Shown: piece after piece, positions 1 to 64,000 of the stretch
How positions within the stretch are numbered: the first letter of the stretch is position 1
Layout of the letters: the number at the start of each line of letters is the position of its first letter
Source: Elusimicrobiota bacterium
Lineage (GTDB): Bacteria; Elusimicrobiota; Elusimicrobia; Elusimicrobiales; UBA9959
Direction: 5' to 3'
Assembly (NCBI GenBank): GCA_009773155.1
Contig: WOVA01000002.1
Coordinates: 6,889 to 70,888, forward strand
Length of the DNA stretch: 64,000 bases
Program-made: the position numbers and the translations under genes
The notes under the pieces: generated by a model
The model's input: the letters and a program-made list of their open reading frames with translations, nothing else
What the model was told of the DNA's origin: nothing
Databases searched by the model: none

Positions 1-615
1 GGCGCGTATGCCCATCTTCTTCTCTTTCTTGCCGAACTCCATGCCCCTGGCGCCCTTCTCCACTATGAAGGCGCTGGCGCCGCGCACGCCCTTCTTCCTG
101 TCGGTCATCGCGATGACGGTGTAGATCCCGGCCTCGCCGGCGTTGGTGATCCACTGCTTGGTGCCGTTGAGGATATACTTGTCCCCCTCCTTGCGCGCCG
201 TGGTCTGTATGGCGGTCGCGTCGGAGCCGGCGCCGGCCTCGGTCAGGCAGAAGGCGGCCAGCCGGCGGCCGCTGGCTATTTCGGGCAGGTATTTCTTCTT
301 CTGCTCTTCGGAGCCGCTGATCATTATCGGCAGGGCGCCCAGAGCGCTGCTGGCGTAGCCCAGGGCGATGGCGCCGCAGGCGCGCGAGAGCTCCTCGGTC
401 ACCACGCACATCTCCATTATGCCGCCGCCCAGGCCGCCGTACTGCTCGGGGATATAGATGCCGAACAGGTCGCTCTCGGCCAGGATCTTCATTATCGGCC
501 AGGCGAATTCCTCGCTCTCGTCGTACTGCGCCGCGACGGGGGCTATCTTCTCGCGGGCTATCCTGCGGGCCAGATCGCGCACCATCACCTGCTGTTCGTT
601 GAGGAAATAATCCAT
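1..615 (-). CDS. acyl-CoA dehydrogenase, N-terminal ~205 aa (rest of gene lies left of the window)
   Basis: Absent from the ORF track because no stop lies in the window. Reverse translation from ATG 615 gives MDYFLNEQQVMVRDLARRIAREKIAPVAAQYDESEEFAWPIMKILAESDLFGIYIPEQYGG...FCLTEAGAGSDATAIQT...GTKQWITNAGEAG, the ACAD N/middle-domain pattern. AAGGAG lies 7 nt upstream. An alternative ATG is at 621. Confidence 0.85.
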   Translation of the reverse strand, partial: MDYFLNEQQVMVRDLARRIAREKIAPVAAQYDESEEFAWPIMKILAESDLFGIYIPEQYGGLGGGIMEMCVVTEELSRACGAIALGYASSALGALPIMISGSEEQKKKYLPEIASGRRLAAFCLTEAGAGSDATAIQTTARKEGDKYILNGTKQWITNAGEAGIYTVIAMTDRKKGVRGASAFIVEKGARGMEFGKKEKKMGIRA

Positions 616-634
616 ATGCATGCTCCTTGTTGTA

Positions 635-726
635 GGGGACGCTGATTACTAAATGACTATTTCAAAGGGACGATTCTCTAACGGGGCGGCGGTCGTACAA
701 ATAGTCATTTAGTAATCAGCGTCCCC
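635..726. repeat. long perfect hairpin element, copy A (28-nt arms 635-662 / 699-726, 36-nt loop)
   Basis: GGGGACGCTGATTACTAAATGACTATTT ... AAATAGTCATTTAGTAATCAGCGTCCCC read directly. The outer 21 nt of each arm are identical to the element at 45866-45961. The arms are AT-rich in a GC-rich genome. Confidence 0.9.
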
Positions 727-741
727 TTATAATACTAAAAA

Positions 742-1761
742 CTAGCGCAGGTCCAGAACGTCCATGAGGCCGGGGCCGTAGGAGACGATGGACAGTTTTG
801 GATAGGGATAGACACTGGAGAGGGCTCCTATTTTTTTCAGGAAAGCGGCGGCCTCGCCCTTTATGTCGGAGAGGCGGCGCGGGTTGTCGGCGCCCTGGTA
901 GAGGTCTATGTGGGTTATGGCCAGCCGGGTGGCGGAATTTATCGCGATCGCGCGCCTGGCCAGCCCGTCCTCGAAGGCGCCGATGCGGCGCAGCCGGCCG
1001 CTGACCGAACCGACTTCGCGGCCCTTGGTGTGGTGGATATTGAGCCTGGACTTATCCTTTATCTCGGCCGTCAGCGGGCCGGGGCCGACACGGCTGACAT
1101 AGGGTTTGAAGATGGTGTAGACGTCGCGCACATATTTAGGTCCGAGGCCGGCTTCGGCCAGGAAGGTGGAGGCCGTGGTGTCGCGCGAGGTGACATAGGG
1201 GTATTCGCCGTGCAGCAGCGAGAGCTTCATTCCCTGCGTGCCCTCGACGATGACGCCGTCTCCGGCGGCCAGCGCCTTGTTGAGCAGTTCCGGCACCGGC
1301 TTCACCCAGCGGCGCAGTCGCGGCTCATCCTTGGCGAAGCGTATCTTCTTGCGGTCTATGCGCTCGCGCACGGCCGTGCCTAGCCCGGTGCCGACGCTGC
1401 CGATGGACTTCATCATGCGGGAGTCGCGGCGCTCGGCGGCCGTCTGGCGCGGCTCTATCACTACGGCGTTGGGGTCTATTATTATGCGGCCGGCGGTGCC
1501 CGTAAGAGCAATCTCTTTGAGCAGCCAGTCGGTGATGATGTATGTGCCGGCGCCGAGGACCAGTTTTGTGCGCGGGTTGACGAAACCGGCCGGTATGGAT
1601 TTGAGCGCGTATATCTTCCCTTTATAGAAGACGGTGTGACCCGCGTTGGGGCCGCCCACTTTCACCGCGTAGCGGTAATCACCCTTATGCGCCAGGTAGG
1701 CGCAGATCTTGCCTTTACCCTCGTCGCCGCCCTGACCGCCCGTGATTATATCTACCGGCAT
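742..1761 (-). CDS. purA: adenylosuccinate synthetase, short (339 aa) archaeal-type form
   Basis: N-terminal GGQGGDEGKGK P-loop, GPNAGHT, VEGTQG and YPYVTSRDTT motifs. Length is ~340 aa rather than the ~430 aa of typical bacterial PurA. It sits directly next to purB. Confidence 0.85.
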   Translation of the reverse strand: MPVDIITGGQGGDEGKGKICAYLAHKGDYRYAVKVGGPNAGHTVFYKGKIYALKSIPAGFVNPRTKLVLGAGTYIITDWLLKEIALTGTAGRIIIDPNAVVIEPRQTAAERRDSRMMKSIGSVGTGLGTAVRERIDRKKIRFAKDEPRLRRWVKPVPELLNKALAAGDGVIVEGTQGMKLSLLHGEYPYVTSRDTTASTFLAEAGLGPKYVRDVYTIFKPYVSRVGPGPLTAEIKDKSRLNIHHTKGREVGSVSGRLRRIGAFEDGLARRAIAINSATRLAITHIDLYQGADNPRRLSDIKGEAAAFLKKIGALSSVYPYPKLSIVSYGPGLMDVLDLR

Positions 1762-1777
1762 GAATGGCCTCCTGGTG

Positions 1778-3154
1778 TTATTTGCGGGAAGTTCCGGCCA
1801 GCCGCGCCGCCAGGCCGGTATAGGGCCGTGACAGCAGCGCTTTGAGCTCCGCCTTCACGGCCGGCTTTACCGGCAGTCCGTCGACGAAGGCGTGGAGCTC
1901 CGGAACGGTTACGCCGCGGCCCCGGGTGAGGTCCTTGAGCAGCGAGTACGGGTCCTCTACCCCTTCCCTGCGCAGTAGGGTCTGTACCGCCTCGGCGTAG
2001 ACCTCCGGATGGTCGGCGAGCGAGCGGGCGGCGGCGTCGCGGTTCACGGCTATGCGCGAGAACCCTTCCATCATGGACTTATAGGCTATGAGCGAATGGG
2101 CGAAGGCCGCGCCGTAATTGCGCTCGACGGTGGAGTCGGAGAGATCGCGCTGCAGGCGCGAGACCGGCAGTTTGGCCGAGAAGAAGCCGCAGAGCGCGTT
2201 GGCCGCGCCGAGATTGCCCTCGGCGTTCTCGAAATGTATGGGGTTCACCTTCTGCGGCATCGTCGACGAGCCGACTTCCCCCGCCACCGCGCGCTGGACT
2301 ATGAGGCCGTCGCTGATATAGCGCCAGATGTCCTGGCACATGCCCGTGAGTATCGTGTTGGTGCGGCGCAGCGCGTCGAAAAGTTCCGCGACGGCGTCAT
2401 GCGGCTCTATCTGCGTGGTCAGCGGCGCGGCCTCTATCTTTATCTTCAGGCCCCGGGACGCGGCGGCGGCGAAGCGGCGGGCGAAGGCCGGCCAGTCGGC
2501 GCGCGGGAAAGCGGCCAGGTGCGCGTTATAGTTGCCGACGGCGCCCGAAAGCTTGGCCTGCAGCTGCAGCCCGGCCAGCTGCGCGCGCTGGCGCTCAAGC
2601 CGCGCGGCGAAGACGGCGAATTCTTTGCCGAAGGTGGTGCCGACGGCGGGCTGGCCGTGCGTGCGGGCCAGCAGCGGGTCGGCGGCGTGGCGCCGGGCCA
2701 GCCGGCGCAGTTCGGCGATGATATCGTCGAGCGCGGGCAGCAGGACCTTCTCCAGCCCCCGCGCCAGCATCAGCGCGTAGGCGAAGCTGTTGACGTCCTC
2801 GGAGGTCAGGGCGAAATGTACGTATTCGCGGTACTTCGCCAGACCGGCGCGGGTGAGCCGCTCCCGGATGAAGCGCTCGCAGGCCTTCACGTCGTGGCGG
2901 GTCTCCCGCTCGATGGCTTTCACCCGCGCGGCGTCGGCCGGAGAGGCGTTCTTGAGCGCTTCGAGCAGATTTTTCCCCTTCGCGGGGAGGCGGGGTATGC
3001 CGGTGCCGGGCAGGCCGCAGAGCAGATCGAGGTAGAGGGCCTCGACTTCAAGGCGGTGGCGTATCAACGCTTCTTCGCTGAAGTAACGGGAGAGCGGCCG
3101 GGTGACCGCCGCGTAGCGTCCGTCCACCGGGCTTACGGCCTGTAATTCGGTCAT
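1778..3154 (-). CDS. purB: adenylosuccinate lyase
   Basis: 458 aa. Contains SPVDGRY near the N-terminus and the fumarate-lyase signature GSSTMPQKVNP. Confidence 0.9.
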   Translation of the reverse strand: MTELQAVSPVDGRYAAVTRPLSRYFSEEALIRHRLEVEALYLDLLCGLPGTGIPRLPAKGKNLLEALKNASPADAARVKAIERETRHDVKACERFIRERLTRAGLAKYREYVHFALTSEDVNSFAYALMLARGLEKVLLPALDDIIAELRRLARRHAADPLLARTHGQPAVGTTFGKEFAVFAARLERQRAQLAGLQLQAKLSGAVGNYNAHLAAFPRADWPAFARRFAAAASRGLKIKIEAAPLTTQIEPHDAVAELFDALRRTNTILTGMCQDIWRYISDGLIVQRAVAGEVGSSTMPQKVNPIHFENAEGNLGAANALCGFFSAKLPVSRLQRDLSDSTVERNYGAAFAHSLIAYKSMMEGFSRIAVNRDAAARSLADHPEVYAEAVQTLLRREGVEDPYSLLKDLTRGRGVTVPELHAFVDGLPVKPAVKAELKALLSRPYTGLAARLAGTSRK

Positions 3155-3291
3155 ATGGAGTATATGATATCAAAAGCCCGCGGAAGGCGGCGAGGGGTAA
3201 TTATTCTATAATAATACCGTAACATGCCCTTTGTACACTTTCCCTGCCGGCGATCCGGCTATTCCAAACGGAGTTTTACCGGTCAACACTT

Positions 3292-4068
3292 ATGGATATA
3301 ATGACTCTAGTCGGTTTCGCCCTGGCGGCCGCCGTCATGACGTGGGGCATAGCCACTTCCGGGGTCGGCGACCTGTTCCTCAACGCCCACGGTATAGTCC
3401 TGGTCATAGGCGGCACGCTGGCCGCGACGATAGTCAACACTTCGTTCTCCGGCTTCATGAGCGGAGTTCGCTCCTTCGCGATCATCTTCCGCAGTCCCGA
3501 TTACCCCTCCATCGACGATTGCGTGAAGGTCCTCGTTCAGCTTTCAGACACGGCGCATAAGCAGGGAGGCATAATGGCGCTGCAGAACGTCGACCCCGGT
3601 TTCGCAAGGGGCTTCCTGCGCCGGGCGGTCTCGGTCGCCATGGTCAGCGGCGAGTCCCGCGAGACGCGCGCCATACTGGAGGAAGAGGTGCGCCGCCGCC
3701 GCCTCGCCGTCAACGAGGACTCCAACTTTTACCGCACGATGGCCGTCCTCTCCCCTATGTTCGGCCTGATAGGCACGCTGTTCGGCATCATCGAGACGCT
3801 GACCAATATAACGGACCCGACGGCCATAGGCCGCTCGATGGCCATCGCCATCAGCTCGGCCTTCTACGGCATCGCCCTATCCAACCTGCTCTTCGTGCCG
3901 GTCGCCAACAAGATACGCCTGCGCGCCATCGAGGAGACGGCCGGCCTGCAGCTCGTGATCGAGGGCATCATGGACATCATGGCGGGCAAGACGCCGCACC
4001 TGGTCGAGATGCACCTGCGCGGCTATCTGACCGCCAACCAGGCGCGCTTGTCGAGGTCGGAGGCCTGA
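3292..4068 (+). CDS. motA: MotA/PomA-family stator channel protein
   Basis: 258 aa. Two N-terminal TM helices, a ~90-aa charged cytoplasmic loop, then the C-terminal TM pair with SPMFGLIGTLFG and AFYGIALSNLLFVP motifs. The size and loop fit MotA rather than ExbB/TolQ. Confidence 0.8.
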   Translation: MDIMTLVGFALAAAVMTWGIATSGVGDLFLNAHGIVLVIGGTLAATIVNTSFSGFMSGVRSFAIIFRSPDYPSIDDCVKVLVQLSDTAHKQGGIMALQNVDPGFARGFLRRAVSVAMVSGESRETRAILEEEVRRRRLAVNEDSNFYRTMAVLSPMFGLIGTLFGIIETLTNITDPTAIGRSMAIAISSAFYGIALSNLLFVPVANKIRLRAIEETAGLQLVIEGIMDIMAGKTPHLVEMHLRGYLTANQARLSRSEA

Positions 4069-4071
4069 GCC

Positions 4072-4701
4072 ATGGCCAGGTTCTACGAGCGCGAGGACGA
4101 GCTGGAGAACGAGCTCAACCGGGGAGCCCTTTGGGCCATCACCTACGGCGACCTGATGAGCTACCTCATGATCTTCTTCATGATCCTCTTCGCTTTCTAC
4201 AGTTCCAAGAACATCTCCGCCCAGTTCAGCATGCAGAGCCTGGAGGACACTTTCGGCAAGGACACCGAGACCACCTCGATGCTGTTCTCCAAGCACGGCA
4301 TACAGCAGATAGCGCAGGTCGAGATCTCGGCCAACAAGATAAATATCAATTTTTCCGAGCCGATACTCTTCACCCCCGGCAGCGACATCCTGCGGGAGCA
4401 GTCGAAGCCGCATCTGAAGCGGCTGGCCAAGGTCTTCAGCGACCTGCCCAACCCGATACAGATAGAGGGGCACACCGACGCCCGGCCGCTGGGCAGGGGC
4501 GCCAAGTTCAGGTCCAACTGGGAGCTTTCGGCGGCCCGGGCCTTCTCCGTGCTGAAGTTCATGGTGGAGCAGGGAGTGGCCCCCGAGAAGCTCTCGGCCG
4601 TGGGCTACGGCGAGTTCAAGCCGATAAGGTCCAACGAGACGCCGGAGGGCCGCTCCTCCAACAGGCGCATAGAGATAAACATCATCCGCCACGAGATCTG
4701 A
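4072..4701 (+). CDS. motB: MotB-family stator protein with OmpA-like peptidoglycan-binding domain
   Basis: 209 aa. The single TM helix has the conserved Asp (WAITYGDLMSYLMIFFMILF). The C-terminal OmpA_C-like part reads IEGHTDARP...NWELSAARA...GYGEFKP...NRRIEI. Starts 3 nt after motA. Confidence 0.8.
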   Translation: MARFYEREDELENELNRGALWAITYGDLMSYLMIFFMILFAFYSSKNISAQFSMQSLEDTFGKDTETTSMLFSKHGIQQIAQVEISANKININFSEPILFTPGSDILREQSKPHLKRLAKVFSDLPNPIQIEGHTDARPLGRGAKFRSNWELSAARAFSVLKFMVEQGVAPEKLSAVGYGEFKPIRSNETPEGRSSNRRIEINIIRHEI

Positions 4702-4708
4702 GCCGGCC

Positions 4709-6802
4709 ATGAAACTTACCACCCGATTCTTCCTGATACTGCTGGGAATAGCCGTGTTCCCGCTGCTGGTGTCCGTCGGGTGGAACGTCTACCAGTACCG
4801 CGGCAGCATCGCCGGCGTCTTCAGCCTGCACAGGACGGTCTCTTCGCTGGCCGCCTCCAACATGGAGGAATGGCTGGCCAGCGTCAATCGCAGCCTCGCT
4901 TTTCTCTACACCGTAGAGCATCCCCTCCAGAAGAAGAACATAGACGAAACGGCCCTTATAAAAGAGGCGGTCGCCGTCAACTCGGAGATCATGGCGCTGA
5001 GCTTCCTCGCCTCGGACGGCTCCGAGCTCTTCAAGCTGCAGAGCGAGAACGTCAAAAGCAAAGCCCACCTTACGACTTTCACCCCGGAGCTGGCGGACAA
5101 GGCCCGCAACGCGGCCACTATACAGATGGGGGAAGTGATCTGCGCGGAGGGGCAGCCTTTCTTCCCCCTCGCCTACCCGCTGATAGACTCGCGCGTCGTC
5201 ATCTTCCACTTTTCGCTGGAGAAGCTCTGGGGCAAGATGGGAGAGATGCGCACCGGCGAGAGCGGCCGGGTGATAATACTGGACAAGCAGGGCGTGCCGC
5301 TGCCGTGCCAGGGGATCGATCCCAGGTCGATAGATTCCGAAGCCGTCCGCCGGACTTTCAAGATCAGCGCCAAGATCGACCGCATGCCCGCCATGAAGAT
5401 AGACAGGGAGCGTTTCGCCGGCGCCTACGCCGCCACCGAGAAGCTCCCGTGGGTGGCGGTCTCGCTGCAGAGCCACGACGAGATCTACGGGGCCCAGCGC
5501 CGCTCCATAATCCTGTTCTCCGTCTTCACGCTCATCTCCGCGGTCACCACCGTCATAGTCGTGCTGCTGATCTCGCGCCGCATCATCGCCCCGATAAACA
5601 ACATGGTGAACGGCGTAAAGAAGTTCCTCAAGGACCAGCGCCTGGACAAAGTGATACCCGCCGAAGGCTGGCCGGAGATAAAGAACCTGGTCGGGATCCT
5701 CAACCGCATGATGCTGGAGCTCCAGGCCTACCGCGCCTTTCAGCTCAACCAGATAATGGAGGAGAAGAACAAGGCCCAGGCGCTCATTGACACCATCCCC
5801 GACGGAGTGCTGCTGCTCGACGACCGCGGCACGCTGATCTACTCCAACCAGCTGGCGCTCAGCCTGCTCGGCCTGGGCCGCAATCCCTCGGGGGCGGTGC
5901 TGCCCAAGTCCATACGCGGCGACGCCTTCCGCGAGAAGTTCCAGGAACTGCTGGCCTCCAAAGAGAAGTACGCACGCGACGAGGTGGAGGCCCTCCTGGA
6001 GGGGACCTCCCCGCCCGTACTCAAGAATTACCGCGTCCTGGCTGCGCAGTTCATGCAGGCCACGCTCAAGCGTCCGGGACGGGTGATCATCATCCGCGAC
6101 ATCACCAACGAGAAGGAGCTGGAGAAGGTCAAGGAAGACTTCTTCCATATGATCACGCACGACATGCGCGCGCCGCTCTCGACCATACAGGGCTACGTTG
6201 AGCTGCTGATGAAGAAGCTGCCGCCCAATCCCGGCACCGATAAGTATTTCCAGAGCATGCTCTACTCCTCCCGCCGGCTGCGCGGCATGATAGACGACAT
6301 CCTCAACACCACCAAGCTGCAGCGCGGCACCATGACGCTGCAGCTGGACACGATCTCGGCCGCCGAACTGGTCACCCGCGTTAAGGAGAACCACGACCCG
6401 GTGGCCGTGCCCAAGAAGATAACCCTGGCGGCCGCCCCGTCCCCGGAGAACATAGAGTTCAACGGCGACCGGACGCTGCTGGAGCGCGTCATAACCAATC
6501 TGATGGGCAACGCGCTGAAGTTCACCCCCCCGGGCGGCAAAATAACGCTCGGCTGCTCGCAGGACGCCGATAAGGTCTTTTTCTGGGTGGAAGACACCGG
6601 CCCCGGCATACCGGAGGATAAACGCAAGGCCATCTTCGAGAAATATTCGCAGATGGAGGAGCATAAGAGCCAGGGCTTCGGCCTGGGCCTGGCGATGTGC
6701 AAGATGACGGTGGAGCTGCACAAGGGCGACATCTGGGTGGAATCCGAGGTGGGCAAGGGTTCCAAGTTCATATTTACCGTCGCGAAAGGCATAACTCAAT
6801 AG
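4709..6802 (+). CDS. sensor histidine kinase (2 TM with periplasmic sensor domain, HAMP, PAS, HisKA, HATPase)
   Basis: H-box HMITHDMRAPLSTIQGY, N-box GNALKFTPPGG, G1 DTGPGIP, G2 GFGLGLAMC. Two TM segments flank a ~250-aa extracytoplasmic region. Confidence 0.9.
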   Translation: MKLTTRFFLILLGIAVFPLLVSVGWNVYQYRGSIAGVFSLHRTVSSLAASNMEEWLASVNRSLAFLYTVEHPLQKKNIDETALIKEAVAVNSEIMALSFLASDGSELFKLQSENVKSKAHLTTFTPELADKARNAATIQMGEVICAEGQPFFPLAYPLIDSRVVIFHFSLEKLWGKMGEMRTGESGRVIILDKQGVPLPCQGIDPRSIDSEAVRRTFKISAKIDRMPAMKIDRERFAGAYAATEKLPWVAVSLQSHDEIYGAQRRSIILFSVFTLISAVTTVIVVLLISRRIIAPINNMVNGVKKFLKDQRLDKVIPAEGWPEIKNLVGILNRMMLELQAYRAFQLNQIMEEKNKAQALIDTIPDGVLLLDDRGTLIYSNQLALSLLGLGRNPSGAVLPKSIRGDAFREKFQELLASKEKYARDEVEALLEGTSPPVLKNYRVLAAQFMQATLKRPGRVIIIRDITNEKELEKVKEDFFHMITHDMRAPLSTIQGYVELLMKKLPPNPGTDKYFQSMLYSSRRLRGMIDDILNTTKLQRGTMTLQLDTISAAELVTRVKENHDPVAVPKKITLAAAPSPENIEFNGDRTLLERVITNLMGNALKFTPPGGKITLGCSQDADKVFFWVEDTGPGIPEDKRKAIFEKYSQMEEHKSQGFGLGLAMCKMTVELHKGDIWVESEVGKGSKFIFTVAKGITQ

Positions 6803-6819
6803 CGGAGGAGAGGGAGACC

Positions 6820-7200
6820 ATGGCGCTGATACTTATAGTGGACGACAACGACGAATTCCGGGGGATGATCGCCGACTACTTCGGCGAGCTCGGCTACAGG
6901 ATAGCGATGGCGATGAACGGCGCGGAGGGCCTGGCCCGGGCCAGGGAACTCAAGCCGGACCTGATAATCTGCGACGTGATGATGCCCGACGTCGGCGGCA
7001 TAGAGGTGCTGCGCGGCCTTCAGGCCGAAGATGACACCCGTTCCATCCCGGTGCTGGTCATGACCGGCACCTTCTTCGACAAGCAGATGAGCGAGCTTTT
7101 CCGGCAGGAATCCAACTGCCGCGAGTTCATGAGCAAGACCACTGAACTGGCCTACGTGCAGAAGAAGGTGGAGTCCCTGCTCGGCGGGGCCGGGAAGTGA
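6820..7200 (+). CDS. single-domain (CheY-like) response regulator
   Basis: ILIVDDND, DLIICDVMMPDVGG, VLVMTG and FMSK are all present, so the receiver is canonical. Start placed at ATG 6820 behind GGAGAGGGAG. The upstream part of track ORF 6697-7200 overlaps the kinase 3' end. Confidence 0.85.
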   Translation: MALILIVDDNDEFRGMIADYFGELGYRIAMAMNGAEGLARARELKPDLIICDVMMPDVGGIEVLRGLQAEDDTRSIPVLVMTGTFFDKQMSELFRQESNCREFMSKTTELAYVQKKVESLLGGAGK

Positions 7201-7565
7201 CTCCTCCCCTGGTGCTCGTCGCCGACGACGAGCCCGATTATCTCGAGATCGCCTCGCGGCTGCTGGAGGAGGCCGGGCTGCGCGCCGCCCGGGCCGCCAC
7301 CGGCGGCGAATGCCTCGCCGCCGCCGCCGCGGAGAAGCCGGGCCTTATAGTTCTGGACATAGGCCTGCCCGACATGAGCGGCCTGGACGTTCTCAAGTCC
7401 CTCAAGTCGGACCCGGCCCTTAAGGAAGTCCCCGTCCTGCTTTTCACCGTGCGCTCGGAACTGGATTATGTCTCGGCCGGGCTGGCGGCCGGCGCGGCCG
7501 GCTATGTCATAAAGCCTTTCCGTCCCGAAGATTTCATAAAGAGAGTGAGGTCCTTCTTTGGCTAA
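7197..7565 (+). CDS. single-domain (CheY-like) response regulator
   Basis: LVLVADDEPD, LIVLDIGLPDMSG, LLFT and VIKPF motifs. GTG start overlaps the preceding stop (GTGA). Confidence 0.85.
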   Translation: MTPPLVLVADDEPDYLEIASRLLEEAGLRAARAATGGECLAAAAAEKPGLIVLDIGLPDMSGLDVLKSLKSDPALKEVPVLLFTVRSELDYVSAGLAAGAAGYVIKPFRPEDFIKRVRSFFG

Positions 7566-8313
7566 GACACCAGCGGCCGGCCGGCCCTCCGCCGCCGTCG
7601 TCTCGTCCGGCCCCGCCGGGGAGCGGATGCTCAAGGCCCTGGAACGGGCCGGCTTCGCCGCGGCATCTTTTCCCGCCGCGGGACCGTTCATCTCCTCGCT
7701 CGCCTCGGCGGTGCCGGACCTGGCCGCCGTAGACACTGAGCTGCCGGACCTGGGCGGGGCCGACCTGGCGCTGGCCCTGCGCCGCAATCCCCCCACTGCC
7801 GGCGTCACGCTGATAATATTTTCAGCCGCGCCGCGCGTCCCGGCTGAAGTCGTTACCGGGCTGGACAGCGGGGCCGACGATTATCTCAGCCCTCTCCCCC
7901 CTCCCGAAGAACTGGATGCCCGGCTGCGCAATCTTCTGGAGCGCGGCCTGCGCGGGCGCGCCGGGCCGGCATCAGCGGGGGACTCCATGCGGCAGGGTGT
8001 CCCCGTTCCGCCCGTTATCAGGGCCGGCGGCCTGGAAGTGGACCTCTCGGCGCGCACGGTGACCGCCTGCGGCAAGGCCGCGGACCTGACCAGCCTGGAA
8101 TTCGACCTGCTCGTTTTTTTTCTGAACCACCCCAACCGCGTCATAGCGCGCGGAACGCTGATGGAGGCCCTCTGGAAGGACCCCGCTTCGGCGTCCCAGC
8201 GTGCCGTGGACAAGCGTGTGGAGGCGCTGCGCGCCAAACTGGGCGGCTTCGCGGCGCGCATAGAGACGGTGTTCGGAATGGGATACCTGTTGAGGCTCAA
8301 CGACGAATGCTGA
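7558..8313 (+). CDS. OmpR/PhoB-family winged-helix regulator with degenerate receiver domain
   Basis: C-terminal Trans_reg_C pattern (LEVDLSARTV...LTSLEFDLLVFFLNHPNRVIARGTLMEALW...VDKRVEALRAKL...ETVFGMGYLL). The receiver keeps the phospho-Asp position (AAVDTELPD) but reads VVSS where VVDD is expected and YLSPLP where Y.tKPf is expected. TTG start overlaps the upstream gene by 8 nt. Confidence 0.75.
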   Translation: MAKTPAAGRPSAAVVSSGPAGERMLKALERAGFAAASFPAAGPFISSLASAVPDLAAVDTELPDLGGADLALALRRNPPTAGVTLIIFSAAPRVPAEVVTGLDSGADDYLSPLPPPEELDARLRNLLERGLRGRAGPASAGDSMRQGVPVPPVIRAGGLEVDLSARTVTACGKAADLTSLEFDLLVFFLNHPNRVIARGTLMEALWKDPASASQRAVDKRVEALRAKLGGFAARIETVFGMGYLLRLNDEC

Positions 8314-8325
8314 GACCGCCGGGTC

Positions 8326-10386
8326 TCAGGCTTTCTTAGGCGGCGGAGGCGGCGGCGGAGGAGGTGCCTGGTCCTTCGGGGCTTCCTTGGCTTTGGGCTC
8401 TTCCGACTGAGGCAGTGCGCCCCAGTCCAGGGGCAGGATGAACATCGCGGCCGCCCCTCTTTCCTTCCTGTTAGATACCGTGAACTCCCCGCCGTGTCTT
8501 TCCACTATCCTGTGGGCCGTGGCCAGGCCTATGCCGGTGCCGTCCTTCTGGGAAGTATTGAAGGGCAGGTAGAGGCGGTCCATGACTTCGGCCGGGAAAC
8601 CGTGGCCGTTGTCCTCGAAGATCACCACGGCCTTGGAACGGTCCTCGGTGCCGGTCATCGTCATCTTGAGCGAGGTGCCGGGCGGCAGGTTCTCGTAGGC
8701 GTTCTTTATCACCTGGTAGAAGGCCAGGCGCAGCTTCTCCCTGTCCATTTTGATCCAGGCGGACGGCAGTATGACCTGCCGCGAGAGCGAAAGTTTCTTG
8801 TTGCGGAAAGGCCGCTCCCAGCCGTCCAGCAGGCCGTCGAGCATGGCGCGCAGCTCGCCGCGTTCCAGGTGCAGCGGCGTCTCGTCGATATAGGCCTGCC
8901 AGCCTTTCATCAGCGTTACGGAGGAAAGCATGGCCTTGAGCGACGGGGCCAGGTTCTTGCGGGCGGCGGCGGGCAGGCGGTAGCTGAAGAGGTTGAGGTC
9001 TCCCGATATCTTTGCGAGGCCCTTTATTACCTTTTCGGTGAAATCGAACTGTTCGCGCTTGATCAGGCCGCTCAGGCGCATATTGCGGCGCTTGAGGTCC
9101 TCGACCTCCTCCTGCAGGCGGTCTATCCTGCCCAGTTCCTGCTTAAGCAGCGCTATCGAGGCGTCGCGGTCGCGGAGTTTCTTGATGGTTTCGCGCAGAT
9201 TGTCGTCGGCCTTGCGCAGGGTCTCGCGCAGCGATTCTCCCTCGGCGAGGAGCGTGTTGATCCTGGCCGCGGAGCGCTTGTTGATCTCTTTTTCCAGCGA
9301 AAGACCGGTCTTTGTCTCGCGGAGCAGGCCGTTGAGCTTCTCGGTCTCGGCGCGCGAATCCCGCAGCTGGTCCGCCAGGGACTTCTCCTTCTCCAGCGCC
9401 TCCTCCAGGCCGCGGCGCAGCTCCGCCGCTTTCGACTGCAGCTCGAAGACCTTCCGCACCGCGCCCGCGAAATTAGCCTTCTGCTCCTCGGCGGAGAGGC
9501 GGGCGTCGCGCAGCTCCATCCGCAGGGCATGGGCCGCCGCTTCCCCTTCGGCGGCAAGTGTTTCCAGGCCTTCTTCCTTCTCGCGCAGCGACCCGGCTTC
9601 GGCCCGCGCCGCGGCCAGCGCTTTCCGGGCCTCGTCCAGGGCGGCCGCTGCTTCGGCCAGCGCCAGGCCGGAAGTCCTGCCCGTCTCGCGGGCGGCGGAC
9701 AGTTCTCCGGCCAGCTCGTCGGCCCGGGCGGAGGCCCCGGCCAGCGACTTCTCGAGAGAGTCTTTCTCCGATCTGATAGCGGCTATTTCTTCGTCGAGCG
9801 CCGCGGCTTCGGTTGTCCTGGTCTCCAGTTCGGCGGCCAGTCTGGCGGTCTCCGCTCCGGCGTCGGCCAGCTCGCGCAGCAGGTCCTCGGGCGCCACGGT
9901 TCCACCCCGGCCGGCGGCCGCGGCTTCGAGCGCCTCGGCCAGCGGTTTCATGGCGGCTAACGCCGTGAGGCGGGCCTCCAGGGCACCGGCCCTCGCCGAA
10001 GTCCCGTTCAGATTTTTTTCAAGCGCCGCCTTTTCCCCCTCGAGCAGGGCGGCGCGCTCCTTTTCGGAATCCAGCCCGGCGGCCAGTTTTTCCGCGCGCT
10101 CCGCCAGGGCGGCGTGTCCTTCGAGCAGGCCGGAGGCCCGCTTCACCAGGTCCTCCCTGGCCGCGGCGTCGGCGCGCATCTTCTCTATCTCCGCCTTGAG
10201 GGCGGATTCGCGCGAGCGCGCTTCCTGCAGCGCCCGTTCCAGGTGGGCCAGCCGCGAATTAAGTTCCCCCGCCCTGCGCGCGGCCTCCGCGTAGTTCTGC
10301 GAAAGGCGCCCGGCCTCCTCCTGGGCGCTCTTCATCGCGTCCCAGAGGAAGCCTATCTCGCGGCCGGCGGGGTTTTCGCCGCTCAT
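8326..10386 (-). CDS. coiled-coil protein with C-terminal histidine-kinase-like ATPase domain, no H-box histidine, poly-Pro tail
   Basis: Start placed at MSGENPAG (ATG 10386), which overlaps the upstream stop as ATGA. About 440 aa are A/E/L/R-rich heptad-like sequence. It then has N-box VIKNAYEN, G1 EDNGHGF and G2 GTGIGLATA. The H-box position reads FDFTEKVIKGL. The protein ends APPPPPPPPPKKA. Confidence 0.75.
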   Translation of the reverse strand: MSGENPAGREIGFLWDAMKSAQEEAGRLSQNYAEAARRAGELNSRLAHLERALQEARSRESALKAEIEKMRADAAAREDLVKRASGLLEGHAALAERAEKLAAGLDSEKERAALLEGEKAALEKNLNGTSARAGALEARLTALAAMKPLAEALEAAAAGRGGTVAPEDLLRELADAGAETARLAAELETRTTEAAALDEEIAAIRSEKDSLEKSLAGASARADELAGELSAARETGRTSGLALAEAAAALDEARKALAAARAEAGSLREKEEGLETLAAEGEAAAHALRMELRDARLSAEEQKANFAGAVRKVFELQSKAAELRRGLEEALEKEKSLADQLRDSRAETEKLNGLLRETKTGLSLEKEINKRSAARINTLLAEGESLRETLRKADDNLRETIKKLRDRDASIALLKQELGRIDRLQEEVEDLKRRNMRLSGLIKREQFDFTEKVIKGLAKISGDLNLFSYRLPAAARKNLAPSLKAMLSSVTLMKGWQAYIDETPLHLERGELRAMLDGLLDGWERPFRNKKLSLSRQVILPSAWIKMDREKLRLAFYQVIKNAYENLPPGTSLKMTMTGTEDRSKAVVIFEDNGHGFPAEVMDRLYLPFNTSQKDGTGIGLATAHRIVERHGGEFTVSNRKERGAAAMFILPLDWGALPQSEEPKAKEAPKDQAPPPPPPPPPKKA

Positions 10387-11837
10387 CAGGCGCTCCTCCC
10401 CGCCGCGATGTCTATGCGGTTCTTGGAGGCGAGGTCCATCGCGGTCGCGATGACCTTGGCGCGCGCCAGGATGACCTTCTCCTTCTCCTGGCGTGCGGAA
10501 AGCATGTCGCGGACTATCGCGCGCACGTCCTCGGGGAAGACCTTCATGACGCTGCGGGTATGGCCCTCGTCCATGCCCTGGAGGGCCACGGCCCAGTCGG
10601 CGTAAGGCAGCGAGAGCACCAGGGGCTTGAGGTTCTTCTCGTCCATGGAGCAGAGCTCGTCGAAAGTGATCAGCGCGCCGCGCAGCCGGTCGAACGAGGC
10701 CTGGTCCACGCCCTTGAGGCCGGAGAGCAGCTCCTCGCGTTCGGCGGGGTCGACAAGGCTGAGTATGCGGCCCAGCTTTTCGCTGCCCTTGAGCGATTTT
10801 TCTATGCGCAGGCGGAGGTTGTTCTCGACCTCCATGAGCCTTTCCGGCTCCACCTGCCGGAGCGCCAGCATGCGGCGGGTGACCTCCTCGCGGCGCGACG
10901 GGGGCAGGTTGAGCAGCAGCTTGGAGGAGATATGGGGCTTGCGGTCGGCGAGCTGGGCTATCACTATGGCCGCGTCCTCCTCGGCTTCGTCGGCGAGTAT
11001 CTCGCTTATCTCCTCGGCGGGCATCTTCTCGATGAACGAGAAGGAATCCTGGCTCTCGAGCAGCCGCAGGCCGCCGCCTCCGGCGTCTATGACCTCGGCG
11101 AACTCGCCGCCCTCTCCCTCCGCCTCTCCGCCGCCGGCCTGCGCTCCCGCCCCCGGAGCGGCCGAGCCGGCCTGCGAGGTCAGCGCGCTCATGCGGGCGT
11201 AGTCGAGCAGGCTGGTGAAAAGGCGCGAGGCCAGCAGGTAGGCGAAGACCACCAGCGAGGCCAGAGAAAGGGTGAGCAGAAAGGAGCCCAGCAGGATGCG
11301 GTGTATGTCCGGCGCGTCGAAGAACTCCTTCCACCAGGGCAGCATGTCGGCGCGCAGCAGGGAGATGGAGTCGCCGCGCTTCTCGTCGAGGCGCAGTATG
11401 TCGGTGACCAGGAGGCGGATGGCGTTGGCGCGGGCCTCGGGGATATTGCGGTCGAAGACCAGCGAGACGGTGACGCGCTTCATGCGGAACTGGCTGGTGT
11501 GGGTGGTCTCGGCCTTCTGCTGCTGGATGTACTCGTTGGTCTTCTCCATGACCGTGATCTGGGAGAAGCCGGGCAGCTGCATGAAATTCCCGGGGTCCGA
11601 GGCGCCGGATTCGCTCATGGCGGTGTAGGCGGCCTCGCCCTCTACGCGGACGAAGACCTTGCTCCTGCCGCGGCCCAGCAGCTGCTCCAGCAGGAGGGCC
11701 ACGTCCTGCTGCATGCGGGCCGACAGCTCAGCCTCTTCGGCCGCGGGCGTGACGGCGGGCGCCGCGGGGGCCTGAGCCTGCGCGGCCGCCTGCGAGAGCG
11801 GGAAAAATACGGAGAATAGCAGCGTCGCGATGGTCAT
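10386..11837 (-). CDS. FliF C-terminal ring-domain / TM / FliG middle+C-terminal domain fusion protein
   Basis: 483 aa. Signal peptide MTIATLLFSVFFPLSQAAAQA. The periplasmic segment has the FliF RBM3-like pattern (LLEQLLGRGRSKVFVRVEGEA...KRVTVSLVFD...LDEKRGDSISLL). TM helix ILLGSFLLTLSLASLVVFAYLLA. After a G/A/E linker comes a FliG_M-like part (EDAAIVIAQLADRKPHISSKLLLNLPPSRREEVTRRMLAL) and a FliG_C-like part (ITFDELCSMDEKNLKPLVLSLPYADWAVALQGMDEGHTRSVMKVFPEDVRAIVRDML...ARAKVIATAMDLASKNRIDI). Confidence 0.75.
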   Translation of the reverse strand: MTIATLLFSVFFPLSQAAAQAQAPAAPAVTPAAEEAELSARMQQDVALLLEQLLGRGRSKVFVRVEGEAAYTAMSESGASDPGNFMQLPGFSQITVMEKTNEYIQQQKAETTHTSQFRMKRVTVSLVFDRNIPEARANAIRLLVTDILRLDEKRGDSISLLRADMLPWWKEFFDAPDIHRILLGSFLLTLSLASLVVFAYLLASRLFTSLLDYARMSALTSQAGSAAPGAGAQAGGGEAEGEGGEFAEVIDAGGGGLRLLESQDSFSFIEKMPAEEISEILADEAEEDAAIVIAQLADRKPHISSKLLLNLPPSRREEVTRRMLALRQVEPERLMEVENNLRLRIEKSLKGSEKLGRILSLVDPAEREELLSGLKGVDQASFDRLRGALITFDELCSMDEKNLKPLVLSLPYADWAVALQGMDEGHTRSVMKVFPEDVRAIVRDMLSARQEKEKVILARAKVIATAMDLASKNRIDIAAGRSA

Positions 11838-11910
11838 AGACGGGGAGGCGCCGGCCTCCCTTTCATTGTAAATAATAGGAGATACGGGTTACAAAGTTGT
11901 TTCGTGAGGG

Positions 11911-13329
11911 TTAATTATTTAAGGGGAACTCGGCGCCGAAGACCGACCCGCCTCGCGCGCCGGGCCGGTAGAAGACTTTTCCGCTGTGCAGCCCGGCGAT
12001 GCGGCGGCACAGGGAGAGGCCCAGCCCGGTTCCCCCGGCCGCGGCGCCGGGAGCCCTGTAGAAGGCCTCGAAAAGCCTGCTCTCCGCCCCGGGCGGGACG
12101 CCCGGGCCGGTATCGGCCACTTCGAAGACGAGCGAGCCCTCCCGGCGGAGGACTTTTACCTCGACGGAGCCTCCCTTAGGGGTGAACTTGAGGGCGTTGG
12201 CGAGGAAATTAGTCAGCATATGGGCCGCCAGCTCCCTGTCCAGCCCGGCCGGCAGGCTTTCCTCCCCGGAATATTCCAGCCTGAGCCCCAGGTCGGCGGC
12301 GCGGGGCTTGAAGAAATCGGTCACATCGCGCGCCAGCGCCGCGGCGTCCTCGGGGCCCGGGTTGAACGGCATCTCCCCCCGCTCTATGCGGGCCAGGTCC
12401 AGCAGGCCGGTCACAAAAGCGGACAGCCGCGAGACGTTCTCCCTGATGCGCCGGTAATCGCCCTTCTCCGTCTCGCCCGCGCCGGGGCGGCGCTCGAGCA
12501 GCGCCAGGCGGCTCTCTATCGCGCCCAGAGGCGAGCGCAGTTCGTGCGTCACCGAAGAGACGAAGGCTTTCTTCATGTTCTCCAGTTCCAGCAGCTTGGC
12601 CGACATCGTATCGAAAGCGGCGCCGAAGGCGGCTATCTCGTCGGAGCCGCCTATCGAGGCCCTGGAGCCGAAGCGACCGGCACCGATATCGGCGGCCAGC
12701 GCCGAGAGCCGGCCCAGCCTGCGCGAGATGCCGGCCGAGAGCAGGAAGGCCAGCACGCCGGCCAGCGCCGCCGACAGCGCCGCCGCATGCGCGGTATTGC
12801 GCCAGAGCGCCATCAGAAGGTCCGACCGCTCCTTCTCCAGATAGTCCGCGGAGAAGTCCAGCCGGACGGCGGCGCCCTGCGCGGAGGCCCGCCGGATCAG
12901 GGCGGCATTCGCCGCAGTCGGTGGCCGGGCGGCGTAGCGCCCGGCACCTGCGGAGCCGGAGGCTCGTTGTTCCGCCGGGAGCTCTGCGACCGGCCGCGTC
13001 AGCCGGCGCCCGGGGGCGGCGGCGCCCGGCGGAGGCTTCCCCCGGCGTATCTCCGTTTCGGCGCCGCTCTTCCAGGTGAGGAAAGTCGCGGCTATATCGG
13101 GCCTGGAGCGGCGCAGATCGGCCAGGTAGTCCACCAGCATCAGCTGGTCGCCGGCCAGGGCGGCTTCCGCCGCCATGCGCTCCGCGCCGGCCGCGGCCGC
13201 CGCGATACGCTCCTCCTGTACGCGGTAGATCTCGTCCCTGCCGAAGCGGTAGAAAAAATAGCCGGCCGCCAGCGCGGCCGAAAGCGCCGCGGCCAGGAGC
13301 GCCAGGTTCAGCTTGGTCCTTAACGTCAT
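11911..13329 (-). CDS. sensor histidine kinase (TM, HAMP, HisKA, HATPase)
   Basis: H-box VSSVTHELRSPLGAIE, N-box NFLANALKFTPKGG, G1 DTGPGVP, G2 GTGLGLSLC. Confidence 0.9.
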   Translation of the reverse strand: MTLRTKLNLALLAAALSAALAAGYFFYRFGRDEIYRVQEERIAAAAAGAERMAAEAALAGDQLMLVDYLADLRRSRPDIAATFLTWKSGAETEIRRGKPPPGAAAPGRRLTRPVAELPAEQRASGSAGAGRYAARPPTAANAALIRRASAQGAAVRLDFSADYLEKERSDLLMALWRNTAHAAALSAALAGVLAFLLSAGISRRLGRLSALAADIGAGRFGSRASIGGSDEIAAFGAAFDTMSAKLLELENMKKAFVSSVTHELRSPLGAIESRLALLERRPGAGETEKGDYRRIRENVSRLSAFVTGLLDLARIERGEMPFNPGPEDAAALARDVTDFFKPRAADLGLRLEYSGEESLPAGLDRELAAHMLTNFLANALKFTPKGGSVEVKVLRREGSLVFEVADTGPGVPPGAESRLFEAFYRAPGAAAGGTGLGLSLCRRIAGLHSGKVFYRPGARGGSVFGAEFPLNN

Positions 13330-13332
13330 CGG

Positions 13333-15309
13333 CTATCTCGAGAACCTTATTATCCTCTCCAGGGCCTTCTTGGCCTGCGCGTTCTCCGGGTCGAGCACCA
13401 GTATGCGGCGGAAGATGTCGGCCGCCTTGCCGTACTCGCCCTTGGCGTAGAAGTCCGCGCCGGTCTGGTAGAGCTTCTCTATCTCGCGCGGCGCCGTCGC
13501 GGGCTTCTTTTCCTCGCGCTCAGCCTCGGGCACCGGCGGCACCCAGGTGGCCCCGCCGCTCTTGCGGCGCGCCTCCGAGACCATTTTGGTCAGGGCGGAC
13601 TTCTCGCTGGGCTCGGTCTCCGCCTTGAGCGCCTTGTCCCACCAGCCGGCGGCCTGCGCGTAGTTGCCCATCATGTAATGGCAGGAGCCGGCCTTCTTCA
13701 TCGCGTCGCGGTTGTCCGGTTCGTACTCCAGCGCGTCCTCGAGCTTGCGCAGCGCGTCGTCGTAGTTCTTCTGCGCGTAGAGGATCTCGGATTCCTTTAT
13801 CCTGTGCAGCGCCAGGCCGCCCTTGAAATCAGCGGGCACCCTCTCGGCCTTGAGGTGCGTCATGTCCTCGACGCCCTCCAGGAAGCGGCTGAGCGCGGCG
13901 TCGTCGCGGTTAAGACTGTGGGCGAAGGAGATCTCGCGGACCGCGCGGCTGTCCTGGCCCTTGAGGAAGTGGGTGATGCCCTGCGAGAGGCGGTTCTCCC
14001 ATTTCTCCTTTTCGGACTCGCCCGGCATGGCCGGGTAGAACTGGCCGGTCAGGTTAAGGCGGCGGCTGAGATTTATCAGCGAGGCGTCGGGCAGCAGGTC
14101 CTTGGCCTCCTCCATCAGCGTCCTGGCGGCGGTCTGGTATTTCTCGTCCATTATGAGACGTTTCACGCCAGTCAGCCGCGGGTTCTCCAGGCTGGCCAGT
14201 TCGCGGGTGCTCTTGTACTCGGAAACCTCGGCGAGGCGCTGGTACTGCTCCAGCAGGTCCTTCTCGTACTGCTCCTCTACGGTGGGGCCGCCGAAATGGT
14301 AGCTCATCGCCATACGGTGGGTTCCCGCCGTATCCTTTACGGTCCCCAGCGGCAGGATGAAGGCGTAGTCGAAGCCTATCTTGTTTATCTTGTAGGAGAG
14401 GCCGGCCGTGACCTGGCGGAAATCCCTGGTCCCGGCGCCCAGCGAGCCGCGCACGCTGATCTCGCCCTTGTCGAGCGTGGGAAATACCCGCTCCGCCGCC
14501 ACGATCATATCCCTGTCCATCTCGCCCGTAGGCCCCTCGCTGAAGCGGAGCTCGGAGGAAAGCGTCATCCAGAGCGCGCGGTAGGTGGCCCCGATCGCCG
14601 TGCGCATGGGCAGCTTGTCCTCAGCCCCGTCCCCGAAAGCGACGTTGGGCTGCAGAACGCTTTTGAGAGCCAGCCCGGCCGAATATCTCTTGCCGAGAGA
14701 GTAGATGAAGCCAAGGTCCAGGTCCATCGCGGAGGCGGCATTGGCGCCTATCAGGACGGAGTCCACCTGGCCGGTAGCCAGGAACCCGTCCATCGCGTCA
14801 TAAGTCTCTTCCAGGCGCTCGAAGGAGCGGGAGAGGAGCTTGAACGAGGCGCCGGCCGAAAGGTTCTCCAGCATCGTGTTGGGAGCGAAGGCGTAGCCGT
14901 AGGAGAGCTGCATCGTGCGCTCGGCGTAGACGCCGCTGAGGCTGAACTGGTTCCAGAGCCCGCCCATCACGCCCAGTTTGCCGCCGCGCAGCGGCACGGC
15001 CATGGCCATGCCCGTCATGCCCAGGCTGGAGCCGTCGCTCAGGCCGGTATGGAGCAGGGAGTGGGAGGCCAGGAACTTTACCCGCTCCAGACCGGCCAGG
15101 CCGGCCGGGTTGTAATGCACCGCGGAGACGTCGTCGGCCGCGGCCGTGAAAGCGTTGCCCAGACCGGGCGCCCGCGCGCCGAAGCCCAGGTCCTCGAAGG
15201 CGGAGAAGGCCGGACCCGCGGACAGCAGAGCCAGCAGCGCCGTCAGTCCCCGCAAAGCGAGGACAAGCGCCGCCGTCCCTCCGATCGCGAGTCCTTTTAC
15301 CCTGGTCAT
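13333..15309 (-). CDS. outer-membrane beta-barrel (PorV / PorP-SprF / UPF0164-like) fused to C-terminal TPR domain
   Basis: Start at MTRVKGLAIGG (signal peptide ending AFS-AFE). The N-terminal motif GARAPGLGNAFTAAADDVSAVHYNPAGLAGL is typical of PorV-like barrels. About 400 aa show alternating beta-strand patterns and a terminal aromatic (MSYHF). About 240 aa follow with TPR-like repeats (YAQKNYDDALRKLEDALEYEPDN, YAKGEYGKAADIFRRILVLDPEN). Confidence 0.65.
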   Translation of the reverse strand: MTRVKGLAIGGTAALVLALRGLTALLALLSAGPAFSAFEDLGFGARAPGLGNAFTAAADDVSAVHYNPAGLAGLERVKFLASHSLLHTGLSDGSSLGMTGMAMAVPLRGGKLGVMGGLWNQFSLSGVYAERTMQLSYGYAFAPNTMLENLSAGASFKLLSRSFERLEETYDAMDGFLATGQVDSVLIGANAASAMDLDLGFIYSLGKRYSAGLALKSVLQPNVAFGDGAEDKLPMRTAIGATYRALWMTLSSELRFSEGPTGEMDRDMIVAAERVFPTLDKGEISVRGSLGAGTRDFRQVTAGLSYKINKIGFDYAFILPLGTVKDTAGTHRMAMSYHFGGPTVEEQYEKDLLEQYQRLAEVSEYKSTRELASLENPRLTGVKRLIMDEKYQTAARTLMEEAKDLLPDASLINLSRRLNLTGQFYPAMPGESEKEKWENRLSQGITHFLKGQDSRAVREISFAHSLNRDDAALSRFLEGVEDMTHLKAERVPADFKGGLALHRIKESEILYAQKNYDDALRKLEDALEYEPDNRDAMKKAGSCHYMMGNYAQAAGWWDKALKAETEPSEKSALTKMVSEARRKSGGATWVPPVPEAEREEKKPATAPREIEKLYQTGADFYAKGEYGKAADIFRRILVLDPENAQAKKALERIIRFSR

Positions 15310-15323
15310 ATAAGCGTCCGCCG

Positions 15324-15716
15324 TTACCTGATCACAACGACCGTGCCCTTTATGACGGTCTCGCCGACCGTTATCTGATAGATGTAAACGCCGCCGGCCG
15401 CGCGCATCCCCAGGTTGGGGTTCCATTCCATTTTGTAGTAACTGTCCGTCAGGGAGATCTCCTTCAGCGTCATGTCCGCCACCTTCCGGCCCTTGAGGTC
15501 GAAGATCTCCCCTTTTACCAGTAACTCGGAGGGATTGTGGCACTGGAAGACGAAAGTGTCGTTCCTGGAGTCGCCGTTCGGGGTCACCAGGCGGCTGAGC
15601 GCGCGCGAACTTCCGACGGTGACGGCGGCCATCAGCGCTGGGGCGAGCAGCAGCGCAGCGGCCAGCGATATGGCCGCGCTGCCGACTCCCTTATTGAGTA
15701 GTTCCGGTTTTTTCAT
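15324..15716 (-). CDS. small secreted protein made of one CHU_C / T9SS type-B-like (FlgD-Ig-like) C-terminal domain
   Basis: Start MKKPELL with a signal-like hydrophobic stretch. Then LVTPNGDSRNDTFVF...GEIFDLKGRKVA...GGVYIYQITVGETVIKGTVVVIR. The module is shared with the C-terminus of the 15880-17514 product. Confidence 0.7.
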   Translation of the reverse strand: MKKPELLNKGVGSAAISLAAALLLAPALMAAVTVGSSRALSRLVTPNGDSRNDTFVFQCHNPSELLVKGEIFDLKGRKVADMTLKEISLTDSYYKMEWNPNLGMRAAGGVYIYQITVGETVIKGTVVVIR

Positions 15717-15861
15717 AAATCGAGACCTGACGTTCGCGGTTAAATCGTACAAAAGGCGTGCGACTATTTTATTTCGTAAATGTGAAGGTTGTTTTTCCCT
15801 GCGCGCCGGATTTTTTACTTTCCTGTCACAATCCCGCAATATTTCAGTCGCAAGGCGGCGC

Positions 15862-15867
15862 TATAAT
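15862..15867 (+). promoter_or_regulatory. candidate -10 box (TATAAT) 12 nt upstream of ATG 15880
   Basis: GCTATAATTTATTCCATACTATG lies in the AT-rich divergent intergenic region 15717-15879. No Shine-Dalgarno sequence lies between the box and the ATG. Confidence 0.35.
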
Positions 15868-15879
15868 TTATTCCATACT

Positions 15880-17514
15880 ATGCGCGTTCTCATTTTAATC
15901 TCCCTCCTCCTGTGCGCCGGCCCTTCCTGGGCCGGGCGCTACGAGTCGGCCTCCTTCGTAGAGACCGACGGGCGCCTGGGCTGGGGCGGAGCGCTGGGGG
16001 AATCCAACGCTTTCAGGTCCTTTTCTTCGGTGGATGGTCTGTCAGTCTCGACTTCAGTTTCACCGGGAAATCCGCCGGATCATTACGGCTATTCCTCGCG
16101 TTCCGGCGCCTTCGCCTATTTCCCGCAGCCGGCCGCGGTAAGCGACCTGGCCACGCTCACCGTTTCCAGCGATTCGCTTAAGCTCACCTGGACCGCTCCC
16201 GAGGAGACCTGGTTCAGCCGCGCCGGCAGCGCCTCCCGTTACGTTCTCAAATATTCCCTGTCCGCCCCTATAAATACGGAGGCGGAATTCCGGAGCGCGA
16301 CGGAAGTCCCCCAACTCCCCCAGCCCTGGAGCCCTCTGGCCGCCGGCACCACGGAAACCTTCATCCTGAACGGTTTCAACCCCGGCGCTACTTACTACTT
16401 CGCTCTCAGGTCGTATAACTCCGAGACCGTCGCTTCCGAACTTTCCAACAGGGCCGCGGCTTTCGCGCTGACGCCACTGCCTCCCATGAATTTCCAGGCA
16501 ACCGCCGGGCCTAATGCTTACTCCCTTTCCTGGATCCCCCCCGCCGGTTATTCGACCCGTATAGAGTTCAACGACAGGTTCAGCCCCAACTATCCCTACG
16601 AGGTCAAGGTTTATCAGGTCTTCCGGGCCACCACCCCAACCACCGATAATTGGTCTTTCAGGGCCGAAGTTTCCTCCTATACCCTCAGTTTCGTGGACGA
16701 CCAGATATCGGCCGGGGTGGAATACTATTATCGCGTGAGCGCGGTGAACCAGGCCGGCCTTTCCAGGCCTTCCTATGTGCGCGGCGGCCTCTCCAATGCC
16801 GGCTATTTTCTGGGCCCCGACGGGTCGAGTCTCATGGAGATACCGCAGACAGCCATGGCTCCTTTCTCCGGTCCCGCCTCAGACCAGATGGACTTCTACA
16901 CCATAGAGGTCGCTTCCAATACCGACGAAATAGGAGGCCGCGTGATAAAGAGCGTGGATTTCGCGGCTTATCGCGGCGGCCTCACGCGCGACGACTCCTT
17001 CAAACTCTCCGCCCCGGGTTCCATGCGTCTTTATTATTCCAAAGCAGGCGACGCGTTCGTCCCTTCGGCGACCGTGCCGGATTACAAGCGGCTGAGCGTC
17101 TTCTTTCACAACGGGCGGCGCTGGCTGCAGCTCTACGGCAAGGTGGACCAGCCCAATTCGCGGGTCACGCTTGAGACTACGATGCTGGGGCGCTACCAGC
17201 TCCGCTCGACCGAAAGGAGCGGCGGTTTCGCCGCCGACGCCTCGGGCCTCTCCAACCGCCTGATAACGCCGAACGGCGACGGCAAAAATGATACGATGGT
17301 CTTCGTTTTCGACGATCCGGCCGGGACTTCCGTCAAGGGAACGATATTCGACCTCAAGGGCGCCAAGGTGGCGTCCATGACGCCCGGGCCGGTCGGGAAT
17401 TCGCTGGTCTGGGACCCGCGCGCCGAAGGCCGCAGCGTGCCTGGCGGAGTATATATTTACCAGATAGAGTCCGGCGGCGAAGTGTTCAACGGTACCGCCG
17501 TGGTGATCAGGTGA
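15880..17514 (+). CDS. secreted fibronectin-III-repeat protein with CHU_C / T9SS type-B-like C-terminal domain
   Basis: Start MRVLILISLLLCAGPSWAG (signal peptide). FN3-like units are present (LKLTWTAPEE...YYFALRSYN; LSWIPP...YYYRVSAVNQAG). The C-terminus reads LITPNGDGKNDTMVFVF...GTIFDLKGAKVA...GGVYIYQIESGGEVFNGTAVVIR. Confidence 0.75.
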   Translation: MRVLILISLLLCAGPSWAGRYESASFVETDGRLGWGGALGESNAFRSFSSVDGLSVSTSVSPGNPPDHYGYSSRSGAFAYFPQPAAVSDLATLTVSSDSLKLTWTAPEETWFSRAGSASRYVLKYSLSAPINTEAEFRSATEVPQLPQPWSPLAAGTTETFILNGFNPGATYYFALRSYNSETVASELSNRAAAFALTPLPPMNFQATAGPNAYSLSWIPPAGYSTRIEFNDRFSPNYPYEVKVYQVFRATTPTTDNWSFRAEVSSYTLSFVDDQISAGVEYYYRVSAVNQAGLSRPSYVRGGLSNAGYFLGPDGSSLMEIPQTAMAPFSGPASDQMDFYTIEVASNTDEIGGRVIKSVDFAAYRGGLTRDDSFKLSAPGSMRLYYSKAGDAFVPSATVPDYKRLSVFFHNGRRWLQLYGKVDQPNSRVTLETTMLGRYQLRSTERSGGFAADASGLSNRLITPNGDGKNDTMVFVFDDPAGTSVKGTIFDLKGAKVASMTPGPVGNSLVWDPRAEGRSVPGGVYIYQIESGGEVFNGTAVVIR

Positions 17515-17540
17515 TTTACAGCGATCTTCGGAGGCGACTT

Positions 17541-20500
17541 ATGAAAACGTACAGAATGACCCTGCTGACCGCCGCGGCGGCCCTTCTCTCGGCGGCCGGC
17601 CTGGCCCGGGACGCCGGCGCCGCGATAACCCAGACCTTCAATTACCAGGGCTTCCTCCTGGACAAGGCGACCAATCTTCCCGTCGACGGGGCCAAGCACG
17701 TCCGGTTCCTTATCTACCCCGCCGCCTCGGGCGGCAGCGCGCTCTTCACCGAGATGGTCTGCGGCGTCCCCATGAACAAGGGCCGCTACGAGGTGGAGGT
17801 CGGTTCCCAGACCAGCGGCGGTATCCCGGCGGATATCTTCATCGGCAACCAGAACCTCTGGATGCAGGTCGAGATAGCCCCCACCGCCGTCTGCGGCGGC
17901 TCTTTCGACCCCCTCTCGCCGCGTATGCGTCTGCAGGCCGCCGCTTTCGCTTTCAACTCCCTCTACGCCTCCACGGCCAGCGCGGCGACCCCGCTGTTTT
18001 CGGCCGACGTGATAGGCCCCCTGTCGCAGACCGCGAACGGGGCCATCACCATTTCCACCAACCTCTTCGTGCAGGGCGGCATCTCGGTGGGCAGCATCTC
18101 CCCCGGGCAGCAGCTGAGCGTCTCCGGCCTGGTCGAGAGCCGGGGCGCCGCCGGCTGCGCCGCCGGCCCCAACTATACCTGCGGCTTCAAGTTTCCGGAC
18201 GGCTCGGTTCAGGTAACCGCCGCGGCCGAGACGAAATGGGTACTCAACGGCAGCGATATGTACACGGAAGTGACGATCCAGAGAGTCGGAATAGGGGAGA
18301 CCGCGCCCAGGGCCCGGCTGCATATAAGCAGCGGCATCGGATCGGCTGGGAACATCGTGCTGATCTCCACCGGCTCCTCCGACCTCATCCGCATGACCGG
18401 CGAGGGCCGCATCTACGCTAATTACTTTCACGGCGACGGCTCGAATCTGACGGGGGCCACCGCCGCGGACCTGCTGCGGCTGCTCAAGGCCGGCGACACC
18501 ATGACCGGCCCGCTTACGCTGTCGGGCTCGTCCAGCATGACCGTAGTTAACACGAACAACTCGCTGGCCTATTCCCTGGCCGTCACCACCGACCCGGCCA
18601 GGCTGGCGTATCACTTCTCCGTCTCTACGGCCGGCTTCGTGGGCGTAGGAACCGTCTTCCCCTCCAGGCGCCTGCATGTATGGGCCCCACCCGGCACGGG
18701 AGCGGACCTTGTGGCCGTCACTACCGGCACTTCGGACGTCTTCCGTGTCGACGGCGCCGGGAACGTACACGGCCTGACTTTCCACGGCAACGGCTCCGGC
18801 CTGACCGACGTCTTCTCGACGGACCCCACCAGGGTGCTCAAGGCCGGCGATGCCATGACGGGCCAGCTTACGCTGGCCGGCTCCTCGCTCACCGTCAGGG
18901 GTTCCGCCGGCCTGGCCGTAAGCACGGGAACCTGGCTCTCCGTCGGGGCCTCCACCGCCGCGCACAAGGTCTATATAGACGGCGGCGTGCTGGTCACCTC
19001 AAGCGTGACGGCCCAGGGCGGCTTTATCGGCCCGTCGGCGTCCTTGCTCGGGCATCTCCAGGCGGGGGCCGTAACCGCCACCAGCGGCACCTTCACGAAC
19101 TTCGGCGATGGCAAATACAGCATAATCACCACCTCGGGCATAAAAGTGGGGGATCTCGGCTTCGTGGAAGCGCCTTTTTACCTGGGCAGCGGCGCGTATC
19201 TTACCAATGTCCTGGGGACCGACAGCAGCAAGGTGCGGAAGGCGGGCGACGTTATGACCGGCAGCCTCCGCGTGGAAGGTTCCAGCGTCGGACTGTTCGG
19301 CTACGGCGGCTCCTTCGCCTACGCGCTCACCGTGGCCACGGTCACGAACCCATCCTCCTACGCCCTCGCCGTCACGACGCAGGGGCGGGTCGGCGTGGGT
19401 GTTTTGACCCCTTCGTATCCCTTTCATGTCCTGAGCGGGATCGGAGTAACGGTTCCCGATAACAGCGCCGACGCGAAGGTCACGCTGCAGACGGCCGGCG
19501 GCGGCGCCGGATATATTGCCTGGGATGACACGGCTTATCCCGGAATAGGGATACTAGGTGCCCCGTTCGGAGGCAGGGATCTGGTCTACAGGGCCGCGGC
19601 GACCTCTATGGCGAACGGGACGGAAGTCTTTCGCATAAAAGAGAACGGAAGTTTCGGTATAGGTACGGCGGCCCCCTCGGAGCGTTTCCACGTGGCCACC
19701 AATATGCTGGTCAGCACCTCCGCGGTGAACCCGCTGCTCTATGTCAGTTCCGTCACCGGCAGGGTGGGCATCGGCACTAACTCGCCCCAGACCCACCGCC
19801 TGGTGGTCAACGGCGGCATGGTCGTGGCCTCGAGCCTGACCGTGCAGAACGGGATACACGGCACGATATACGGCATAATAAGCAGCACCGAACTTTACGT
19901 CGACGGCAACGCCGGCATAGGCGTCTCCACCCCGCTGGCCAGGCTGCACGTGGTGGAGAAGGGCAACGAAATCTATTCCCTTATAGTAGGTTCCAATAAT
20001 ATCGTGGGCCTGAACTATGACCTGGTGGTGACCACGCAGGGCCGAGTCGGAATCGGAATCGCCAATCCCCAGCAAACCCTTCATGTCGGCGGGACCCTTA
20101 AGGTCGGGTCCAACGACTCCCTTGACACGGGGTCTGCCCGGCTGCAGCTCCGTCCGCTGGGCGGTCATTCACTGATAAGCTTCGAGTCAACGGGCAAGGG
20201 CGCCATCGCCGTTATGGGTACCGACGATACCCCGGAGGATTTTATTTTCCGTACCGACTCGGCCAGCCTAGGTTCCGGCACCGAGATATACCGCATCAAA
20301 AAGACCGGCCAGTTCGGCATCTATAACGCCGCCCCGGAGGAACGGCTGCATATCGGTGGCAATACTCTGATAAGCACGGCGGCGGTCACGCCGATAATGT
20401 TCGTCTCCACCGGCACGGCCCGTGTGGGAGTCGGCACGCGTTCCCCGTCGGCGCGGCTGCATCTCTCCAGCGGCGCCTTCTACAATGACGGCACCGGAGC

Positions 20501-20897
20501 CGGGATAACGACGCTGGGCAATGTCACAGCCGCGGCCTATTACGGCAACGGCGCCAACCTCAGCGGCGTCATCACCTCCACCGATGTTATCGTGGCCGAT
20601 ATCGCCGCCCGGGTGCGCAAGGACGGCGACACTATGAGCGGCCCGCTTATCACCACCGGCCTCACGGTGACCGGGGCGGCTAATTTCGGCTCGCTGCCGA
20701 CCAAATCCACTTTCACCGCCGACGGTTTCTGGCAGCCCCGCGCCATGACTACAACGGAACTCCGGGCCGCGACGCCCCCGGGTATAGGGCTGGTCGTATA
20801 TAACTCGACTATCCCAGACCTGTGCGTTTCGACAGGGACGGCGACAGCCGGAGCCTGGGCCCTGATAGGATCGAGGGCAGCAGGGAACTGCTACTGA
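17541..20897 (+). CDS. large repetitive fibre/adhesin-like surface protein with tail-fibre-type repeats
   Basis: Start MKTYRMTLLTAAAALLSAAGLA behind GGAGG. There are nine G-x-(V/F)-G-(I/V)-G...(R/K/T/P)(L/F)H(V/I/L) units, four K(A/D)GDxM(T/S)GxL motifs and four (F/Y)(H/L/Y)G(D/N/S)G(S/A)xL(T/S) motifs. The N-terminal module reads NYQGFLLD...LFTE...LWMQVEI. The C-terminal module reads MTTTELRAATPPGIGLVVYNST...GAW. Confidence 0.7.
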   Translation: MKTYRMTLLTAAAALLSAAGLARDAGAAITQTFNYQGFLLDKATNLPVDGAKHVRFLIYPAASGGSALFTEMVCGVPMNKGRYEVEVGSQTSGGIPADIFIGNQNLWMQVEIAPTAVCGGSFDPLSPRMRLQAAAFAFNSLYASTASAATPLFSADVIGPLSQTANGAITISTNLFVQGGISVGSISPGQQLSVSGLVESRGAAGCAAGPNYTCGFKFPDGSVQVTAAAETKWVLNGSDMYTEVTIQRVGIGETAPRARLHISSGIGSAGNIVLISTGSSDLIRMTGEGRIYANYFHGDGSNLTGATAADLLRLLKAGDTMTGPLTLSGSSSMTVVNTNNSLAYSLAVTTDPARLAYHFSVSTAGFVGVGTVFPSRRLHVWAPPGTGADLVAVTTGTSDVFRVDGAGNVHGLTFHGNGSGLTDVFSTDPTRVLKAGDAMTGQLTLAGSSLTVRGSAGLAVSTGTWLSVGASTAAHKVYIDGGVLVTSSVTAQGGFIGPSASLLGHLQAGAVTATSGTFTNFGDGKYSIITTSGIKVGDLGFVEAPFYLGSGAYLTNVLGTDSSKVRKAGDVMTGSLRVEGSSVGLFGYGGSFAYALTVATVTNPSSYALAVTTQGRVGVGVLTPSYPFHVLSGIGVTVPDNSADAKVTLQTAGGGAGYIAWDDTAYPGIGILGAPFGGRDLVYRAAATSMANGTEVFRIKENGSFGIGTAAPSERFHVATNMLVSTSAVNPLLYVSSVTGRVGIGTNSPQTHRLVVNGGMVVASSLTVQNGIHGTIYGIISSTELYVDGNAGIGVSTPLARLHVVEKGNEIYSLIVGSNNIVGLNYDLVVTTQGRVGIGIANPQQTLHVGGTLKVGSNDSLDTGSARLQLRPLGGHSLISFESTGKGAIAVMGTDDTPEDFIFRTDSASLGSGTEIYRIKKTGQFGIYNAAPEERLHIGGNTLISTAAVTPIMFVSTGTARVGVGTRSPSARLHLSSGAFYNDGTGAGITTLGNVTAAAYYGNGANLSGVITSTDVIVADIAARVRKDGDTMSGPLITTGLTVTGAANFGSLPTKSTFTADGFWQPRAMTTTELRAATPPGIGLVVYNSTIPDLCVSTGTATAGAWALIGSRAAGNCY

Positions 20898-20903
20898 TAT
20901 AAG

Positions 20904-20912
20904 TGGTATAAT
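20904..20912 (+). promoter_or_regulatory. candidate extended -10 promoter (TGGTATAAT) for the rib leader
   Basis: TGnTATAAT match read at 20904-20912. It lies ~10 nt upstream of the start of the FMN aptamer. Confidence 0.55.
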
Positions 20913-20918
20913 ATAGAC

Positions 20919-21056
20919 ACAGGTTCTTCAGGGCGGGGTGCGATTCCCCACCGGCGGTGGTCCCGGAAGGGCGAGCCCGCGAGCCGAGGGAGAGATCCCG
21001 GAGCATGACCCGGTGAGATCCCGGGGCCGACGGTAAAGTCCGGATGAAAGAAGGAC
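20919..21056 (+). promoter_or_regulatory. FMN riboswitch (RFN element) aptamer
   Basis: CUUCAGGGCGGGGUGCGAUUCCCCACCGGCGGU...AGCCCGCGAGC...GGUGAGAUCCCGGGGCCGACGGUAAAGUCCGGAUGAAAGAAGG matches the conserved RFN core blocks. It lies upstream of ribBA. Confidence 0.9.
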
Positions 21057-21107
21057 TTGGCGACAGCGTGACTCCGCCATTGGCGGCGCCCGGCTGGCCG
21101 GCCCCGG

Positions 21108-21137
21108 GCCCTGAAGACCGCTTCAGGGCTTTTTTTA
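21108..21137 (+). terminator. intrinsic terminator (riboswitch expression platform)
   Basis: GCCCTGAAG-ACCG-CTTCAGGGC is followed by TTTTTTTATT. It ends 11 nt before the ribBA ATG. Confidence 0.75.
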
Positions 21138-21148
21138 TTGGAGAATTG

Positions 21149-22360
21149 ATGGATTTCGCTCCTATAGAGGAAATAATAAAAGATATAAAGCGCGGCCGCA
21201 TGGTGATACTGGCCGACGACGAGAGCCGCGAGAACGAGGGCGATATCGTCATGGCGGCGCAGTTCGCGACCCCGGAAAAGGTCAACTTCATCGTCAAGGA
21301 GGCGCGCGGCCTGCTCTGTTCCCCTCTCTCCACGGACCTTGCCGGCCGGCTGGACCTTTTCCCGATGGGGCGGGACCTGTCCTCGCCCGGCGGGGACAAT
21401 TCCGACCCGTACAGGACGGCCTGGACCATCTCCGTCGACGCCAAAAAAGGCGTCGCCACCGGCATCTCCGCCGCCGACAGGTCGCGCACGCTCAAGGCCC
21501 TGGCTTCCCCCTCCTCCGCGCCGGCCGATTTCACGCGCCCCGGCCATGTTTTTCCCCTGCGCGCCAAGCCGGGCGGCGTGCTCATCCGCGCCGGCCATAC
21601 CGAAGCCTGCGTGGACCTACTGAACCTCGCCGGCCTGCGGCCCGCCGGCGTCATCTGCGAGATCATGCGCGCCGACGGCACCATGGCCCGCCTGCCGCAC
21701 CTGAAGACCTTCGCCCGCCGCCACCGTCTGAAGCTGGCCACCATCGCCGACCTCATAAAATACCGCCGCGGCCGCGAGACGCTGGTGGAGAGGCACGCCA
21801 CGGCCTCGCTGCCCACTCCGCACGGGATTTTCGTGATGCATATTTACCGCGAAAAGATCACGGGGCTGGAGCATATCGCGCTGGTGAGGGGCGAGCCCGG
21901 TCCGACTGCCCTGGTGCGCGTTCATTCGGAGTGCCTGACCGGCGACGTCTTCGGCTCGCGGCGCTGCGACTGCGGCGAGCAGCTCGACGCCGCCCAGGCC
22001 GCCATCGCCAAAGAGGGTTCCGGCATACTGCTCTACATGCGCCAGGAGGGACGCGGCATCGGCCTCGGCAACAAGATAAAGGCCTACGCCCTGCAGGACA
22101 AGGGCTACGACACCGTTTCGGCCAACCTCGCCCTGGGCTTTCCCGCCGACCTGCGCGATTACGGCACCGGCGCGCAGATACTCTCCGACCTCGGCGTGCG
22201 CCGCCTGCGCCTGCTCACCAATAACCCGCGCAAGCTGGCGGGGCTGGGCGGCTACGGGCTGAAGATAGCCGCGCGCGTACCGCTGATAATAAGATCCAAC
22301 GCCCATAACAAGCGCTACCTGGCCACCAAGGCCGGCAAGCTGGGGCACCTGATAGTGTAG
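21149..22360 (+). CDS. ribBA: bifunctional 3,4-dihydroxy-2-butanone-4-phosphate synthase / GTP cyclohydrolase II
   Basis: Start [32 protein letters not shown] behind GGAG. The GCH-II part has [18 protein letters not shown]...EGRGIGL. The upstream part of track ORF 21044 overlaps the riboswitch. Confidence 0.9.
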
Positions 22361-22369
22361 GAGGAGAAA

Positions 22370-22828
22370 ATGAAAATAGTGGAAGGAAAACTCAACGCCG
22401 AAAAACTCAAGTTCGCGCTGATAGTCTCCCGGTTCAACGATTTCCTCACCGGCAAGCTCGCCGACGGGGCGGTCGACACGCTGAAAAGGCACGGCGCCGA
22501 CGAGAAGGACCTGACCCTGGTGAAAGTCCCCGGCGCCTATGAACTGGCTCTGGCCGCCGACAAGGCCGCCGCCGGCAATTACAGCGCCGTCATCTGCCTG
22601 GGCGTCATCATCCGCGGCGACACGCCGCATTTCGACCTGGTCGCCGCCGAGACCGCCAAGGGCGTGGCCGAAGTCGCCATGCGCCATAAGAAGCCGGTCA
22701 TCTTCGGCGTCGTCGCGGCCGACAACCTGGAGCAGGCCATAGAGCGCTGCGGCGCCAAGCAGGGCAACAAGGGCGCCGAGGCCGCCATGGCCGCTATAGA
22801 AATGGCCAACCTGTTCAAGAATTTATAA
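22370..22828 (+). CDS. ribH: 6,7-dimethyl-8-ribityllumazine synthase
   Basis: 152 aa. FALIVSRFNDFLT...VPGAYELALAA...VICLGVIIRGDTPHFD. Confidence 0.9.
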   Translation: MKIVEGKLNAEKLKFALIVSRFNDFLTGKLADGAVDTLKRHGADEKDLTLVKVPGAYELALAADKAAAGNYSAVICLGVIIRGDTPHFDLVAAETAKGVAEVAMRHKKPVIFGVVAADNLEQAIERCGAKQGNKGAEAAMAAIEMANLFKNL

Positions 22829-22850
22829 GGAGACGGGAGGATATAGCTCA

Positions 22851-23040
22851 CCCCGGGGACACGCGGCGAGGAACATGAGGAGCTTTTTCCCCGAGCGTAG
22901 TGAGGGAACCGGCACTGCCGGACGGGCATGATTGTCTGAGGCCCGAGGCGCTATGCGCCCGGGCCGAGTTCGTGCCCGGCCGAACGAAGCGAAGGTGCAT
23001 CCCGGAAAAAGCGAACCGTGACGAGCGCGTGTCCCCGGGG
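22851..23040 (+). repeat. structured intergenic element, copy 1 (190 nt, closed by 15-bp stem CCCCGGGGACACGCG / CGCGTGTCCCCGGGG)
   Basis: A ~165-nt core (GCGGCGAG...GGAACCGGCACTGCCGGAC.GGCATGA.TGTCTGAGGCCC...GCGCTATGCGC.CGGGCCGAGTTCGTGCCCGGCCGA...CCGGAAAAA...CCGTGACGAGCGC) is repeated at 39290-39489 on the other strand. It occupies most of the 257-nt ribH-ribD gap. Confidence 0.85.
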
Positions 23041-23085
23041 GGGAGCCAAGCCGCTGACAGGACCCCGATAGTTATTCCTTAGCTT

Positions 23086-24177
23086 ATGACCGACAAAGAA
23101 CTGATGCAGAGGGCCATGGAACTTGCGCGCCGCGGCAGCTGCGGCGCCCATCCTAATCCCATCGTCGGCGCGGTGCTGGCCAGGCGGGGCCGGATCATCG
23201 CCGAGGGCTGGCACGCCCGCTGCGGCGGCCCCCACGCCGAGGCCGTCGCCCTGAAAAAGGCCGGCGCCCGCGCCCGCGGCGCCGACCTCTACGTCACACT
23301 CGAGCCGTGCTCCACCCACGGCAAGACCCCGCCCTGCACGGAGGCTATAATCGCCGCCGGAGTGGCCCGCGTCTTCATCGGCGCCTCCGACCCCAACCCC
23401 CGCCACAGCCGCCGCGGCGGCGCCATATTGCGCGCGGCCGGGATAAAAGTTGAGACCGGCCTCCTGCGCCGCGAATGCGGGGAACTCAATCCCGCCTTCG
23501 ACAAGTATATGCGCACCCGCCTGCCTTATGTCACGCTCAAGACCGCCCAGAGCCTCGACGGCCGCCTCGCCGACGCCGCCGGCCGCTCGCGCTGGATCTC
23601 CTCGCCGCAGTCGCGCCGCTTCGCCCATAGGCTGCGCGCCGAGGCCGACGCCGTGGTGGCCGGCGTGGGCACGGTGCTCGCCGACGACCCGCTGCTCAAT
23701 GTGCGCGGCTTTAAAGTCTCCCGCCAGCCCTGGGTGGTCATACTCGACTCCCGACTGCGTATATCGCCCAAAGCCCGCGTGTTTCAGAACGACCGCGTCA
23801 TCATCGCCGTCGCCGGCAAGGCCCCGGCCGCTGCGGTAAAGCGCCTGCCGCGCCACGCCGAGGTCCTGCAGCTCCCCAGGGACCGCGACGGCCGTCCATC
23901 GCTCCCGGCCCTGCTTAAAGCCCTGGGCTCGGTAGGCATAAGCCATATACTGGTGGAAGGCGGAGGCAAAGTCGCCGGTTCCTTCATCAGCCAGGGCCTG
24001 GTCGACCGCTATTGCTGCATCATCGCCCCCATGGTTATCGGCGGCACCGCTTCCAGAAGTTCCGCCGTCTGGCCCGACAGGATCAACGCCGCCCGCAAAG
24101 TCCTGGGCGTACAGGCCGAAATAAAGGATTCTTTCCGTCTCGGCCCCGACCTTATGCTCGACGTGAGGTTTAAATAG
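23086..24177 (+). CDS. ribD: bifunctional riboflavin deaminase/reductase
   Basis: 363 aa. Deaminase zinc motifs HAE...TLEPCSTHGKTPPC. C-terminal RibD_C-like reductase part. Confidence 0.9.
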   Translation: MTDKELMQRAMELARRGSCGAHPNPIVGAVLARRGRIIAEGWHARCGGPHAEAVALKKAGARARGADLYVTLEPCSTHGKTPPCTEAIIAAGVARVFIGASDPNPRHSRRGGAILRAAGIKVETGLLRRECGELNPAFDKYMRTRLPYVTLKTAQSLDGRLADAAGRSRWISSPQSRRFAHRLRAEADAVVAGVGTVLADDPLLNVRGFKVSRQPWVVILDSRLRISPKARVFQNDRVIIAVAGKAPAAAVKRLPRHAEVLQLPRDRDGRPSLPALLKALGSVGISHILVEGGGKVAGSFISQGLVDRYCCIIAPMVIGGTASRSSAVWPDRINAARKVLGVQAEIKDSFRLGPDLMLDVRFK

Positions 24178-24222
24178 GGGGACACAATACCTATTATCGC
24201 CTATAATAGGTATTGTGTCCCC
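24178..24222. repeat. perfect 20-bp hairpin (GGGGACACAATACCTATTAT-CGCCT-ATAATAGGTATTGTGTCCCC)
   Basis: Read directly. It begins 1 nt after the ribD stop and ends 9 nt before the ribE ATG. The stem is AT-rich with GGGGAC/GTCCCC ends like the other palindromic elements. Confidence 0.85.
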
Positions 24223-24231
24223 AAAATCATT

Positions 24232-24867
24232 ATGTTTACAGGAATAATTGAAGCGATGGGAAAGATGAAGTCTTATGGCGGCGGGCGGCTGGCCGTGGAT
24301 GTACCGTCCGGCTGGCGGCTGGAAGCCGGCGAGAGCGTGGCCGTCAACGGCGTCTGCCTCACCTATATCTCCGCCAAGGGCCGCTCCGCCCTCTTCGACC
24401 TCAGCCCCGAGACCCGCTCGCGCACGGCCCTGCGCCTGCTGGGGCCCGGCGCCACGCTCAACCTGGAGCGCGCTCTCAAACTGGGCGCGCGCCTCGGCGG
24501 CCATTTCGTCACCGGGCACATAGACGGCGTGGTTAAACTGCTTTCCGCTGATAAGAAGTCTAACAGCGTCGAACTTGAATTCGAGGCTGGTCCCGGCGCC
24601 GTCATGGTCGAGAAAGGCTCCGTCGCCCTCGACGGCGTCAGCCTCACCGTCTTCGCCGTCACCCCCCGCTCCTTCAGGACGGCCGTCATCCCCCACACCT
24701 GGGCCAATACTTCCCTCAAAAACCTCAAGCCCGGTTCCGCCGTCAATATCGAGTACGACATACTGGGCAAGTACGCGCGCGCCGGAGGCGCTGTTCCGCC
24801 GCGAGCTCTGCGGGCGGCCGGCGACCCCGCCCTGCTCTCGGCGCTCAAGAAGAACGGTTTTTTCTGA
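24232..24867 (+). CDS. ribE: riboflavin synthase alpha chain
   Basis: 211 aa. MFTGIIEAMG...VNGVCLT, plus an internal second lumazine-binding repeat (GHIDGV...LDGVSLTV). Confidence 0.9.
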   Translation: MFTGIIEAMGKMKSYGGGRLAVDVPSGWRLEAGESVAVNGVCLTYISAKGRSALFDLSPETRSRTALRLLGPGATLNLERALKLGARLGGHFVTGHIDGVVKLLSADKKSNSVELEFEAGPGAVMVEKGSVALDGVSLTVFAVTPRSFRTAVIPHTWANTSLKNLKPGSAVNIEYDILGKYARAGGAVPPRALRAAGDPALLSALKKNGFF

Positions 24868-24907
24868 GCCGTTGACCCGCCCCCCCTCATTTTGGGAAGA
24901 TTTATCC

Positions 24908-25516
24908 ATGACCGGGTTCAATGTCAGTACGGCGCGCGGCGGGGTCCTGGTCTTCTACGCCGTCACGACCGTTTTCGGCTTCGCTTCCGCCCTGGCCCCC
25001 GATCAGACCTACAAGGAGGTTCTGCTCTGGATGGGCCGCGGCTTCGGCGGCTTCATGGGCTTCGCCCTGGTCCTGATAGGCCTGCAGGAACTTCATGGCG
25101 ACGAGATCGAGGAGGAGATCAACGGCCGCCCGGACGAACCGGCCTGGCGGGTCGTCAGCAGGATACTTGCCTGGGGCAGTCCGCTGGCCGCGTTCTGGCA
25201 TTTCCGGTCCGGCAATATATGGGACGGCCTTCTTTACCTGTGTTATCCCGCCTGGCTGATACTGCTGCGGCTGGAGGCCAGGCGCCGCCGGATCGTCTCG
25301 GGCCGCCGCGGCGTCCCGCTCTTCTGGCGGGCCCTGTTCTATCTCGCCCTTATCGCCTGCGGCGTTTCTTTCGTCCTGACCGCGGCCCTTCCCCACGGCG
25401 GACCCAAATTCCTCTGGGACGGCGAGGTTTACCGGTTCTTCCCTTTCCTGACGCTGATTTCCATCCCCCTTATCATAATCGGCGCGGTCGGCTGCGGCGG
25501 CCGGCTGCGCGGCTGA
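24908..25516 (+). CDS. hypothetical multi-pass membrane protein
   Basis: Start MTGFNVSTARGGVLVFYAV. At least 5 hydrophobic helices. No family recognised. The upstream part of track ORF 24575 overlaps ribE. Confidence 0.5.
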   Translation: MTGFNVSTARGGVLVFYAVTTVFGFASALAPDQTYKEVLLWMGRGFGGFMGFALVLIGLQELHGDEIEEEINGRPDEPAWRVVSRILAWGSPLAAFWHFRSGNIWDGLLYLCYPAWLILLRLEARRRRIVSGRRGVPLFWRALFYLALIACGVSFVLTAALPHGGPKFLWDGEVYRFFPFLTLISIPLIIIGAVGCGGRLRG

Positions 25517-25555
25517 TTGACCGCGGGCAACTTAAATCGTATATTGTCCTTAACT

Positions 25556-26875
25556 ATGAAAAAGACCCTTTTCACCCTCTTAGCCTTGGCGCTCTTCTCG
25601 CCATCCTTCGCCGCCGGCGACAGCGGACCGGAGCGATCCCTTTCCTTCAGGCAGCTGCTCAGCCGGGTTGCCGTCTCCAATTCCTCGCTGGCCCTGCCCG
25701 AGCCGGAGGCCATAGTCATAAAGGACGACCTGGCCCTCCTGGCCGACGACCGCTCCTGGGTGACCGTAGGCGCGACGGACAAGTACCAGCGCACCCGGCT
25801 GCTGGAGCTGGGCCTGGATATAGTGGAAGTGGAAAAGAATTCGGTGCGCGGCTTCGCCCGCGAGTCCGCCGTCCGCGAGATCACGGCCAAGGGCTTCAGG
25901 CTGGACGACAAGGTCTCCATCTATAATTTCGCCAAAGATTTCCCGATCGCCGACGCCGCTTATCACAATCTCGAAGAGACGATGGCGGTCCTGAGGGGGC
26001 TGGCCGCCGCCCACCCGGCGGAGACTTCGCTGTTCTCCATAGGCAAGAGCGTGGAAGGCCGCGATATCTGGGCCCTGCGCATAAACCCCGCCGAGAAAGG
26101 CGCGGCCCCCAGCGCCCGCCCCGGCGCCTTCTTCATGGCCAATCACCACGCGCGCGAGCATCTCACCAACGAGGTGGCCCTGCTCTTCGCCGTCTGGCTG
26201 CTGGAGAACAAGAACATCCCTGAGGTAAAGAAATATCTGGACACGCTGGATATACACATAATCCCGGTCAGCAACCCCGACGGCAAGGAATTCGATATCG
26301 CCACCGGCAAGTACAAATGGTGGCGCAAGAATCGCAGCGTCAACGCCGACGGCACCTACGGCGTGGACTTGAACCGCAATTACGACGCCCGCTGGTGCAA
26401 GGCCGGCGCCTCCACCTCCCCCTCGGCCGACACCTACTGCGGTCCCTCGGCCTTCTCCGAGCCCGAGACCCGCGCCATACGCGATTTCGTCCTGGCCAGG
26501 CCCAACATAAAGACTCTGCTCAGCTACCATACCTATTCCGAACTGATACTCTACCCCTGGGCCGGGCTCGACGCGCCGCTCGAGAACAAGACCGACCTCA
26601 AGGTGTTCGAGACGATGGCTAAAGCGTTCGCCGGTTTCACCGGCTACGTTCCCCAGCAGTCCAGCGACCTCTATGTCGCCACCGGCGACACCACCGACTG
26701 GGCCTACATGGCGCGGGGCATCTTCGCCTTCACCTTCGAGCTGACCCCCAAGCGCTGGGGAGGCGGCGGCTTCTATCCCGGCGCCGGCGTAATCCAGAAA
26801 ACGGTGGCCGACAATATCAAGGCCGCCATGTACATGCTCAGCGTCACCGACGACCCTTATAGACTGGTTCGCTGA
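25556..26875 (+). CDS. secreted M14-family zinc carboxypeptidase
   Basis: Signal peptide MKKTLFTLLALALFSPSFAAG. Zinc and catalytic blocks HHAREHLT, NPDGKEF, WRKNR, GVDLNRNY, YHTYSELILYPW. Confidence 0.85.
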   Translation: MKKTLFTLLALALFSPSFAAGDSGPERSLSFRQLLSRVAVSNSSLALPEPEAIVIKDDLALLADDRSWVTVGATDKYQRTRLLELGLDIVEVEKNSVRGFARESAVREITAKGFRLDDKVSIYNFAKDFPIADAAYHNLEETMAVLRGLAAAHPAETSLFSIGKSVEGRDIWALRINPAEKGAAPSARPGAFFMANHHAREHLTNEVALLFAVWLLENKNIPEVKKYLDTLDIHIIPVSNPDGKEFDIATGKYKWWRKNRSVNADGTYGVDLNRNYDARWCKAGASTSPSADTYCGPSAFSEPETRAIRDFVLARPNIKTLLSYHTYSELILYPWAGLDAPLENKTDLKVFETMAKAFAGFTGYVPQQSSDLYVATGDTTDWAYMARGIFAFTFELTPKRWGGGGFYPGAGVIQKTVADNIKAAMYMLSVTDDPYRLVR

Positions 26876-26901
26876 CTTTCAGCGGTACGCAAAAAGAGCG
26901 C

Positions 26902-27348
26902 CTATTTGCTTTTTGGCGACAGCCGCTCGTAAGCGGCCTGTATTTCCTTAAAGCGCCGGTGAGCCATGGCTTTAAACTCGTCGCCAAGGTGGTCGACCTT
27001 GTCGGGGTGATACTTGTTGGCCAGCTTAAGGTAGGCCTGGCGTATCTCTTCGGCGGAGGCGCTCTTCGTCACGCCGAGGACCTTATAGGGGTCCTGTTCG
27101 CCTTTGATGTCCTCGGGCTTGTCGTTATCCTTTTCCCCCGGCCCGGCCTTTTCATTTAGCCCGACCTTTTCCTCGCCTTTAACTTGTCCCGCCTTCAGCC
27201 GGGCCGGCCGGCGGATCATATACCAGTACAGCGCGGCTATGACCACGATATCGTCTATGAACCCTAAACGGCCCAGAGCCCGCTCCGGTAGTAGGTCTAT
27301 CGGGCTCAACAGGTAGAGCGCGGAAAGTATGTAAAACCAGGTCTTCAT
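26902..27348 (-). CDS. membrane-anchored J-domain protein (DUF1232/YkvA-like N-terminus + DnaJ J-domain)
   Basis: N-terminus YLLSPIDLLPE...GFIDDIVVIAALYW. C-terminus DPYKVLGV...EEIRQAYLKLANKYHPDK. The ATG lies 3 nt downstream of the nuoN stop on the same strand. Confidence 0.8.
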   Translation of the reverse strand: MKTWFYILSALYLLSPIDLLPERALGRLGFIDDIVVIAALYWYMIRRPARLKAGQVKGEEKVGLNEKAGPGEKDNDKPEDIKGEQDPYKVLGVTKSASAEEIRQAYLKLANKYHPDKVDHLGDEFKAMAHRRFKEIQAAYERLSPKSK

Positions 27349-27351
27349 TGT

Positions 27352-28746
27352 TTAAGGCAGAAAGGGCAGGGCGCGGGCGGCCGGGAGGAGGAAGAGGTCG
27401 GCGGCCAGGCCGCCGAGCAGGACGAAGGCGCCCAGCAGCCACAGTGTGAGCGGGGTGGCGGCGCGCGGGACCGCGGCGGCATCGCCCTTGCCGGAGTACA
27501 TAGCGGTTATTATCGAGAGATAATAATAGAGCGAGACTGCGCTGGCCAGCACCGCTATGACGACCAGGCCCGGGGCCGCGCCGCGCACGGCCTGGGCGAA
27601 GAGCCAGAACTTGCCGAAGAAGCCGGCCAGCGGCGGTATGCCTGCCAGCGAGAGGACGAAGACGGCCAGCAGGGCGGCCTTGGCGGGGTCGGCGGCGGCA
27701 AGGCCGCGCAGGCCGTCCAGCGTGACGCCCTTCTCCTCCTTCTCGAGTATCGCCACCAGCGAGAAGGCGCCGATGGTGGCGGCGGCGTAGACGGCGAGGT
27801 AGAAATAGACGGCGGGGAAGGCGGCTTTGCCGCCCATGAAGCCGGTCAGCAGGTAGCCGGCGTGCGCCACGCTGGAATAGGCCAGCATGCGCTTTACGCC
27901 GGTCTGCGGCAGGGCGGCTATATTGCCGGCGGCCATGGTGAGAGCGGCCACCCACCAGAAGATCTTGTAGTAGAGCGGCAGGTCGGCCGCGACGAAAAGC
28001 CGGAACAGTATCAGCACCGCGCCGGCCTTGACGGCCGAGGCCATGAAGGCGGAGACCGGCGTAGGCGCGCCTTCGTAGACGTCGGGCACCCACATATGGA
28101 ACGGCACCAGCGCGGCCTTGAAGGCGAAGCCGGCCATGATGAGCAGGAAGCCGGCCGAGGCGGCGGCCTGGGTCACCGTGAGGCCTGAGATGGCGGCGGC
28201 GGAGGTGATAAGCACCGAGCCGACGGAGCCGTAGAAGAAGGCGATGCCCAGCACGGTCAGCGCGGCGCCGAAAGAACCGAGCAGGAAGTATTTGTACCCG
28301 GCCTCGGCGCCGGCGGCGGTGCGGCGGGCGGCGGCCAGGGCGTAAAGCGGCAGCGAGACCACTTCCAGCGCTATGAAGACGCCGATGAGGTCGCCGGTAG
28401 CCAGCATGGCCATGAGGCCGACGGCGGAGATGGGCAGGAGGAAATAGTATTCATTGGCCGGCAGCTCGGCCGCGCAGGCGGCGCGCGGGGTGAGCACGAC
28501 GGCGGCGAAGGCCGCCGCTAGTATGAGCAGCCAGAAGAGCTTTGTCAGCGGGTCATAGACCAGCGACTGGCCGAAGGGAAGTATGTTCGCCGGGGCGCTG
28601 ACGGCGACGTTGAAGAGTGCGGCGGCCAGTCCTATGCCGGCGGCGCGCTGGGCCCAGGCGGGGCGCACGAGCAGGGCTATGATGGCCGGCACGGCGACCA
28701 GCAGGAGCGGCGCTATAAGGTCGAGAAGAGTCTTGGGGTTTTCCAT
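27352..28746 (-). CDS. nuoN: NADH-quinone oxidoreductase subunit N
   Basis: 464-aa polytopic antiporter-like subunit and last gene of the nuo series. Contains LLGSFGAA...FKAALVPFHMWVPDVYEGAPTPV. Confidence 0.85.
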   Translation of the reverse strand: MENPKTLLDLIAPLLLVAVPAIIALLVRPAWAQRAAGIGLAAALFNVAVSAPANILPFGQSLVYDPLTKLFWLLILAAAFAAVVLTPRAACAAELPANEYYFLLPISAVGLMAMLATGDLIGVFIALEVVSLPLYALAAARRTAAGAEAGYKYFLLGSFGAALTVLGIAFFYGSVGSVLITSAAAISGLTVTQAAASAGFLLIMAGFAFKAALVPFHMWVPDVYEGAPTPVSAFMASAVKAGAVLILFRLFVAADLPLYYKIFWWVAALTMAAGNIAALPQTGVKRMLAYSSVAHAGYLLTGFMGGKAAFPAVYFYLAVYAAATIGAFSLVAILEKEEKGVTLDGLRGLAAADPAKAALLAVFVLSLAGIPPLAGFFGKFWLFAQAVRGAAPGLVVIAVLASAVSLYYYLSIITAMYSGKGDAAAVPRAATPLTLWLLGAFVLLGGLAADLFLLPAARALPFLP

Positions 28747-28790
28747 ATCAGATGAAATCTATCCGGGTCGCCCTATTCTGTTCTCCACGC

Positions 28791-30307
28791 TCACTTTTCC
28801 CCCTTCGCCAGGGAGAATACCGGGCGGGGGCCGCCGGCGAGGCGGATATAATCGTTGACGGCGGTGTCGATGCGCCGGAGGAAGAAATTGGGATAGACGC
28901 CTATCCAGACTATCAGCGCCAGCAGCGGCAGGACGCAGAGCCATTCGCGGACTTTGAGGTCCGGCAGTTCTTTATTGGCGGTGTTGGAGACGGGGCCGAA
29001 GAAAACTTTCTGATACATCCCCAGCATATAGACGGCCGACAGTATCACGCCGCCCAGCGAGACCAGCGCCAGGCAGGGCCAGACCTTAAAGGCGCCGAAG
29101 AGTATGAGGAACTCGCCGATGAAACCGTTGAGGCCGGGCAGGCCGATGGACGAGAGCGTGACTATCATGAAGACCGCGGCGAAGGCCGGCATAATTTTCG
29201 CGATGCCGCCATAGTCGGCCATCAGCCGCGTGTGGCGACGCTCATAGAGCATCCCTACGCAGAGGAACAGCGCGCCGGTGCTCAGGCCGTGATTTACCAT
29301 CTGTAGTACCGCGCCGCTGACGGCCGCCGGCTCGAGTACCAGGACGCCGACCATGACTATGCCAAGGTGAGCCACCGACGAATAGGCGACCAGTTTCTTG
29401 ATATCGTCCTGCGCCCAGGCGGTCAGCGAGCCGTAGATGACGCCGAAGGCGCCAAGCGCGGCTATCGGCCAGCCGGCCGTCATCGCCGCCTCAGGGAAGA
29501 AAGGCACCGCTATCCTGATGAAGCCGTAGACGCCCATCTTGAGCAGCACGCCGGCCAGGATTATCGAGCCGGCCGTCGGGGCCTCGACGTGCGCGTCGGG
29601 CAGCCAGGTGTGGAAAGGCCAGAGCGGCACCTTTACGGCGAAGGCCAGCGCGAAGGCCAGGAACAGCAGCATCCCCGTCCCCCCCGCCGCCGAATTGTTG
29701 TAGGCCGTCAGCGCGAAAGTATAGACGCCGGTCCTGCTCTGATGGTCGAAATAGAGCCAGAGTATGGCGGCCAGCATCAGCAGGCTGCCGGCCATGGTGT
29801 AGATGAAGAATTTGACCGAGGCGTATATCCTGCGCCGGCCGCCCCAGATGCCGATGATGAAGTACATGGGTATCAGCATGGCCTCCCAGAAGACATAGAA
29901 GAGCAGCAGGTCCAGCGCGGCGAAGACGCCCAGCATGCCGGTCTGCAGCGCCAGCAGCGAGGCGTAATAGAAGCGGCGGTGTTCTTTGACCGCCGTAAAC
30001 GACGACAGTACCGCTATCGGCGCCAGGAAGGCGGTAAGGATGAACATCAGCATGCTGATGCCGTCGAGGCCTATCGTGTAGCGGGCGCCCAGCGCCGAGA
30101 GCCAGGGCAGGTCCTGCGCGAACTGCATGCCGGGCAGGGCCGGGTCGAAACCGGTATAGAGCGCCAGCGCGGGGATGAAGGCCAGCAGCGAGGAGGTCAG
30201 GGCCAGCGGGCCCGAGAGATGTTCCTTGGCGCGCGGCAGCAGGGCGATCAGTACGCCCGCCGCCAGCGGCAGGTAGATGGCGAGATTGAGCAGGTCGGGT
30301 CCTATCA

Positions 30308-30311
<4 letters not shown>
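28791..30311 (-). CDS. nuoM: NADH-quinone oxidoreductase subunit M
   Basis: 506 aa. AFAVKVPLWPFHTWLPDAHVEAPTAGS, typical of NuoM. Confidence 0.85.
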
Positions 30312-32230
<1,919 letters not shown>

Positions 32231-32560
32231 TTATCCCCTGAGTCCTTTCAAAGCGTCTATATCCAGCGTGCCCAGCCGGCGCCAGATGAGCACCGCCAGC
32301 GCCAGGCCCACGCCGGCCTCGGCGGCGGCCACGGCGAACATGAAGATCACCCAGACCTGCGGGTCGGGCGAGGCGGGCGCGCGCGAGAAGGCGACCAGCA
32401 CGATATTGGCGCCGTTGAGCATCAGCTCCACGCACATCAGCAGGACGATAAGGTTGCGGCGCACCAGGAAGCCGAAGGCCCCGGCGGCGAAGACGGCCAC
32501 GCCCAGGCCGACTATATGGGCCAGAGGTACCGAATCGGTGAGGGGCAGGAAATGTATCAT
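32231..32560 (-). CDS. nuoK: NADH-quinone oxidoreductase subunit K
   Basis: 109 aa with 3 TM helices. LMCVELMLNGANI...AAAEAGVGLA. Confidence 0.9.
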   Translation of the reverse strand: MIHFLPLTDSVPLAHIVGLGVAVFAAGAFGFLVRRNLIVLLMCVELMLNGANIVLVAFSRAPASPDPQVWVIFMFAVAAAEAGVGLALAVLIWRRLGTLDIDALKGLRG

Positions 32561-33060
32561 AGCTTCTTCTTGGCCGCCACTACGGCCCCCGCTATGCCCG
32601 CCAGCACCAGCAGCGAGAGCAGCTCGAACTGCGGCGTGTAGCGGCCGAAGATAAGCCCCGCCTGCTCCGCGACGGAGTAGGGCTCGGGCGCCAGTTTGAC
32701 GAAAGCGATGAAGAAGCGCGTGGCGGCCAGCATGAGCAGGCCGAAGAGTCCGGCCGCGGCGGCGCCGGCGGCCATCAGCAGCAGCCGCGGCAGCGGCGGG
32801 GTTTTCAACGGCTCGTCCTGTCCGGTCATATGTATGGCCAGGATGAACAGCGCCATGACGGCGCCGGCGTAGACTATGATCTGCAGCAGGCCGGCCAGTT
32901 CCGCTCCCAGCAGTATGTAGAGGGCGGAAGTGGCCAGCAGGGTGAAAAGCAGCGACAGGGCGCAGTACAGCGGCCGCCGCAGCAGCACGGTGCCCGCGGC
33001 CCCGGCCAGGATGGCGCCCGAGAGCAGGTAGAAGGCGGCGGTGAGCAGGAGGGGCCTCAT
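32557..33060 (-). CDS. nuoJ: NADH-quinone oxidoreductase subunit J
   Basis: Start MRPLLLTAAFY at an ATGA overlap with the nuoI stop. LLQIIVYAGAVMALF motif. Track ORF extends to 33084. Confidence 0.8.
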   Translation of the reverse strand: MRPLLLTAAFYLLSGAILAGAAGTVLLRRPLYCALSLLFTLLATSALYILLGAELAGLLQIIVYAGAVMALFILAIHMTGQDEPLKTPPLPRLLLMAAGAAAAGLFGLLMLAATRFFIAFVKLAPEPYSVAEQAGLIFGRYTPQFELLSLLVLAGIAGAVVAAKKKL

Positions 33061-33620
33061 TTCTTCTTCACCTTCCGGTCCCATTCATTGTGCAGCCGGG
33101 TGGAGGCGCCCAGCAGCGAAGGCTCGCCGGGCAGATTGCGCAGCAGTTCGCGCTTGTCCATCATCAGTTCTTCCCGCGTCAGCGCGCCGCCCGGTATATC
33201 CCCGGTGTCCATGGCGATGGCGTCCTCGGGGCAGGCCTCCACGCACATGCCGCACATCACGCACCTGGAGAGGTCTATATCGAAGCCGCGCGGATATTTT
33301 TCCGCGGGGTTGCCGTCATTGTACTCGGCGGCGGTGATATCTATGCAGTAGGCCGGGCAGGCGGTCTGGCACATATAGCAGGCCACGCATTTGGGCGTGC
33401 CGTCGGCGCGGACCTTTAGGCGGTGGCGGGTGCGCAGGCGGGCATTGCCCGGCAGCGGGAGGCGCTCCTCCGGGTAGCTGACGGTGACTATGTTGGACGG
33501 CTTAAAGAGATTGCGGAAGAAATGCCTGAGCGTGACCAGCATGCCGGCGGCCACTTCGGTGAAATAGAGCCGCTCCAGGAGCGTCAGCGGGCGGTTATCC
33601 ACTTTCTTTATCCTTATCAT
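33057..33620 (-). CDS. nuoI: NADH-quinone oxidoreductase subunit I (2x[4Fe-4S])
   Basis: CVACYMCQTACP and CVMCGMCVEACP ferredoxin motifs. Start MIRIKK forms an ATGA overlap with the nuoH stop. An alternative ATG is at 33632. Confidence 0.85.
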   Translation of the reverse strand: MIRIKKVDNRPLTLLERLYFTEVAAGMLVTLRHFFRNLFKPSNIVTVSYPEERLPLPGNARLRTRHRLKVRADGTPKCVACYMCQTACPAYCIDITAAEYNDGNPAEKYPRGFDIDLSRCVMCGMCVEACPEDAIAMDTGDIPGGALTREELMMDKRELLRNLPGEPSLLGASTRLHNEWDRKVKKK

Positions 33621-34741
33621 GCCAGCCACCATATTAAGACGCCCGTCACGAGTATATTGAGCAGGGCCAGCGGCAGCAGGCCCTTCCAGCAAAGCGTCAT
33701 CACCTGGTCGAAGCGGAAGCGCGGCACCGTCCAGCGTATGACCAGCAGCAGCCAGCTGAAGAAGACTGTCTTGACCGAGATGCTGCCCACCTGCAGCAGG
33801 ACCACGAGGTAATGGTTGAGCGGGATCTCCGTTCCCCACGGGAAGACGAAGCCCGAGGCCTGGAGATACGGCACCTGCCAGCCGCCGAAGAAAAGCGTCG
33901 CGGCCAGCATCGAGATGACTATGATCTCGATGAACTCCGAGAACATGAAGGAGGCGAAGCGCATCGAGCTGTATTCCAGGAAATAGCCGATGATCTCGCT
34001 CTCGCCCTCGACCACGTCGAAGGGCGTGCGCTTGTTCTCGGCCTGCGCGGCGGCCAGGAACAGCAGGAAGGCGAAGGGCTGATAGACTATGCCCCAGGCC
34101 GGCAGCCAGCCGAAGAGCAGTTCGCCCTGCGCCTGCGCTATGTCCTGCAGACTGGCCGTGCCGTAGACCATCAGCACTCCTACCAGGGTGAGGCCCAGCG
34201 CCACCTCGTAGGAGATCATCTGCGCGGCGGCGCGCAGCGAGCCCAGCAGCGCGAAGTTGTTGCGAGAGGCCCAGCCGGAGAGGAAGGCGCCGTAGATGGC
34301 CAGCGACGAGACGGCCAGGATGAAGAGTACGCCCAGGTTGAAATCGGCTATCTGCAGGTTTATCCGCAGGCCGGCGATATCAATGTAATTGCCGAAGGGC
34401 AGGGCGGCGAAAAGAAGCAGCACCGGGAACAGGGCTAAGAGCGGGGCCAGCGTGAAAAGGAACTTATCCCCCCATCGCGGCACGAAGTCCTCTTTGAATA
34501 TGAGTTTGAGTCCGTCGGCGGCGGGATGGAACAGTCCGCCCAGCGCGAAGCCGAACACCGAGGCGCGGTTGGGGCCGACCCGGTCCTGCATCAGCGCGCT
34601 CACCTTGCGCTCGGCCAGCGTCAGCAGCGCGGCGAAGCCCATGACGGCGCCGAAGACCACGCAGACCTTGAGGAAAGAGACGCCCAGGAAGACCAGCGGC
34701 CCTTTGTTGAGGAGGATGAAATCGGGTATAGGCAGGGTCAT
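33617..34741 (-). CDS. nuoH: NADH-quinone oxidoreductase subunit H
   Basis: 374 aa. LAERKVSALMQDRVGPNR and EGESEIIGYFLEYSSMRFA motifs. Confidence 0.9.
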   Translation of the reverse strand: MTLPIPDFILLNKGPLVFLGVSFLKVCVVFGAVMGFAALLTLAERKVSALMQDRVGPNRASVFGFALGGLFHPAADGLKLIFKEDFVPRWGDKFLFTLAPLLALFPVLLLFAALPFGNYIDIAGLRINLQIADFNLGVLFILAVSSLAIYGAFLSGWASRNNFALLGSLRAAAQMISYEVALGLTLVGVLMVYGTASLQDIAQAQGELLFGWLPAWGIVYQPFAFLLFLAAAQAENKRTPFDVVEGESEIIGYFLEYSSMRFASFMFSEFIEIIVISMLAATLFFGGWQVPYLQASGFVFPWGTEIPLNHYLVVLLQVGSISVKTVFFSWLLLVIRWTVPRFRFDQVMTLCWKGLLPLALLNILVTGVLIWWLA

Positions 34742-36261
34742 TTGAGGTAGAACTCCGCCGTATCGTCGGCCAGCGGGGCGTCCGCCAGCTCCGGGATCTT
34801 CGCCTTGATTCTCTCCAGCACCGCCGCGCGGGTCTCCAGCCGTATCGGCGCGCCCAGCATGGAGGCTATCCTGTCGGCGGCCTGCCAGACCGGCAGTACG
34901 CCTTCGGGCGCCTTCACCGCCGCGCGGGCGCGGCGCAGGCGGCCGGCGTAATTGATGAAGAGGCAGTCGGACTCGAAATGGCCGGCGGCCGGCAGCACGC
35001 AGGCGCGGCCGGGCGCGGGTTCGTCGGAGAAAGAGAACACGGAAGAGGGGATGTCGGTCCTGGCGGCGTTCAGGGCCGCTTTGACTTCCTCGTTGCGGCC
35101 CAGGATGAACTTCACCTCGCCGGAGGCGAGCCGCTCGCTGAACTGCTCGCGGGTATAGCCGCCGTAGACCGCGTGGATGAGGGCCAGGCCGCGGGAATTG
35201 GGCGAATGGTCGGTGTTCATCAGTATGCCGTCTTTTATGCCCGGCTCGGTGTTGAAGTGCAGGCAGAAATTTTTAGTCCCCAGCGCCGCGGCCAGTTCGG
35301 CCAGGGCGAGGTTGTCTTCGAGCGACATGAAAGGCGAGCCGAATATCGCCACCTGCTCCGGCTTGAGCTTTCCCAGCCGCGAGGCGGCGAAGCGCAGGCC
35401 GGCGGCGGGCTTGAGGTTCCCCTCCTCGCAGAAGGCCGCGGCGGGGCGGCCCGGGGCGCGCAGGGATTTATAGGTCATGCGGCCCTCGTCGCAGAGCCAG
35501 GGCGGGAAGCCCTCCACGGGGCGCGGCATCAGGCGGTAAACGACATTGTCTTTGTGATGCACCTCTAGGGGACAGCCGGTGGCGCAGCCCGCGCATACCG
35601 ACGGGGTCCGCTGCAGGAACCAGACGCGCTGCCTGAACCTGAAATCGGCCGAGGTGAAGGCGCCGACGGGGCAGAGATCGGCGATATTGAGCGAATAATC
35701 ATTGTCCAGCCGCGCGCCGGGCTTTAGGTCTATATAGGAATGGTCGCCGCGCTCGCGTACGCAGAGCTCGTCGGTTTTGGTTATTTCTTCGCAGAAGCGC
35801 ACGCAGCGGGTGCAGAGTATGCAGCGCTCATTGTCGAGTACCAGGTGCTTCCCTATATCGCGGCGCTTGTGGCGGCGCACTTTGTCGGTCTGCGGGAACC
35901 GGCTCTTGTGCAGGCCGTGCTCCATGTAATAGTCCTGCAGGCCGCATTCGCCGGCCTGGTCGCAGATGGGGCAGTCGAGCGGGTGGTTGATGAGGAGGAA
36001 TTCCAGCACGTCGCGGCGGGCGGCGCGGGCCTTTTCGCTGGCGGTGAGCACCGACATGCCCTCGGCGCAGGGCGTGGAGCAGGCGGTGACCAGTTTGGGC
36101 GCGCCCTCTATCTCTACCAGGCACATGCGGCAGTTGCCGGAGACGCTGAGCGACGGGTGATAGCAGTAGCGGGGTATGAGGACGCCCATGGCCTGGGCGG
36201 CCCCGAGTATCGAAGTCCCCGGCTTCACTTCCGTCTCTTTCCCGTCTATCTTCAGTTTCAT
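34738..36261 (-). CDS. nuoG: NADH-quinone oxidoreductase subunit G (short, 507 aa)
   Basis: Start MKLKIDGKETEV at an ATGA overlap with the nuoF stop. 2Fe-2S/4Fe-4S motifs CYHPSLSVSGNCRMCLVE, HPLDCPICDQAGEC, CILCTRCVRFC. The upstream part of track ORF (to 36501) overlaps nuoF. Confidence 0.85.
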   Translation of the reverse strand: MKLKIDGKETEVKPGTSILGAAQAMGVLIPRYCYHPSLSVSGNCRMCLVEIEGAPKLVTACSTPCAEGMSVLTASEKARAARRDVLEFLLINHPLDCPICDQAGECGLQDYYMEHGLHKSRFPQTDKVRRHKRRDIGKHLVLDNERCILCTRCVRFCEEITKTDELCVRERGDHSYIDLKPGARLDNDYSLNIADLCPVGAFTSADFRFRQRVWFLQRTPSVCAGCATGCPLEVHHKDNVVYRLMPRPVEGFPPWLCDEGRMTYKSLRAPGRPAAAFCEEGNLKPAAGLRFAASRLGKLKPEQVAIFGSPFMSLEDNLALAELAAALGTKNFCLHFNTEPGIKDGILMNTDHSPNSRGLALIHAVYGGYTREQFSERLASGEVKFILGRNEEVKAALNAARTDIPSSVFSFSDEPAPGRACVLPAAGHFESDCLFINYAGRLRRARAAVKAPEGVLPVWQAADRIASMLGAPIRLETRAAVLERIKAKIPELADAPLADDTAEFYLK

Positions 36262-37520
36262 CGGGAGGCCCCCATGCGGCAGGTGTTGCCGGCGGCGTGG
36301 GCGTCGAATTCGTCGCGGAACTTGGCTATAAAACTGATGACGGGCATGGCCAGGGCGTCGGCCAGCGGGCAGATGGTGCGGCCCATCATGTTGTTGGCGA
36401 TGGACAGGAGCAGGTCGGCGTCGCCGGGTTTTGCCCCGCCTTCCTCGAAGCGGCGCAGGACTGTTTCCGTCCAGCCGGCTCCTTCGCGGCAGGGCGTGCA
36501 CTGGCCGCAGGATTCATGATGGTAGAATTTTGCCAGTACCAGCAGGGCGTCCACCATGCAGGTGCCTTCGGCTATGACTATTATCCCCCCCGAGCCCAGC
36601 ATGGAGCCGGCGGCGGCCAGCGATTCGTAGTCGAGTTTAGCGTTCAGCGCCTCTTCGGCGGTAAGCACCGGGGTGGACGAGCCGCCGGGTATGACGGCCT
36701 TAAGCTTCTTGCCGTCGGCCATGCCGCCGGCGTAGTCTTCCAGGAAGGTCTTAAAGGGGATGCCCAGGTCGGCTTCGTAGACGCCGGGCTTCTTCACCGG
36801 GCCGCTTATCGAGAAGAGCTTGGTGCCGGTGCTCTTGCCCGCGCCTATGCCGGCGTACCAGGCCCCTCCCCTCTCTATAATGGCGGGCACGGCGGCCAGC
36901 GTCTCGACATTGTTGATGACCGTCGGGCAGGCGAAGAGGCCTTCGACGGCGGGGTAGGGCGGCTTGAGGCGCGGCTGGCCGCGGCGGCCCTCGATGGATT
37001 CGAGCAGGGCGGTCTCTTCGCCGCAGATATAGGCGCCGGCGCCCTTGTGCACGTGCAGGTCGAAGCCGAAAGCGGACCCGAAGAGTTTGTCGCCGAGGAA
37101 GCCGGAAACTTTCGCCTCGCCTATGCATTTCTCCAGCAGCGCGGCCTCGCGGGCGAATTCGCCGCGGATGTAGATATAGCCCGTCCGCGCGCCGATGGCC
37201 CGGCCGGCTATGGCCATGCCCTCGATGAGGAGATAGGGGTTCATGCGTATCAGCTCGCGGTCCTTGAAGGTGCCGGGCTCGCCCTCGTCGGCGTTGCAGA
37301 CCACGTAGCGTTCTTTGGGGCTGTCCTTGGGGATGAACGACCATTTCAGCCCGGCGGGGAAGCCGGCGCCGCCGCGGCCGCGCAGGCCGGACTTCTTTAC
37401 CTCGTCGATGATGGCGGCCGGTTCCATGCGGGTGGCCTTCTCCAGCGCGGTCCAGCCGCCGGAGGCCTTGTAGCCGTCCAGCGACACCACTTTGTGCTTG
37501 AGCAGTATCTGTTCGCCCAT
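36258..37520 (-). CDS. nuoF: NADH-quinone oxidoreductase subunit F
   Basis: 420 aa. GRGGAGFPAGLKW, CNADEGEPGTFKDR, ESCGQCTPCREG. Confidence 0.9.
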   Translation of the reverse strand: MGEQILLKHKVVSLDGYKASGGWTALEKATRMEPAAIIDEVKKSGLRGRGGAGFPAGLKWSFIPKDSPKERYVVCNADEGEPGTFKDRELIRMNPYLLIEGMAIAGRAIGARTGYIYIRGEFAREAALLEKCIGEAKVSGFLGDKLFGSAFGFDLHVHKGAGAYICGEETALLESIEGRRGQPRLKPPYPAVEGLFACPTVINNVETLAAVPAIIERGGAWYAGIGAGKSTGTKLFSISGPVKKPGVYEADLGIPFKTFLEDYAGGMADGKKLKAVIPGGSSTPVLTAEEALNAKLDYESLAAAGSMLGSGGIIVIAEGTCMVDALLVLAKFYHHESCGQCTPCREGAGWTETVLRRFEEGGAKPGDADLLLSIANNMMGRTICPLADALAMPVISFIAKFRDEFDAHAAGNTCRMGASR

Positions 37521-37523
37521 TAT

Positions 37524-38021
37524 TTATTTATGCGCCTTCGCCGCCGCCCGCAGGTCGGAGATGAGCTTATCGAGTTTCTCCACCGTCAGGCTCTCGTGGT
37601 AATCGTCGTTGACCATCATGACCGGGGCGGTGCCGCAGGCGCCCAGGCATTCGGCGGTGATAAGAGTGAAAACCCCGTCATGGGTGGTGCCGCCTTCCTC
37701 TATGCCGAGGCGGCCCTTGAGATATTCCAGCAGCTTCACCGAGCCGGCCAGGTGGCAGGAGAGGTTGCGGCAGACCTGCAGCAGGTATTTTCCTCCGGGC
37801 TCGCGGCGGAACATGGTGTAGAAAGTCAGTACTCCTTTCACTCTGGCGTAGGAGACGCCCAGCAGGCCGGCCAGCGCCTGCGCCGCCTCGTCGGGGAAAT
37901 GGCCCAGTTCGCGCTGCACTTCCTGCATCAGCGGTATCAGGGCGGCTTCGGCCCGGGGATACCTGGCCACGGTGGGCGCGACCTTGCGGTTGAATTCCTC
38001 GGAGAACTTGAACTTCTTCAT
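37524..38021 (-). CDS. nuoE: NADH-quinone oxidoreductase subunit E
   Basis: 165 aa. Thioredoxin-like 2Fe-2S motifs VCRNLSCHLAG and ECLGACGTAPVMMVND. Confidence 0.9.
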   Translation of the reverse strand: MKKFKFSEEFNRKVAPTVARYPRAEAALIPLMQEVQRELGHFPDEAAQALAGLLGVSYARVKGVLTFYTMFRREPGGKYLLQVCRNLSCHLAGSVKLLEYLKGRLGIEEGGTTHDGVFTLITAECLGACGTAPVMMVNDDYHESLTVEKLDKLISDLRAAAKAHK

Positions 38022-39241
38022 CGTTCCAGCTCCCCGCCTATCATGTTGATCTGGCCGAAGGAGGCTATGATGTCGGCGATATAGCCGCCCTTGATGAGGC
38101 GGCCCAGGCCCGCGGTCAGCGTGAAGCAGGGCGGGCGCACGCGCAGGCGCCAGGGCCGGCCCGTGCCGTCGGAGACCAGGTAGAAGCCCAGCTCGCCGTT
38201 GCCGCCTTCGACGGCCTGGTAGACCTCGCCGGCCGGGGGCTTTACGCCCTCGTAGGTCAGCTTGAAATGGGCCATCAGCGCCTCGATATTGCCGTACACT
38301 TCTTCCTTGGGCGGCAGCGTGACGCCGTAGCCGGGATGGTTGACCGGGCCGGCCGGGATCTGTTTCAGGGCCTGCTCCACTATTCGCATGCTCTGGCGCA
38401 TCTCTTCCAGCCGGACCAGGTAGCGGTCGTAATTGTCGCCGGCGTCGCCGACGGGTATGTCGAAGCTGAAGCGGTCATAGACCAGGTAGGGGCTGGCCTT
38501 GCGCACGTCGTAGGGCACGCCCGAGGCGCGCAGCACGGGGCCGGTGAAGGCCAGCGAGACGGCGTCCTCTCTGGATATTTTCCCGGTGCCGCGCAGGCGG
38601 CCGTTGAAGATGGGATTGCGGGTGAGCAGCCGGTCGGCGTCGGCTATATTGGCGCGCACTTTTTTAAAGACCGCGGCGGTGTCTGCGGCGAAGGTGTCCG
38701 GCAGGTCCCGGGTTATCCCCCCGACGCGGGACCAGGCCGGGGTGATGCGGCCGCCGGCGACGGCGTCGGTGAGGCGGTAGAGGTCTTCGCGGGCGTTGAT
38801 CAGGTAGAAATAGACGGTGAAGGCGCCCAACTCCATGGCGCTGGCGCCCAGGCAGGTGAGATGGTCGGTCAGGCGCGAGAGTTCGCTCATGATGACGCGG
38901 GCGTACTTGCAGCGCTCGGGCGTCTCTATGCCCATGAGTTTCTCGACGGCCAGGGCGTAGCCGACATTGTTGATGAACGGCGAGACGTAATTGAGGCGGT
39001 CGGTGTAGGGGATGACCTGGTTGTAAGTGACGTTCTCGCAGGTCTTCTCGAAGCCGCGGTGCAGGTAGCCTATCTCGACGTCGGCGTCCTTTATCCGCTC
39101 CCCCTCGACGCTGAGCAGTATGCGCACTATGCCGTGCATGGCCGGGTGCGACGGACCCATGTTGAGCAGCAGGCGGCCGTCGCCCGCGTTCTCGAGGCTC
39201 CAGTTCTTGGGAAGTTCGTGCGCCGGTCTTTCCATTGGCAT
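38018..39241 (-). CDS. nuoD: NADH-quinone oxidoreductase subunit D
   Basis: Start MPMERPAHEL (alternative ATG at 39235). NMGPSHPAMHG, EIGYLHRGFEK. The C-terminus reads FGQINMIGGELER. Confidence 0.9.
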   Translation of the reverse strand: MPMERPAHELPKNWSLENAGDGRLLLNMGPSHPAMHGIVRILLSVEGERIKDADVEIGYLHRGFEKTCENVTYNQVIPYTDRLNYVSPFINNVGYALAVEKLMGIETPERCKYARVIMSELSRLTDHLTCLGASAMELGAFTVYFYLINAREDLYRLTDAVAGGRITPAWSRVGGITRDLPDTFAADTAAVFKKVRANIADADRLLTRNPIFNGRLRGTGKISREDAVSLAFTGPVLRASGVPYDVRKASPYLVYDRFSFDIPVGDAGDNYDRYLVRLEEMRQSMRIVEQALKQIPAGPVNHPGYGVTLPPKEEVYGNIEALMAHFKLTYEGVKPPAGEVYQAVEGGNGELGFYLVSDGTGRPWRLRVRPPCFTLTAGLGRLIKGGYIADIIASFGQINMIGGELER

Positions 39242-39289
39242 CAATTGATAACTGTTCGGGAATCCCTGCGGTTCACCACGCGGCGCGTC

Positions 39290-39489
39290 GGCTTGCCGAA
39301 CGGACTTGCGCTCGTCACGGTCCGGTTTTTCCGGGCCCACTCTTCGCTCACTCGGCCGGGCACGAACTCGGCCCGCGCGCATAGCGCACAGGGCCTCAGA
39401 CAGTCATGCCTGTCCGGCAGTGCCGGTTCCCTCGTTCGCTCGAGGAAAAACCTCCGCATGTGACTCGCCGCAAGTCCGTTCGGCAAGCC
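39290..39489 (-). repeat. structured intergenic element, copy 2 (200 nt, closed by 21-bp stem GGCTTGCCGAACGGACTTGCG / CGCAAGTCCGTTCGGCAAGCC)
   Basis: The reverse complement aligns with 22851-23040 over the ~165-nt core. It lies in the 279-nt nuoC-nuoD gap and reads in the same sense as nuo transcription. Confidence 0.85.
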
Positions 39490-39520
39490 TTCCTTTAGCG
39501 GGATGCCCGCTGTCCCTTTA

Positions 39521-39997
39521 TTAATCCGCATGGTCTATCCTCGGCTGGCGGGCTTTGAGCGGGTAGTCCTTGCGCAGGGGGTGCCCCTCGAAGGAGTCGT
39601 ACATGAGCAGGCGGCGGAGGTCGGGATGTCCCTTGAAATCTACGCCGTACATATCCCAGGCCTCGCGCTCGAACCAGTCGGCCGAGAGCCAGAGTCCGGT
39701 CAGCGAATCTAGCTCCGGCCTGGCGCCGGGCAGGCGGGCCTTGAGGCGCAGGCGGGCGTTGGTCTTCGAGTTGTAGAGATGGCAGACGACCTCGAAACGG
39801 GGCTCGCGCGGCAGGTAGTCGGCGCCGCAGAGGTCCATGAGGAAGTCGAAGCCCAGTTCATCCTTCAGGAATGCGGCGGCCTCCAGCCAGGCTTCAGGCG
39901 CTATGACGGCGGTGTCGTCGCCGCGGAAAGCGTGCGTCTCTGCGACCTTGCCGCCGAGCTTCGCCTTCAGCGTCTCTAAAATATTCTCAACGGGCAT
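39521..39997 (-). CDS. nuoC: NADH-quinone oxidoreductase subunit C
   Basis: Start MPVENILETLK (track ORF reaches 40021). ADWFEREAWDMYGVDFKGHPDLRRLL motif. Confidence 0.85.
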   Translation of the reverse strand: MPVENILETLKAKLGGKVAETHAFRGDDTAVIAPEAWLEAAAFLKDELGFDFLMDLCGADYLPREPRFEVVCHLYNSKTNARLRLKARLPGARPELDSLTGLWLSADWFEREAWDMYGVDFKGHPDLRRLLMYDSFEGHPLRKDYPLKARQPRIDHAD

Positions 39998-40475
39998 GTT
40001 TTTTATCCAGCACGGATTCACGGGAGACTTTTTCCTGCAGCCTGATCAGCGCGTCGAGTACGGCCTCGGGGCGCGGCGGGCAGCCCGGGATGTAGATATC
40101 GACCGGGATTATCTTGTCTATGCCCTGCACGGTGGCGTAATTGTCGTAGAAGCCGCCGGAGGTGGCGCAGACGCCGAAAGAGACTACCCACTTGGGCTCG
40201 CACATCTGGTCGTAGACGCGTTTAAGAACCGGGGCCAGCTTCTCGTTGACCGTTCCTACGACGAAGAGCACGTCGGCCTGGCGCGGCGAGAACCGCGGGT
40301 ACTCGGCGCCGAAGCGGGCTATGTCGTAGGTGGAGGCCCAGGCGCTCATGAACTCCATGCCGCAGCAGGCGGTGACGAAAGGGTACTGGAAGAAGGAATA
40401 CTTGCGCCCCCAGTTTATCGCCTCGTCGAGGCGGGTGGTGAGGAACGAATTGCCGAAGAGCGTTTCTAGTCCCAT
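39987..40475 (-). CDS. nuoB: NADH-quinone oxidoreductase subunit B
   Basis: Start MGLETLFGNS. ACCGMEF, SFGVCATSGG and IPGCPPRPE iron-sulfur ligand motifs. The upstream part of track ORF overlaps nuoA. Confidence 0.9.
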   Translation of the reverse strand: MGLETLFGNSFLTTRLDEAINWGRKYSFFQYPFVTACCGMEFMSAWASTYDIARFGAEYPRFSPRQADVLFVVGTVNEKLAPVLKRVYDQMCEPKWVVSFGVCATSGGFYDNYATVQGIDKIIPVDIYIPGCPPRPEAVLDALIRLQEKVSRESVLDKKHAR

Positions 40476-40819
40476 TCGAGCGCGCCCCTCCTTATGGCGT
40501 AGGCCAGGCCGGCGCCCAGCACCAGGATGAAAGCGGCCATGGCGGCCAGCGCGCCTGGGCCGAGCTGGCGGAAAGAGACGGCCCAGGGGTAGAGGAAGAC
40601 TATCTCTATGTCGAACATGACGAAGAGGATGGCTACGAGGTAGAAATTGACCGGGATGGCCGTGGCGGACTTCTGGGCCGCCGGCATGCCGCATTCGAAG
40701 GGCTGGTCCTTGACGGCGCCGCGGCTGCGCGGGCCCAGGAGTATGGCGAGTATCGTCATCCCCCCCGCTACCGCCAGGCCGAAGCCGGCCACTATCAGCG
40801 TTGCCGCGTAATTATCCAT
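40466..40819 (-). CDS. nuoA: NADH-quinone oxidoreductase subunit A
   Basis: 117 aa with 3 TM helices. PFECGMP...FVMFDIEIVFLYPWA. Confidence 0.9.
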   Translation of the reverse strand: MDNYAATLIVAGFGLAVAGGMTILAILLGPRSRGAVKDQPFECGMPAAQKSATAIPVNFYLVAILFVMFDIEIVFLYPWAVSFRQLGPGALAAMAAFILVLGAGLAYAIRRGALEWD

Positions 40820-40877
40820 AGAGATATCCTAATTTTATCAAAATAAGCGCGTTTTTAGACGGTTGCCCGAAATGTTG

Positions 40878-40883
40878 TAGAAT
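40878..40883 (+). promoter_or_regulatory. candidate -10 box (TAGAAT) 7 nt upstream of ATG 40891 (leaderless arrangement)
   Basis: GTTGTAGAATCGCTGGTATG. No SD is possible in the 7-nt spacer. The same TTGTAGAAT / TGTTAGAAT motif recurs at 60386 and 62620. Confidence 0.35.
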
Positions 40884-40890
40884 CGCTGGT

Positions 40891-41754
40891 ATGAAAGTGC
40901 TTCTGACCGGCGGCGGCGGTTTTTTCGGCGGTGCGGTGGCCAGGCTGCTGGCCGGGCGCCATGAACTGGTCATCCCCTCGCGCTCGCCGTCCTCCCTCCC
41001 CCCCGACCTGCGCACTTACGGGACCCGGTTCATGGAGGACCTCGCCGCCGTGGTCGAGGAACACCGGCCGGAAGCCATTATCAATTTCCTGGGCATACTC
41101 AAGGAGCGCCCGGCGGAGGGCGTTACTTTCGAGCGGGTCAACCTGGATTACGCGCACAGGCTGCTGGAGGGCGCCGCGGCCGCCGGGACGCGCAGGTTCG
41201 TGCAGATCTCGGCGCTGGGGGCCGACGCTTCCTCGCGCAGCCGCTACCTGCGCACCAAGGGCCTGGCCGAGGACGCGCTGGCGGCCTCGGGGCTGGATTG
41301 GGCCGCGCTGAGGCCATCCGTGATAGTAGGGCCGGGACAGAAATTCTTCGTCGATCTGCGCGGGCTGGCCCGGTTCGCGCCCTTGCTGGCCGCGCCGTCG
41401 GACAGGCTGCTGCAGCCGGTGGCGCTGGCCGACGCGGCTGAATGCGCCGCGCGGGCGTTGGAAGGGGAGCTGAAAGGCGAGGTTTTCGAGCTCTGCGGGC
41501 CGGAGAGGATGAGCTACGCGGAGTTCTTCAGGGCTTCGCTGCGGGAGCTGGGAATCAGGCGGCTGGTGCTGGGACTGCCGCGGTCCTTCTTCGCGCCGGC
41601 GCTGCCGCTGCTGGCGCTGCTGCCGGACCCGCCGATGACGCGCGACCAGTACCGCATGACGGCGTCGGATAATGTTTTTTCGGGTAAATACAGGGGCGTC
41701 GCGGACCTGCTGGGACGCCCGGCGGTCAGGGCTTTCGGCTCCCCTCTTCGATGA
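40891..41754 (+). CDS. NAD(P)-binding atypical SDR, complex I NDUFA9-like family
   Basis: 287 aa. MKVLLTGGGGFFGGAVARLL Rossmann motif. NmrA/NDUFA9-like length and layout. Divergent from nuoA. Confidence 0.65.
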   Translation: MKVLLTGGGGFFGGAVARLLAGRHELVIPSRSPSSLPPDLRTYGTRFMEDLAAVVEEHRPEAIINFLGILKERPAEGVTFERVNLDYAHRLLEGAAAAGTRRFVQISALGADASSRSRYLRTKGLAEDALAASGLDWAALRPSVIVGPGQKFFVDLRGLARFAPLLAAPSDRLLQPVALADAAECAARALEGELKGEVFELCGPERMSYAEFFRASLRELGIRRLVLGLPRSFFAPALPLLALLPDPPMTRDQYRMTASDNVFSGKYRGVADLLGRPAVRAFGSPLR

Positions 41755-42349
41755 GTTCGGTCCTGAAGACGACTTCCCCCGACTGCTGCGCTTTGTATTC
41801 TTCCAGGAATTTCCCCCACTTGAAGCCGTCGGCCTCCCTGCGGGTCAGTACCGCCCTTTTTCCGCCTACCATCGTGCGGTAAGTCTTGAGAACGTAGTGA
41901 TATTTTTTCCCGCCGGCCTCGAATTCGCCCGGCTCTTCCTTGCGCAGCCGGGGCAGGCCCTGCGGATTGAAGAGGGTCCCCTCCCTGAGGCGGAAGAGTT
42001 CCATGTTGTCCGGGTTCGGTATCTCCTTCCAGTTTTTTCCGTCGGGCAGCTCCAGGCGTGAGGCGAGATTATGGGACAGGTCGTAGGGCCGCGGGGCGAT
42101 ATGTTCGCGCCAGGTCCGCTTCTGTCCGCCGCTCTCCCATTCGTTGAGGAAAATTATGTCGCCGCCGGGCGGGGCGGCCACGACGGAGCGCCTGAGCGTG
42201 ACGGGGTCTTTGCGGTAGGAGCCGGAGTAGCGGTGGACGGCGTAGTCGCCGGGGGCGAAGGAGGGCGCTTCTCCCCCTCCGGAGCAGGCGCAGAGGAAGA
42301 GCAGCAGCGCCGGCAGCGCCCGGTTAGATCTCGTCCTTGCCGGGCTCAT
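41726..42349 (-). CDS. hypothetical lipoprotein
   Basis: 207 aa. The signal/lipobox reads ALPALLLFLCAC-SGG. No family recognised. Confidence 0.55.
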   Translation of the reverse strand: MSPARTRSNRALPALLLFLCACSGGGEAPSFAPGDYAVHRYSGSYRKDPVTLRRSVVAAPPGGDIIFLNEWESGGQKRTWREHIAPRPYDLSHNLASRLELPDGKNWKEIPNPDNMELFRLREGTLFNPQGLPRLRKEEPGEFEAGGKKYHYVLKTYRTMVGGKRAVLTRREADGFKWGKFLEEYKAQQSGEVVFRTELIEEGSRKP

Positions 42350-43010
42350 TGTGCTCCAGGTAATCGAGGGCGTTGCGGGCCGCGGCCTGCTGCGCCTCTT
42401 TCTTGTTCTTGCCGGCGCCCATGCCCAGCGCCTTGCGGCCCAGCCGGACGTTGACGGTGAAGTTCTTGTCGTGCTCGGGGCCCTCGGAGCGTATGATCTC
42501 GTACTCCGGGGTGCGGTGATGCTTCTTCTGGATGAGTTCCTGCAGGCGGCTCTTGTGGTCGGCCTCGGGTTCTTCGGGCTCGGACGAGGATAGCCAGCCC
42601 AGGACCAGGCGCTCGGCTTCGGCCATGCCGCCGTCCAGGTAGACGGCCGCCAGCAGGGCCTCCAGCGAGTTGGCGAGTATGCTGGTGCGCTTCTTGCCGC
42701 CGGTCTGGGCTTCGCCCACGCCGAGCAGCAGATGCTCCCCCAGGTTTATCGAACGCGCCCAGACCGCGAGGTTCTGGCGCGAGACGAGGAATGACTTGAG
42801 TTTGGAAAGGTAGCCTTCGTCCCTGCCGGGGTGCTCCCCGTAAAGATACCGGGCGACAGCGAGGCCCAGCACGCTGTCGCCCAGGAATTCCAGTCTTTCG
42901 TTGCAGTCCGCCGAGCTTTTTTCGGCGGCGTAGGACTTGTGAGTAAGCGCCGTCCTCAGGAGATCTTTATCCCTGAAGTTGTAACCGATGACTTCCTCTA
43001 TGGGAGGCAT
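42324..43010 (-). CDS. rnc: ribonuclease III
   Basis: 228 aa. RNase III signature NERLEFLGDSVLG. C-terminal dsRBD (KSRLQELIQKKHH..PEYE...GPEHDKNFTV...GAGKNKKEAQQAAA). Confidence 0.9.
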   Translation of the reverse strand: MPPIEEVIGYNFRDKDLLRTALTHKSYAAEKSSADCNERLEFLGDSVLGLAVARYLYGEHPGRDEGYLSKLKSFLVSRQNLAVWARSINLGEHLLLGVGEAQTGGKKRTSILANSLEALLAAVYLDGGMAEAERLVLGWLSSSEPEEPEADHKSRLQELIQKKHHRTPEYEIIRSEGPEHDKNFTVNVRLGRKALGMGAGKNKKEAQQAAARNALDYLEHNEPGKDEI

Positions 43011-43029
43011 CTGCGGCGCTCCCGGGTTA

Positions 43030-43275
43030 TCAGCCCTTGGAAGCCTTCGCGTTGATATAGTTGACGGCCTCGCCCACGGTCTTGATCTTCTCGGCGTCCT
43101 CGTCGGGGATCTCTATGTCGAAGGCCTCTTCGAGGGCCATGACGAGCTCCACCGTATCGAGCGAGTCCGCGCCGAGGTCCTGGACGAACTGGGCCTGGAG
43201 CGTAACGTCGGCGGCGTCCACCGCGAGCTGCTCGACGATTATCTTCTTCACTTTCTCTTCTATGTTTTCCGCCAT
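43030..43275 (-). CDS. acpP: acyl carrier protein
   Basis: 81 aa. [18 protein letters not shown] phosphopantetheine site. Confidence 0.9.
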
Positions 43276-43314
43276 TTTCTCTCCTTACTGTCCGCTAATT
43301 CTTGTTCCTGAAAA

Positions 43315-44061
43315 TCAGATGTACATGCCGCCGTTGACGGCCAGCACCTGGCCGGTGACGTACGACGAGTGCGGACCCGCCAGGAACAGCGCGGCGCCGG
43401 CCACGTCGGCGGGCTTGCCGAAGCGCTCCAGCGGTATCAGGGCCGTGATGGCGGCCTTGGCCTCGTCTTTGAGCGCGTCGGTCATCCTGGTCTCTATGAA
43501 GCCGGGGGCGATGGCGTTTACCAGCACTCCCCTCGGGGCGAATTCTTTTGCCAGCGACTTGGTCAGGCCGATAAGGCCGGCCTTGGAGGCCGAGTAGTTG
43601 GCCTGCCCGGCCTGTCCGGCCTGCCCGACCACCGACGAAATATTTATTATGCGGCCTGTCCTGGCGCGCAGCATGACCCTGGCCGCCGCCTTGGACATCA
43701 GGAACGAACCCTTGAGGTTGACCGAGATGACCGCGTCAAAATCCTCTGGCTTCATGCGCAGGACCAGCCCGTCGCGCGTGATGCCGGCGTTATTTACCAA
43801 TATGTCCAGTTTGCCGAAAATTTTGACCGCCTCTTCTATCGCGGCCTCGCAGGAGGCGGGGTCGGTCACGTCCAGGCGCAGGCCCGAGGCTTTGACGCCG
43901 TGGGCGGAGGCTATGCCCGCCGCGGCCGCCGCCGCTTCGTCGGCGGCGACGTCGCCGAGCAGGACCGAGGCTCCCGCGCGGGCGAAGGCCGAGGCTATCT
44001 CCAGGCCTATGCCTCGCGCGCCGCCGGTGACCAGCGCCGAAAGTCCTTCCAGCGTCTTCAT
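43315..44061 (-). CDS. fabG: 3-oxoacyl-ACP reductase
   Basis: 248 aa. TGGARGIG, NNAG and YSASKAG SDR motifs. Neighbours are acpP and plsX. Confidence 0.85.
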   Translation of the reverse strand: MKTLEGLSALVTGGARGIGLEIASAFARAGASVLLGDVAADEAAAAAAGIASAHGVKASGLRLDVTDPASCEAAIEEAVKIFGKLDILVNNAGITRDGLVLRMKPEDFDAVISVNLKGSFLMSKAAARVMLRARTGRIINISSVVGQAGQAGQANYSASKAGLIGLTKSLAKEFAPRGVLVNAIAPGFIETRMTDALKDEAKAAITALIPLERFGKPADVAGAALFLAGPHSSYVTGQVLAVNGGMYI

Positions 44062-45101
44062 GCTTTCTGCTCTTCCTCTTCCCGCTCGGGGTGCCTCTCC
44101 ATGGAAGCTTTGACCGCGTCCATGCGCTTTGCAATCTGTTCGGCAAGGCCCGAAGCGGCCAGATCGCCGGCCAGGCGGATGGCGCTGAAGATGGCCTTGG
44201 GCGTGGACTTGCCGTGGCAGATGATGGCCACGCCGTTGACGCCCAGCAGCGGCGCGCCGCCGTACTCGTCGTCGCTGAGGCGGACCTTGAGGTCGCTGAA
44301 GAGCTTCTTCATCAGCATCGCGCCTATCTTGTAGGTGAACTTGCGGTGGATCTGGTCCTTGATGAGCTTGAAGATCATCCTGGCCAGGCCCTCGGAGAGC
44401 TTGAGGACGATATTGCCCGTGAAGCCGTCGGTGACGACGACGTCGGTGAGGCCGGCTGGCAGGTCCCTGCCCTCCACGGGGCCGTAGAAATTGAGCCCGA
44501 CGTTCTTAAGCAGCGGCAGCGTCTCCTGCACCAGGGCGTTGCCCTTGGTCTCCTCTTCTCCCACGGAGAGCAGGCCGACGGAGGGGTTGTCCTTCTTTAG
44601 CAGCACCGAGGAATAGACGGCGCCCATCATGGCGAACTGCGCCAGGTGCCAGGGTTTATTGTCGGTATTGGCGCCCGCGTCCATCAGGACGCTGACGCCC
44701 TTGTAGGTCGGGTACGGTACGGCCAGCGCGGGGCGGAGTATGCCCCTGATGCGCTTCATCTTGAGCAGTGCGGCTACCATGACCGCGCCGGAGTTGCCGG
44801 CGGAGATCATGCCGTCGGCCTTGCCGTCGCGCACCAGTTCGGCCGCGACCATCAGCGAAGAGTTGGTTTTGTTGCGGCACTCCTCGACGGGCTCGCTGGC
44901 CATGTCCACCACCTGGGGGGCGTGGACGATGGTCAGCCTGGGAGGGTTCTCCAGGCCGAGCCGGCGCAGTTCCTCGCGTATCTCGGGATCCCTGCCGACG
45001 AGGATGACGTCGTGGTCGAGGCGCTTGAGGGCCTCTATCGCGCCTTCGATGTTCGGCCGCAGGCCGAAGTCGCCGCCGTGAGCGTCGATGGCTATTCTCA
45101 T
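44058..45101 (-). CDS. plsX: phosphate acyltransferase PlsX
   Basis: 347 aa. MRIAIDAHGGD start and GNIVLK motif. It follows rpmF, the classical arrangement. Confidence 0.85.
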   Translation of the reverse strand: MRIAIDAHGGDFGLRPNIEGAIEALKRLDHDVILVGRDPEIREELRRLGLENPPRLTIVHAPQVVDMASEPVEECRNKTNSSLMVAAELVRDGKADGMISAGNSGAVMVAALLKMKRIRGILRPALAVPYPTYKGVSVLMDAGANTDNKPWHLAQFAMMGAVYSSVLLKKDNPSVGLLSVGEEETKGNALVQETLPLLKNVGLNFYGPVEGRDLPAGLTDVVVTDGFTGNIVLKLSEGLARMIFKLIKDQIHRKFTYKIGAMLMKKLFSDLKVRLSDDEYGGAPLLGVNGVAIICHGKSTPKAIFSAIRLAGDLAASGLAEQIAKRMDAVKASMERHPEREEEEQKA

Positions 45102-45110
45102 GGCGGGGGC

Positions 45111-45323
45111 TTATTTGCCCTGCTGTTCTTCGTCCTTCTTTTTTTCTTTGCGGGGGACTTCCAGCTTGCCGTTATAGGTCCCGCAGGAGGCGCAGACCCT
45201 GTGAGGCAGGCGCATGGCGCCGCACTGCGGGCAGCCGGAGAGGGACTTCAGCTCCAGCTTCCAGTTCTGCGCCCGGCGGGAATCCCTTCTGGAGGGTGTG
45301 TGTTTGCGTTTAGGATTAGGCAT
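45111..45323 (-). CDS. rpmF: 50S ribosomal protein L32
   Basis: MPNPKRKHTPSRRDSRRA with a CPQCG...CASCG zinc ribbon. Confidence 0.9.
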   Translation of the reverse strand: MPNPKRKHTPSRRDSRRAQNWKLELKSLSGCPQCGAMRLPHRVCASCGTYNGKLEVPRKEKKKDEEQQGK

Positions 45324-45324
45324 C

Positions 45325-45822
45325 TCATGGCTCCTTGTTCTTCAAATCGCGCAGGGCGCCGAAAGGGCCGTCCTGCCCCGGACCGCACTTGCAGGCGCCG
45401 GCGTTAAGGTTCGCCCCGCAGGAGAGGCAGAGTCCCTTACAGCCGTCCGAGCATAAAATCTTAGCCGGGACCGCGAGCACCAGGGCCTGGCGTACCAGGT
45501 CCTCGATGTCCATTGATTCTACTGAATATTCATAAACCTCGTCAAAAGATTCGGCGAGGGAGGACTTGAAATCGGCGTTGCAGCGGTCGCAGGGCATGGC
45601 GGCGGAGGCCTTTACCCCCCCTTCCAGCAGGAGGTCTCCGCTGCCGACGGAGAAGTCGGCTTCGGCGGTGAGCGAGAGCAGGGTCCCGATGCCCTTCAGG
45701 GCCTCCGCGAAAAGGGCCGGGTCGCACTCTATCACGCGGTGGAGCCCCCCGCCGGCCCGGATCTCGGACTGGCGGAAGACGAAGGGGCCGTCCCTGTGTT
45801 CGGGTTTTTCGCTGTCGCTCAT
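45325..45822 (-). CDS. DUF177 / YceD-family protein
   Basis: 165 aa. Cys-rich C-terminus (CSDGCKGLCLSCGANLNAGACKC). Conserved position upstream of rpmF. Confidence 0.8.
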   Translation of the reverse strand: MSDSEKPEHRDGPFVFRQSEIRAGGGLHRVIECDPALFAEALKGIGTLLSLTAEADFSVGSGDLLLEGGVKASAAMPCDRCNADFKSSLAESFDEVYEYSVESMDIEDLVRQALVLAVPAKILCSDGCKGLCLSCGANLNAGACKCGPGQDGPFGALRDLKNKEP

Positions 45823-45865
45823 GATAAGAGCATAAGATATAAACTACCGGAGCGTAAGTCAAACA

Positions 45866-45961
45866 GGGGACGCTGATTACTAAATGCCTAATTATCCCCA
45901 AGGCCGGGGAAGGCGCGGTCAGAGGCGTCCGCTAATTAGGCATTTAGTAATCAGCGTCCCC
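45866..45961. repeat. long perfect hairpin element, copy B (29-nt arms 45866-45894 / 45933-45961, 38-nt loop)
   Basis: GGGGACGCTGATTACTAAATGCCTAATTA ... TAATTAGGCATTTAGTAATCAGCGTCCCC. The outer 21 nt are identical to copy A (635-726). The right arm contains the last 3 sense codons plus the stop codon of the 45951-46898 gene. Confidence 0.9.
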
Positions 45962-46898
45962 TAACGCGGCGGACGCGGTAGGGAGGGCGGCCGGAGGAGC
46001 CGTAGTAGGTGCGCATCACCATCTCGGCGATGAGGCCGAGCAGGATGAACTGTATGCCGACGAGGGCGAAGAAGATGGCGACCAGGAAGAGCGGCTGGTC
46101 CTTGACGAAAACGCCGTTGGCGAGCTTGTTGTAGAGAGTCCAGCCCACCATGATCACCGATGAAAAACCCAGGAGCAGGCCCGCCCCGCCGAAGACGTAG
46201 ATCGGTTTGGAGAGGTAATCGCCCATGAACTTGACGGTCAGCAGGTCCAGCGCCACCTTAAAGATGCGTCCGAGTCCGTACTTGGAGCCGCCGCGCAGGC
46301 GGGGCCGGTGCGCCACCGGCGTCTCCTTTATGACGGCGCCGCGGTAGCCGGCCAGCGCCGGCAGGAAGCGGTGCATCTCGCCGTAGAGTTCCAGTTCCTT
46401 CAGGAAGGAGGCGCGGTAGACTTTCAGCGTGCAGCCGTAGTCGCGCAGCCGGACGCCGGTCACGGCGGAGATCAGCCAGTTGGCCGCCCTGGAGGGCAGC
46501 ACGCGCGAGAAGAAAGGGTCCTTGCGCTCCTTGCGCCAGCCGCTGACCACGTCGGCGCCGTCCCTGGCCGTTTTGAGCATCCCCGGTATCTCGGCGGGGT
46601 CGTTCTGGAGGTCGCCGTCGAGCGCGGCTATATATTCCCCCCGCGCCTCGGCTATGCCGGCGCTCAGCGCGGCGGTCTGGCCGAAGTTGCGCGTCAGCGA
46701 TATCGCCCGGCACTCGGGTTCCGCGTCGGCCAGGCCGGAGAGTAGCTCCCAGGTGCCGTCGGTGGAGCCGTCGTCCACCCAGACGCATTCCCAGTCCCCG
46801 TCGAGAGACTTCAGCGCGGCCTTGAGTGAGTCCCACAGTTCCAAGACATTGTCGCGCTCGTTGAAGACGGGTATGATCACGGAGAGTTCGGGACTCAT
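45951..46898 (-). CDS. GT2 polyprenyl-phosphate glycosyltransferase (GtrB/ArnC/DPM1-like)
   Basis: 315 aa. SVIIPVFNE, VWVDDGSTDGT and DGDLQND motifs, plus two C-terminal TM helices. Confidence 0.8.
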   Translation of the reverse strand: MSPELSVIIPVFNERDNVLELWDSLKAALKSLDGDWECVWVDDGSTDGTWELLSGLADAEPECRAISLTRNFGQTAALSAGIAEARGEYIAALDGDLQNDPAEIPGMLKTARDGADVVSGWRKERKDPFFSRVLPSRAANWLISAVTGVRLRDYGCTLKVYRASFLKELELYGEMHRFLPALAGYRGAVIKETPVAHRPRLRGGSKYGLGRIFKVALDLLTVKFMGDYLSKPIYVFGGAGLLLGFSSVIMVGWTLYNKLANGVFVKDQPLFLVAIFFALVGIQFILLGLIAEMVMRTYYGSSGRPPYRVRRVRGR

Positions 46899-48037
46899 TC
46901 TTTTTCCCCCAGGAGCGAGAGGTAGAGGCGCTCCTGCGCCCGCACCATCGCGTCTATGTCGAACTCGGCGAGGTCCGTGCCCCGGGCCCCGTCGGAGAGG
47001 CGGCGGCGCAGCGCGCGGTCGCGGATGAGTTGCGAGAGGCGCTCAGCCATCGCGGCCGTGTCGCCGCGCTTTACCAGAAAACCGTTGACGCCGTCGCGCA
47101 GTATGTCGCGCACGCCGTCGGCGTCGTAGCAGACGGCCGGCAGGCCGGTGGCCAGGGCTTCGATCAGGCTGCGCGGCAGGCCTTCCCAGAGCGAGGTCAT
47201 GGCGAAGATGTCCGCGGCGGCCAGTATGGCCGCGCTGTCCCTGCGCCAGCCGGGCAGGAAAAGTTTCCCTTTCAGCGACGGGTGTTCGGCCAGCCGCCAG
47301 TCGGCCGGCGACATTTCGCCGCCTCCGATGAAGACGAAGGCCGCGTCGGGGTGGCGTTCGGCCGTCAGCCGCGCGGCTATGAAGAAGTCGCCGGGGTTCT
47401 TCTGCGGCTTGAGATTGCCGATGGAAACCACCAGCGGCGCGCCGCAGGGAATGCCGAGTTCGGACCTCTTTTCCGCGCGCTCGTCGGCGGCCGGGTAGGC
47501 GGAGAGCTTTATGCCGCTGCGCACCAGGGCGTAGCGCGCCTTGTCGCCTATGCCGCGCTCCGCGGCCTCGGACATATTGGCGGAGGAGACGAAGACCAGC
47601 GCGTCGGAGAAGCGGGCGCATATCTTCTCCAGGAGGACGTAGAAGAAACGCGCCGGGGCGGGCTGTCTGTCGTTGAAGCCGAAACCGTGGAACGTGTGGA
47701 CCACGGCCGGCACGTCGGCGAAGAAGGCCGCGAGCCGGCCCAGTATGCCGGCCTTGGAGGAGTGGGTGTGGACCACGTCGGGCTTGAGGCGTTTTATCGT
47801 CCGGCGCAGCTCGAAGAAAGCGCGCAGGTCCTCCAGCGGCCGTATCTCGCGCACCAGGCGGCGCAGCGGCAGCGTCGCCCCGTCGGGAGCGTCCTTCTGC
47901 AGTTCCCCCCCGTGGCCGCAGGCGAGGAAGGCCGAGAAGCGGCTTTTGTCGAGGTTCTTTACTGTGTAGAGGGTGTTGGCCTGGGCGCCGCCCATGTCCA
48001 GCCGGGTTATTATGTGCAGTACCCGTATGACGGCCAT
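46895..48037 (-). CDS. GT-B fold glycosyltransferase (family 4-like)
   Basis: 380 aa. VLHIITRLDMGGAQ N-terminus. E..G(L)P....EA-type C-terminal motif (LWEGLPRSLIEALATGLPAV). Confidence 0.75.
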   Translation of the reverse strand: MAVIRVLHIITRLDMGGAQANTLYTVKNLDKSRFSAFLACGHGGELQKDAPDGATLPLRRLVREIRPLEDLRAFFELRRTIKRLKPDVVHTHSSKAGILGRLAAFFADVPAVVHTFHGFGFNDRQPAPARFFYVLLEKICARFSDALVFVSSANMSEAAERGIGDKARYALVRSGIKLSAYPAADERAEKRSELGIPCGAPLVVSIGNLKPQKNPGDFFIAARLTAERHPDAAFVFIGGGEMSPADWRLAEHPSLKGKLFLPGWRRDSAAILAAADIFAMTSLWEGLPRSLIEALATGLPAVCYDADGVRDILRDGVNGFLVKRGDTAAMAERLSQLIRDRALRRRLSDGARGTDLAEFDIDAMVRAQERLYLSLLGEKE

Positions 48038-48048
48038 CGTCGGTCTCT

Positions 48049-50100
48049 CTAGCGCTTCCCGGCCGTCCCGGGGACGGTCAGGCCCGGAAAGTAGTGACGC
48101 AGTATCTCGCGGTATTTCCAGCCCGGGCCGCCGGCCAGTCCCTTACCGCCGGCCACGCAGTAGCCGCGGCCCTCGCCGGTGCCGAGGCCCTTGACGAAGA
48201 ACATGGACGGGAACTTGCCTTTGAAGAGGGGGCGCAGCGTGAACAGCGGAGAGCGGAGCGTCCCGGCGGAGAGTATTTCGGAGATCTCCTTGAAACCCTG
48301 TATCTCGGCCGAGCCGGCCGTGCCTTCCAGCCTTACGGCCTGTATCTTGCCGGTGGCGCTCCTGGCCAGCGTGCGGATATTGCGGAGCTTCCCTATCTTG
48401 TACCCGCGGTTGGCCCTGTCCTCTATCCAGCGCGGCTCCAGCATCAGCGTCCACGCGGCGTCGGAGGCGTAGGCTTTGTCGGGAGGCAGACAGTACATAT
48501 TGTCCGGCGGCCCCCTGTGCAGGTGGCGGGAGAAAGAGAAGGGGGTCAGGTCCGCCGGCAGGGGGTTGAGGTCGTTGACGCCGCTTTCGGTAAAGCCCCC
48601 GCAGGAGGACGTGTGTTCGCCGGCCTGGAGCAGCCCGGCGCCGGCGAGCGTCTGTCCCGCCGTGGCCGCGGCGGCGTCGGCCGCTTCGCCAGTCTCGTTG
48701 TTTATGCCGTCGAAGCGCTGGCAATGGGCGGAGTCGCAGAGGTGGAAGCCGTCGCGGGAATGCCTCATCGAGGCCTTCAGGCCGCGCAGGCGGGTGCGCA
48801 GCACCACCGCCAGCGCCTTGAGGGATTCGGGGTTGCGGTCGTTTTCCGAGGCGCGCGCCGTCATGGCCGGCAGCACGTTCTCCAGGGGAACGCGGTTGAT
48901 GAGCACGAAGCCCTCGCGCCGCAGGTTGACCAGCAGTTCCCCCGTCACTTCCCTGTCGCCGCGGTTCACTCCGCCGTCGGCGGCCACGTCGGCGTTCTTT
49001 ATGAGTATGACCCCTCCCGGCGTTTTGGGGACCAGGCGGAAGGTGTTGCGCGTGGAAGAGACGGCGTTGGCGACCACGTCCTTCACCTCGTAGATGCGGT
49101 TGAAGGGATTGTATGAGGCGGTCCATTGCGCGCCCGCCGGACCTTCCGCGGTCCTGCCCAAACGTGAATCCTCTATCGTGAAAGGAGTATTGCAGATGAA
49201 ACTGAACGAGCGCACGGTGGAAGGGACGCCGTCTTCGGCCGCGAAAAGGGCGATATCGGCCTCCTCTCCTTTGTCCAGCTTCACGGGGCTCGTGTGCACC
49301 GGCCAGGCCAGGCGGGTCCAGTAGAAGAGGTTGCGGTGGTCGCCCTTGGCCTGCCTGGCCAGCTTCTCCCGCCTACCTACGAAGAATTTTTCGCGCGGGT
49401 CTATCTCGGAAAGGGTGTAGTAGGTCTGCCAGGCGGGCACGTAATAGTCGACCTTCTCGTAGACCCGGGCCAGGTTTATCACGGCCTGGAAATTCCTGGG
49501 ATCGTAGAGCAGCGCTTCCTTGAGGAAGGTGATCGAGTGCTGCCTTTTCTTGAGCAGTTCGAAATTGCGGCTGATGCGCACGGCGGAAGGGACCAGGAGA
49601 TAGGGGTACGATTGGTAGATGCCGCGGTAGAGATCGATGGCTTCGGACGGGCCTTTCAGTCCTTCCTCCGCCATCGCCAGGGCGAAGCGGGCGTGCGCCA
49701 GCAGGTCCGGGTCGGCGGTCAGCGTCAGCGTCCGCTCCAGGGCCAGGCGGGCCCCGGCGTGGTCCTCCAGCGCCAGCAGGTCCCAGCCTTTCTCGTACCA
49801 GGCGTGCGGGTCCTCTTCCGACGATACGCCGGCGCGGTCGAGCCAGGCCAGAGCCTCCTGCGGTTTGCCGGCCTCGGCCAGCAGTACGGCCGCGTCGCGC
49901 ATCGCGGCCGCGGCCAGCGGCGTGCCGGAGGACATGAAAGCGGCGTACTTGAAGCCCTCTATGGCGTCGTCGGGGCGGCCGTCCAGCCAGGAGCGCACGG
50001 CCCCGCGGTAGACGGACTCCGGGCTTTCCATGCCGGCGCGCGGCGCGGCGTGGGCGGCCGGCGCCGCCAATAATAAGGAAAGGAGAAGTGAGCGGGTCAT
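48049..50100 (-). CDS. secreted TPR + SpoIID/LytB-domain protein
   Basis: 683 aa. Signal peptide, N-terminal TPR-like repeats, and the SpoIID-type signature FHLCDSAHCQRFDG. Confidence 0.75.
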   Translation of the reverse strand: MTRSLLLSLLLAAPAAHAAPRAGMESPESVYRGAVRSWLDGRPDDAIEGFKYAAFMSSGTPLAAAAMRDAAVLLAEAGKPQEALAWLDRAGVSSEEDPHAWYEKGWDLLALEDHAGARLALERTLTLTADPDLLAHARFALAMAEEGLKGPSEAIDLYRGIYQSYPYLLVPSAVRISRNFELLKKRQHSITFLKEALLYDPRNFQAVINLARVYEKVDYYVPAWQTYYTLSEIDPREKFFVGRREKLARQAKGDHRNLFYWTRLAWPVHTSPVKLDKGEEADIALFAAEDGVPSTVRSFSFICNTPFTIEDSRLGRTAEGPAGAQWTASYNPFNRIYEVKDVVANAVSSTRNTFRLVPKTPGGVILIKNADVAADGGVNRGDREVTGELLVNLRREGFVLINRVPLENVLPAMTARASENDRNPESLKALAVVLRTRLRGLKASMRHSRDGFHLCDSAHCQRFDGINNETGEAADAAAATAGQTLAGAGLLQAGEHTSSCGGFTESGVNDLNPLPADLTPFSFSRHLHRGPPDNMYCLPPDKAYASDAAWTLMLEPRWIEDRANRGYKIGKLRNIRTLARSATGKIQAVRLEGTAGSAEIQGFKEISEILSAGTLRSPLFTLRPLFKGKFPSMFFVKGLGTGEGRGYCVAGGKGLAGGPGWKYREILRHYFPGLTVPGTAGKR

Positions 50101-50155
50101 CGCGCATTAATCTAGCAATTCTGCCCGGCCTCGGCAAGGCGGACGCGCCCGCGTT

Positions 50156-50184
50156 TTGCAATCCAAAAATTTTTTATGTAAAAT
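50156..50184 (+). promoter_or_regulatory. sigma70-like promoter for tRNA-Lys (TTGCAA - 17 nt - TAAAAT)
   Basis: -35 box at 50156-50161 and -10 box at 50179-50184. The tRNA 5' end is at 50194, 9 nt after the -10 box. Confidence 0.6.
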
Positions 50185-50193
50185 AAACTCACC

Positions 50194-50265
50194 GGGCCAT
50201 TAGCTCAACGGTAGAGCAGACGCCTCTTAAGCGTAAGGTTACAGGTTCGAATCCCGTATGGCCCA
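50194..50265 (+). tRNA. tRNA-Lys (anticodon CUU)
   Basis: Manual cloverleaf: acceptor GGGCCAT/ATGGCCC, D arm GCTC-AACGGTA-GAGC, anticodon loop CTCTTAA, T loop TTCGAAT. There are two non-Watson-Crick pairs (27:43 G.A, 51:63 A.C). No CCA is encoded. Confidence 0.8.
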
Positions 50266-50326
50266 AAAATATAGCAGGCGCCGGCCCGATGCCGGGGCGA
50301 CAGGGAAAAAAGCGCGACAGCGGCCG

Positions 50327-50355
50327 AAAAACCCCGTTCATAAAACGGGGTTTTT
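50327..50355. terminator. bidirectional intrinsic terminator-like hairpin
   Basis: AAAAACCCCGTT-CATAA-AACGGGGTTTTT, a 12-bp stem flanked by A/T tracts. It lies between the two tRNA genes. Confidence 0.6.
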
Positions 50356-50390
50356 ATCTGCCGGACACACGCCGCCTAAAGGATTCCGGA

Positions 50391-50471
50391 GCCAGAGTGG
50401 TGGAATGGCAGACACGCACGGCTTAGGACCGTGTGCCGAAAGGCGTGGAGGTTCGAGTCCTCTCTCTGGCA
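50391..50471 (+). tRNA. tRNA-Leu (anticodon UAG), type II with variable arm
   Basis: Acceptor GCCAGAG/CTCTGGC, anticodon stem CACGG/CCGTG with loop CTTAGGA, variable arm GCC-GAAA-GGC, T loop TTCGAGT. Confidence 0.9.
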
Positions 50472-50502
50472 CCCCGCTCTCAGCGATATCCCAGGAGGAA
50501 AA

Positions 50503-51765
50503 ATGCCCGTCACACTCTCTTACGGAGACAAAATCAAGAAAATAAAGGCCGAAGGCTGCGTGCATGTTTACGCGGTCGACTCCGGCAAGGACGTACTCGC
50601 TTCGGCCCAGGAGCAGGCGCTGGTCCGGCTTCAGGCCGTGGTCACGCTGCCCGGCTTCCGCCAGGGCAAGGTGCCGCTCGCGATGATAAAGGAGCAGTTC
50701 CCCTCCATGGTGCGGGACGAGGCCCTGGACATACTGGCCAAGGCCGCGCTGCCCGAGATCATCAAGGCCGAGAGCGCCGCTCCGGTGGTCACCCCGCTGA
50801 TGACCAACGTGAAATACGACGCGGCCAAGACCGCCTATTTCGAGGTGCGGCTGGAGTGCAGCCCCAGGCTGGAGCCGAAGAATTACGAGAAGATCAAGGC
50901 CGTGCGCCGCGTCAGGAAGATCGCCGACGCCGAAGTGGACAAGTATATAAACCGGTTGCGCGAGTACAACGCCTACCTCAAACCGGTCGAAGACTCCCCG
51001 ATAACCGCCGCCCATTTCGTCGTGGTGGATTACGAGACCTGGGAGAACGGCGGGAAGGTCGCCGACGGCGACGTCAAGGGCGAGATAGTGGACATGTCCG
51101 CCCCGCAGACCGTGGCGGGCCTGGCCGAGAAGCTGCTGGGCGGCAAAAAGGGCGATGTCGTCGAGTTCGACTCCGAGTTCGGCGGCCGCAAGCTCAAGTT
51201 CAAGGCCCGCGTGCAGGACGTCAAGGAGAAGGTGGTGCCCGCCGTGGACGAGGCCTTCCTGGGCCAGGCCGGCGTGAAGACCGCCGGCGAGCTCAGGGAG
51301 AACGTCCGCAAGCTGCTCGAGCGCGGCGAGACCGAGCGCACCGAGAAGGACCTGCACGCCCAGATAGAGGACCATCTCATAAAGCACAACCCGATGTCCC
51401 TCCCCCCCACGCTGGTCAAGGAGGAGTCCAAGGAACTGATGGAGGTCCTCAAGCGCCGCATGCGGGACGACGAGAACTTCAGCGAGGAAGCCTTCGCCGA
51501 GCGCGTCACGCCTATAGCCGAGCGCAACCTGAGGCTTACCTACCTGCTCCACAACATCGCCCGCAAGGAGAAGATAGACGCCACCGACGCGGACGTGGAC
51601 GCCGAGCTGCAGAAGGCGCTGGCCAGGCTGACCAGCGAAGAAGAGAGGAACAAGGCCCGCGAGCTGTTCGACCGCCGGAAGGATTACATCCGGGCCTCGC
51701 TGGTGGAAAACAAGACCATGGATTTCATAAAATCCAAGGCGGAGATAAAGGAAGAGACCAGGTAA
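50503..51765 (+). CDS. tig: trigger factor
   Basis: Start [10 protein letters not shown] behind [22 protein letters not shown] motif. 420 aa. Classical tig-clpP neighbourhood. Confidence 0.85.
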
Positions 51766-51793
51766 GCGCGGCCGTCCCGCGCGGAGGAAAAAA

Positions 51794-52399
51794 ATGATAA
51801 TCCCGACAATTATAGAGAAATGGAACCAGGGGGCGATGGTCGGCTACGACATCTACTCCCGGCTGCTCAGGGACCGCATTATATTCTTCGGCGACCCGGA
51901 AGGAGCCGTTTCGACGGCCTCGGCCAACACGGTCATAGCCCAGCTGCTCTACCTCGACGCCGAGGACCCGGACAAGGATATCAACCTCTACATCAACTCC
52001 CCCGGCGGCATGGTCACGGCCGGCCTGGCGGTCTACGACACGATGCAGTTCATCAAGGCCCCGATCTCCACGATCTGCATGGGCATGGCGATGAGTTTCG
52101 GCGCCGTACTGCTGGCCGCCGGCTCCAAGGGCAAGCGCTACGCGCTGCCCAACGCCCGCATCATGATCCACCAGCCCCTGATCTGGGGCGGCGGCATCTC
52201 CGGCCAGGCCACCGACATAGAGATAGAGAGCCGCGAGATGCAGGAGAACAAGAAGCGCCTCACCGAGATCCTGGCCAAGCACACCGGCCAGACCGAGCAG
52301 AAGGTCCACGACGACATGGAACGCAATTTCTACCTGTCGGCCGCCGAGGCGAAGGATTACGGCATCATCGACGGTGTCCTGGACTTCAAGAAAAAATAA
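51794..52399 (+). CDS. clpP: ClpP-family protease subunit with Ser-His-Asn instead of Ser-His-Asp
   Basis: 201 aa. [32 protein letters not shown] (Ser), IMIHQP (His). Ungapped alignment HTGQ(14 aa)LSA against recalled E. coli ClpP puts Asn178 (AAT 52325-52327) at the catalytic Asp171 position (MERNFYLSA versus TERDRFLSA). Confidence 0.85.
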
Positions 52400-52423
52400 C
52401 CACGCCGGAGCGATAAAAGACCT

Positions 52424-54790
<2,367 letters not shown>

Positions 54791-54821
54791 GCCCGTCGTT
54801 CCAGTCAGGGGGCATTTGCTG

Positions 54822-56594
54822 ATGAAAAAAGCGGCGTTCCTTTTATTGTTCCTCCCATCCCTTCCCGGGGTCCTGACGGCCTATGAGGGCCAGCTCGCGA
54901 CCCACGAGGTCGAGGGCGCGCTCGAGAAGACCAAGCTCGGCGAGGTCTTCGGCCAGTACCTGGCCACCATACAGACGTACGATCCGGAGCGGGCGACGCA
55001 GCTGGGCATACACGACGCCGACAACCTGCTGACCAAGCGCAACCAGGAGCGCGTGAACACGCAGCTGGAGGCGCTCCGGAAGATACGGACCAAGCTGCAC
55101 GAGATAGACAGGGAGCCGCTCTACCCCTCCGACGCGATCGACTACGGCCTCCTGGACCGGATGCTCGAGACCGACATCTACAACCTCGACAAGAGCGGTT
55201 TCCTGGCCCTGCGCCCGCATTACTACCTGGAGCCCCTGCGCTCGGTCTTCGACGTGGTGAGCCGCGACTACAAGGATTATAACCTGCGCGCGGGGGCCGC
55301 GCTGTCGCGCATGAAGCAGATCCCCGACGTGCTGCTGCAGGCCGAACGCAACCTCTCCCGCCCCCCCAGGATCTGGGTGGAGAACTCGATACGCCAGTGC
55401 GAGCACGCCATCAAGACGATCCCGGACTTCGTGCCGCTGTTCCGCGGCTATACCCTCTACGACCCGCTGCTGAAGTCGCAGGTGGACGACGCGCTGGAGA
55501 AGCTCAAGGCCGCGCTGACCCGCTACCGCGACTTCCTAAAGAAGGACGTTCTCCCTTCCGCCGACGGCGACCCTGCGGCCGGGGAGTATTCCTACGGGTT
55601 CTACCTGGAGCGCTGGCACGCCCTGGAGATGACGCCCGGCAAAGCTTACAGGGCCTTCAGGGGGTCTTTCCGGCGAGCGGTCTCGGACCTGAAGAAGGAA
55701 GCTTTCAACATAGACCCGGTGCTTTACAAACAGCGCGGCTGGCAGGGCGTCCTGGAGAAGCTGCCGCGGGAACATCCCGACGCGAAGGACGTGATCAGGA
55801 TATTCCGCGAGGAGTCCGAGCGCGCCCACCAGCATTTCGACGAGTACAAGGTGGTCCCCTATCCACAGCAGCGCCTGGTAATGAAGGACATGCCGGGCTT
55901 CCTGGCCCCCGTGGTGCCGTACGTCTATTTCGCCGAGCCCTTCCCGCTCGACGACAACCGAGTTTCGGAACTCTATATCTCGCTGCCCGACGCCTCCATG
56001 CCGGCCGAGCGCCTGGAGGCCGCGATGAAGGCCGGCTTCAGCTATGTCCAGATCGAGCTGCTCACGGCCTACGCGGTGCTGCCCGGCATGCACCTGCGCA
56101 GCTACGAGGCCGCCAACAACGCCTCGCGCATACGCCGCGTCTCCAACCAGCCGGTGCTGTCCAACGGCTGGGCCTGCTATTCCGAGCTGCTGGCCGAGGA
56201 GATGGGTTTCTACTCGTCCTACTGGTCCCGCTTTATGCGCATCTACCTCAAGGCTCTGCGGGCCGCGCGCGCCGTGGTGGACGCGGGCCTCCATACGCGC
56301 CGCATGGACTACGCGGAAGCCGTGCGCTTCTTCGAGGAAAACCTTGGCTTCTCCCGGGGGCAGGCCGAGCAGGAGGTGCTGCGCATCTCCATCTCCCCGA
56401 CCGAGGGGATGACCCACCTGCTGGGCCTGGACTACGTCACCGAGATGCGCGACTACTTCAAGACCACCGAGCAGAAGCACTTCGACCTGCGCAACTTCCA
56501 CGCGTATTTCCTGCGGCTGGGCAACGTCACCGCCGAATCCGCGCGGGGCGAGATGCGCCGCCGCAAGAAGGAACAGGAGAAGATGATCAGATGA
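54822..56594 (+). CDS. secreted DUF885-family protein
   Basis: Signal peptide MKKAAFLLLFLPSLPGVLTA. The overall pattern (..ERATQLGIHDAD..L, RMKQIPDVLLQAERNL) recalls DUF885. Assignment is from memory of the family and is tentative. Confidence 0.55.
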   Translation: MKKAAFLLLFLPSLPGVLTAYEGQLATHEVEGALEKTKLGEVFGQYLATIQTYDPERATQLGIHDADNLLTKRNQERVNTQLEALRKIRTKLHEIDREPLYPSDAIDYGLLDRMLETDIYNLDKSGFLALRPHYYLEPLRSVFDVVSRDYKDYNLRAGAALSRMKQIPDVLLQAERNLSRPPRIWVENSIRQCEHAIKTIPDFVPLFRGYTLYDPLLKSQVDDALEKLKAALTRYRDFLKKDVLPSADGDPAAGEYSYGFYLERWHALEMTPGKAYRAFRGSFRRAVSDLKKEAFNIDPVLYKQRGWQGVLEKLPREHPDAKDVIRIFREESERAHQHFDEYKVVPYPQQRLVMKDMPGFLAPVVPYVYFAEPFPLDDNRVSELYISLPDASMPAERLEAAMKAGFSYVQIELLTAYAVLPGMHLRSYEAANNASRIRRVSNQPVLSNGWACYSELLAEEMGFYSSYWSRFMRIYLKALRAARAVVDAGLHTRRMDYAEAVRFFEENLGFSRGQAEQEVLRISISPTEGMTHLLGLDYVTEMRDYFKTTEQKHFDLRNFHAYFLRLGNVTAESARGEMRRRKKEQEKMIR

Positions 56595-57331
56595 GCGGTA
56601 ACGAGGCCGCCGTTTTCGACAAAGTGGGCAAGACCTACCTGCTTCCCAGGCTGGGCCGGCCCCAGCCTCTGGAAGCCGTGAAAGGCGTTTCTTTCGGGAT
56701 ACGCCGGGGCGAGATACTGGGCCTGCTGGGCCTCAACGGCGCCGGCAAGACCACGCTGATGAAGTTGATGGCCGGCCTTCTTGCCCCCACCTCAGGGACC
56801 GTGCGCGTCCTGGGCTCCGACCCCCGAAACCCCGAAACCCGCCGCCGCACCGGTTTCCTGCCGGAACTGCCCTATTTTTATCCGCGTTACAGGCCCGCCG
56901 AGGCGCTGGCCTATTACGCCTCGCTGAGCGGCATGGACCGCGCGGCGGCGGCTCCGGCCGTCGCCTCCGTCATGGCGAAGGTCGGCCTGGCTCCCCACGC
57001 GGACAAGCGCATCTCGGAGTTCTCCAAGGGCATGATGCAGCGGCTGGGACTCGCCCAGGCCCTCGTCCACAGTCCCGACCTGGTCATGCTCGACGAGCCC
57101 GCCAGCGGCCTTGACCCGATCGCCATACACGACATGCGGGTCCTTATCTCCGGCCTCCGCGAAGAGGGCCGCACGGTGGTGCTCTCCTCCCACAGCATCT
57201 CGGAGCTTGAGAAAGTGGCCGACAGGGTCGTCATGCTCTCGCGGGGAGGCGTGGTCTCCTGCGTCGAAAGTTCCGCCTGGCGCGGCGCCGAGGGCGGCCT
57301 TGAGACGCTCTTCATGGAGGCCGTGCGATGA
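56591..57331 (+). CDS. ABC transporter ATP-binding protein
   Basis: Start MSGNEAAVF (ATGA overlap with the upstream stop). Walker A GLNGAGKTT, signature FSKGMMQRL, Walker B LVMLDEPASGLD. Confidence 0.9.
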   Translation: MSGNEAAVFDKVGKTYLLPRLGRPQPLEAVKGVSFGIRRGEILGLLGLNGAGKTTLMKLMAGLLAPTSGTVRVLGSDPRNPETRRRTGFLPELPYFYPRYRPAEALAYYASLSGMDRAAAAPAVASVMAKVGLAPHADKRISEFSKGMMQRLGLAQALVHSPDLVMLDEPASGLDPIAIHDMRVLISGLREEGRTVVLSSHSISELEKVADRVVMLSRGGVVSCVESSAWRGAEGGLETLFMEAVR

Positions 57332-58095
57332 AGGCTTTCTTCTCCCCCGCCCTGCGCGTCGCCTCGCATTCTCTGCGCCTGCACCTGCGCGACCGCTTCT
57401 TCGGCCTGTTCCTGTTGTTCGCCCTTCTCCTGATATACTCGTCCCTCCTCGTAGGCGTCATGGCCGTTTACCAGGAGCGCCGCGCGCTGATGGATTTCGG
57501 GCTGGCCCTCATGGAACTGATGGGGCTGGCTTTCTGCGTCTACGCCTCGGCCACGGCCGTTTCCTCCGAGGTCGAGACCAAGACCATCTACCTGGTCTTC
57601 TCCCGCCCCGTGCCGCGCCATTCCTACCTGCTGGGCAAGATGCTGGCCGTGTTCGGCGCGGCGGCGGTGCTGCTGGCCGCGACCGCGGTCATGCACTCGT
57701 CCCTGCTCCTCCTCCGCGGCCACGCTCCCGACGGGCTGTACTTCGCCGCGCTGGGCTATTCCTGGCTGAAGCTGACCCTGATCTCCTCGCTGGTCTTCGC
57801 CGTCTCCATGTTCTCCACCTCGGCCCTCTCTTCGATGGTCATCGGCTTCATCCTGTGGATGCTGGGCCATTTCGCCCCCGAGACGGTGTTCATGGCCGCG
57901 CAGGCCGGCGGCGAGGGATCCCCGCTGGAATTCCTCGCCAGGCTGATACCGAATTTCCAGCTTTTCAACTTCAAGGACGCGCTGGACGTGCCCGGCGCGG
58001 CCGCCCCGCCCGCCCTGGCGCTGGCCTACGCCGCCGCCTGGTGGGCCGGCTCCTACGGGTTCGCCTGGGCGCTGCTGCGCCGCAAGGAGTTCTGA
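57328..58095 (+). CDS. ABC-2-type transporter permease
   Basis: 255 aa with ~6 TM helices. ATGA-coupled to the ATPase gene. Confidence 0.7.
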   Translation: MKAFFSPALRVASHSLRLHLRDRFFGLFLLFALLLIYSSLLVGVMAVYQERRALMDFGLALMELMGLAFCVYASATAVSSEVETKTIYLVFSRPVPRHSYLLGKMLAVFGAAAVLLAATAVMHSSLLLLRGHAPDGLYFAALGYSWLKLTLISSLVFAVSMFSTSALSSMVIGFILWMLGHFAPETVFMAAQAGGEGSPLEFLARLIPNFQLFNFKDALDVPGAAAPPALALAYAAAWWAGSYGFAWALLRRKEF

Positions 58096-58096
58096 C

Positions 58097-58891
58097 TTGC
58101 CCCCCCGCCGGAACAACGAGCCTCTGGCTCATCAAGTGCAGGGCGCTATGCCGCCCTGCCTGAGGGATATCGCCGCCGGACTGCTCTTCTTTCTGCCGGC
58201 CCTGGCTCTCAATCTGGGCGCCGTGCGCCACCGCCCCCCGCTGCCCCCGGTCTCGGAGATCCGCGAGGTGCGCCGCAGCGCCGCCGAGGACGCGGCGGCC
58301 GTCAGCCTGGGCGCGCGCCGCCTCTTCGCCGACATCTGGTTCATACGCCTCATGCAGTATTACGGCACCCGTGAATCCGTCCACGACGAGAAGGTGCTCG
58401 CCCACCACGAACATCATCACGCCGACGGCAGCGTCTGCGATCACGGCCCGGGCTGGGAGAAGGGCGAGTACCCGGAGTTCGTGCCACTTTCCCTTCACGT
58501 CATGGACCTCGACCCCTGGTTCCACAGCGCGGTGATCTACTCGGCAGCCTCGCTGGCCTATAACCTGAACAGGCCCGCCGAGGCCAGGGAGGTACTGGAA
58601 CTGGCGATAAAGAGGGCCCCGCGCGAATGGCGCTATCACTCGGTGCTGGCGGCCCTGGGCCACAGCGGGGAGGAGAGCCCGCGGGAGATAGTGAGGCTGC
58701 TGCTGCCGGTGGCGCGGCAGCCGGACTGCCCGACGATGCTGAAGAACCAGACCGCTTTCCTGAGCAAGCGCGCCGGCGACTACGCCACCGCCGCTGAGAT
58801 ATACCGGGACATCGCGGAGAACGCGCCCGAGAAGGAATACGCCGGGCGCGCGCGCAGGGAACTTGAAAAACTGGAAGGAAAGACGCGGTGA
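58097..58891 (+). CDS. hypothetical protein with His-rich patch and TPR-like C-terminus
   Basis: TTG start at 58097 (alternative ATG 58148). One TM helix, a HHEHHHADGSVCDH patch, and helical repeats. No family recognised. Confidence 0.45.
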   Translation: MPPRRNNEPLAHQVQGAMPPCLRDIAAGLLFFLPALALNLGAVRHRPPLPPVSEIREVRRSAAEDAAAVSLGARRLFADIWFIRLMQYYGTRESVHDEKVLAHHEHHHADGSVCDHGPGWEKGEYPEFVPLSLHVMDLDPWFHSAVIYSAASLAYNLNRPAEAREVLELAIKRAPREWRYHSVLAALGHSGEESPREIVRLLLPVARQPDCPTMLKNQTAFLSKRAGDYATAAEIYRDIAENAPEKEYAGRARRELEKLEGKTR

Positions 58892-59961
58892 AGATACTCA
58901 AGATCGTGGACAACGCGGCCTGGGACATAAATTCCTACCAGGCCCTGCATCTTTCTCTGCAGCTGGTCAAGAAAGGCCACACCGTGGTGGTCATGTGCCC
59001 CAAGGATTCGCGTCTGGCCGGCGAGTGCCTGAAATACCGGGTCCCGGTCAAGCCTTTCACCCTCGCGGCCAGGTTCGGCCTCTTCGAACTGCAGGACTAC
59101 GATATCATCCATCTCTACAATACCTGCGGGATAGGCCGCCTGACCATCAAGAAGGCCGCGGCCCACGGCCGCATAGTTTACAGCCAGCTGCGCCTGGACA
59201 GCATGGCGGCCATGATGAAGCTCAAAAGCATAGAGCACCTGGCCGTCAAGTTCCTGGCCTCCTGTCCCACGGTGCGCGAGGATATGCTGGCCGCCGGCCT
59301 CCCGGCGGACAAGGTGTCGGTGCTGCCCCCCTGCATAAACACCAGCCTCGGACGCTGGGAGAGCGCGATGCTGATCAAGCGCATGATGGCGGTGAAGAAG
59401 GAATTCCAGATCGGCACGGTCAGCATGGATAAGACGCTCCTGGACCAGGGGCTGTTCCTGCGCATCGCCCGCGCCGTCCTGGACCGCGACCCCTCCCTCT
59501 CGTTCACCCTGGTGGGACTAAAGGACGAGCGCATCCGCAAGCTGGCGCGCAACCTGGAGATAAGCCACAAACTGGACATGCTGGGCGAACGCACCGACAT
59601 GCCGGAAGTCATGGCGATGCTCAATATCTACGTCAAGGCCACGATGAAGGAAGAGATCTCGATGTCGCTGATGGAGGCGCAGGCCTCGGGCGTCACCTGC
59701 GTCATCCCGCGCCTTCGGGGCTTAAGCGACTACACCGTCCACGAGACCACCGGCCTGTTGGTCCCCCCCGGCGATACCGAGTCGTACGCCGCCGCCATAC
59801 TGGGGCTGGCCGACGACCGCGGCTCGGCCGAGTCACTGGCGAAGGCGGCCTACGAGTCGGTGGATCACAATATGTCGGTGGAGGTGGTGGCCAATCTGCT
59901 GGAAGCCCATTACGAGGACGCCCTGTCCTCCGGGTGGCCGGCTCAGAACCAGGTCCAGTAG
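58888..59961 (+). CDS. GT-B fold glycosyltransferase (family 4-like)
   Basis: 357 aa. GTG start overlaps the upstream stop (GTGA). C-terminal E....EA-type motif (SMSLMEAQASGVTCVIP) and HETTGLLV. Confidence 0.65.
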   Translation: MKILKIVDNAAWDINSYQALHLSLQLVKKGHTVVVMCPKDSRLAGECLKYRVPVKPFTLAARFGLFELQDYDIIHLYNTCGIGRLTIKKAAAHGRIVYSQLRLDSMAAMMKLKSIEHLAVKFLASCPTVREDMLAAGLPADKVSVLPPCINTSLGRWESAMLIKRMMAVKKEFQIGTVSMDKTLLDQGLFLRIARAVLDRDPSLSFTLVGLKDERIRKLARNLEISHKLDMLGERTDMPEVMAMLNIYVKATMKEEISMSLMEAQASGVTCVIPRLRGLSDYTVHETTGLLVPPGDTESYAAAILGLADDRGSAESLAKAAYESVDHNMSVEVVANLLEAHYEDALSSGWPAQNQVQ

Positions 59962-60344
59962 CGGCCGGCGGGGTCCTTAGCCCCGGAATCTATGAAGACA
60001 GAGCCGAAGTCCGGGCTGCCCGGGTCGGCGACATAGCCCCAGCAGCCCGTGCCCGCGGGCTCCAGCGACGGGTAGTTCACCACCCGGGAACAGGCCGGCC
60101 GCCATTTCAGCTTCAGAGCGGGGACAGCCTCGAGCTTTCCTGACGCCGGCACCGCCCCGTAATCCAGCGGGAAAGTCCCTTCAGCCTGCCTGTAAAGTTC
60201 AGCCGCGATGCGCAGGCCGGAGAGTCTTCTTACCGCCTCCGGGACCGGGGTCTGCCCGAAAGCCAGGTGATAGACGAGCCCGGCGCAGAGGGCCGCGGCC
60301 GCCGCCAGGAGAGCGGCTTTCGTCCCGGAACCCATCCTGAGCAT
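59943..60344 (-). CDS. hypothetical membrane-anchored/secreted protein (pilin-like layout without a canonical prepilin cleavage motif)
   Basis: 133 aa. N-terminal hydrophobic helix AALLAAAAALCAGLVYHLAF followed by AAELYRQAEGTFP. Confidence 0.4.
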   Translation of the reverse strand: MLRMGSGTKAALLAAAAALCAGLVYHLAFGQTPVPEAVRRLSGLRIAAELYRQAEGTFPLDYGAVPASGKLEAVPALKLKWRPACSRVVNYPSLEPAGTGCWGYVADPGSPDFGSVFIDSGAKDPAGRYWTWF

Positions 60345-60385
60345 GCCGAAATGATATCAAAAATGCGCGGCCGGCGGTTTTTTTG

Positions 60386-60391
60386 TAGAAT
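60386..60391 (+). promoter_or_regulatory. candidate -10 box (TAGAAT) upstream of ackA
   Basis: TTTTTGTAGAATAAG. ATG 60431 follows after a ~33-nt leader that contains AAGGGG. Confidence 0.35.
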
Positions 60392-60430
60392 AAGAAAGTC
60401 GTAAAAATTCCTTCAAGGGGACCCCATCGC

Positions 60431-61789
60431 ATGAAAATACTCTCTCTGAACTGCGGCAGTTCGTCGGTCAAATATTCCCTTTTCGACTGGGAAAAAAAAC
60501 TCCCGCTCGCCTCCGGCGTCGTGGAGCGCGTCGGCATAGACGGCTCCTTCATCGCCCACGAGGCCCCCGGCCGTGATAAGGCGACGATAGAGCGTCCCTG
60601 CCCCTCCCACAAGGAGGCCATAAAACTCGTAATCGACACCCTCATCGATGGCAAGCACGGCGTCCTCCCCGACCTCAAGGGTATAGCGGCCGTCGGTCAC
60701 CGCGTGGTGCACGGCGGCGAGAAGTTCGTCAAGTCCGTGGTCGTGGACGACAAGATCGTCGATACCTTCCGCGAGCTCTCCTCGCTGGCGCCGCTGCACA
60801 ATCCCCCGAACATCATGGGCATCGAGGCCGCGCGCGAGCTGATGCCCGCCGTGCCGCACATGGCCATCATGGACACGGCCTGGCACCAGACCATGCCCGA
60901 GACCTCCTACATGTACGCGCTGCCCCGGGCCTGGTACGAGAAGTACGGCATCCGCCGCTACGGCTTCCACGGCACCTCGTTCCTCTACAACGCCAAGCGG
61001 GCGGCCGTGCTTCTCCAGAAGGACCCCTTCAAGACCAACCTGGTGATCTGCCACATCGGCAACGGCGCCTCGATCAACGCCGTCAAGGACGGGGTCTCCT
61101 ACGACACCAGCATGGGCTTCACCCCCCTCGAAGGCCTGGTCATGGGCACCCGCGCCGGCGACCATGATCCCGCCATCCCGCTCTACGTGATGGCCCGCGA
61201 GAGCCTCAACCCGGGCGAGATGGACGCTATACTCAACAAAAAGTCGGGCAAGCTGGGCATCACCGGCCAGTACAGCGACGCGCGCGACGTGGAGATAGCC
61301 GCGGAGAACGGGGACAAGCGGGCGCAGCTGGCGCTGGACATGGAGGCCAACAGGATAAAGAAATATATCGGCGCTTACGCGGCGGCCGTCGGCGGCGTGG
61401 ACGCGGTGGTCTTCACCGCCGGCGTCGGCGAGATGGGGCCCATCACCCGCGCCGCGGCGCTGGGCGGGCTCGAGTTCATGGGGATAAAGCTCGATACCGC
61501 CAGGAACGACGCCTCCAGGACGCGCAACGCCGAGACCGGGATCTCCGCCAAGGATTCCAAGGTCAAGGTTTTCGTGATCCCTACCGACGAGGAAAGGGTT
61601 TTCGTGGAGGACGTGGTGGGGCTGATGAACGGGACCTACGACGTGCACACGCGCTTCGGCTATACTTTCCAGGACAGGGATTACCGCAACAAGCTGCGCG
61701 ACGACGCGTTCGTCAAGCAGTGCGGCAAGAAGCCCGGCCTGCTGGAGATCGCGGTGGCGCCCCCGAAAGGGGTCAAGGCCGCCGCTTAG
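60431..61789 (+). CDS. ackA: acetate kinase with ~50-aa C-terminal extension
   Basis: MKILSLNCGSSSVKYSLFD, GHRVVHGG, GFHGTSF, IPTDEE. 452 aa versus ~400 typical. Confidence 0.9.
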   Translation: MKILSLNCGSSSVKYSLFDWEKKLPLASGVVERVGIDGSFIAHEAPGRDKATIERPCPSHKEAIKLVIDTLIDGKHGVLPDLKGIAAVGHRVVHGGEKFVKSVVVDDKIVDTFRELSSLAPLHNPPNIMGIEAARELMPAVPHMAIMDTAWHQTMPETSYMYALPRAWYEKYGIRRYGFHGTSFLYNAKRAAVLLQKDPFKTNLVICHIGNGASINAVKDGVSYDTSMGFTPLEGLVMGTRAGDHDPAIPLYVMARESLNPGEMDAILNKKSGKLGITGQYSDARDVEIAAENGDKRAQLALDMEANRIKKYIGAYAAAVGGVDAVVFTAGVGEMGPITRAAALGGLEFMGIKLDTARNDASRTRNAETGISAKDSKVKVFVIPTDEERVFVEDVVGLMNGTYDVHTRFGYTFQDRDYRNKLRDDAFVKQCGKKPGLLEIAVAPPKGVKAAA

Positions 61790-62570
61790 GACCGGACCAG
61801 ACGAACAGCGCCTTGCGGGCCTCGGTCCGCTGGCGCACGATCCCGCCGGGGAACAGCTTTTCAAGCAGTTCCCCGGTTTCCTTTTCGCGGAACCCGACGC
61901 CGTTGATCTCGATATGCGCCTTCGCTTCGCGCAAGGCCTTTTCCAGTGGCTCCTCCCGGGACCAGACCTCGGAAAATACCCGTTTCCTGAAGCGGCGCCC
62001 GAGGGCTTTGAGCGAGCGCTCGACGCGCGCGGCTCCCTCGGGAGAGCGGTAAGGCAGATCGTGCAGGCGGAAGACGGCTTCCATGACGGGGTTTTTCCGC
62101 ACTCCGTACCAGCCCACATAGGCGCAGCGCTCCGCCCAGGCTTCCATCCGTCGTATCCCGGCGGGAGTGCCCACGGCCGAAGTCATGGAGGCCACGGCCA
62201 GGCCGAAGCGTCCTTTTAATCCGGCGGCCGAAAAATTCTTCCAGTCGGCCCTCAGCGCCTCCACGTTCCGCAGACCGGCGGCGGCGGACTCCGCCCTCAT
62301 TCTCGCCAGCATCCTGGGCGAGAGGTCGGTCCCGACCACCCGCCGGGCGGCCGGGGCCATAGCCAGCGCGAAAAGGCCCGTGCCGCAGCCGATATCCAGG
62401 ACGTCCCGCCCGCGCCACTCCGCGCCCAGGCGGCGCATCAGCGAGAGGGTCCCGCGCGTCGCTTTCAGCGTGGCCGGTGCCAGCGGCGAGGGGTAGCCCT
62501 CCGCTTTGCGGTCCCAGAAGAGCCGCGCTCCCGCGTCTTTCGCGTCGGTTCTCATGGCTAAATTATACAA
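61773..62570 (-). CDS. class I SAM-dependent methyltransferase
   Basis: Motif I VLDIGCGTGLFALAMA. Alternative start at 62555. Confidence 0.75.
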   Translation of the reverse strand: MYNLAMRTDAKDAGARLFWDRKAEGYPSPLAPATLKATRGTLSLMRRLGAEWRGRDVLDIGCGTGLFALAMAPAARRVVGTDLSPRMLARMRAESAAAGLRNVEALRADWKNFSAAGLKGRFGLAVASMTSAVGTPAGIRRMEAWAERCAYVGWYGVRKNPVMEAVFRLHDLPYRSPEGAARVERSLKALGRRFRKRVFSEVWSREEPLEKALREAKAHIEINGVGFREKETGELLEKLFPGGIVRQRTEARKALFVWSGPKRRP

Positions 62571-62619
62571 CTATCCCTCCGCCCGGCGCTCCCGTGTGAT
62601 AAGCCTCCCCATAATTTGT

Positions 62620-62625
62620 TAGAAT
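62620..62625 (+). promoter_or_regulatory. candidate -10 box (TAGAAT) 8 nt upstream of ATG 62634 (leaderless arrangement)
   Basis: TTTGTTAGAATTTTCGATAATG. Confidence 0.35.
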
Positions 62626-62633
62626 TTTCGATA

Positions 62634-62870
62634 ATGCGAATGCGTAACACGCTGTTCTTCGGGGTCCCTTCCATAATCCTGCTGGTGGCCGCCATTTTCG
62701 TGCTCGGTATTTTCCTGATAAAGTGGTTCTGGATGTGGACTATCCCGGAACTGTTCCCCGGCGCGGTCGCGTCGGGCGCCGTGGCGGAGCATATCTCCTG
62801 GTGGACGGCGCTGAAGCTTTCCGTGCTGGCGGCCCTGTTGGCCGCCATTACCAACATCTCCAAGAATTAG
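62634..62870 (+). CDS. small hypothetical membrane protein (78 aa, 2 TM)
   Basis: MRMRNTLFFGVPSIILLVAAIFVLGIFLIKWFW...LKLSVLAALLAAI. Track ORF starts at TTG 62616, inside the putative -10 region. Confidence 0.45.
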   Translation: MRMRNTLFFGVPSIILLVAAIFVLGIFLIKWFWMWTIPELFPGAVASGAVAEHISWWTALKLSVLAALLAAITNISKN

Positions 62871-62895
62871 GGCCGCTGGCCCGAGGGGTGCGGGG

Positions 62896-64000
62896 TTGAA
62901 TAAAATATTCGTTTTCGCGGCGGCGCTGGCCGCCATATTTTTCCTGCAGGCCTGTTCCAGGCCCGCGGACGGCTCCGCTTCCCTCCGCACCATCCTGGTC
63001 TGGGAACAGGAGGACGCGCAGGTCGCTCCCTACATCGATTCCGTCCTGGAAGCTTTCAGGGCGCTGCCCGGCAACGAGGACGTGGAGATAATCCGCAGCC
63101 ATTACCAGCCCGAGGACCTGCGCCAGCAGTTCCAGGCCGCCTCGCTCGCCGGCGTTCCGCCGGACCTCATACTCTCCCCCTCCGACGCCGCCGGCGTCTA
63201 CGCGGTCTCCGGCTTCATCAGCCCGCTCGACGGCCTGTTCGATTTCTCCAGGTTCAACAAGGCCGTGGTGGACGCCATTACCCTGGACGGGCATGTCTGG
63301 GGCGTCCCGGTCTCCAACGGCAATCACCTGATGCTGTTCTACAACAAAAAATACTCGCCGGAGGCCCCGAAGAATACCGACGAACTGTTCGGTTTCTGCC
63401 GGGAGAAGGCCCCGGCCTTCAGGCTGGACTACTGCCTCGCTTTCGACCTGGGCGAGCCTTTCTGGGCCATGCCCTGGCTGGGCGCCTTCGGCGGCTGGCC
63501 GCTGGACAATAAGACCCCCACGCTGGACACCCCGGCGATGACCGCCACCATAAATTTCTACCTCGACCTGAAGTACGCCAAAAAATTCGTGCCGTCCGAG
63601 TGCGATTACAACTGCATGGATTCGCTGTTCAAGGAGGGGAAGGCGGCCTTCATAATCAACGGCGACTGGGCCATCTCGACCTATTCCAATCTCCTGGGCA
63701 AAGACCTGGGCGTCGCGGTCATACCGAAACTTTCCGCTACGGGGCGCTGGCCTTCGCCGATGGTCAGCGGCAAGTATTTCCTGTTCAGCAGCGAGGCGCC
63801 GGAAGAAAAACTCCCCCTGCTTAAGCGGTTCGTGGAATTCTACGTTTCCAGGCCTAACCAGGTCCGCCAGTACATCGAGCTCAAGCGCCTTCCCGCCCTG
63901 AAAGCGGCCGCCTCCGCCCCGGAGATAACCCGGGACCCGATATCCAGGGCTTCGATGGACCAGATAGAGAAAGGCAGACCTATGCCGATGGCGACCGAGA
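62896..64000 (+). CDS. ABC transporter solute-binding lipoprotein (sugar/maltodextrin-type family 1), 3' end beyond the window
   Basis: Absent from the track (no stop in the window). TTG 62896 gives (M)NKIFVFAAALAAIFFLQAC (lipobox). Then TILVWEQED...VEIIRSHYQPEDLRQQFQAASLAGVPPDLIL...GHVWGVPVSNGNHLMLFYNKK...AAFIINGDWA. The frame was checked codon by codon to position 64000. Confidence 0.8.
   Translation, partial: MNKIFVFAAALAAIFFLQACSRPADGSASLRTILVWEQEDAQVAPYIDSVLEAFRALPGNEDVEIIRSHYQPEDLRQQFQAASLAGVPPDLILSPSDAAGVYAVSGFISPLDGLFDFSRFNKAVVDAITLDGHVWGVPVSNGNHLMLFYNKKYSPEAPKNTDELFGFCREKAPAFRLDYCLAFDLGEPFWAMPWLGAFGGWPLDNKTPTLDTPAMTATINFYLDLKYAKKFVPSECDYNCMDSLFKEGKAAFIINGDWAISTYSNLLGKDLGVAVIPKLSATGRWPSPMVSGKYFLFSSEAPEEKLPLLKRFVEFYVSRPNQVRQYIELKRLPALKAAASAPEITRDPISRASMDQIEKGRPMPMATE

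Follow-up and report, generated by a model that had tools for sequence, protein, structure and literature searches.

Why would a bacterium keep a flagellar-type stator and parts of a flagellar rotor beside a PorV/PorP-type outer-membrane barrel and exported fibre-like proteins? The question is raised by 13 tightly packed genes (g1 through g13; Table 1) at positions 3292-20897 of a 64-kb window, the whole stretch of DNA analysed here, from an Elusimicrobiales MAG. Taken together, the evidence described below points to an envelope machine that is driven by ions and has not been described before, rather than to a flagellum. Specifically, we propose that the cluster encodes a non-flagellar, trans-envelope rotor-stator machine whose task, governed by two-component signalling, is to deploy or move surface fibres, a reading to which we assign a probability of roughly 0.45, or slightly less than even odds.

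Table 1. Features of the 13-gene cluster, in window coordinates.
Feature	Position	Strand	Description
g1	3292-4068	+	MotA/PomA-like flagellar-type stator A subunit, 258 aa
g2	4072-4701	+	MotB stator B subunit, 209 aa: plug, TM with channel Asp, OmpA-like peptidoglycan-binding domain
g3	4709-6802	+	Sensor histidine kinase, dCache-HAMP-PAS-HisKA-HATPase_c (Pfam), 697 aa
g4	6820-7200	+	Single-domain CheY-like response regulator, 126 aa
g5	7197-7565	+	Single-domain response regulator, 122 aa; GTG start; 4-nt overlap with g4
g6	7558-8313	+	OmpR-type DNA-binding regulator with degenerate receiver, 251 aa; TTG start
Candidate bidirectional terminator	8310-8329		GC-rich hairpin between convergent g6 and g7; consensus match from a terminator-like scan only
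g7	8326-10386	-	Cytoplasmic coiled-coil (~430 aa), C-terminal HATPase_c without H-box, poly-Pro tail
g8	10386-11837	-	Rotor candidate, FliF(RBM3)-TM-FliG(M+C) fusion, 483 aa
g9	11911-13329	-	Membrane histidine kinase, HAMP-HisKA-HATPase_c (Pfam), 472 aa
g10	13333-15309	-	14-strand PorV/PorP (FadL-type) outer-membrane barrel plus all-helical TPR domain of ~310 aa; 658 aa
g11	15324-15716	-	Small exported protein: signal peptide and CHU_C-like (T9SS type-B-like) domain of ~90 aa, nothing else
Divergent intergenic region g11/g12	15717-15879		Presumed regulatory region of both outward-facing units (predicted)
g12	15880-17514	+	Exported fn3-repeat protein with CHU_C-like domain at its end, 544 aa
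g13	17541-20897	+	Exported fibre-like protein without CTD, 1118 aa

The three transcription units proposed in the initial annotation hold, as do the spacings it gave for g1 through g6 on the plus strand (gaps of 3, 7 and 17 nt followed by 4- and 8-nt overlaps) and for g11-g10-g9-g8 on the minus strand (gaps of 14, 3 and 73 nt). The g8/g7 junction, described there as an ATGA overlap, actually reads TGATG, such that the g7 start overlaps the g8 stop by 1 nt, with GGAGG upstream. This arrangement suggests translational coupling. Between g11 and g12, a TATAAT sequence (15861-15866) lies 13 nt 5′ of the g12 ATG. The remaining genes of the window are housekeeping genes (purAB, the rib operon, nuo, rnc, fabG, plsX, tig-clpP-lon and ackA), and, as had been claimed, no other flagellar gene is found among them. 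Also absent from the 64 kb are T9SS core genes and pilus genes.

HMM and structure searches bear out the domain assignments made earlier for all 13 genes. The g1 protein matches Pfam MotA_ExbB at 67.7 bits, and NCBIfam models for flagellar motor proteins and PomA reach ~150 bits, versus 22 bits for TolQ. Over its full length it matches Vibrio PomA (8bri; residues 1-252 versus 1-248, E = 3.5e-34), other MotA structures are matched as well, and the channel prolines are retained. The g2 protein matches OmpA (75.7 bits) and MotB_plug (38.8 bits) in Pfam and MotB/PomB structures at E = 1e-24, and the Asp of its ITYGDLMS motif aligns with the Asp of TFSDTIT in the C. sporogenes protein. These matches establish that g1 and g2 correspond to a MotA/MotB stator of the flagellar type, with a channel predicted to be intact and a predicted peptidoglycan anchor.

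The 5:2 motors of this superfamily drive many non-rotary outer-membrane outputs (PMC12204202). The pair could be a force transducer like Tol-Pal or TonB that has no spinning ring, in which the FliG-like domains of g8 merely recruit MotAB while the fusion and the TPR domain of g10 tether the barrel or exert a pull on it, serving envelope integrity or gated uptake. The FadL/PorV transporter fold of that barrel is in keeping with such a role. We nevertheless regard it as quite improbable, given that the stator has a plug and a long cytoplasmic loop and is not TolQ/ExbB-like, that its partner g8 retains both the RBM3 fold that builds rings and the torque domain of FliG, and that the cluster includes fibre and adhesin-like proteins.

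The g8 protein begins with a signal/TM1 segment and continues through a periplasmic RBM3-like ring-building domain bearing a short collar insertion, TM2, a Gly/Glu-rich linker, and the FliG middle and C-terminal domains. Pfam, which might have rejected the FliF and FliG assignments, instead returns FliG_C (44.1 bits), FliG_M (34.6 bits) and YscJ_FliF_C (24.9 bits, cutoff 23.8), and positions 262-477 of the family profile match T. maritima FliG-MC (1lkv) at E = 1.4e-19. In a moderately confident AF2 model (pLDDT 68.6, pTM 0.35, the collar insertion left unmodelled), residues 31-162 fold as alpha-beta-[insert]-beta-alpha-beta and residues 178-221 form a helix. The Foldseek matches of the model are FliG at ranks 1-13 and the FliF RBM3/S-ring at ranks 14-31, followed by PrgK, EscJ and SpoIIIAG. 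Together, profiles and model establish g8 as a predicted union of the ring-building RBM3 domain of FliF with the M and C domains through which FliG contacts the stator. The family is large, comprising 779 representative clusters at E ≤ 1e-10, and most of the best 150 of these 779 cover both halves of the fusion. By Pfam, profile alignment and AF2, g8 lacks FliF RBM1 and RBM2, FliG_N, and the FliM-binding EHPQR motif. In FliF, RBM1 and RBM2 surround the export gate.

The classical charge pairs between MotA and FliG are half preserved, with one of the two recognisably retained between g1 and g8. A conserved charged helix of g8, PEDVRLIVKD, places an acid at the position of E. coli D288, and g1 has a conserved basic residue at PomA R88/K89, the site equivalent to MotA R90. 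For the other pair, the position of E. coli R281 is Asp in g8. On the g1 side a conserved acidic residue is found at PomA E96-E99, although the E96/E97 positions themselves are uncharged in the close family.

The cluster is conserved in groundwater Elusimicrobia. Synteny in relatives, on which the initial reading depended, is extensive: across ~30 species-level genomes, all 13 genes keep the same order wherever the locus is long enough, with amino acid identities of 29-84% once three near-identical relatives are set aside. The most conserved gene is g2, at 73-84% identity across the order. Its mean of 81% contrasts with only 51-62% for the flanking purB outside two near-identical loci. In eight far more distant loci the gene order is rearranged, yet seven of the eight have a gene resembling g10 no more than 10 kb from the fusion gene (immediately upstream of it in six), and six have MotAB within the same distance. 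The link among rotor, stator and barrel/TPR genes thus outlasts rearrangement of gene order in distant lineages, which is firmer evidence than the window alone gave.

Could the locus simply be the MS-ring, C-ring and stator portion of a genuine flagellum, with the remaining genes located elsewhere, or the decaying remnant of one? The products of g1, g2 and g8 are homologous to MotA, MotB, FliF and FliG, and a preprint on the Elusimicrobiota reports complete flagellar gene sets in a few genomes. However, the same preprint finds motAB and fliG precisely where flagellar structural genes are missing, which is the case for most free-living members. The domains absent from g8, the lack of any flagellar gene in the flanks of ~45 loci as well as in the window, and conserved partners that consist of a PorP-type barrel and CTD proteins also speak against a flagellum, and conservation exceeding that of purB argues against decay. 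We therefore consider this explanation very improbable.

Those conserved partners resemble components of the T9SS. The g10 protein matches PorP_SprF (36.6 bits, cutoff 22.3) and TPR in Pfam and PorV_fam in NCBIfam (46.5 bits), and one source names some of its homologues 'T9SS membrane protein PorP/SprF'. In its AF2 model (pLDDT 82.6), 14 strands at 78-339 are followed by helices at 344-657, the latter forming a long TPR domain that is predicted to be periplasmic. Foldseek places the barrel in the FadL family (E = 3.7e-9), and it superposes most closely on chain F of two T9SS translocon entries, 6h3i (TMt 0.64, rmsd 5.2) and 8gl6 (TMt 0.59, rmsd 5.4). We take chain F to be PorV in both entries.

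The CHU_C assignment also survives scrutiny. Scores for g11 (24.6 bits) and g12 (26.9 bits) fall slightly below the Pfam cutoff of 27, but CHU_C is matched by all 23 g11 orthologues scanned (best E = 9.9e-9). These orthologues share an invariant TPNxD..ND.F ... GG.Y.Y ... G motif and a conserved V-I-R end, and their profile weakly matches the PorU C-terminal domain. The g12 protein matches fn3 (44.3 bits, Pfam) and, in NCBIfam, the T9SS type B sorting domain (24.2 bits); it is best conserved in its C-terminal domain, and orthologues occur in the distant loci L048, L053 and L055. Residues 719-1013 of g13 match the PHROG tail fibre phrog_9942 (E = 3.2e-12), and there is a weak match to a Bdellovibrio mosaic adhesive trimer N-terminal model; a PDB sequence search with g13 gave no match. 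In g13, an N-terminal region (residues 120-200) and the C-terminal end are conserved, and the distal part is variable.

These features suggest another role for the rotor-stator pair, as the energiser of a T9SS-like secretion and attachment system in place of the GldLM/PorLM motor. CTD proteins would be exported through a translocon encoded elsewhere and handed to the PorP-like carrier, without being moved afterwards. A single ion-driven motor does power both secretion and adhesin movement in Bacteroidota (PMC10994853), CHU_C-like domains and the PorP/PorV-type barrel are among the conserved components of the cluster, and in the distant locus L050 the fusion gene has a pair of PorV genes and several CHU_C/Por_Secre_tail proteins in its vicinity. 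We judge this role unlikely, because SprA/Sov, PorK/N and PorL/M homologues are missing from the window and every flank examined, the fibre g13 has no CTD, and the reviews and abstracts found on the T9SS present it as confined to Bacteroidota or the FCB group.

Signalling genes account for much of the rest. Both single-domain receivers match Response_reg in Pfam (71.6 bits for g4, 93.7 for g5); g4 has the DD/D/T/K residues, strongly conserved among 34 orthologues, and the catalytic residues of g5 are conserved. The OmpR-like label given to g6 stands with one correction: the wHTH is conserved (Trans_reg_C, 62.9 bits), but the receiver half is degenerate, matching Response_reg at just 32.2 bits over profile positions 14-108, poorly conserved, and devoid of the N-terminal acidic pair. 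In Pfam, g7 matches HATPase_c (61 bits) and coiled-coil families, with no HisKA match. Orthologues of g3 occur in every close locus as well as in L048, L053 and L055, and in these same lineages g9 lies directly upstream of the fusion gene and a HATPase_c-only protein follows it. The rotor protein of L049 is itself fused to a HisKA-HATPase_c kinase, and a coiled-coil-like protein comes next.

Kinases physically tied to the rotor are as compatible with signalling as with a motor role. The module might be a mechanosensor for surface sensing rather than propulsion, in which load on the fibre or barrel alters stator torque or occupancy and rotor-associated kinases relay the change to the response regulators and the OmpR-like factor. 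Six of the 13 genes encode either kinase-type proteins (three) or receivers (three), and the overlap of g7 with g8 and the recurrence of the HATPase_c-only protein in four lineages are consistent with this idea. In contrast, the minimal loci L051 (TPR protein, fusion and MotAB) and L054 (barrel-TPR, fusion and MotAB) have no kinase nearby, which makes signalling an accessory rather than the core. The strong purifying selection on a complete, ion-conducting stator also suggests a device that performs work. Sensing as the main function is, in our estimation, distinctly unlikely.

For the rotor-stator machine that we favour, we infer ring formation, stator docking, and the collar-TPR and barrel-CTD contacts from homology and gene linkage. 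The g8 fusion would assemble into a ring, as FliF RBM3 does, and ion flow through MotA5B2 would push on its FliG_C domains so that the ring turns or comes under torque. The periplasmic collar of the ring would engage the TPR domain of g10, whose barrel would hold the C-terminal domains of g11 and g12, much as PorP-like carriers hold type-B cargo, and through them the g13 fibre. Carrier proteins are known to anchor T9SS type-B cargo at the cell surface (PMC10994853). In this way, inner-membrane ion-motive force could be converted into the deployment, anchoring or movement of surface fibres, with gliding-type motility or dynamic adhesion as the output. The two kinases, the rotor-coupled pseudo-kinase g7 and the two CheY-like receivers would switch or gate the motor, and g6 would set expression. 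The cluster leaves the surface route of g11 through g13 unaccounted for, since neither it nor the window encodes an outer-membrane translocon and folded proteins cannot get through a barrel of 14 strands. Likewise, force from a rotating ring must cross the peptidoglycan, yet no rod-like component is seen, which counts against a rotary machine. The initial reading of the cluster as a whole is partly supported.

That reading also held that no system of this composition had been described. For the cluster itself this stands, as we found no description of the 13 genes in the literature. Precedents do exist for its parts: the Elusimicrobiota preprint remarks in passing that non-flagellated members carry motAB and fliG of unknown role, and a natural FliF-FliG fusion, shorter than g8, is known in Chlamydiaceae. 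The closest parallel in logic is the GldLM-SprF-SprB system of Bacteroidota gliding, from which the proposed machine differs in having a flagellar rotor-stator pair as its motor.

Thirteen genes in three units occupy nucleotides 3292-20897 of the window. They encode MotA and MotB (g1 and g2), a histidine kinase (g3), two receivers (g4 and g5) and an OmpR-like protein (g6), followed by a coiled-coil pseudo-kinase (g7), a FliF/FliG fusion that is the candidate rotor (g8), a second kinase (g9), a barrel-TPR protein (g10), two proteins with a CHU_C-like C-terminal domain, or CTD (g11 and g12), and a fibre protein (g13). The high-GC third-position signal picks the same reading frames as the initial annotation, and all of the domain guesses made there are borne out by Pfam and NCBIfam. 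The spacings reported between genes also hold, except that the g8/g7 junction is TGATG, a 1-nt overlap, rather than ATGA; this junction is preceded by GGAGG.

Both borders of the cluster can be placed. The left flank differs among related loci, carrying either purAB or acyl-CoA dehydrogenase genes, which indicates that the edge at motA is real. On the right, the FMN riboswitch that lies just beyond the fibre gene marks the other border. Because this riboswitch and a terminator-like hairpin occupy the region, the ribBA start must lie beyond ~21140 and not at the ORF start at 21044. An ORF at 22951-24921 (minus strand) was taken as spurious, as it has no Pfam match and runs antisense to the called ribD and ribE genes. 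A promoter scan produced match counts that were not above those of shuffles, and its best sigma-70-like hit, at 3275-3302, extends across the start codon of motA and was set aside as due to chance. A perfect TATAAT is located in the 15861-15880 region, 13 nt ahead of the g12 start codon, a position that would imply a very short leader if this element is a promoter.

As had been claimed, genes for FliM/FliN, the type III export apparatus, rod, hook and filament are absent from the 64-kb window. The 46 kb outside the cluster consists of housekeeping genes, and a search of it for flagellar, T9SS and pilus genes found none. Among its contents are a nuo (NADH:quinone oxidoreductase) run at 27352-40819 (minus strand), comprising 13 ORFs with complex-I subunit domains plus a small ORF at 40466-40819, and next to it a gene for a small protein with DUF1232 and a C-terminal DnaJ domain (26902-27348, minus strand). 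A 683-aa protein with N-terminal TPRs and a SpoIID domain, of a peptidoglycan-remodelling family, is encoded at 48049-50100 (minus strand). The genes tig, clpP and lon stand in a row at 50431-54790 (plus strand), with clpX absent between clpP and lon. Since the tRNA-Leu(TAG) gene, which is paired with tRNA-Lys(CTT) at 50194-50473, overlaps the mechanical ORF start at 50431, tig must start downstream of that position.

The stator genes are of the flagellar type. Residues 1-252 of g1 align to PomA 1-248 (E 3.5e-34), and full-length alignment is also obtained with MotA structures. Thus, g1 has the four transmembrane helices and the long cytoplasmic torque-generating loop expected from end-to-end similarity to PomA and MotA, and it retains the channel prolines. 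Flagellar stator NCBIfam models score ~150 bits on g1, which is below their equivalog cutoffs, and TolQ reaches 22 bits; this difference rules out a Tol/Exb-type motor. Similarly, g2 carries a plug (MotB_plug, 38.8 bits against a cutoff of 24), an OmpA-like peptidoglycan-binding domain (75.7 bits) and a transmembrane channel Asp at the position of the stator Asp in solved MotB. A recent classification takes the features of flagellar-type stators (the 'FIT' group) as markers of flagellar motility (PMC12505986), and by its criteria three features found here match the flagellar type: the cytoplasmic loop of the A subunit, the plug of the B subunit and the OmpA-like domain. The partner gene beside motAB, however, encodes the FliF/FliG fusion and not a canonical C-ring. 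Among the loci, MotB is 73-84% and MotA 60-71% identical, whereas the flanking purB is 51-62% identical outside two near-identical loci, which argues for strong constraint on the stator.

The fusion protein g8 is 483 aa long and matches YscJ_FliF_C, FliG_M and FliG_C in Pfam. A profile built from 30 members of its family matches the M and C domains of Thermotoga FliG (1lkv) end to end, with an E value of 1.4e-19. An AlphaFold model (pLDDT 68.6) divides the protein into the five parts listed in the table. When this model is searched with Foldseek, FliG structures rank first, FliF RBM3/S-ring chains come next (E 1e-4 to 1e-3, target TM ~0.5), and PrgK, EscJ and SpoIIIAG follow. The insertion between the first two strands of the periplasmic domain occupies what we take to be the position of the FliF beta-collar, and it holds invariant residues.

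Neither half of g8 is a complete flagellar protein. FliF would be expected to combine RBM1, RBM2, RBM3 and a collar in ~550 aa, whereas g8 has a single RBM3-like domain; its Pfam match to FliF covers only the C-terminal part of YscJ_FliF_C, and the FliF chains found by Foldseek are RBM3/S-ring chains only. A search of g8 for FliG_N found no match, and a 55-aa low-complexity linker stands in its place. The FliM-binding EHPQR motif is likewise not kept, with EHPQ aligning to a non-conserved 'e-p-e-e', and its place is taken by an invariant patch formed by D288, A294, D298, H302, S304 and S305.

Features of the locus, of the g8 model and of the distant loci. Positions are window nucleotides for the first two rows, g8 residues for the model parts and locus coordinates for the loci.
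Feature	Position	Description
FMN riboswitch RF00050	20920-21059	108 bits; begins 23 nt past the last cluster gene (g13)
Terminator-like hairpin	21106-21131	Downstream of the FMN riboswitch
g8 model, part 1		N-terminal hydrophobic helix
g8 model, part 2	31-162	Periplasmic, RBM3-like; alpha-beta-(40-residue insertion)-beta-alpha-beta
g8 model, part 3	178-221	Long helix over the presumed membrane-spanning hydrophobic segment
g8 model, part 4		Disordered Gly/Glu-rich linker
g8 model, part 5		FliG-MC fold
L048, L053, L055		Nearly the whole gene set, order changed
L049	10001-12529	FliF/FliG fusion extended N-terminally by a HisKA-HATPase_c kinase (842 aa)
L050	1-16145	Fusion with extra C-terminal TPR repeats
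L051		TPR protein, fusion, MotA, MotB
L052	11574-13681	MotA, then two MotB paralogues, kinase, 1248-aa Kelch beta-propeller protein
L054		Only barrel-TPR, fusion, MotA, MotB and an fn3 protein

The putative contact between stator and rotor was assessed by comparing two MotA-FliG charge pairs of E. coli, R90-D289 and E98-R281. At the first pair, g1 conserves a basic residue at the R90 equivalent (PomA R88/K89) and g8 has an acid at the D288 equivalent. At the second, the R281 position of g8 is Asp and the E98 equivalent is uncharged in the close family of g1. At the PomA E96-E99 site, the close family has an invariant Asp 2-3 positions along, and distant members retain 'DE'. The g8 helix that aligns with the torque helix is conserved and charged, with Asp at both the D288 and R281 positions of E. 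coli FliG. The assembly could instead be a non-rotary force transducer, a reading that we consider improbable.

The outer-membrane and surface components belong to quite different families. The barrel protein g10 matches PorP_SprF at 36.6 bits (cutoff 22.3), placing it among PorV/PorP/SprF-family carrier barrels. In its AF2 model (pLDDT 82.6), a barrel of 14 strands leads into ~310 residues of TPR-like helices, and this C-terminal TPR region is strongly conserved. Foldseek assigns the barrel to the FadL family; it superposes most closely on chain F of two T9SS translocon structures, 6h3i (TMt 0.64) and 8gl6 (TMt 0.59), a chain that we take to be PorV in both. A PDB sequence search with g10 returned TPR designs only. 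The g11 protein consists solely of a signal peptide and a 90-residue domain with the conserved pattern TPNGD-ND-F ... GG-Y-Y ... KGT-V-IR, and g12 joins the same type of CHU_C-like domain to fn3 repeats. CHU_C is matched by all 23 of the g11 orthologues scanned (best E 9.9e-9); the two copies in the window score 24.6 and 26.9 bits against a cutoff of 27, and 24.2 against 35 for TIGR04131. The long g13 protein has no Pfam domain and no match in a PDB sequence search, but it does match one family of phage tail fibres, and it has a weak hit to the N-terminal model built for adhesive fibres of Bdellovibrio. In Bacteroidota, alternative carrier proteins hold type-B CTD cargo on the cell surface (PMC10994853), and the title of a study cited there (Gorasia 2022) names those carriers PorP-like proteins.

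Both g3, a dCache-HAMP-PAS kinase, and g9, a HAMP kinase, are complete with HisKA and HATPase_c, and g4 and g5 are complete single-domain receivers with an Asp pocket; these four proteins thus have what is required of two-component partners. The receiver of the OmpR-type regulator g6 is degenerate, and g7 is a coiled-coil protein that ends in HATPase_c and lacks HisKA and its H-box. A Pro/Lys-rich tail, PPPPPPPPPKKA, forms the g7 C-terminus (8326-8400, minus strand), an end that is poorly conserved among orthologues. With this complement of kinases and receivers, the assembly might serve as a load-sensing signalling device. We judge this to be decidedly unlikely; among distant relatives, kinases and receivers often accompany a core made of other genes.

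The arrangement is widely kept. Named homologues of g8 and g10 all derive from Elusimicrobia MAGs, and the close relatives include GWA2_61_42 and its kin, groundwater organisms of ~3 Mb that GTDB assigns to the Elusimicrobiales family UBA9959. A scan of one genome per species yielded 44 loci, all MAG-derived; the record titles of 40 name Elusimicrobia, Elusimicrobiota, Elusimicrobiales or Elusimicrobiaceae, and the other four say only 'bacterium'. Mapping by tblastn shows the 13 genes in one order and orientation in every sufficiently long locus, from ~30 species. The identity and integrity of the parts are thus shown, and so is their persistent genetic linkage.

Beyond this close family, a homologue search with a diverse 82-sequence alignment returned almost only close relatives due to its word prefilter. 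An exhaustive profile search of 1.84 billion representatives gave 779 representative clusters at E <= 1e-10, so the fusion is no isolated case. Among the 150 best of these clusters, most span both the periplasmic and FliG halves, the full-length ones being 450-850 aa. The named members are Elusimicrobiota, with the exception of one 4.9-kb contig labelled Thermoprotei that is probably mis-binned.

Eight distant loci (L048-L055) were mapped with the window proteins and Pfam. Seven of the eight contain a g10-like gene, which in six is the immediate upstream neighbour of the fusion and in the seventh sits at another place in the locus; MotAB is found within 10 kb of the fusion in six. This linkage identifies a recurrent core in which the rotor fusion and the stator are joined by a TPR-bearing outer-membrane barrel. 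Kinases, receivers, CTD proteins and fibres often accompany this core. In L049 the fusion is followed by MotA, MotB, a HEAT-repeat protein and a CHASE2 cyclase. Near the L050 fusion lie a Roadblock/LC7 gene, two PorV genes and genes for CHU_C/Por_Secre_tail proteins, among them an S8 peptidase, and MotAB is absent within 10 kb of it.

From these components we infer a chain that leads from a ring to the movement of fibres. We hypothesize that the fusion assembles into a ring via its RBM3-like domain, and that peptidoglycan-anchored MotA5B2 units act on the FliG_C domains of this ring. The periplasmic collar of the ring would contact the conserved C-terminal TPR of the barrel g10, which would hold g11 and g12 by their C-terminal domains and in this way also the fibre g13. 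Ion-motive force might thereby be used for deploying or moving fibres at the cell surface. In place of the missing FliM/FliN switch, regulation may fall to the CheY-like receivers and to the pseudo-kinase coupled to the rotor. We assign this chain as a whole, including ring, MotAB drive, barrel coupling, fibre deployment or movement, and receiver control, a probability of roughly 45%. More tentatively, and at lower odds, we suggest that the cluster encodes an autonomous rotary nanomachine in which a MotAB-spun RBM3-FliG(MC) ring, coupled through the periplasm to a PorP-type carrier, drives surface fibres. If true, this would be a motility or adhesion organelle without flagellar export apparatus, rod, hook or filament, and the first FliG-MotA torque interface at work outside the flagellum. 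As a living case of rotor and stator joined in the absence of type III secretion, it would also be relevant to the evolutionary assembly of the flagellar motor.

To our knowledge, the torque interface between MotA and FliG is regarded as exclusive to flagella. Here, flagellar-type stator features and a FliG torque domain occur in a conserved cluster that lacks the rest of the flagellum. The partners to which this cluster is tied, an outer-membrane carrier family and a sorting domain, are instead familiar from the type IX secretion and gliding systems of Bacteroidota. Should the machine work as proposed, it would constitute a new class of ion-driven envelope machine and a candidate mechanism of motility or adhesion for free-living Elusimicrobiota. 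It would also open to testing the old question of whether a rotor-stator pair can function, and could have evolved, without the type III export core.

One close likeness is to the core of the flagellar motor. Both g1 and g2 are full-length homologues of MotA/PomA and MotB/PomB, and g8 unites an RBM3-like ring-building domain with FliG M and C domains that include the conserved charged helix. In contrast to the flagellum, one polypeptide replaces FliF and FliG, without RBM1/RBM2, FliG_N or EHPQR, and the genes conserved alongside it encode a PorP-type barrel, CTD proteins and a fibre. Moreover, FliM/FliN, export apparatus, rod, hook and filament genes are not found within 10 kb of the fusion in any of ~45 loci. 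That the cluster is part or a remnant of a true flagellum is, despite the shared motor parts, highly improbable; a canonical flagellar locus or a decaying one is contradicted by the architecture of g8, by its conserved partners and by the strength of conservation.

The earlier view that no described system has this composition survives in part. Our literature search turned up neither a description of the cluster nor one that links a FliG-MotAB pair with a PorP-type barrel, but two reports precede it. One preprint remarks that most free-living Elusimicrobiota lack flagellar structural genes yet carry motAB and fliG; it describes the role of motAB as unclear and any part that motAB might play in twitching as enigmatic. 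In Chlamydiaceae, bacteria regarded as non-flagellated, a short fusion of FliF and FliG occurs naturally (Bergeron, bioRxiv 10.1101/023564). This fusion shares with g8 its origin as a natural fusion and its reduced set of periplasmic ring-building motifs. However, the chlamydial protein (~330 aa) has RBM2, one further RBM-like segment and the FliG M region only, whereas g8 (483 aa) has an RBM3-like domain, both FliG M and C, and adjacent MotAB genes, and so falls outside that type. The same report lists FliF, FliL and FlhA as the sole flagellar genes of Chlamydia, which leaves Chlamydia without stator genes, and proposes a T3SS link.

Bacteroidota T9SS and gliding systems likewise combine a PorP/PorV-family barrel gene with CHU_C (type-B-like) proteins and a large surface protein, and they include an ion-driven 5:2-type motor; their carriers are PorP/SprF-like, and SprB is an example of their type-B CTD adhesins. 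On this basis the cluster could encode the motor for a T9SS-like export route, a reading that we regard as unlikely. The motor there is GldL/GldM, whereas the genes here would provide MotAB and a FliG domain; the barrel here is fused to a TPR domain; and the host phylum, Elusimicrobiota, lies outside the group in which T9SS is described. Across the window and the gene tables of related loci, none of the Pfam families for GldL/GldM (PorL/PorM), PorK/N, SprA/Sov or PorU appears.

The Agl-Glt system of Myxococcus combines an ion-driven inner-membrane motor, TPR proteins, outer-membrane barrels and a coiled-coil cytoplasmic regulator. The same combination of part types is present here, and L050 adds its Roadblock/LC7 gene. 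The Agl motor proteins are nevertheless TolQR-type and non-flagellar, and the system has no FliG or FliF domains; the likeness is drawn from part types, and kinship in sequence extends to a shared superfamily. Zorya ZorAB also represents a non-flagellar use of a MotAB-like 5:2 motor. Zorya was ruled out in PADLOC comparisons, as g1 has neither a ZorA match nor the long ZorA tail and ZorC/ZorD are absent; g2 matches ZorB models through general MotB homology. Unlike Zorya, the cluster includes envelope and surface components.

The assembly therefore belongs with neither the flagellum nor the T9SS, and with neither the chlamydial FliF-FliG fusion nor Zorya. Its parts are from known families, namely flagellar-type stators, FliF RBM3, FliG MC, PorP/PorV barrels and CHU_C-like domains, and we rate the cluster as a putative new kind of system made from known modules.

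Follow-up and report, generated by a model that had tools for sequence, protein, structure and literature searches.

A FliF-FliG fusion protein encoded near a MotAB stator in a conserved Elusimicrobia gene block: a candidate single-chain rotor outside a flagellum

The window analysed in this study, a 64,000-nucleotide stretch of an Elusimicrobiota genome, contains a block of 13 genes (14 with the response regulator RR0) that includes a gene for a natural FliF-FliG fusion protein and, 5.7 kb from it, motA and motB (Table 1). The kinase-like gene is always found directly downstream of the fusion gene, its start codon overlaps the fusion-gene stop (TGATG), and the two genes are translationally coupled. 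The phospho-acceptor histidine of this kinase-like protein is present in none of the 38 sequences that cover the region. At the RR0/RR1 position two single-domain response regulators are also called in two other loci (L001 and L003). The CHU_C matches of the 130-aa secreted protein and the fn3 protein both fall just below the gathering threshold (GA) of 27, and the 1128-aa secreted protein, which has no Pfam or PDB match, lies within the conserved block, its membership of the system being uncertain. It had been claimed that motAB lies nearby without a flagellar operon, and this is what we find: no other flagellar gene was detected among about 50 window ORFs scanned, nor any in the 20-kb stretches examined around the Elusimicrobia loci.

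Table 1. Genes of the conserved block and parts of the fusion protein, with positions in the window
Feature	Position	Strand	Basis
motA, flagellar-type stator A subunit	3292..4068	+	Pfam MotA_ExbB
motB, plug and OmpA-like peptidoglycan-binding domain	4072..4701	+	Pfam MotB_plug, OmpA
Sensor histidine kinase HK1, dCache-PAS-HisKA-HATPase	4709..6802	+	Pfam; syntenic
Response regulator RR0, single-domain (CheY-like)	6820..7200	+	ORF and sequence
Response regulator RR1, single-domain	7197..7565	+	Pfam Response_reg 1e-26
Response regulator RR2, OmpR-type	7558..8313	+	Pfam Response_reg and Trans_reg_C
686-aa coiled-coil protein, HK-like DHp/HATPase core	8326..10386	-	Pfam HATPase_c; PDB ZraS 4e-13
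FliF(RBM3)-TM-FliG(MC) fusion gene	10386..11837	-	ATG start, 483 aa; three Pfam domains above GA
Fusion, hydrophobic segment, aa 1-22	11772..11837	-	Sequence reading; helix 3-19 in models
Fusion, periplasmic FliF RBM3, aa 31-163	11349..11747	-	AF2, HMMs, Foldseek
Fusion, single TM helix, aa 181-205	11223..11297	-	Hydropathy scan; long helix 176-222 in model
Fusion, disordered Gly/Ala/Glu-rich linker, aa 223-261	11055..11171	-	pLDDT 40-43
Fusion, FliG middle domain (ARM_M), aa 275-347	10797..11015	-	Pfam FliG_M 2.2e-8
Fusion, FliG C-terminal domain, aa 374-477	10407..10718	-	Pfam FliG_C 2.8e-11
Fusion, torque helix, aa 436-447	10497-10532	-	E. coli FliG alignment
HAMP histidine kinase HK2	11911..13329	-	Pfam, synteny; directly upstream of fusion gene
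PorP/SprF-like outer-membrane barrel with C-terminal TPR repeats	13333..15309	-	Pfam PorP_SprF 36.2 bits vs 22.3; TPR by Pfam and PDB
130-aa secreted protein, hardly more than CHU_C-like C-terminal domain	15324..15716	-	CHU_C 24.6 bits; syntenic
fn3 protein with CHU_C-like C-terminal domain	15880..17514	+	Pfam fn3 2e-11, CHU_C 26.9 bits; syntenic
1128-aa repetitive secreted protein	17511..20897	+	Syntenic, 37-70% identity

The original prediction was that this 483-aa protein joins a FliF ring domain to FliG_M and FliG_C, behind a signal peptide, a periplasmic segment of about 150 aa, one TM helix and a linker, and that RBM1, RBM2 and FliG_N are absent. Pfam, a family HMM and fold comparison agree on this architecture, the third-codon-position GC content of the ORF (GC3 = 0.91) is that usual for real genes of the window, and a confident AF2 model (pLDDT 84.3) matches solved structures of both FliG-MC and FliF RBM3. 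The identity of the C-terminal half is well supported by FliG_C (44.1 bits against a GA of 23.3), FliG_M (34.6 against 25) and a PDB sequence match to T. maritima FliG-MC (1lkv, E 1e-8, over aa 265-478). In Foldseek comparisons the modelled FliG_C resembles 1qc7 (TM 0.77-0.89) and superposes on 8ucs_H, a FliG bound to MotAB (TM 0.80-0.86). MgtE_N, named beforehand as an assignment of this half that would refute the prediction, stays below its cut-off (23.0 versus 25.9), and so does FliG_N (15.5 versus 25), whose match overlaps FliG_M; RBM1, RBM2 and FliG_N are absent by Pfam and in the AF2 models.

The FliF call, the other point on which the prediction could have been refuted but was upheld, rests on weaker scores, as YscJ_FliF_C is barely above its threshold over aa 98-160 (24.9 bits against 23.8). 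We trust it because of independent HMM, Pfam and structural evidence. An HMM of the N-terminal part of the fusion family matches E. coli FliF 233-278 and 400-427 colinearly, and one built from 89 diverse relatives matches FliF 236-444 as a single domain at 51 bits; YscJ_FliF_C itself is matched by 70 of these 89 relatives, the strongest match being 6.6e-12 and several running over the entire length. With two AF2 models, FliF RBM3/collar rings (6sd1, 6scn, 8z4g) rank directly behind the FliG matches in Foldseek. The domain is folded as alpha-beta followed, after a short collar-like insert (aa 71-115), by beta-alpha-beta, and its pLDDT is 92-98 in the core and about 52 in the insert. The sequence landmarks named in the prediction also hold up, since GRGRSKVFVRVEGEA aligns with the RBM3a strand and EKRGDSISL with EKRGDSLNV of E. 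coli FliF, and the RGD motif is almost invariant among the 89 relatives. The N-terminal segment is probably a Sec signal peptide with an AxA-type site, as judged from its sequence, and a K/R n-region is present in relatives; an uncleaved anchor is not excluded. The TM helix is equivalent to FliF TM2 and, like it, follows a Trp-rich segment, here a conserved PWW motif with invariant W169. The linker, whose length and sequence differ between the 34 orthologues compared, stands in place of the FliF C-terminal tail and FliG_N.

The fusion thus differs from canonical FliF and FliG in being one polypeptide instead of two and in lacking TM1, RBM1 and RBM2, so that it has no export-gate seat. Its FliG part retains the Gly hinge (G351) and an MFXF-like (M/L)(V/I)TF hinge in addition to FliG_M and the FliG_C fold, but motif mapping shows that the EHPQR FliM-binding motif of FliG_M is not conserved, and neither FliM nor FliN is encoded nearby. 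A torque-helix region had also been proposed. The helix FPEDVRAIVRDML does align with the E. coli FliG torque helix MSQRAADILRDDL, but its charges do not follow the canonical pattern. Only one of the five canonical charges is kept, the acidic D288 equivalent (D444, conserved); the equivalents of R281 and R297 are acidic (D437 and E), and those of K264 and D289 are lost. At about 20% identity such alignments are not free of risk, although three methods agree. The stator is of the PomA/MotA type: all ten PDB sequence matches of MotA are PomA or MotA (best 3.5e-34) and none is ExbB or TolQ. The equivalents of MotA P173 and P222 are present in 30 of 30 sequences and that of MotB D32 in 33 of 33, R90 is replaced only conservatively if at all (K or R, 30/30), and E98 corresponds to uncharged Q, S or T throughout (30/30). 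MotB is 73-84% identical across the order, with a dN/dS of 0.02-0.03. The ion-pathway residues are intact. The R281/E98 partner pair is altered on both sides, and with one in five canonical rotor charges kept the electrostatic rotor-stator interface would need to work differently.

A database survey for the same architecture had been suggested, and profile search reveals a much larger FliF-FliG fusion family, apparently undescribed. Of six remote relatives sampled, five (L051, L053, L055, L056, L057) have MotAB adjoining the fusion gene, and in L054 MotAB adjoins a FliG-TPR protein; at one remote locus (L058) no motAB occurs within 10 kb. L053-L056 and L059 each have a PorP/TPR homologue immediately upstream of the fusion gene. 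Natural FliF-FliG fusions are not unprecedented, because Chlamydiaceae have a different one, a protein of about 330 aa that crosses the membrane with two TM helices. It combines an RBM2-like domain with a further RBM-like domain that has no detectable homologues, and of FliG it contains the FliG_M region alone; it sits among injectisome-related genes, and no MotAB partnership is described in the study reporting it (Bergeron 2016, PMC4768692). In both cases, bacteria presumed to lack flagella have a truncated FliF covalently linked to a cytoplasmic domain resembling FliG. However, the window protein keeps RBM3 rather than RBM2, has one TM helix after the signal peptide and contains the torque-generating FliG_C besides FliG_M. 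In Salmonella and Vibrio, full-length FliF and FliG fused by engineering still assemble rings from a single chain (e.g. PMC6079021, PMC10941966, PMC11481574), in keeping with the claim that such fusions work in Salmonella, and this adds to the plausibility of a natural single-chain rotor. Unlike the window protein, these laboratory constructs have all FliF RBMs and FliG_N and act inside a complete flagellum.

On balance, we consider it somewhat probable that the block encodes a rotor ring built from single-chain subunits, driven by MotAB, coupled to envelope and surface proteins and wired to two-component signalling, with an unknown output. The fusion protein would be a rotor subunit cut from the flagellar motor core, which may oligomerise into a ring with its RBM3/collar domain on the periplasmic side and FliG_M and FliG_C as a cytoplasmic torque ring, the flexible linker taking the place of the non-covalent contact by which the FliF tail and FliG_N are otherwise joined. 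Ion flow through peptidoglycan-anchored MotA5B2 units would then push the torque helix and turn the ring. Its periplasmic face could be linked to outer-membrane or surface proteins by way of the TPR domain in the PorP-like protein, for movement, anchoring or export of adhesin-like cargo, while the kinases and CheY-like regulators might control the motor or read its state. The term "minimal rotor" remains an inference, since neither rotation, ring formation nor output has been shown. For the output side we use Bacteroidota type 9 secretion and gliding as a working analogy, a system which combines a GldLM/PorLM motor and PorP/SprF with type-B CTD cargo (PMC9143113, as cited in PMC12204202). Both have an ion-driven inner-membrane motor of the MotAB superfamily that is encoded alongside, or works upon, outer-membrane PorP/SprF-type barrels and surface proteins bearing CHU_C-type C-terminal domains, but the window system has a true MotAB and a FliG-type rotor instead of GldL/GldM and belongs to Elusimicrobiota. 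The analogy is limited by marginal CHU_C matches, and the T9SS core genes (SprA, GldK, GldN, PorV, PorU) were not searched. If the rotor reading is true, a rotor-stator pair is used independently of the flagellum, its motor core being reused for another job.

With its two kinases, the one kinase-like protein and its three response regulators, the invariant block would suit a signalling device no less than a mechanical one. Together, MotAB and the FliF-FliG ring could sense assembly state, ion-motive force or load and gate the kinases and the His-less kinase-like protein, the response regulators then changing gene expression, e.g. of the adjacent surface proteins, without sustained rotation doing external work. 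The translational coupling noted above favours such a platform, as do relatives whose rotor protein itself has a fused kinase core (P0191, P0165, P0206); these kinase-FliF-FliG triple fusions are Rosetta-stone evidence of kinase-rotor contact and count for the rotor reading as well. A precedent is the C. jejuni kinase FlgS, which senses the FliF/FliG ring (PMC3760246). It resembles our case in tying a histidine kinase to MS ring and rotor, whereas FlgS is a separate soluble protein serving a checkpoint within flagellar biogenesis. We nevertheless regard a pure signalling role as unlikely. It is not obvious why a sensor should need an ion pathway kept intact and a stator anchored to peptidoglycan under the constraint seen in motB, nor why it should need an outer-membrane/TPR partner and surface cargo genes conserved across distant lineages, and the remote clusters L053 and L057 contain MotAB, the fusion gene and TPR/surface proteins without a kinase.

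The proposed non-flagellar rotor must also be weighed against the possibility that the protein belongs, as MS-ring/rotor, to a reduced but genuine flagellum whose other genes lie elsewhere in the genome. In L051, from Margulisiibacteriota, a 480-aa family member heads a real flagellar operon with MotAB, FliK, an FlgE-like protein, FliM, FliN, FliPQR, FlhB and FlhA, which suggests that the short fusion architecture can work as an MS-ring/rotor. However, the L051 member shares only about 20% identity with the window protein, its locus lacks the PorP/TPR partner of the non-flagellar clusters, and the window family has lost the FliM-binding motif and, without RBM1 and RBM2, any obvious seat for an export gate. 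The window locus contains no rod, hook, filament or export genes, and no other flagellar gene turned up among the roughly 50 window ORFs scanned or in the 20 kb around the related loci. Free-living Elusimicrobiota are reported to lack flagellar structural genes, yet to keep motAB, flbD and fliG in a role described as "unclear" (bioRxiv 10.1101/2022.07.08.499144). The absence of flagella rests on this one preprint and on the 64-kb window only; we consider a reduced flagellum improbable.

A decaying remnant of a lost flagellum, without present function, might be suspected, since relatives of the organism are reported to be non-flagellated and rotor genes occur without filament genes in 11% of non-motile species (PMC12199754). 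This very improbable reading is already contradicted by our selection analysis. The fusion ORF is intact in all 45 loci fetched, some of which are cut by contig ends, and is under purifying selection, its dN/dS (0.10-0.12) equalling that of purB (0.11-0.12); 59 columns are invariant among 34 orthologues at 44-54% identity, the operon structure is conserved, the fusion gene is translationally coupled to its neighbour, and the partner stator is under even stronger constraint. An anti-phage defence of the Zorya kind, built on a MotAB-like motor, is the least credible, because MotB matches PADLOC ZorB models (best 4.4e-25) only as any MotB would, MotA has flagellar PomA and MotA as its closest matches and fits no ZorA model, the fusion, kinases and neighbours match nothing in PADLOC except coiled-coil noise, and the locus, flanked by housekeeping genes, is a stable part of the core genome rather than a variable island. 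All 45 loci come from Elusimicrobia MAGs, and in every one long enough to be judged the order of the block is identical. Gene order is conserved generally in this order of bacteria, in which ribBA likewise stays adjacent, so part of this synteny could be phylogenetic inertia; the block order persists where the flanking purAB has been lost.

The fusion gene begins with ATG and encodes exactly 483 amino acids, and its GC3 of 0.91 is as in the real genes of the window (64% GC). Long reading frames that overlap it, including 10560..11819 (+), were rejected as high-GC artefacts, and the frame 8326..11334 (-) was rejected as a run-on of the true downstream gene. Pfam profiles place YscJ_FliF_C (PF08345) at aa 98-160 (24.9 bits vs GA 23.8), FliG_M at aa 275-347 (34.6 bits vs cut-off 25) and FliG_C at aa 374-477 (44.1 bits vs cut-off 23.3). 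FliG_N, the domain that binds FliF, stays below its Pfam cut-off (15.5 bits vs GA 25) with a match that overlaps FliG_M, and the AF2 model leaves no space for it between the TM helix and FliG_M. No Pfam match to PF01514 (YscJ_FliF; RBM1/RBM2, SctJ-like) is found in the protein even at E<=10, and only about 10 residues separate the signal peptide from the first RBM3 helix. In order, the fusion protein has a signal peptide, a FliF RBM3 whose collar is short, a helix of TM2 type, a linker, FliG_M and FliG_C; it lacks RBM1, RBM2, the FliF tail and FliG_N. Since its match to the NCBIfam FliG equivalog TIGR00207 (39.9 bits) falls far under the cut-off of 226.7, the protein is FliG-like and no orthodox FliG; the best sequence match in the PDB is T. 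maritima FliG-MC (1lkv, 1e-8, aa 265-478). The original prediction had described this architecture, a natural fusion of a FliF ring domain to the FliG middle and C-terminal domains, and its structural description proves correct in every point by profiles, family HMMs and AF2/Foldseek, with PF08345, PF14841 and PF01706 all matched over their cut-offs. Two outcomes would have refuted it, a C-terminal half belonging to MgtE_N without FliG_C and an N-terminal half without FliF likeness, and neither was met: MgtE_N (PF03448) was rejected at 23.0 bits vs GA 25.9 while FliG_C passes, and the N-terminal half is matched by PF08345, family HMMs and Foldseek alike. Lipoprotein anchoring of the N-terminus was also rejected; a Cys occurs in the h-region of some orthologues but not in that of the window protein, and the context is no lipobox.

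The YscJ_FliF_C call by itself is weak, and we regard it as real because family HMMs, the wider family and AF2/Foldseek agree on it. An N-terminal HMM (225 residues, 34 orthologues) matches E. coli FliF 233-278 and 400-427, which are colinear and correspond to the two RBM3 halves, and a second HMM, made for this region from 89 diverse relatives, aligns with E. coli FliF 236-444 as a single domain (51 bits), beginning at the first RBM3 helix and continuing past the collar region (LPG vs YPG) and KRGDS up to the Trp-rich segment before TM2. Among these 89 relatives FliG_C is found in all, FliG_M in 85 and PF08345 independently in 70 (best 6.6e-12, several over the full profile). The AF2 monomer from the 89-sequence alignment has a pLDDT of 84.3; a first model from 34 close orthologues was mediocre (68.5) and gave the same fold matches. 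In the 89-sequence model, helix 31-54, strand 59-70, insert 71-115, strand 116-129, helix 134-147 and strand 157-163 make up the split alpha-beta / beta-alpha-beta topology of RBM3, in which the collar insert is of low confidence. A long helix (176-222) contains the TM segment (aa 181-205) and leads into a disordered Gly/Ala/Glu linker (223-261) and an all-helical FliG-MC part with a pLDDT of about 95. This covalent disordered linker replaces the FliF tail and the FliG_N interface, whose function would be kept by other means. In Foldseek against the PDB, FliG-MC structures rank top (E about 3e-8; TM 0.77-0.89 for FliG_C), followed by the FliF RBM3/collar rings of Salmonella and Vibrio (E 1e-4 to 2e-3, TM about 0.5) and then by the SctJ proteins PrgK and EscJ; SpoIIIAG appeared with the first model only, at E 0.11.

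The torque helix was mapped onto E. coli FliG by phmmer to T. maritima FliG, by MAFFT with E. coli FliG added and by hmmsearch with the family HMM, all of which agree, on alignments to canonical FliG and MotA of only about 20-30% identity. The original prediction pointed to the charged residues that contact the MotA loop, and their conservation holds only in part. The acidic equivalent of D288 is kept (D444, Asp/Glu in 34/34 orthologues), but the equivalents of R281 and R297 are acidic (D437, Asp/Glu in 33/34; E451, Glu/Asp in 33/34), and K264 and D289 are lost in the 34 orthologues; the helix is charged and conserved in a pattern unlike the canonical one. Nor is the EHPQR FliM-binding motif kept, as the positions of E125, H126, P127 and R160 vary and invariance is limited to a Glu at the Q128 position. 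The hinge Gly G351 shows no variation even in the 89-member superfamily alignment, and the MFXF hinge, in alignments read by eye, is seen as (M/L)(V/I)TF. The motA and motB genes of the window are of flagellar type and have the features of a canonical stator: PomA or MotA accounts for 10/10 PDB sequence matches of MotA (best 3.5e-34), MotB carries a plug and an OmpA-like, peptidoglycan-binding domain, the MotB D32 equivalent is invariant in 33/33 orthologues, and so are the equivalents of MotA P173 and P222 in 30/30. The MotA R90 equivalent is Lys/Arg and the E98 equivalent Gln/Ser/Thr, each in 30/30. In the canonical motor the pairs are MotA R90 with FliG D289 and E98 with R281, according to the part of the source available to us (PMC7564593). 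Judged from these alignments, the basic-stator/acidic-rotor half appears to be kept and the other pair to have changed on both partners, as co-evolving contact surfaces would look, although this is no proof of contact.

Coordinates of the genes around the fusion gene in the window and of features at remote loci
Feature	Position	Strand	Detail
motA	3292-4068	+	
motB	4072-4701	+	
dCache-PAS kinase	4709-6802	+	
CheY-like regulator	6820-7200	+	
CheY-like regulator	7197-7565	+	
OmpR-type regulator		+	
686-aa coiled-coil protein	8326-10386	-	kinase-like catalytic core
Fusion gene	10386-11837	-	FliF(RBM3)-TM-FliG(MC)
Spacer	11838-11910	-	73 nt, AT-rich
HAMP kinase	11911-13329	-	
PorP/SprF-like barrel with TPR repeats	13333-15309	-	PorP_SprF 36.2 bits vs 22.3
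Small CHU_C-like-domain protein	15324-15716	-	CHU_C 24.6 bits vs GA 27
fn3 protein with CHU_C-like tail	15880-17514	+	CHU_C 26.9 bits vs GA 27
1128-aa secreted repeat protein	17511-20897	+	
Flagellar operon, L051 (Candidatus Margulisiibacteriota, GCA_041650635.1)	3096-14538		480-aa FliF(RBM3)-FliG(MC) fusion at its head; MotA, MotB with LysM, FliK, FlgE-like, FliM, FliN, FliP, FliQ, FliR, FlhB, FlhA
Kinase-fused rotor protein P0191	L056:10001-12544		
One motA and two tandem motB after the fusion gene	L057:11501-13849		
Fusion protein P0229	L058:10001-12019		C-terminal TPR repeats

The minus-strand set (15716 to 8326) is convergent to the motAB side, and the fn3 and 1128-aa genes are divergent from the minus-strand operon. 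On the motAB side, a simple GC3-based gene call overlooked the CheY-like gene at 6820-7200, a second single-domain regulator, which brings the response regulators of the motAB operon to three. The start ATG of the 686-aa gene overlaps the fusion gene stop codon (TGATG). Its product has about 430 aa of coiled coil, a DHp-like segment, an intact-looking HATPase_c with the N, G1 and G2 boxes kept (read from sequence) and a poly-Pro/Lys tail; the phospho-acceptor His is absent from 38/38 sequences covering the region. The spacer upstream of the fusion gene contains a sigma-70-like TTGTAA-18-TACAAT and a GGGAGG that lies 17 nt from the ATG, unusually distant, and a promoter of their own is possible for the fusion gene and the kinase-like gene, as far as such motifs can tell. 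The barrel-TPR protein beside two CHU_C-like (type-B CTD-like) proteins represents T9SS-like parts in an Elusimicrobia genome, with the reservation that both CHU_C matches are marginal, just under the Pfam cut-off; PorV, PorP and clearer CHU_C or Por_Secre_tail cargo are found in related loci (L058, L059, L003), and the literature searched held nothing relevant on T9SS in Elusimicrobia. The 1128-aa protein has no Pfam or PDB relative, is found at the same position in all loci with 37-70% identity, and contains repeats with KAGD(T/A/V)MTG(P/S/Q)L-type motifs, which we presume to resemble phage tail-fibre repeats.

Scanning one genome per GTDB species gave 45 loci, which all lie in Elusimicrobia, Elusimicrobiales or Elusimicrobiaceae MAGs, a few of them titled just 'bacterium'. 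Gene set and order are identical in every sufficiently long locus, even where the flanking purAB is lost. The linkage argument within Elusimicrobiales is nevertheless weakened because synteny is generally high in the order, and it is the remote loci that restore much of it. The module set of the window is reproduced around the fusion gene in L055 and L059. In L053 an fn3 protein, a TPR protein, the fusion gene and MotAB are found, and L056 has a 7555-aa laminin-G protein, a small FlgD_ig/Por_Secre_tail protein, a TPR protein, a kinase-fused rotor and MotAB. The Endomicrobiales locus (L057) combines giant fn3/CarboxypepD_reg proteins, the fusion gene, MotA, two MotB and a TPR protein. In L058, PorV and CHU_C cargo lie near the fusion gene and motAB was not found within 10 kb of it; a Roadblock/LC7 (MglB-like) gene is also nearby. 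In L053-L056 the gene immediately upstream of the fusion gene encodes a homologue of the window PorP/TPR protein, and L059 has a Pfam-annotated PorP_SprF/TPR protein two genes upstream; the homologue is missing from the flagellar locus L051.

Beyond these loci, a survey of databases for the same architecture shows a large family that extends outside Elusimicrobiota (profile search, 89 relatives scanned). The family profile gave 3533 matches at E<=1e-3, 756 at E<=1e-10 and 59 at E<=1e-30 among 1.84 billion representative proteins; a metagenome locus scan with a single family protein (P0117) found no match, and a word-indexed search with the profile of the 89 sequences brought back only the same close family, with no gain in taxonomic spread. 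The best 150 matches, fragments of less than about 400 aa set aside, are mostly of 430-850 aa and align continuously, starting inside the periplasmic domain and reaching the C-terminus. Named members belong to Elusimicrobiota, Endomicrobiales and Candidatus Margulisiibacteriota, and one on a short archaeon-binned contig is taken to be mis-binned. Their database labels are 'hypothetical' or 'FliG C-terminal domain-containing'. Extra TPR repeats are found C-terminally in 13/89 relatives, P0229 among them, and HisKA with HATPase_c in 4/89 (P0191, P0165, P0206 and P0186; 788-847 aa). The order in these kinase fusions is HisKA, HATPase_c, TM, FliF_C, TM, FliG_M, FliG_C, that is, the two-TM topology of FliF with the kinase core on the cytoplasmic N-terminus, which is predicted to put a histidine-kinase core on every rotor subunit.

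We consider it rather probable that the locus encodes a flagellum-independent single-chain rotor with a MotAB stator. RBM3 would form a ring in the periplasm, where canonical FliF assembles about 33-34 subunits, FliG-MC would hang from the TM helix and linker under the membrane, and the peptidoglycan-anchored MotAB, its ion pathway intact, would push the torque helix; both ring formation and rotation are inferred, the structure prediction being of a monomer. The periplasmic ring is further inferred to contact the TPR protein, and the kinases, one of which is fused to the rotor in some lineages, the CheY-like regulators and the coiled-coil kinase-like protein may use two-component signalling to control the device or read it out, for which the C. 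jejuni kinase FlgS, dependent on FliF and FliG, sets a precedent (PMC3760246). One relative stands at the head of a true flagellar operon, a hint that the architecture may work as a rotor. In the non-flagellar clusters, the recurrent outer-membrane/TPR protein and the large surface proteins with T9SS-like C-terminal domains point, by inference, to an envelope-spanning device with its output at the cell surface. We speculate, and offer only as a tentative possibility, that the fusion protein, MotAB and the PorP-like/TPR protein form an unrecognised envelope-spanning rotary machine without export gate, rod or filament, which drives movement, anchoring or export of CHU_C-type surface proteins. 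It would be a new gliding, adhesion or secretion motor of Elusimicrobiota and mostly unnamed metagenomic lineages, with kinases in or on the rotor.

That the assembly serves signalling only seems to us unlikely. The kinases and regulators around the fusion gene and the kinase cores fused to some relatives could be read in this way; the same reading has to accommodate the conserved ion-pathway residues of a complete stator. A cryptic reduced flagellum is more improbable still, as the flagellar-operon context is met by the distant L051 member only, and no flagellar genes besides motAB and the fusion (export gate, rod, hook) were found in the about 50 ORFs of the window or in the Elusimicrobia loci, these being windows of <=22 kb and not whole genomes. 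The fusion gene is functional: its dN/dS against three close relatives (88-92% identity) is 0.10-0.12, compared with 0.05-0.06 for motA, 0.02-0.03 for motB and 0.11-0.12 for the housekeeping gene purB, and the 34-sequence alignment (44-54% identity) has 59 invariant columns, which fall in every domain and also in the collar insert. A decaying remnant or a defence system can jointly be given hardly any weight, the pseudogene or remnant reading being rejected by dN/dS, and Zorya or other defence by PADLOC, which gives only a generic likeness of MotB to ZorB and no match to ZorA, ZorC, ZorD or ZorE.

With canonical FliF the fusion protein has in common the PF08345 RBM3/collar, but not TM1, RBM1 or RBM2, and its TM helix after RBM3 is present without the FliG_N-binding tail; with canonical FliG it shares FliG_M and FliG_C, but not FliG_N, EHPQR or a TIGR00207-level score. 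The only natural fusion in the literature searched, apart from engineered ones, is the chlamydial case (PMC4768692), which has an RBM2-type domain, two TM and FliG_M only in about 330 aa, whereas the window protein has RBM3, one TM and FliG_C as well; here the published architecture was compared with our domains, not by direct sequence alignment. Engineered FliF-FliG fusions assemble rings (PMC6079021, PMC10941966, PMC11481574). What is new here is the flagellar rotor-stator pair in single-chain form together with its conserved non-flagellar context, and it would be categorically new if an envelope-spanning machine were confirmed. Why non-flagellated bacteria have flagellar rotor proteins is a recognised puzzle. 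Such proteins occur without filaments in 11% of non-motile species, where another function has been raised as a possibility (PMC12199754), and flagellum-less Elusimicrobiota keep motAB, flbD and fliG in a role called unclear, with no mention of a fused architecture in the portion of that source available (10.1101/2022.07.08.499144). The locus makes the puzzle concrete by offering a one-gene rotor, a dedicated stator and a small fixed partner set. Should the ring rotate, no simpler MotAB-driven rotor would be known, and it would lend itself to structural or single-molecule torque work; the flagellar motor core would then have a second use in evolution, and the ring might model a pre-flagellar or post-flagellar rotary device. 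The L051 relative also suggests that an MS ring without RBM1, RBM2 and FliG_N may be the base of a flagellum, which bears on models of export-gate seating and of FliG templating on the MS ring.

Otherwise the window carries housekeeping genes (purAB, riboflavin synthesis, complex I, plsX, RNase III, trigger factor, ClpP, Lon, acetate kinase), and the stretch 26902-50100 holds ordinary genes unrelated to the finding, namely the nuo operon, a DnaJ/DUF1232 protein, plsX, RNase III, glycosyltransferases and a SpoIID-TPR protein.

Follow-up and report, generated by a model that had tools for sequence, protein, structure and literature searches.

The question raised by this locus is what kind of element lies between ribH and ribD, and recurs reverse-complemented between nuoC and nuoD, in the window (the whole stretch of 64,000 nucleotides that was analysed). 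The initial annotation had described a structured element of 190 nt and had read it as a functional RNA or, alternatively, as a mobile element which inserts into hairpin loops. Elusimicrobia are almost unstudied genetically; no paper linking them to REP, MITE or intergenic repeats was found in the literature, and no repeat or non-coding RNA family of the kind of this element, named E1 here, was found described for them.

Two copies in the window and their fold

Pairwise alignment placed the two copies where they had been reported, with a mean identity of 85% over about 240 columns and an 82-nt block of 93% identity. Two core words of 20-23 nt occur exactly twice each in the window, against a chance expectation of 0.00-0.04. 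Gene calls and Pfam matches agreed with the earlier description that both copies read in the same sense as the flanking genes (rib on plus, nuo on minus). The alignment also revealed the 1-nt indels which had been said to destroy any common reading frame, and E1 was therefore rejected as a coding sequence. The element is real but slightly longer than 190 nt, as the closing stem P1 extends the unit to about 22846-23047. The coordinates of the features are summarized in Table 1.

Table 1. Features of the two E1 copies and of their neighbouring genes in the window
Feature	Position	Strand	Evidence or remark
ribH, upstream of copy 1	22370-22828	+	PF00885 DMRL_synthase
Whole ribH-ribD spacer, 257 nt	22826-23081	+	Filled end to end by motifs common to other copies
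E1 copy 1, subfamily A, complete unit	22846-23047	+	cmsearch 230.8 bits, model positions 1-210
Copy 1 P1 5' arm GCTCACCCCGGGGACACGCG	22846-22865	+	Pairs with 23026-23046; sequence, fold
Copy 1 P2 5' strand GCTTTTTCC	22882-22890	+	Pairs with GGAAAAAGC; fold
Copy 1 sequence-conserved core	22904-22985	+	93% identity with copy 2; almost no variation among 22 copies
Copy 1 P4 hairpin CCGGCACTGCCGG	22909-22921	+	Part of conserved core
Copy 1 long P5 hairpin, tip GCGC-TAT-GCGC	22923-22978	+	Part of conserved core
Copy 1 P2 3' strand GGAAAAAGC	23004-23012	+	Sequence, fold, family alignment
Copy 1 P1 3' arm CGCGTGTCCCCGGGGGGGAGC	23026-23046	+	Sequence, fold, family alignment
ribD, downstream of copy 1	23086-24177	+	PF00383 and PF01872 RibD_C
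nuoD, downstream of copy 2	38018-39238	-	PF00346 Complex1_49kDa, E 6e-101
E1 copy 2, subfamily A, diverged	39290-39489	-	cmsearch 209.6 bits
Copy 2 P1 arms GGCTTGCCGAACGGACTTGCG/CGCAAGTCCGTTCGGCAAGCC	39489-39469 and 39310-39290	-	Self-complementary
Copy 2 conserved core	39352-39433	-	Repeat to copy 1 core
nuoC, upstream of copy 2	39521-40045	-	PF00329 Complex1_30kDa, E 5e-46

In the ribH-ribD spacer the left outer motif TAAGGAGACGGG... overlaps the ribH stop codon and the right outer motif ...GGACCCCGATAGTTATTCCTTA ends 4 nt before the ribD ATG. Both recur in the flanks of other copies; read on the opposite strand, the right one gives the recurrent TAAGGAAYAACTAT.CCGGGG motif. The idea that this motif is the terminal inverted repeat bounding a larger, transposase-bearing transposon was rejected, none of its 20 occurrences near E1 flanking an ORF. 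Copy 2 has an ortholog at the same nuoC-nuoD locus in the MAG WAS_Bin_5 (L025), where the flanks are 87-88% identical. A consensus-site search detected no sigma-70-like promoter or intrinsic terminator inside either copy. The Rfam 15 scan of the window at gathering thresholds returned only an FMN riboswitch and two tRNAs, with nothing at E1; at E <= 10 the E1 region gave only noise of 11-13 bits, and at E <= 1 the E1 variants and the modules E2 and X were without a match. This result is in accordance with the earlier failure to place the element in a known RNA family. Weak C/D-box matches (11-12 bits, E about 2) were discarded as noise, and an attempt by eye to see a hammerhead or a K-turn in the CUGA/GA motifs of P5 was given up as the consensus positions misfit.

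The minimum free energy of the RNA was calculated as -114.2 kcal/mol for copy 1 (z -5.85 against shuffles) and -118 kcal/mol for copy 2 (z -7.16). The P1 sequences of the two copies are unrelated and yet each is self-complementary, as the initial annotation had noted. The reported swap of a C:G for a G:C pair in the internal helix P2 was seen in both copies (GCTTTTTCC/GGAAAAAGC in copy 1, GGTTTTTCC/GGAAAAACC in copy 2); in the family as a whole that pair (alignment columns 51:406) reads GC in 36 copies against 17 with CG, and in one copy (L036:7506) P2 is wholly replaced by GCCGUCGC/GCGACGGC. The fold also confirmed that a G:C pair lengthens the hairpin at the tip of P5 in copy 1, and a U.G pair that in copy 2. 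The private changes of copy 2 at this tip (G->U, A->G, G->U, C->G) retain a 6-bp helix, and rare core variants likewise stay paired (P5 base CGACCAAGA/UUCUUGGUCG, tip GGCCUAGCGCGC/GCGCGCAGGCC, P4 CCGCCUCCGGCGG).

The covariation, for which a larger alignment had been proposed, gave strong support to the fold once about 60 copies were aligned. In the covariance-model alignment 95.9% of the cells were paired (84.8% in shuffles, 34-48% when slid), and 36 of the 62 pairs had changed on both sides (shuffles 23 +/- 1.8, slid 16-21). Across the family both sides changed in 19 of the 20 pairs of P1 and in 7 of the 8 pairs of P2, and the P1 variants are interrelated by stepwise compensatory changes with the ends GGCTY/RAGCC in common. 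A fourth subfamily (L055, L084) carries the same core with entirely different P1 and P2. The core is nearly constant across at least four subfamilies amid stems which are about 50% diverged, and this argues for selection at the level of sequence, which could equally be on RNA; the core conservation is partly inflated by ascertainment, since the loci were gathered by exact core words.

The sense strand gave the better fold in 33 of 37 copies, and the antisense covariance-model scores were only 27-30 bits. G.U pairs exceeded A.C mismatches by 88 to 13 in the minimum free energy folds and by 36 to 20 on direct comparison of the arms. Among seven checked copies which lie antisense to the flanking genes, the sense-strand fold was better in five and about equal in two. 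Better folding of the sense strand is a property of the element, whatever the direction of the flanking genes; as the bias persists in most copies read antisense, it is not set by host transcription.

Distribution of the family and behaviour at its loci

E1 is a multi-copy family, of which about 60 further copies or fragments were found in the collection scans. When 185,579 species genomes were scanned for an exact word, 34 matches were true, and these all fell in six Elusimicrobia/Elusimicrobiales MAGs with 4-8 in each, hence at least 4-8 copies per genome, as a count from exact core words, by which divergent cores were missed, is a lower bound. The other 20 matches were due to chance, in actinobacterial and other coding sequence. 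The metagenome scan added about 25 copies; among 30 metagenome loci found by one word, 15 carry the second core word intact and 5 are chance matches. The cmsearch scan gave 64 sense-strand matches at 90-231 bits. All real matches lie in high-GC Elusimicrobiales MAGs and related metagenome contigs. No match was found by blastn in the plasmid and phage collections, and a plasmid or phage origin was rejected on this ground. Identity between paralogs of the same genome is no more than 78-96%, and at several loci E1 is present in at least two species; together these facts indicate an old and stable family.

Nearly all copies stand just downstream of a gene end, 3-90 nt from the stop codon. Among about 43 copies, as assigned with a crude gene caller, co-directional genes enclose about 18 in sense and about 10 in antisense, convergent genes about 13 and divergent genes 2. 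The sense orientation is favoured about 2:1, which is not significant with orthologs collapsed and leaves room for a weak preference. For a link with the direction of replication, as known from IS200/IS605, orientation was set against local GC skew; this gave 19:29 (p = 0.19), a comparison which is confounded by gene strand and uninformative. The flanking genes (rib, nuo, purF and others) have no common function.

The comparison of loci revealed that E1 can be inverted in place. In the MAG UBA11179, whose RibH is 95% identical, the copy downstream of ribH has its interior flipped. Between copy 1 and L020, where antisense E1 occupies tight spacers of 47 and 28 nt, the peculiarities of the arms stay put (AGCTC beside ribH and the G-run arm on the far side in both) and the interior is inverted. 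Three other orthologous loci carry E1 in opposite orientation in different species. The copies also mark synteny breakpoints, ribH, ribD and their neighbours being re-associated across E1 in different MAGs, and the repeats break MAG assemblies at fixed points. The P1 arms of L054 are poorly matched, which may mark recombination between copies.

Other modules are combined with E1. Module X, of about 100 nt, is nested within P5 in L026, L062 and L070 and sits before P4 in L027, L064 and L072, and many copies are bordered by the modules E2 and E3. In L011, L017, L030/L077 and L062 an element of the IS110 family begins directly at model position 40/41; the sequence reads ...TATAATAAAAC(C/T)TGGTTATACA up to the junction and AGCTTTTTCC beyond it, and the adjacent ORF matches PF01548 and PF02371. 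The four abutted copies have four different P1 3' arms. E1 is a target of IS110-family insertion at one fixed internal site, with one IS junction seen; the second junction was not found in L062.

Comparison with known repeat classes

The initial annotation had reserved the verdict of a plain MITE for many copies in random orientation with conserved termini and target-site duplications. The many copies and the mixed orientation were observed, but termini conserved beyond GGCTY...RAGCC were not found among the E1 copies, the rest of P1 being different, and about 35 full copies showed no direct repeat where their GGCT/AGCC boundaries were inspected. No parent IS with E1 ends was detected in 506 kb of related DNA and no associated transposase in blocks of about 8 kb around the copies. 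The joined-flank search gave no empty site, among loci which were themselves chosen for containing E1; an apparent empty site (L055 against L038) was an artefact of a divergent subfamily with an incomplete HMM match. E1 shares with classical IS-derived MITEs that it is short (about 200 nt), non-coding with frame-breaking indels and multi-copy, and that its ends pair. It differs from them in lacking conserved terminal repeats shared with an IS, target-site duplications and a parent IS, and in its reversed gradient of conservation.

The likeness to REP/BIME repeats is close in behaviour: both are extragenic, mostly downstream of gene ends or in operons and rarely between divergent genes, occur in both orientations, maintain the complementarity of a palindrome, form mosaics with other modules, are specific targets of the IS110 family (as REPs are for IS621) and show no target-site duplication. 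A REP, however, is a 20-40-nt hairpin with a 5' tetranucleotide of the GTAG type and hundreds of copies, whereas E1 is a multi-branched unit of 200 nt with at least 4-8 copies per genome, lacks such a motif and conserves its interior rather than its stem. ERIC/IRU, Correia/NEMIS, RUP, BOX and Bacillus cereus bcr1-type repeats agree with E1 in the size of 100-200 bp, the imperfect palindrome with a predicted RNA fold if co-transcribed, the compensatory changes which keep the fold, the insertion in either orientation, the operon or 3' location and the restriction to a clade. In Correia, bcr1 and RUP the terminal inverted repeats are conserved and the target is duplicated (TA, TTTAT and similar), in contrast to the variable termini of E1, which lacks duplications; the ERIC/Correia/bcr1 types have no sequence similarity to E1, which has a branched, near-constant core. 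The ends of IS200/IS605, PATEs and integron attC sites fold in a strand-specific way, tolerate G.T and give no target duplication, as E1 does, and attC also keeps its structure while its sequence drifts. These are small simple hairpins, however, no HUH transposase or integrase is linked to E1 in the blocks of about 8 kb around its copies, and attC has conserved ends with a variable centre, which is the opposite of E1.

Explanations weighed

As a multi-copy element in either orientation just downstream of genes, E1 resembles REP, ERIC and MITE repeats more than a dedicated operon regulator. We consider, with about even confidence, that it is a new family of structured interspersed repeats of this REP/BIME/ERIC/MITE-like kind, spread and kept as DNA. 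The family would consist of non-coding, intergenic units of about 200 bp which, within the reach of the scans, occur in a small high-GC Elusimicrobiales clade and nowhere else. The proposed unit is a long imperfect palindrome in three layers, namely a closing stem P1 of about 20 bp with free sequence and kept complementarity, a second covarying stem P2, and a multi-branched core of conserved sequence, made up of P3, P4 and the long hairpin P5. Its spread and persistence as DNA would be like those of REP/BIME, ERIC, Correia or bcr-type repeats, with the conserved core and strand-specific fold probably serving its own propagation or maintenance. Judged from the sequences, E1 is possibly mobile, and the most economical model would be a trans-acting enzyme which recognises a single-stranded hairpin and leaves no target-site duplication. 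At their sites downstream of gene ends the copies, as the loci compared indicate, flip, recombine, take in repeat modules and are targeted by IS110 elements. The operon layout suggests that operon-internal copies, both window copies included, are co-transcribed; such a copy must then fold as RNA into a long and highly stable rod whose 20-bp duplex is perfect and could plausibly be cut by RNase III or hold up exonucleases, and any host effect of this rod would be a by-product and not the family's reason for existing. The conserved interior with free termini is the opposite of a classical MITE, and a multi-branched fold of 200 nt is bigger and closer to an RNA in character than the hairpins of 20-40 nt on which known hairpin-recognising transposases act; both observations speak against the repeat account.

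An RNA function of E1 is possible, and the functional-RNA reading of the initial annotation stands as regards a structured element whose stems covary over about 60 copies, but its setting in sense inside operons is not general, given the roughly 10 antisense copies and the flipped orthologous loci. A host-selected cis-acting RNA, which might be an RNase III processing site at P1, a 3' stabiliser or a translation or decoupling element between cistrons (ribH|ribD and nuoC|nuoD, for instance) of a polycistronic mRNA, appears rather unlikely. It would suit the two window copies, which lie in sense inside essential operons and so must be read through, the retention of the nuoC-nuoD copy in a second species, the short distance from stop codons, the strong covariation with G.U tolerated on the sense strand, the core conserved across subfamilies, and the tip helix of diverged copy 2, retained via four coordinated changes. 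The antisense copies between co-directional genes, some in tight spacers, are contrary to it, as are the flips at orthologous loci, the sense fold bias of most antisense-transcribed copies, the flanking genes without common function and the tolerance of nested modules and IS110 insertion. E1 could instead be an element-encoded gene family for a structured non-coding RNA, released by P1 cleavage or from an unrecognised promoter of its own, whose core would bind a protein; this RNA might work in trans, or a mobility system that depends on RNA might use it as its intermediate or guide. The intrinsic, strand-specific, multi-branched fold, with its conserved core inside free covarying outer stems, is typical of functional RNAs; the fourth subfamily sets a new P1 and P2 around the same core, and the flanking perfect duplex is like the RNase III processing stems which rRNA precursors carry. 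This possibility is nevertheless a distinctly improbable one, as the window copies have no promoter-like or terminator-like signal, Rfam holds no relative, no protein gene recurs beside E1 in the loci collected, and decayed or truncated copies, nested insertions and flips are the behaviour of repeat DNA. A related proposal, doubtful as it is, regards the copies as dispersed genes, or cassettes, which encode a structured RNA of a new type, about 165-200 nt long, with the core as a protein-binding or catalytic platform and P1 as a processing signal; the product would be a trans-acting RNP RNA, or an RNA or ssDNA intermediate of an undescribed mobility mechanism without target duplication or conserved termini.

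The earlier suggestion of a mobile element in hairpin loops is right in so far as the family behaves as an interspersed and perhaps mobile repeat; P1, however, is carried along by the element itself. That the core of about 165 nt has entered the loops of host hairpins, with P1 as host sequence, is very improbable, even though P1 differs among copies when the core does not, copy 1 and L020 have fixed arms around a reversed interior as two independent insertions into one hairpin would give, and the window palindromes at 24178-24222, 30607-30633, 634-727 and 45865-45963 share the copy 1 P1 ends GGGGACRC...GYGTCCCC. In subfamily B 8 or more unrelated loci have an identical P1, and a P1 of the GGGGACACGCG type is present at 6 or more loci, while the same orthologous locus can carry different P1 (L005 against L046, with unrelated P1 between flanks 90% identical; L039:3233 against L044:2423), so that P1 is not a host hairpin. 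The stepwise changes linking the P1 variants, their common ends and the absence of any solo P1-sequence hairpin in 506 kb of related DNA led to the same rejection. Likewise, a 165-bp segment between 20-bp perfect inverted repeats, with one clear in-place flip between species, recalls an inverton, in which recombination at P1 would flip the core and alter the expression of neighbouring genes. In known recombinase-driven invertons the inverted repeats are conserved and the interior is not. In E1 the reverse holds, no conserved recombinase repeat, internal promoter-like site or adjacent recombinase was found, and the internal P2 and P5 covary too, which a switch would not need. Three contigs of the window's own species show a single orientation or break inside the repeat, and a population-level inversion at ribH was discarded, as two Logan contigs with identical RibH merely end inside the repeat; there is hardly any probability left for an inverton.

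With the interspersed-repeat reading preferred, E1 is a clean natural case in which compensatory change preserves a large branched fold in either orientation. It therefore serves as a warning that strong covariation in a palindromic multi-copy element is no proof by itself of an RNA function for the host; a similar pattern can result when one arm of a DNA palindrome templates the correction of the other. If the core binds a dedicated enzyme, or is RNA itself, it would be a lead to a new mobility or ribonucleoprotein system. The family puts 20-bp perfect RNA duplexes into essential operons (rib, nuo), where they may shape mRNA processing, and it offers landing sites to IS110-type elements.

Two window copies and the E1 family

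The two copies of E1, a structured intergenic element of about 200 nt, were aligned and found to be 85% identical, an 82-nt block within the alignment reaching 93%. Two words from the core, 20 and 23 nt long, each occur exactly twice in the window, where at most 0.04 occurrences are expected. A rod closed by a perfect stem of 15-21 bp is predicted in both copies, with minimum free energies (MFE) as RNA of -114 kcal/mol for copy 1 and -118 kcal/mol for copy 2 (z of -5.9 and -7.2 against dinucleotide shuffles). The sequences and folds bear out every specific pairing described in the initial annotation. E1 is a real, structured, covarying and unannotated element, as had been proposed, but its extent had been drawn slightly short for copy 1 (Table); Rfam gave no match for it. 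Besides E1, a hairpin with a perfect stem, GGGGACACAATACCTATTAT-CGCCT-ATAATAGGTATTGTGTCCCC, lies directly 3' of the ribD stop codon and before riboflavin synthase (Lum_binding), so the rib operon holds two different palindromic inserts.

Table. Coordinates of features in the window and, where a locus is named, in collected contigs
Feature	Position	Strand	Remark
E1 copy 1	22846-23047	+	257-nt ribH-ribD gap
ribH	22370-22828	+	Pfam assignment
ribD	23086-24177	+	Pfam assignment
E1 copy 2		-	between nuoC and nuoD
nuoC	39521-40045	-	Pfam assignment
nuoD	38018-39238	-	Pfam assignment
FMN riboswitch	20920-21059		108 bits; heads ribBA-ribH-[E1]-ribD-ribE cluster
rib operon hairpin	24178-24222		20-bp stem
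MITE-like element	634-727		~95 nt
MITE-like element	45865-45963		~95 nt
27-nt palindrome	30607-30633		in predicted ORF 30308-32230 (-, 640 aa)
27-nt palindrome	7975-8003		in predicted ORF 7558-8313 (+, 251 aa)
57-nt inverted repeat pair	12923-12979 / 58104-58160		86% complementary
IS110-family element	L062:658-1812		also at contig ends L011:1-97, L017:2666-2763, L030, L077
Transposase ORF	L062:658-1620	-	PF01548 + PF02371
E1, mismatched arms	L054:2883-3093		
E1, damaged	L004:1049-1235		5' arm deleted relative to ortholog L053
E2/E3/X examples	L046:520-700, L048:1425-1614, L032:5302-5491, L026:2428-2528		among others
E2/E3/X, solitary	L075:13487-13631		example

When the species-representative genome collection was scanned for exact matches to a core word, 54 loci were retrieved. 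True E1 copies account for 34 of them, in six MAGs with 4-8 copies each, the MAGs all being labelled as Elusimicrobia, Elusimicrobiales or Elusimicrobiaceae; chance matches within coding sequence of Actinomycetota and others make up the remaining 20. Scanning metagenomes with the second core word yielded another 30 loci, of which about 25 are real. Where metagenome loci had been selected by one word, half lack an intact copy of the other; five of these are chance matches and the remainder core variants or shortened copies. A covariance model trained on 22 copies gave 64 sense-strand matches of 90-231 bits in 506 kb and scored those loci at 30 bits or less on the reverse strand, which makes the orientation calls unambiguous. 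Additional, more diverged copies were found by HMM search inside the loci already collected, and the plasmid and phage collections held no match. All copy numbers are lower bounds. Two contigs with a RibH identical to that of the window (L086, L087) end inside E1, 23-54 nt after ribH; such breaks in independent assemblies of the same species indicate that the repeat fragments short-read assemblies and that copy counts per MAG are too low.

Anatomy, covariation and the closing stem

The alignment of E1 copies revealed three layers. The closing stem P1 spans some 20 bp, with weakly conserved ends (GGCTY...RAGCC) and a middle that varies yet stays complementary. The second layer, which combines the covarying stem P2 with a short helix and an internal loop, differs among at least four subfamilies: it reads GCUUUUUCC/GGAAAAAGC in subfamily A, GGCUUUC/GAAAGCC in B, GGCUUUUU/AAAAAGCC in C and GCCGUCGC/GCGACGGC in a single variant copy, while subfamily D is represented by loci L055 and L084. 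The core, about 100 nt and near-constant in sequence, comprises the 3-bp helix P3, the P4 hairpin (CCGGC-ACU-GCCGG) and the long P5 hairpin with its tip GCGC-UAU-GCGC. Rare core variants preserve the pairs at the P5 base (CGGGCAUGA/UUCGUGCCCG to CGACCAAGA/UUCUUGGUCG), at the P5 tip (GGCCCGAGGCGC/GCGCCCGGGCC to GGCCUAGCGCGC/GCGCGCAGGCC) and in P4 (to CCGCCUCCGGCGG). In the model-based alignment, which is fitted to the structure and hence biased in its favour, standard pairs fill 95.9% of cells (84.8% once columns are shuffled, 34-48% with slid partners), and 36 of 62 pairs have changed on both sides (23 +/- 1.8 shuffled, 16-21 slid), with 19 of 20 in P1, 7 of 8 in P2 and all three in P3. The margin is still large, and the same changes are seen in the raw sequences.

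The initial annotation had also allowed for a mobile element that inserts into hairpin loops. This is contradicted by the distribution of P1. An identical P1 is present at eight or more unrelated loci in subfamily B, and that of window copy 1 (GGGGACACGCG-type) was found again at six or more. Orthologous loci with flanks about 90% identical carry unrelated P1 stems, namely L046 and L005 (where the downstream gene, with protein start MCGIFGI, is probably purF) and L039:3233 against L044:2423/L075. Stepwise paired changes connect the variants. Invasion of host hairpins by the core was therefore rejected, and P1 belongs to E1 itself.

Placement, strand asymmetry and constraint

Genes were called with a simple GC-frame caller, which recovered the Pfam-supported genes of the window. 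Nearly all copies directly follow the end of a gene, with typically 3-90 nt between them and the stop codon. About 18 are sense and about 10 antisense between co-directional neighbours, about 13 lie between convergent and about 2 between divergent genes, an IS accounting for one of the divergent cases. The orientation is mixed at about 2:1, a ratio that is not significant after collapse of orthologs and duplicates, which make up many of the rows. The sense placement within operons noted earlier thus holds for both window copies but not for the family, where antisense copies occur between co-directional genes and E1 is flipped between orthologous loci (L005 and L046; L039:3233 and L044:2423/L075; L026 and L067). 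The interior of copy 1 is also reversed relative to L020, whose RibH is 95% identical; there the ribH-proximal arm still has its unusual AGCTC start and the distal arm still has the G-run, which makes this an in-place inversion between the P1 arms. Synteny breaks at E1, the order being ribH|E1|ribD in the window, ribH|E1|other in UBA11179 and other|E1|ribD in TamC13-45 (L054). The P1 arms of the L054 copy are poorly complementary, perhaps through recombination between E1 copies. In other MAGs ribD or ribH is split from the FMN-riboswitch cluster at E1, and riboswitch control of ribD may accordingly differ between species. A second damaged copy, that of L004, was also seen (Table).

The family is old, since paralogs within a MAG are 78-96% identical and several loci are occupied in at least two species. 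Individual copies drift: window copy 2 is about 91% identical to its ortholog L025 (coding flanks 87-88%), and its core has about nine changes private to it, some of them several pair-preserving ones. Subfamilies still share the core consensus although half of the stem sequence has diverged between them, which points to selection on the core sequence, whether at the level of DNA recognition or of RNA.

As a caveat, template switching within the molecule (quasipalindrome mutagenesis) corrects imperfect DNA palindromes, and the double changes that result look 'compensatory' although no selection on RNA has taken place. The sense strand as folded with DNA parameters is also far below its shuffles (z -5.4), and the antisense RNA retains strong structure (z -4.9). 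The sense RNA is the more stable in 33 of 37 full copies, mostly by 8-20 kcal/mol. Among the seven antisense-placed copies checked, the bias is kept in L005, L019, L020, L044:2424 and L056, and the two strands are about equal in L068 and L074. G.U exceeds A.C by 88 to 13 distinct contexts in MFE folds, a method that under-counts A.C, and by 36 to 20 when P1 arms are compared directly; two U.G pairs are fixed family-wide. The constraint therefore acts on one particular E1 strand and is not set by the direction of host transcription. This agrees with a function of the element itself, exerted either by DNA in a single-stranded intermediate or by an RNA that the element encodes; a cis-regulatory role in the host accounts for it less readily. 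That E1 has a genuine RNA function, host-selected and element-encoded versions together, is judged less likely than not, though far from remote. Lying within operons, both window copies would be transcribed with them and fold into a rod that includes 20 bp of perfect duplex, so an effect on mRNA processing is plausible. The most fitting place for E1 is beside the REP/BIME, ERIC, Correia or bcr repeats, as a new family of interspersed, structured repeats in intergenic DNA, unusual in its size, branched constant core and free termini. It is presumably mobile, and the collected loci, picked for carrying E1, held no empty site, duplication or enzyme.

Neighbouring modules and an IS110-family element

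Many copies sit in mosaics with other structured repeats, of which there are at least three modules. E2 and E3 are rods of about 170 nt upstream of E1, and module X, of about 100 nt, is nested in P5, placed before P4, or inverted upstream of E1; its hairpins read GCCCGC-UAU-GCGGGC. In the same MAGs these modules adjoin or nest in E1 and also occur alone; the window holds none of the three. An outer motif, TAAGGAAYAACTAT.CCGGGG, occurs on either side of E1 in either orientation, and its remnants occupy the remainder of the spacer at both window copies. E2, E3, X and the outer motif had no Rfam match.

An IS end takes the place of the left 40 nt of E1 in four different copies, always joined at the identical position, 40/41 of the model (...TATAATAAAACYTGGTTATACA|AGCTTTTTCC, the only IS junction seen). 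The adjoining ORF is an IS110-family DEDD transposase. The fixed position implies that this element targets E1 by sequence. REPs serve relatives of IS110 as targets in the same way, and E1 resembles them in being hit at a fixed site.

Other palindromic sequences were observed in the window. The two copies of the MITE-like element have perfect terminal inverted repeats of 29-30 bp (AGGGGACGCTGATTACTAAATG...) around unrelated centres of 36-38 nt; their GGGGACRC...GYGTCCCC ends are shared by the rib operon hairpin and by P1 of E1 copy 1. A 27-nt perfect palindrome, GGGGACACCATGCSGCATGGTGTCCCC, also present in L061, L070 and L075, may have been inserted in frame into putative coding sequence, by analogy with the Rickettsia palindromic elements. 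A further inverted repeat pair reads GGCGGCATAGCGCCC...GAGCCTC...GTTGTTCCGCCGGG.
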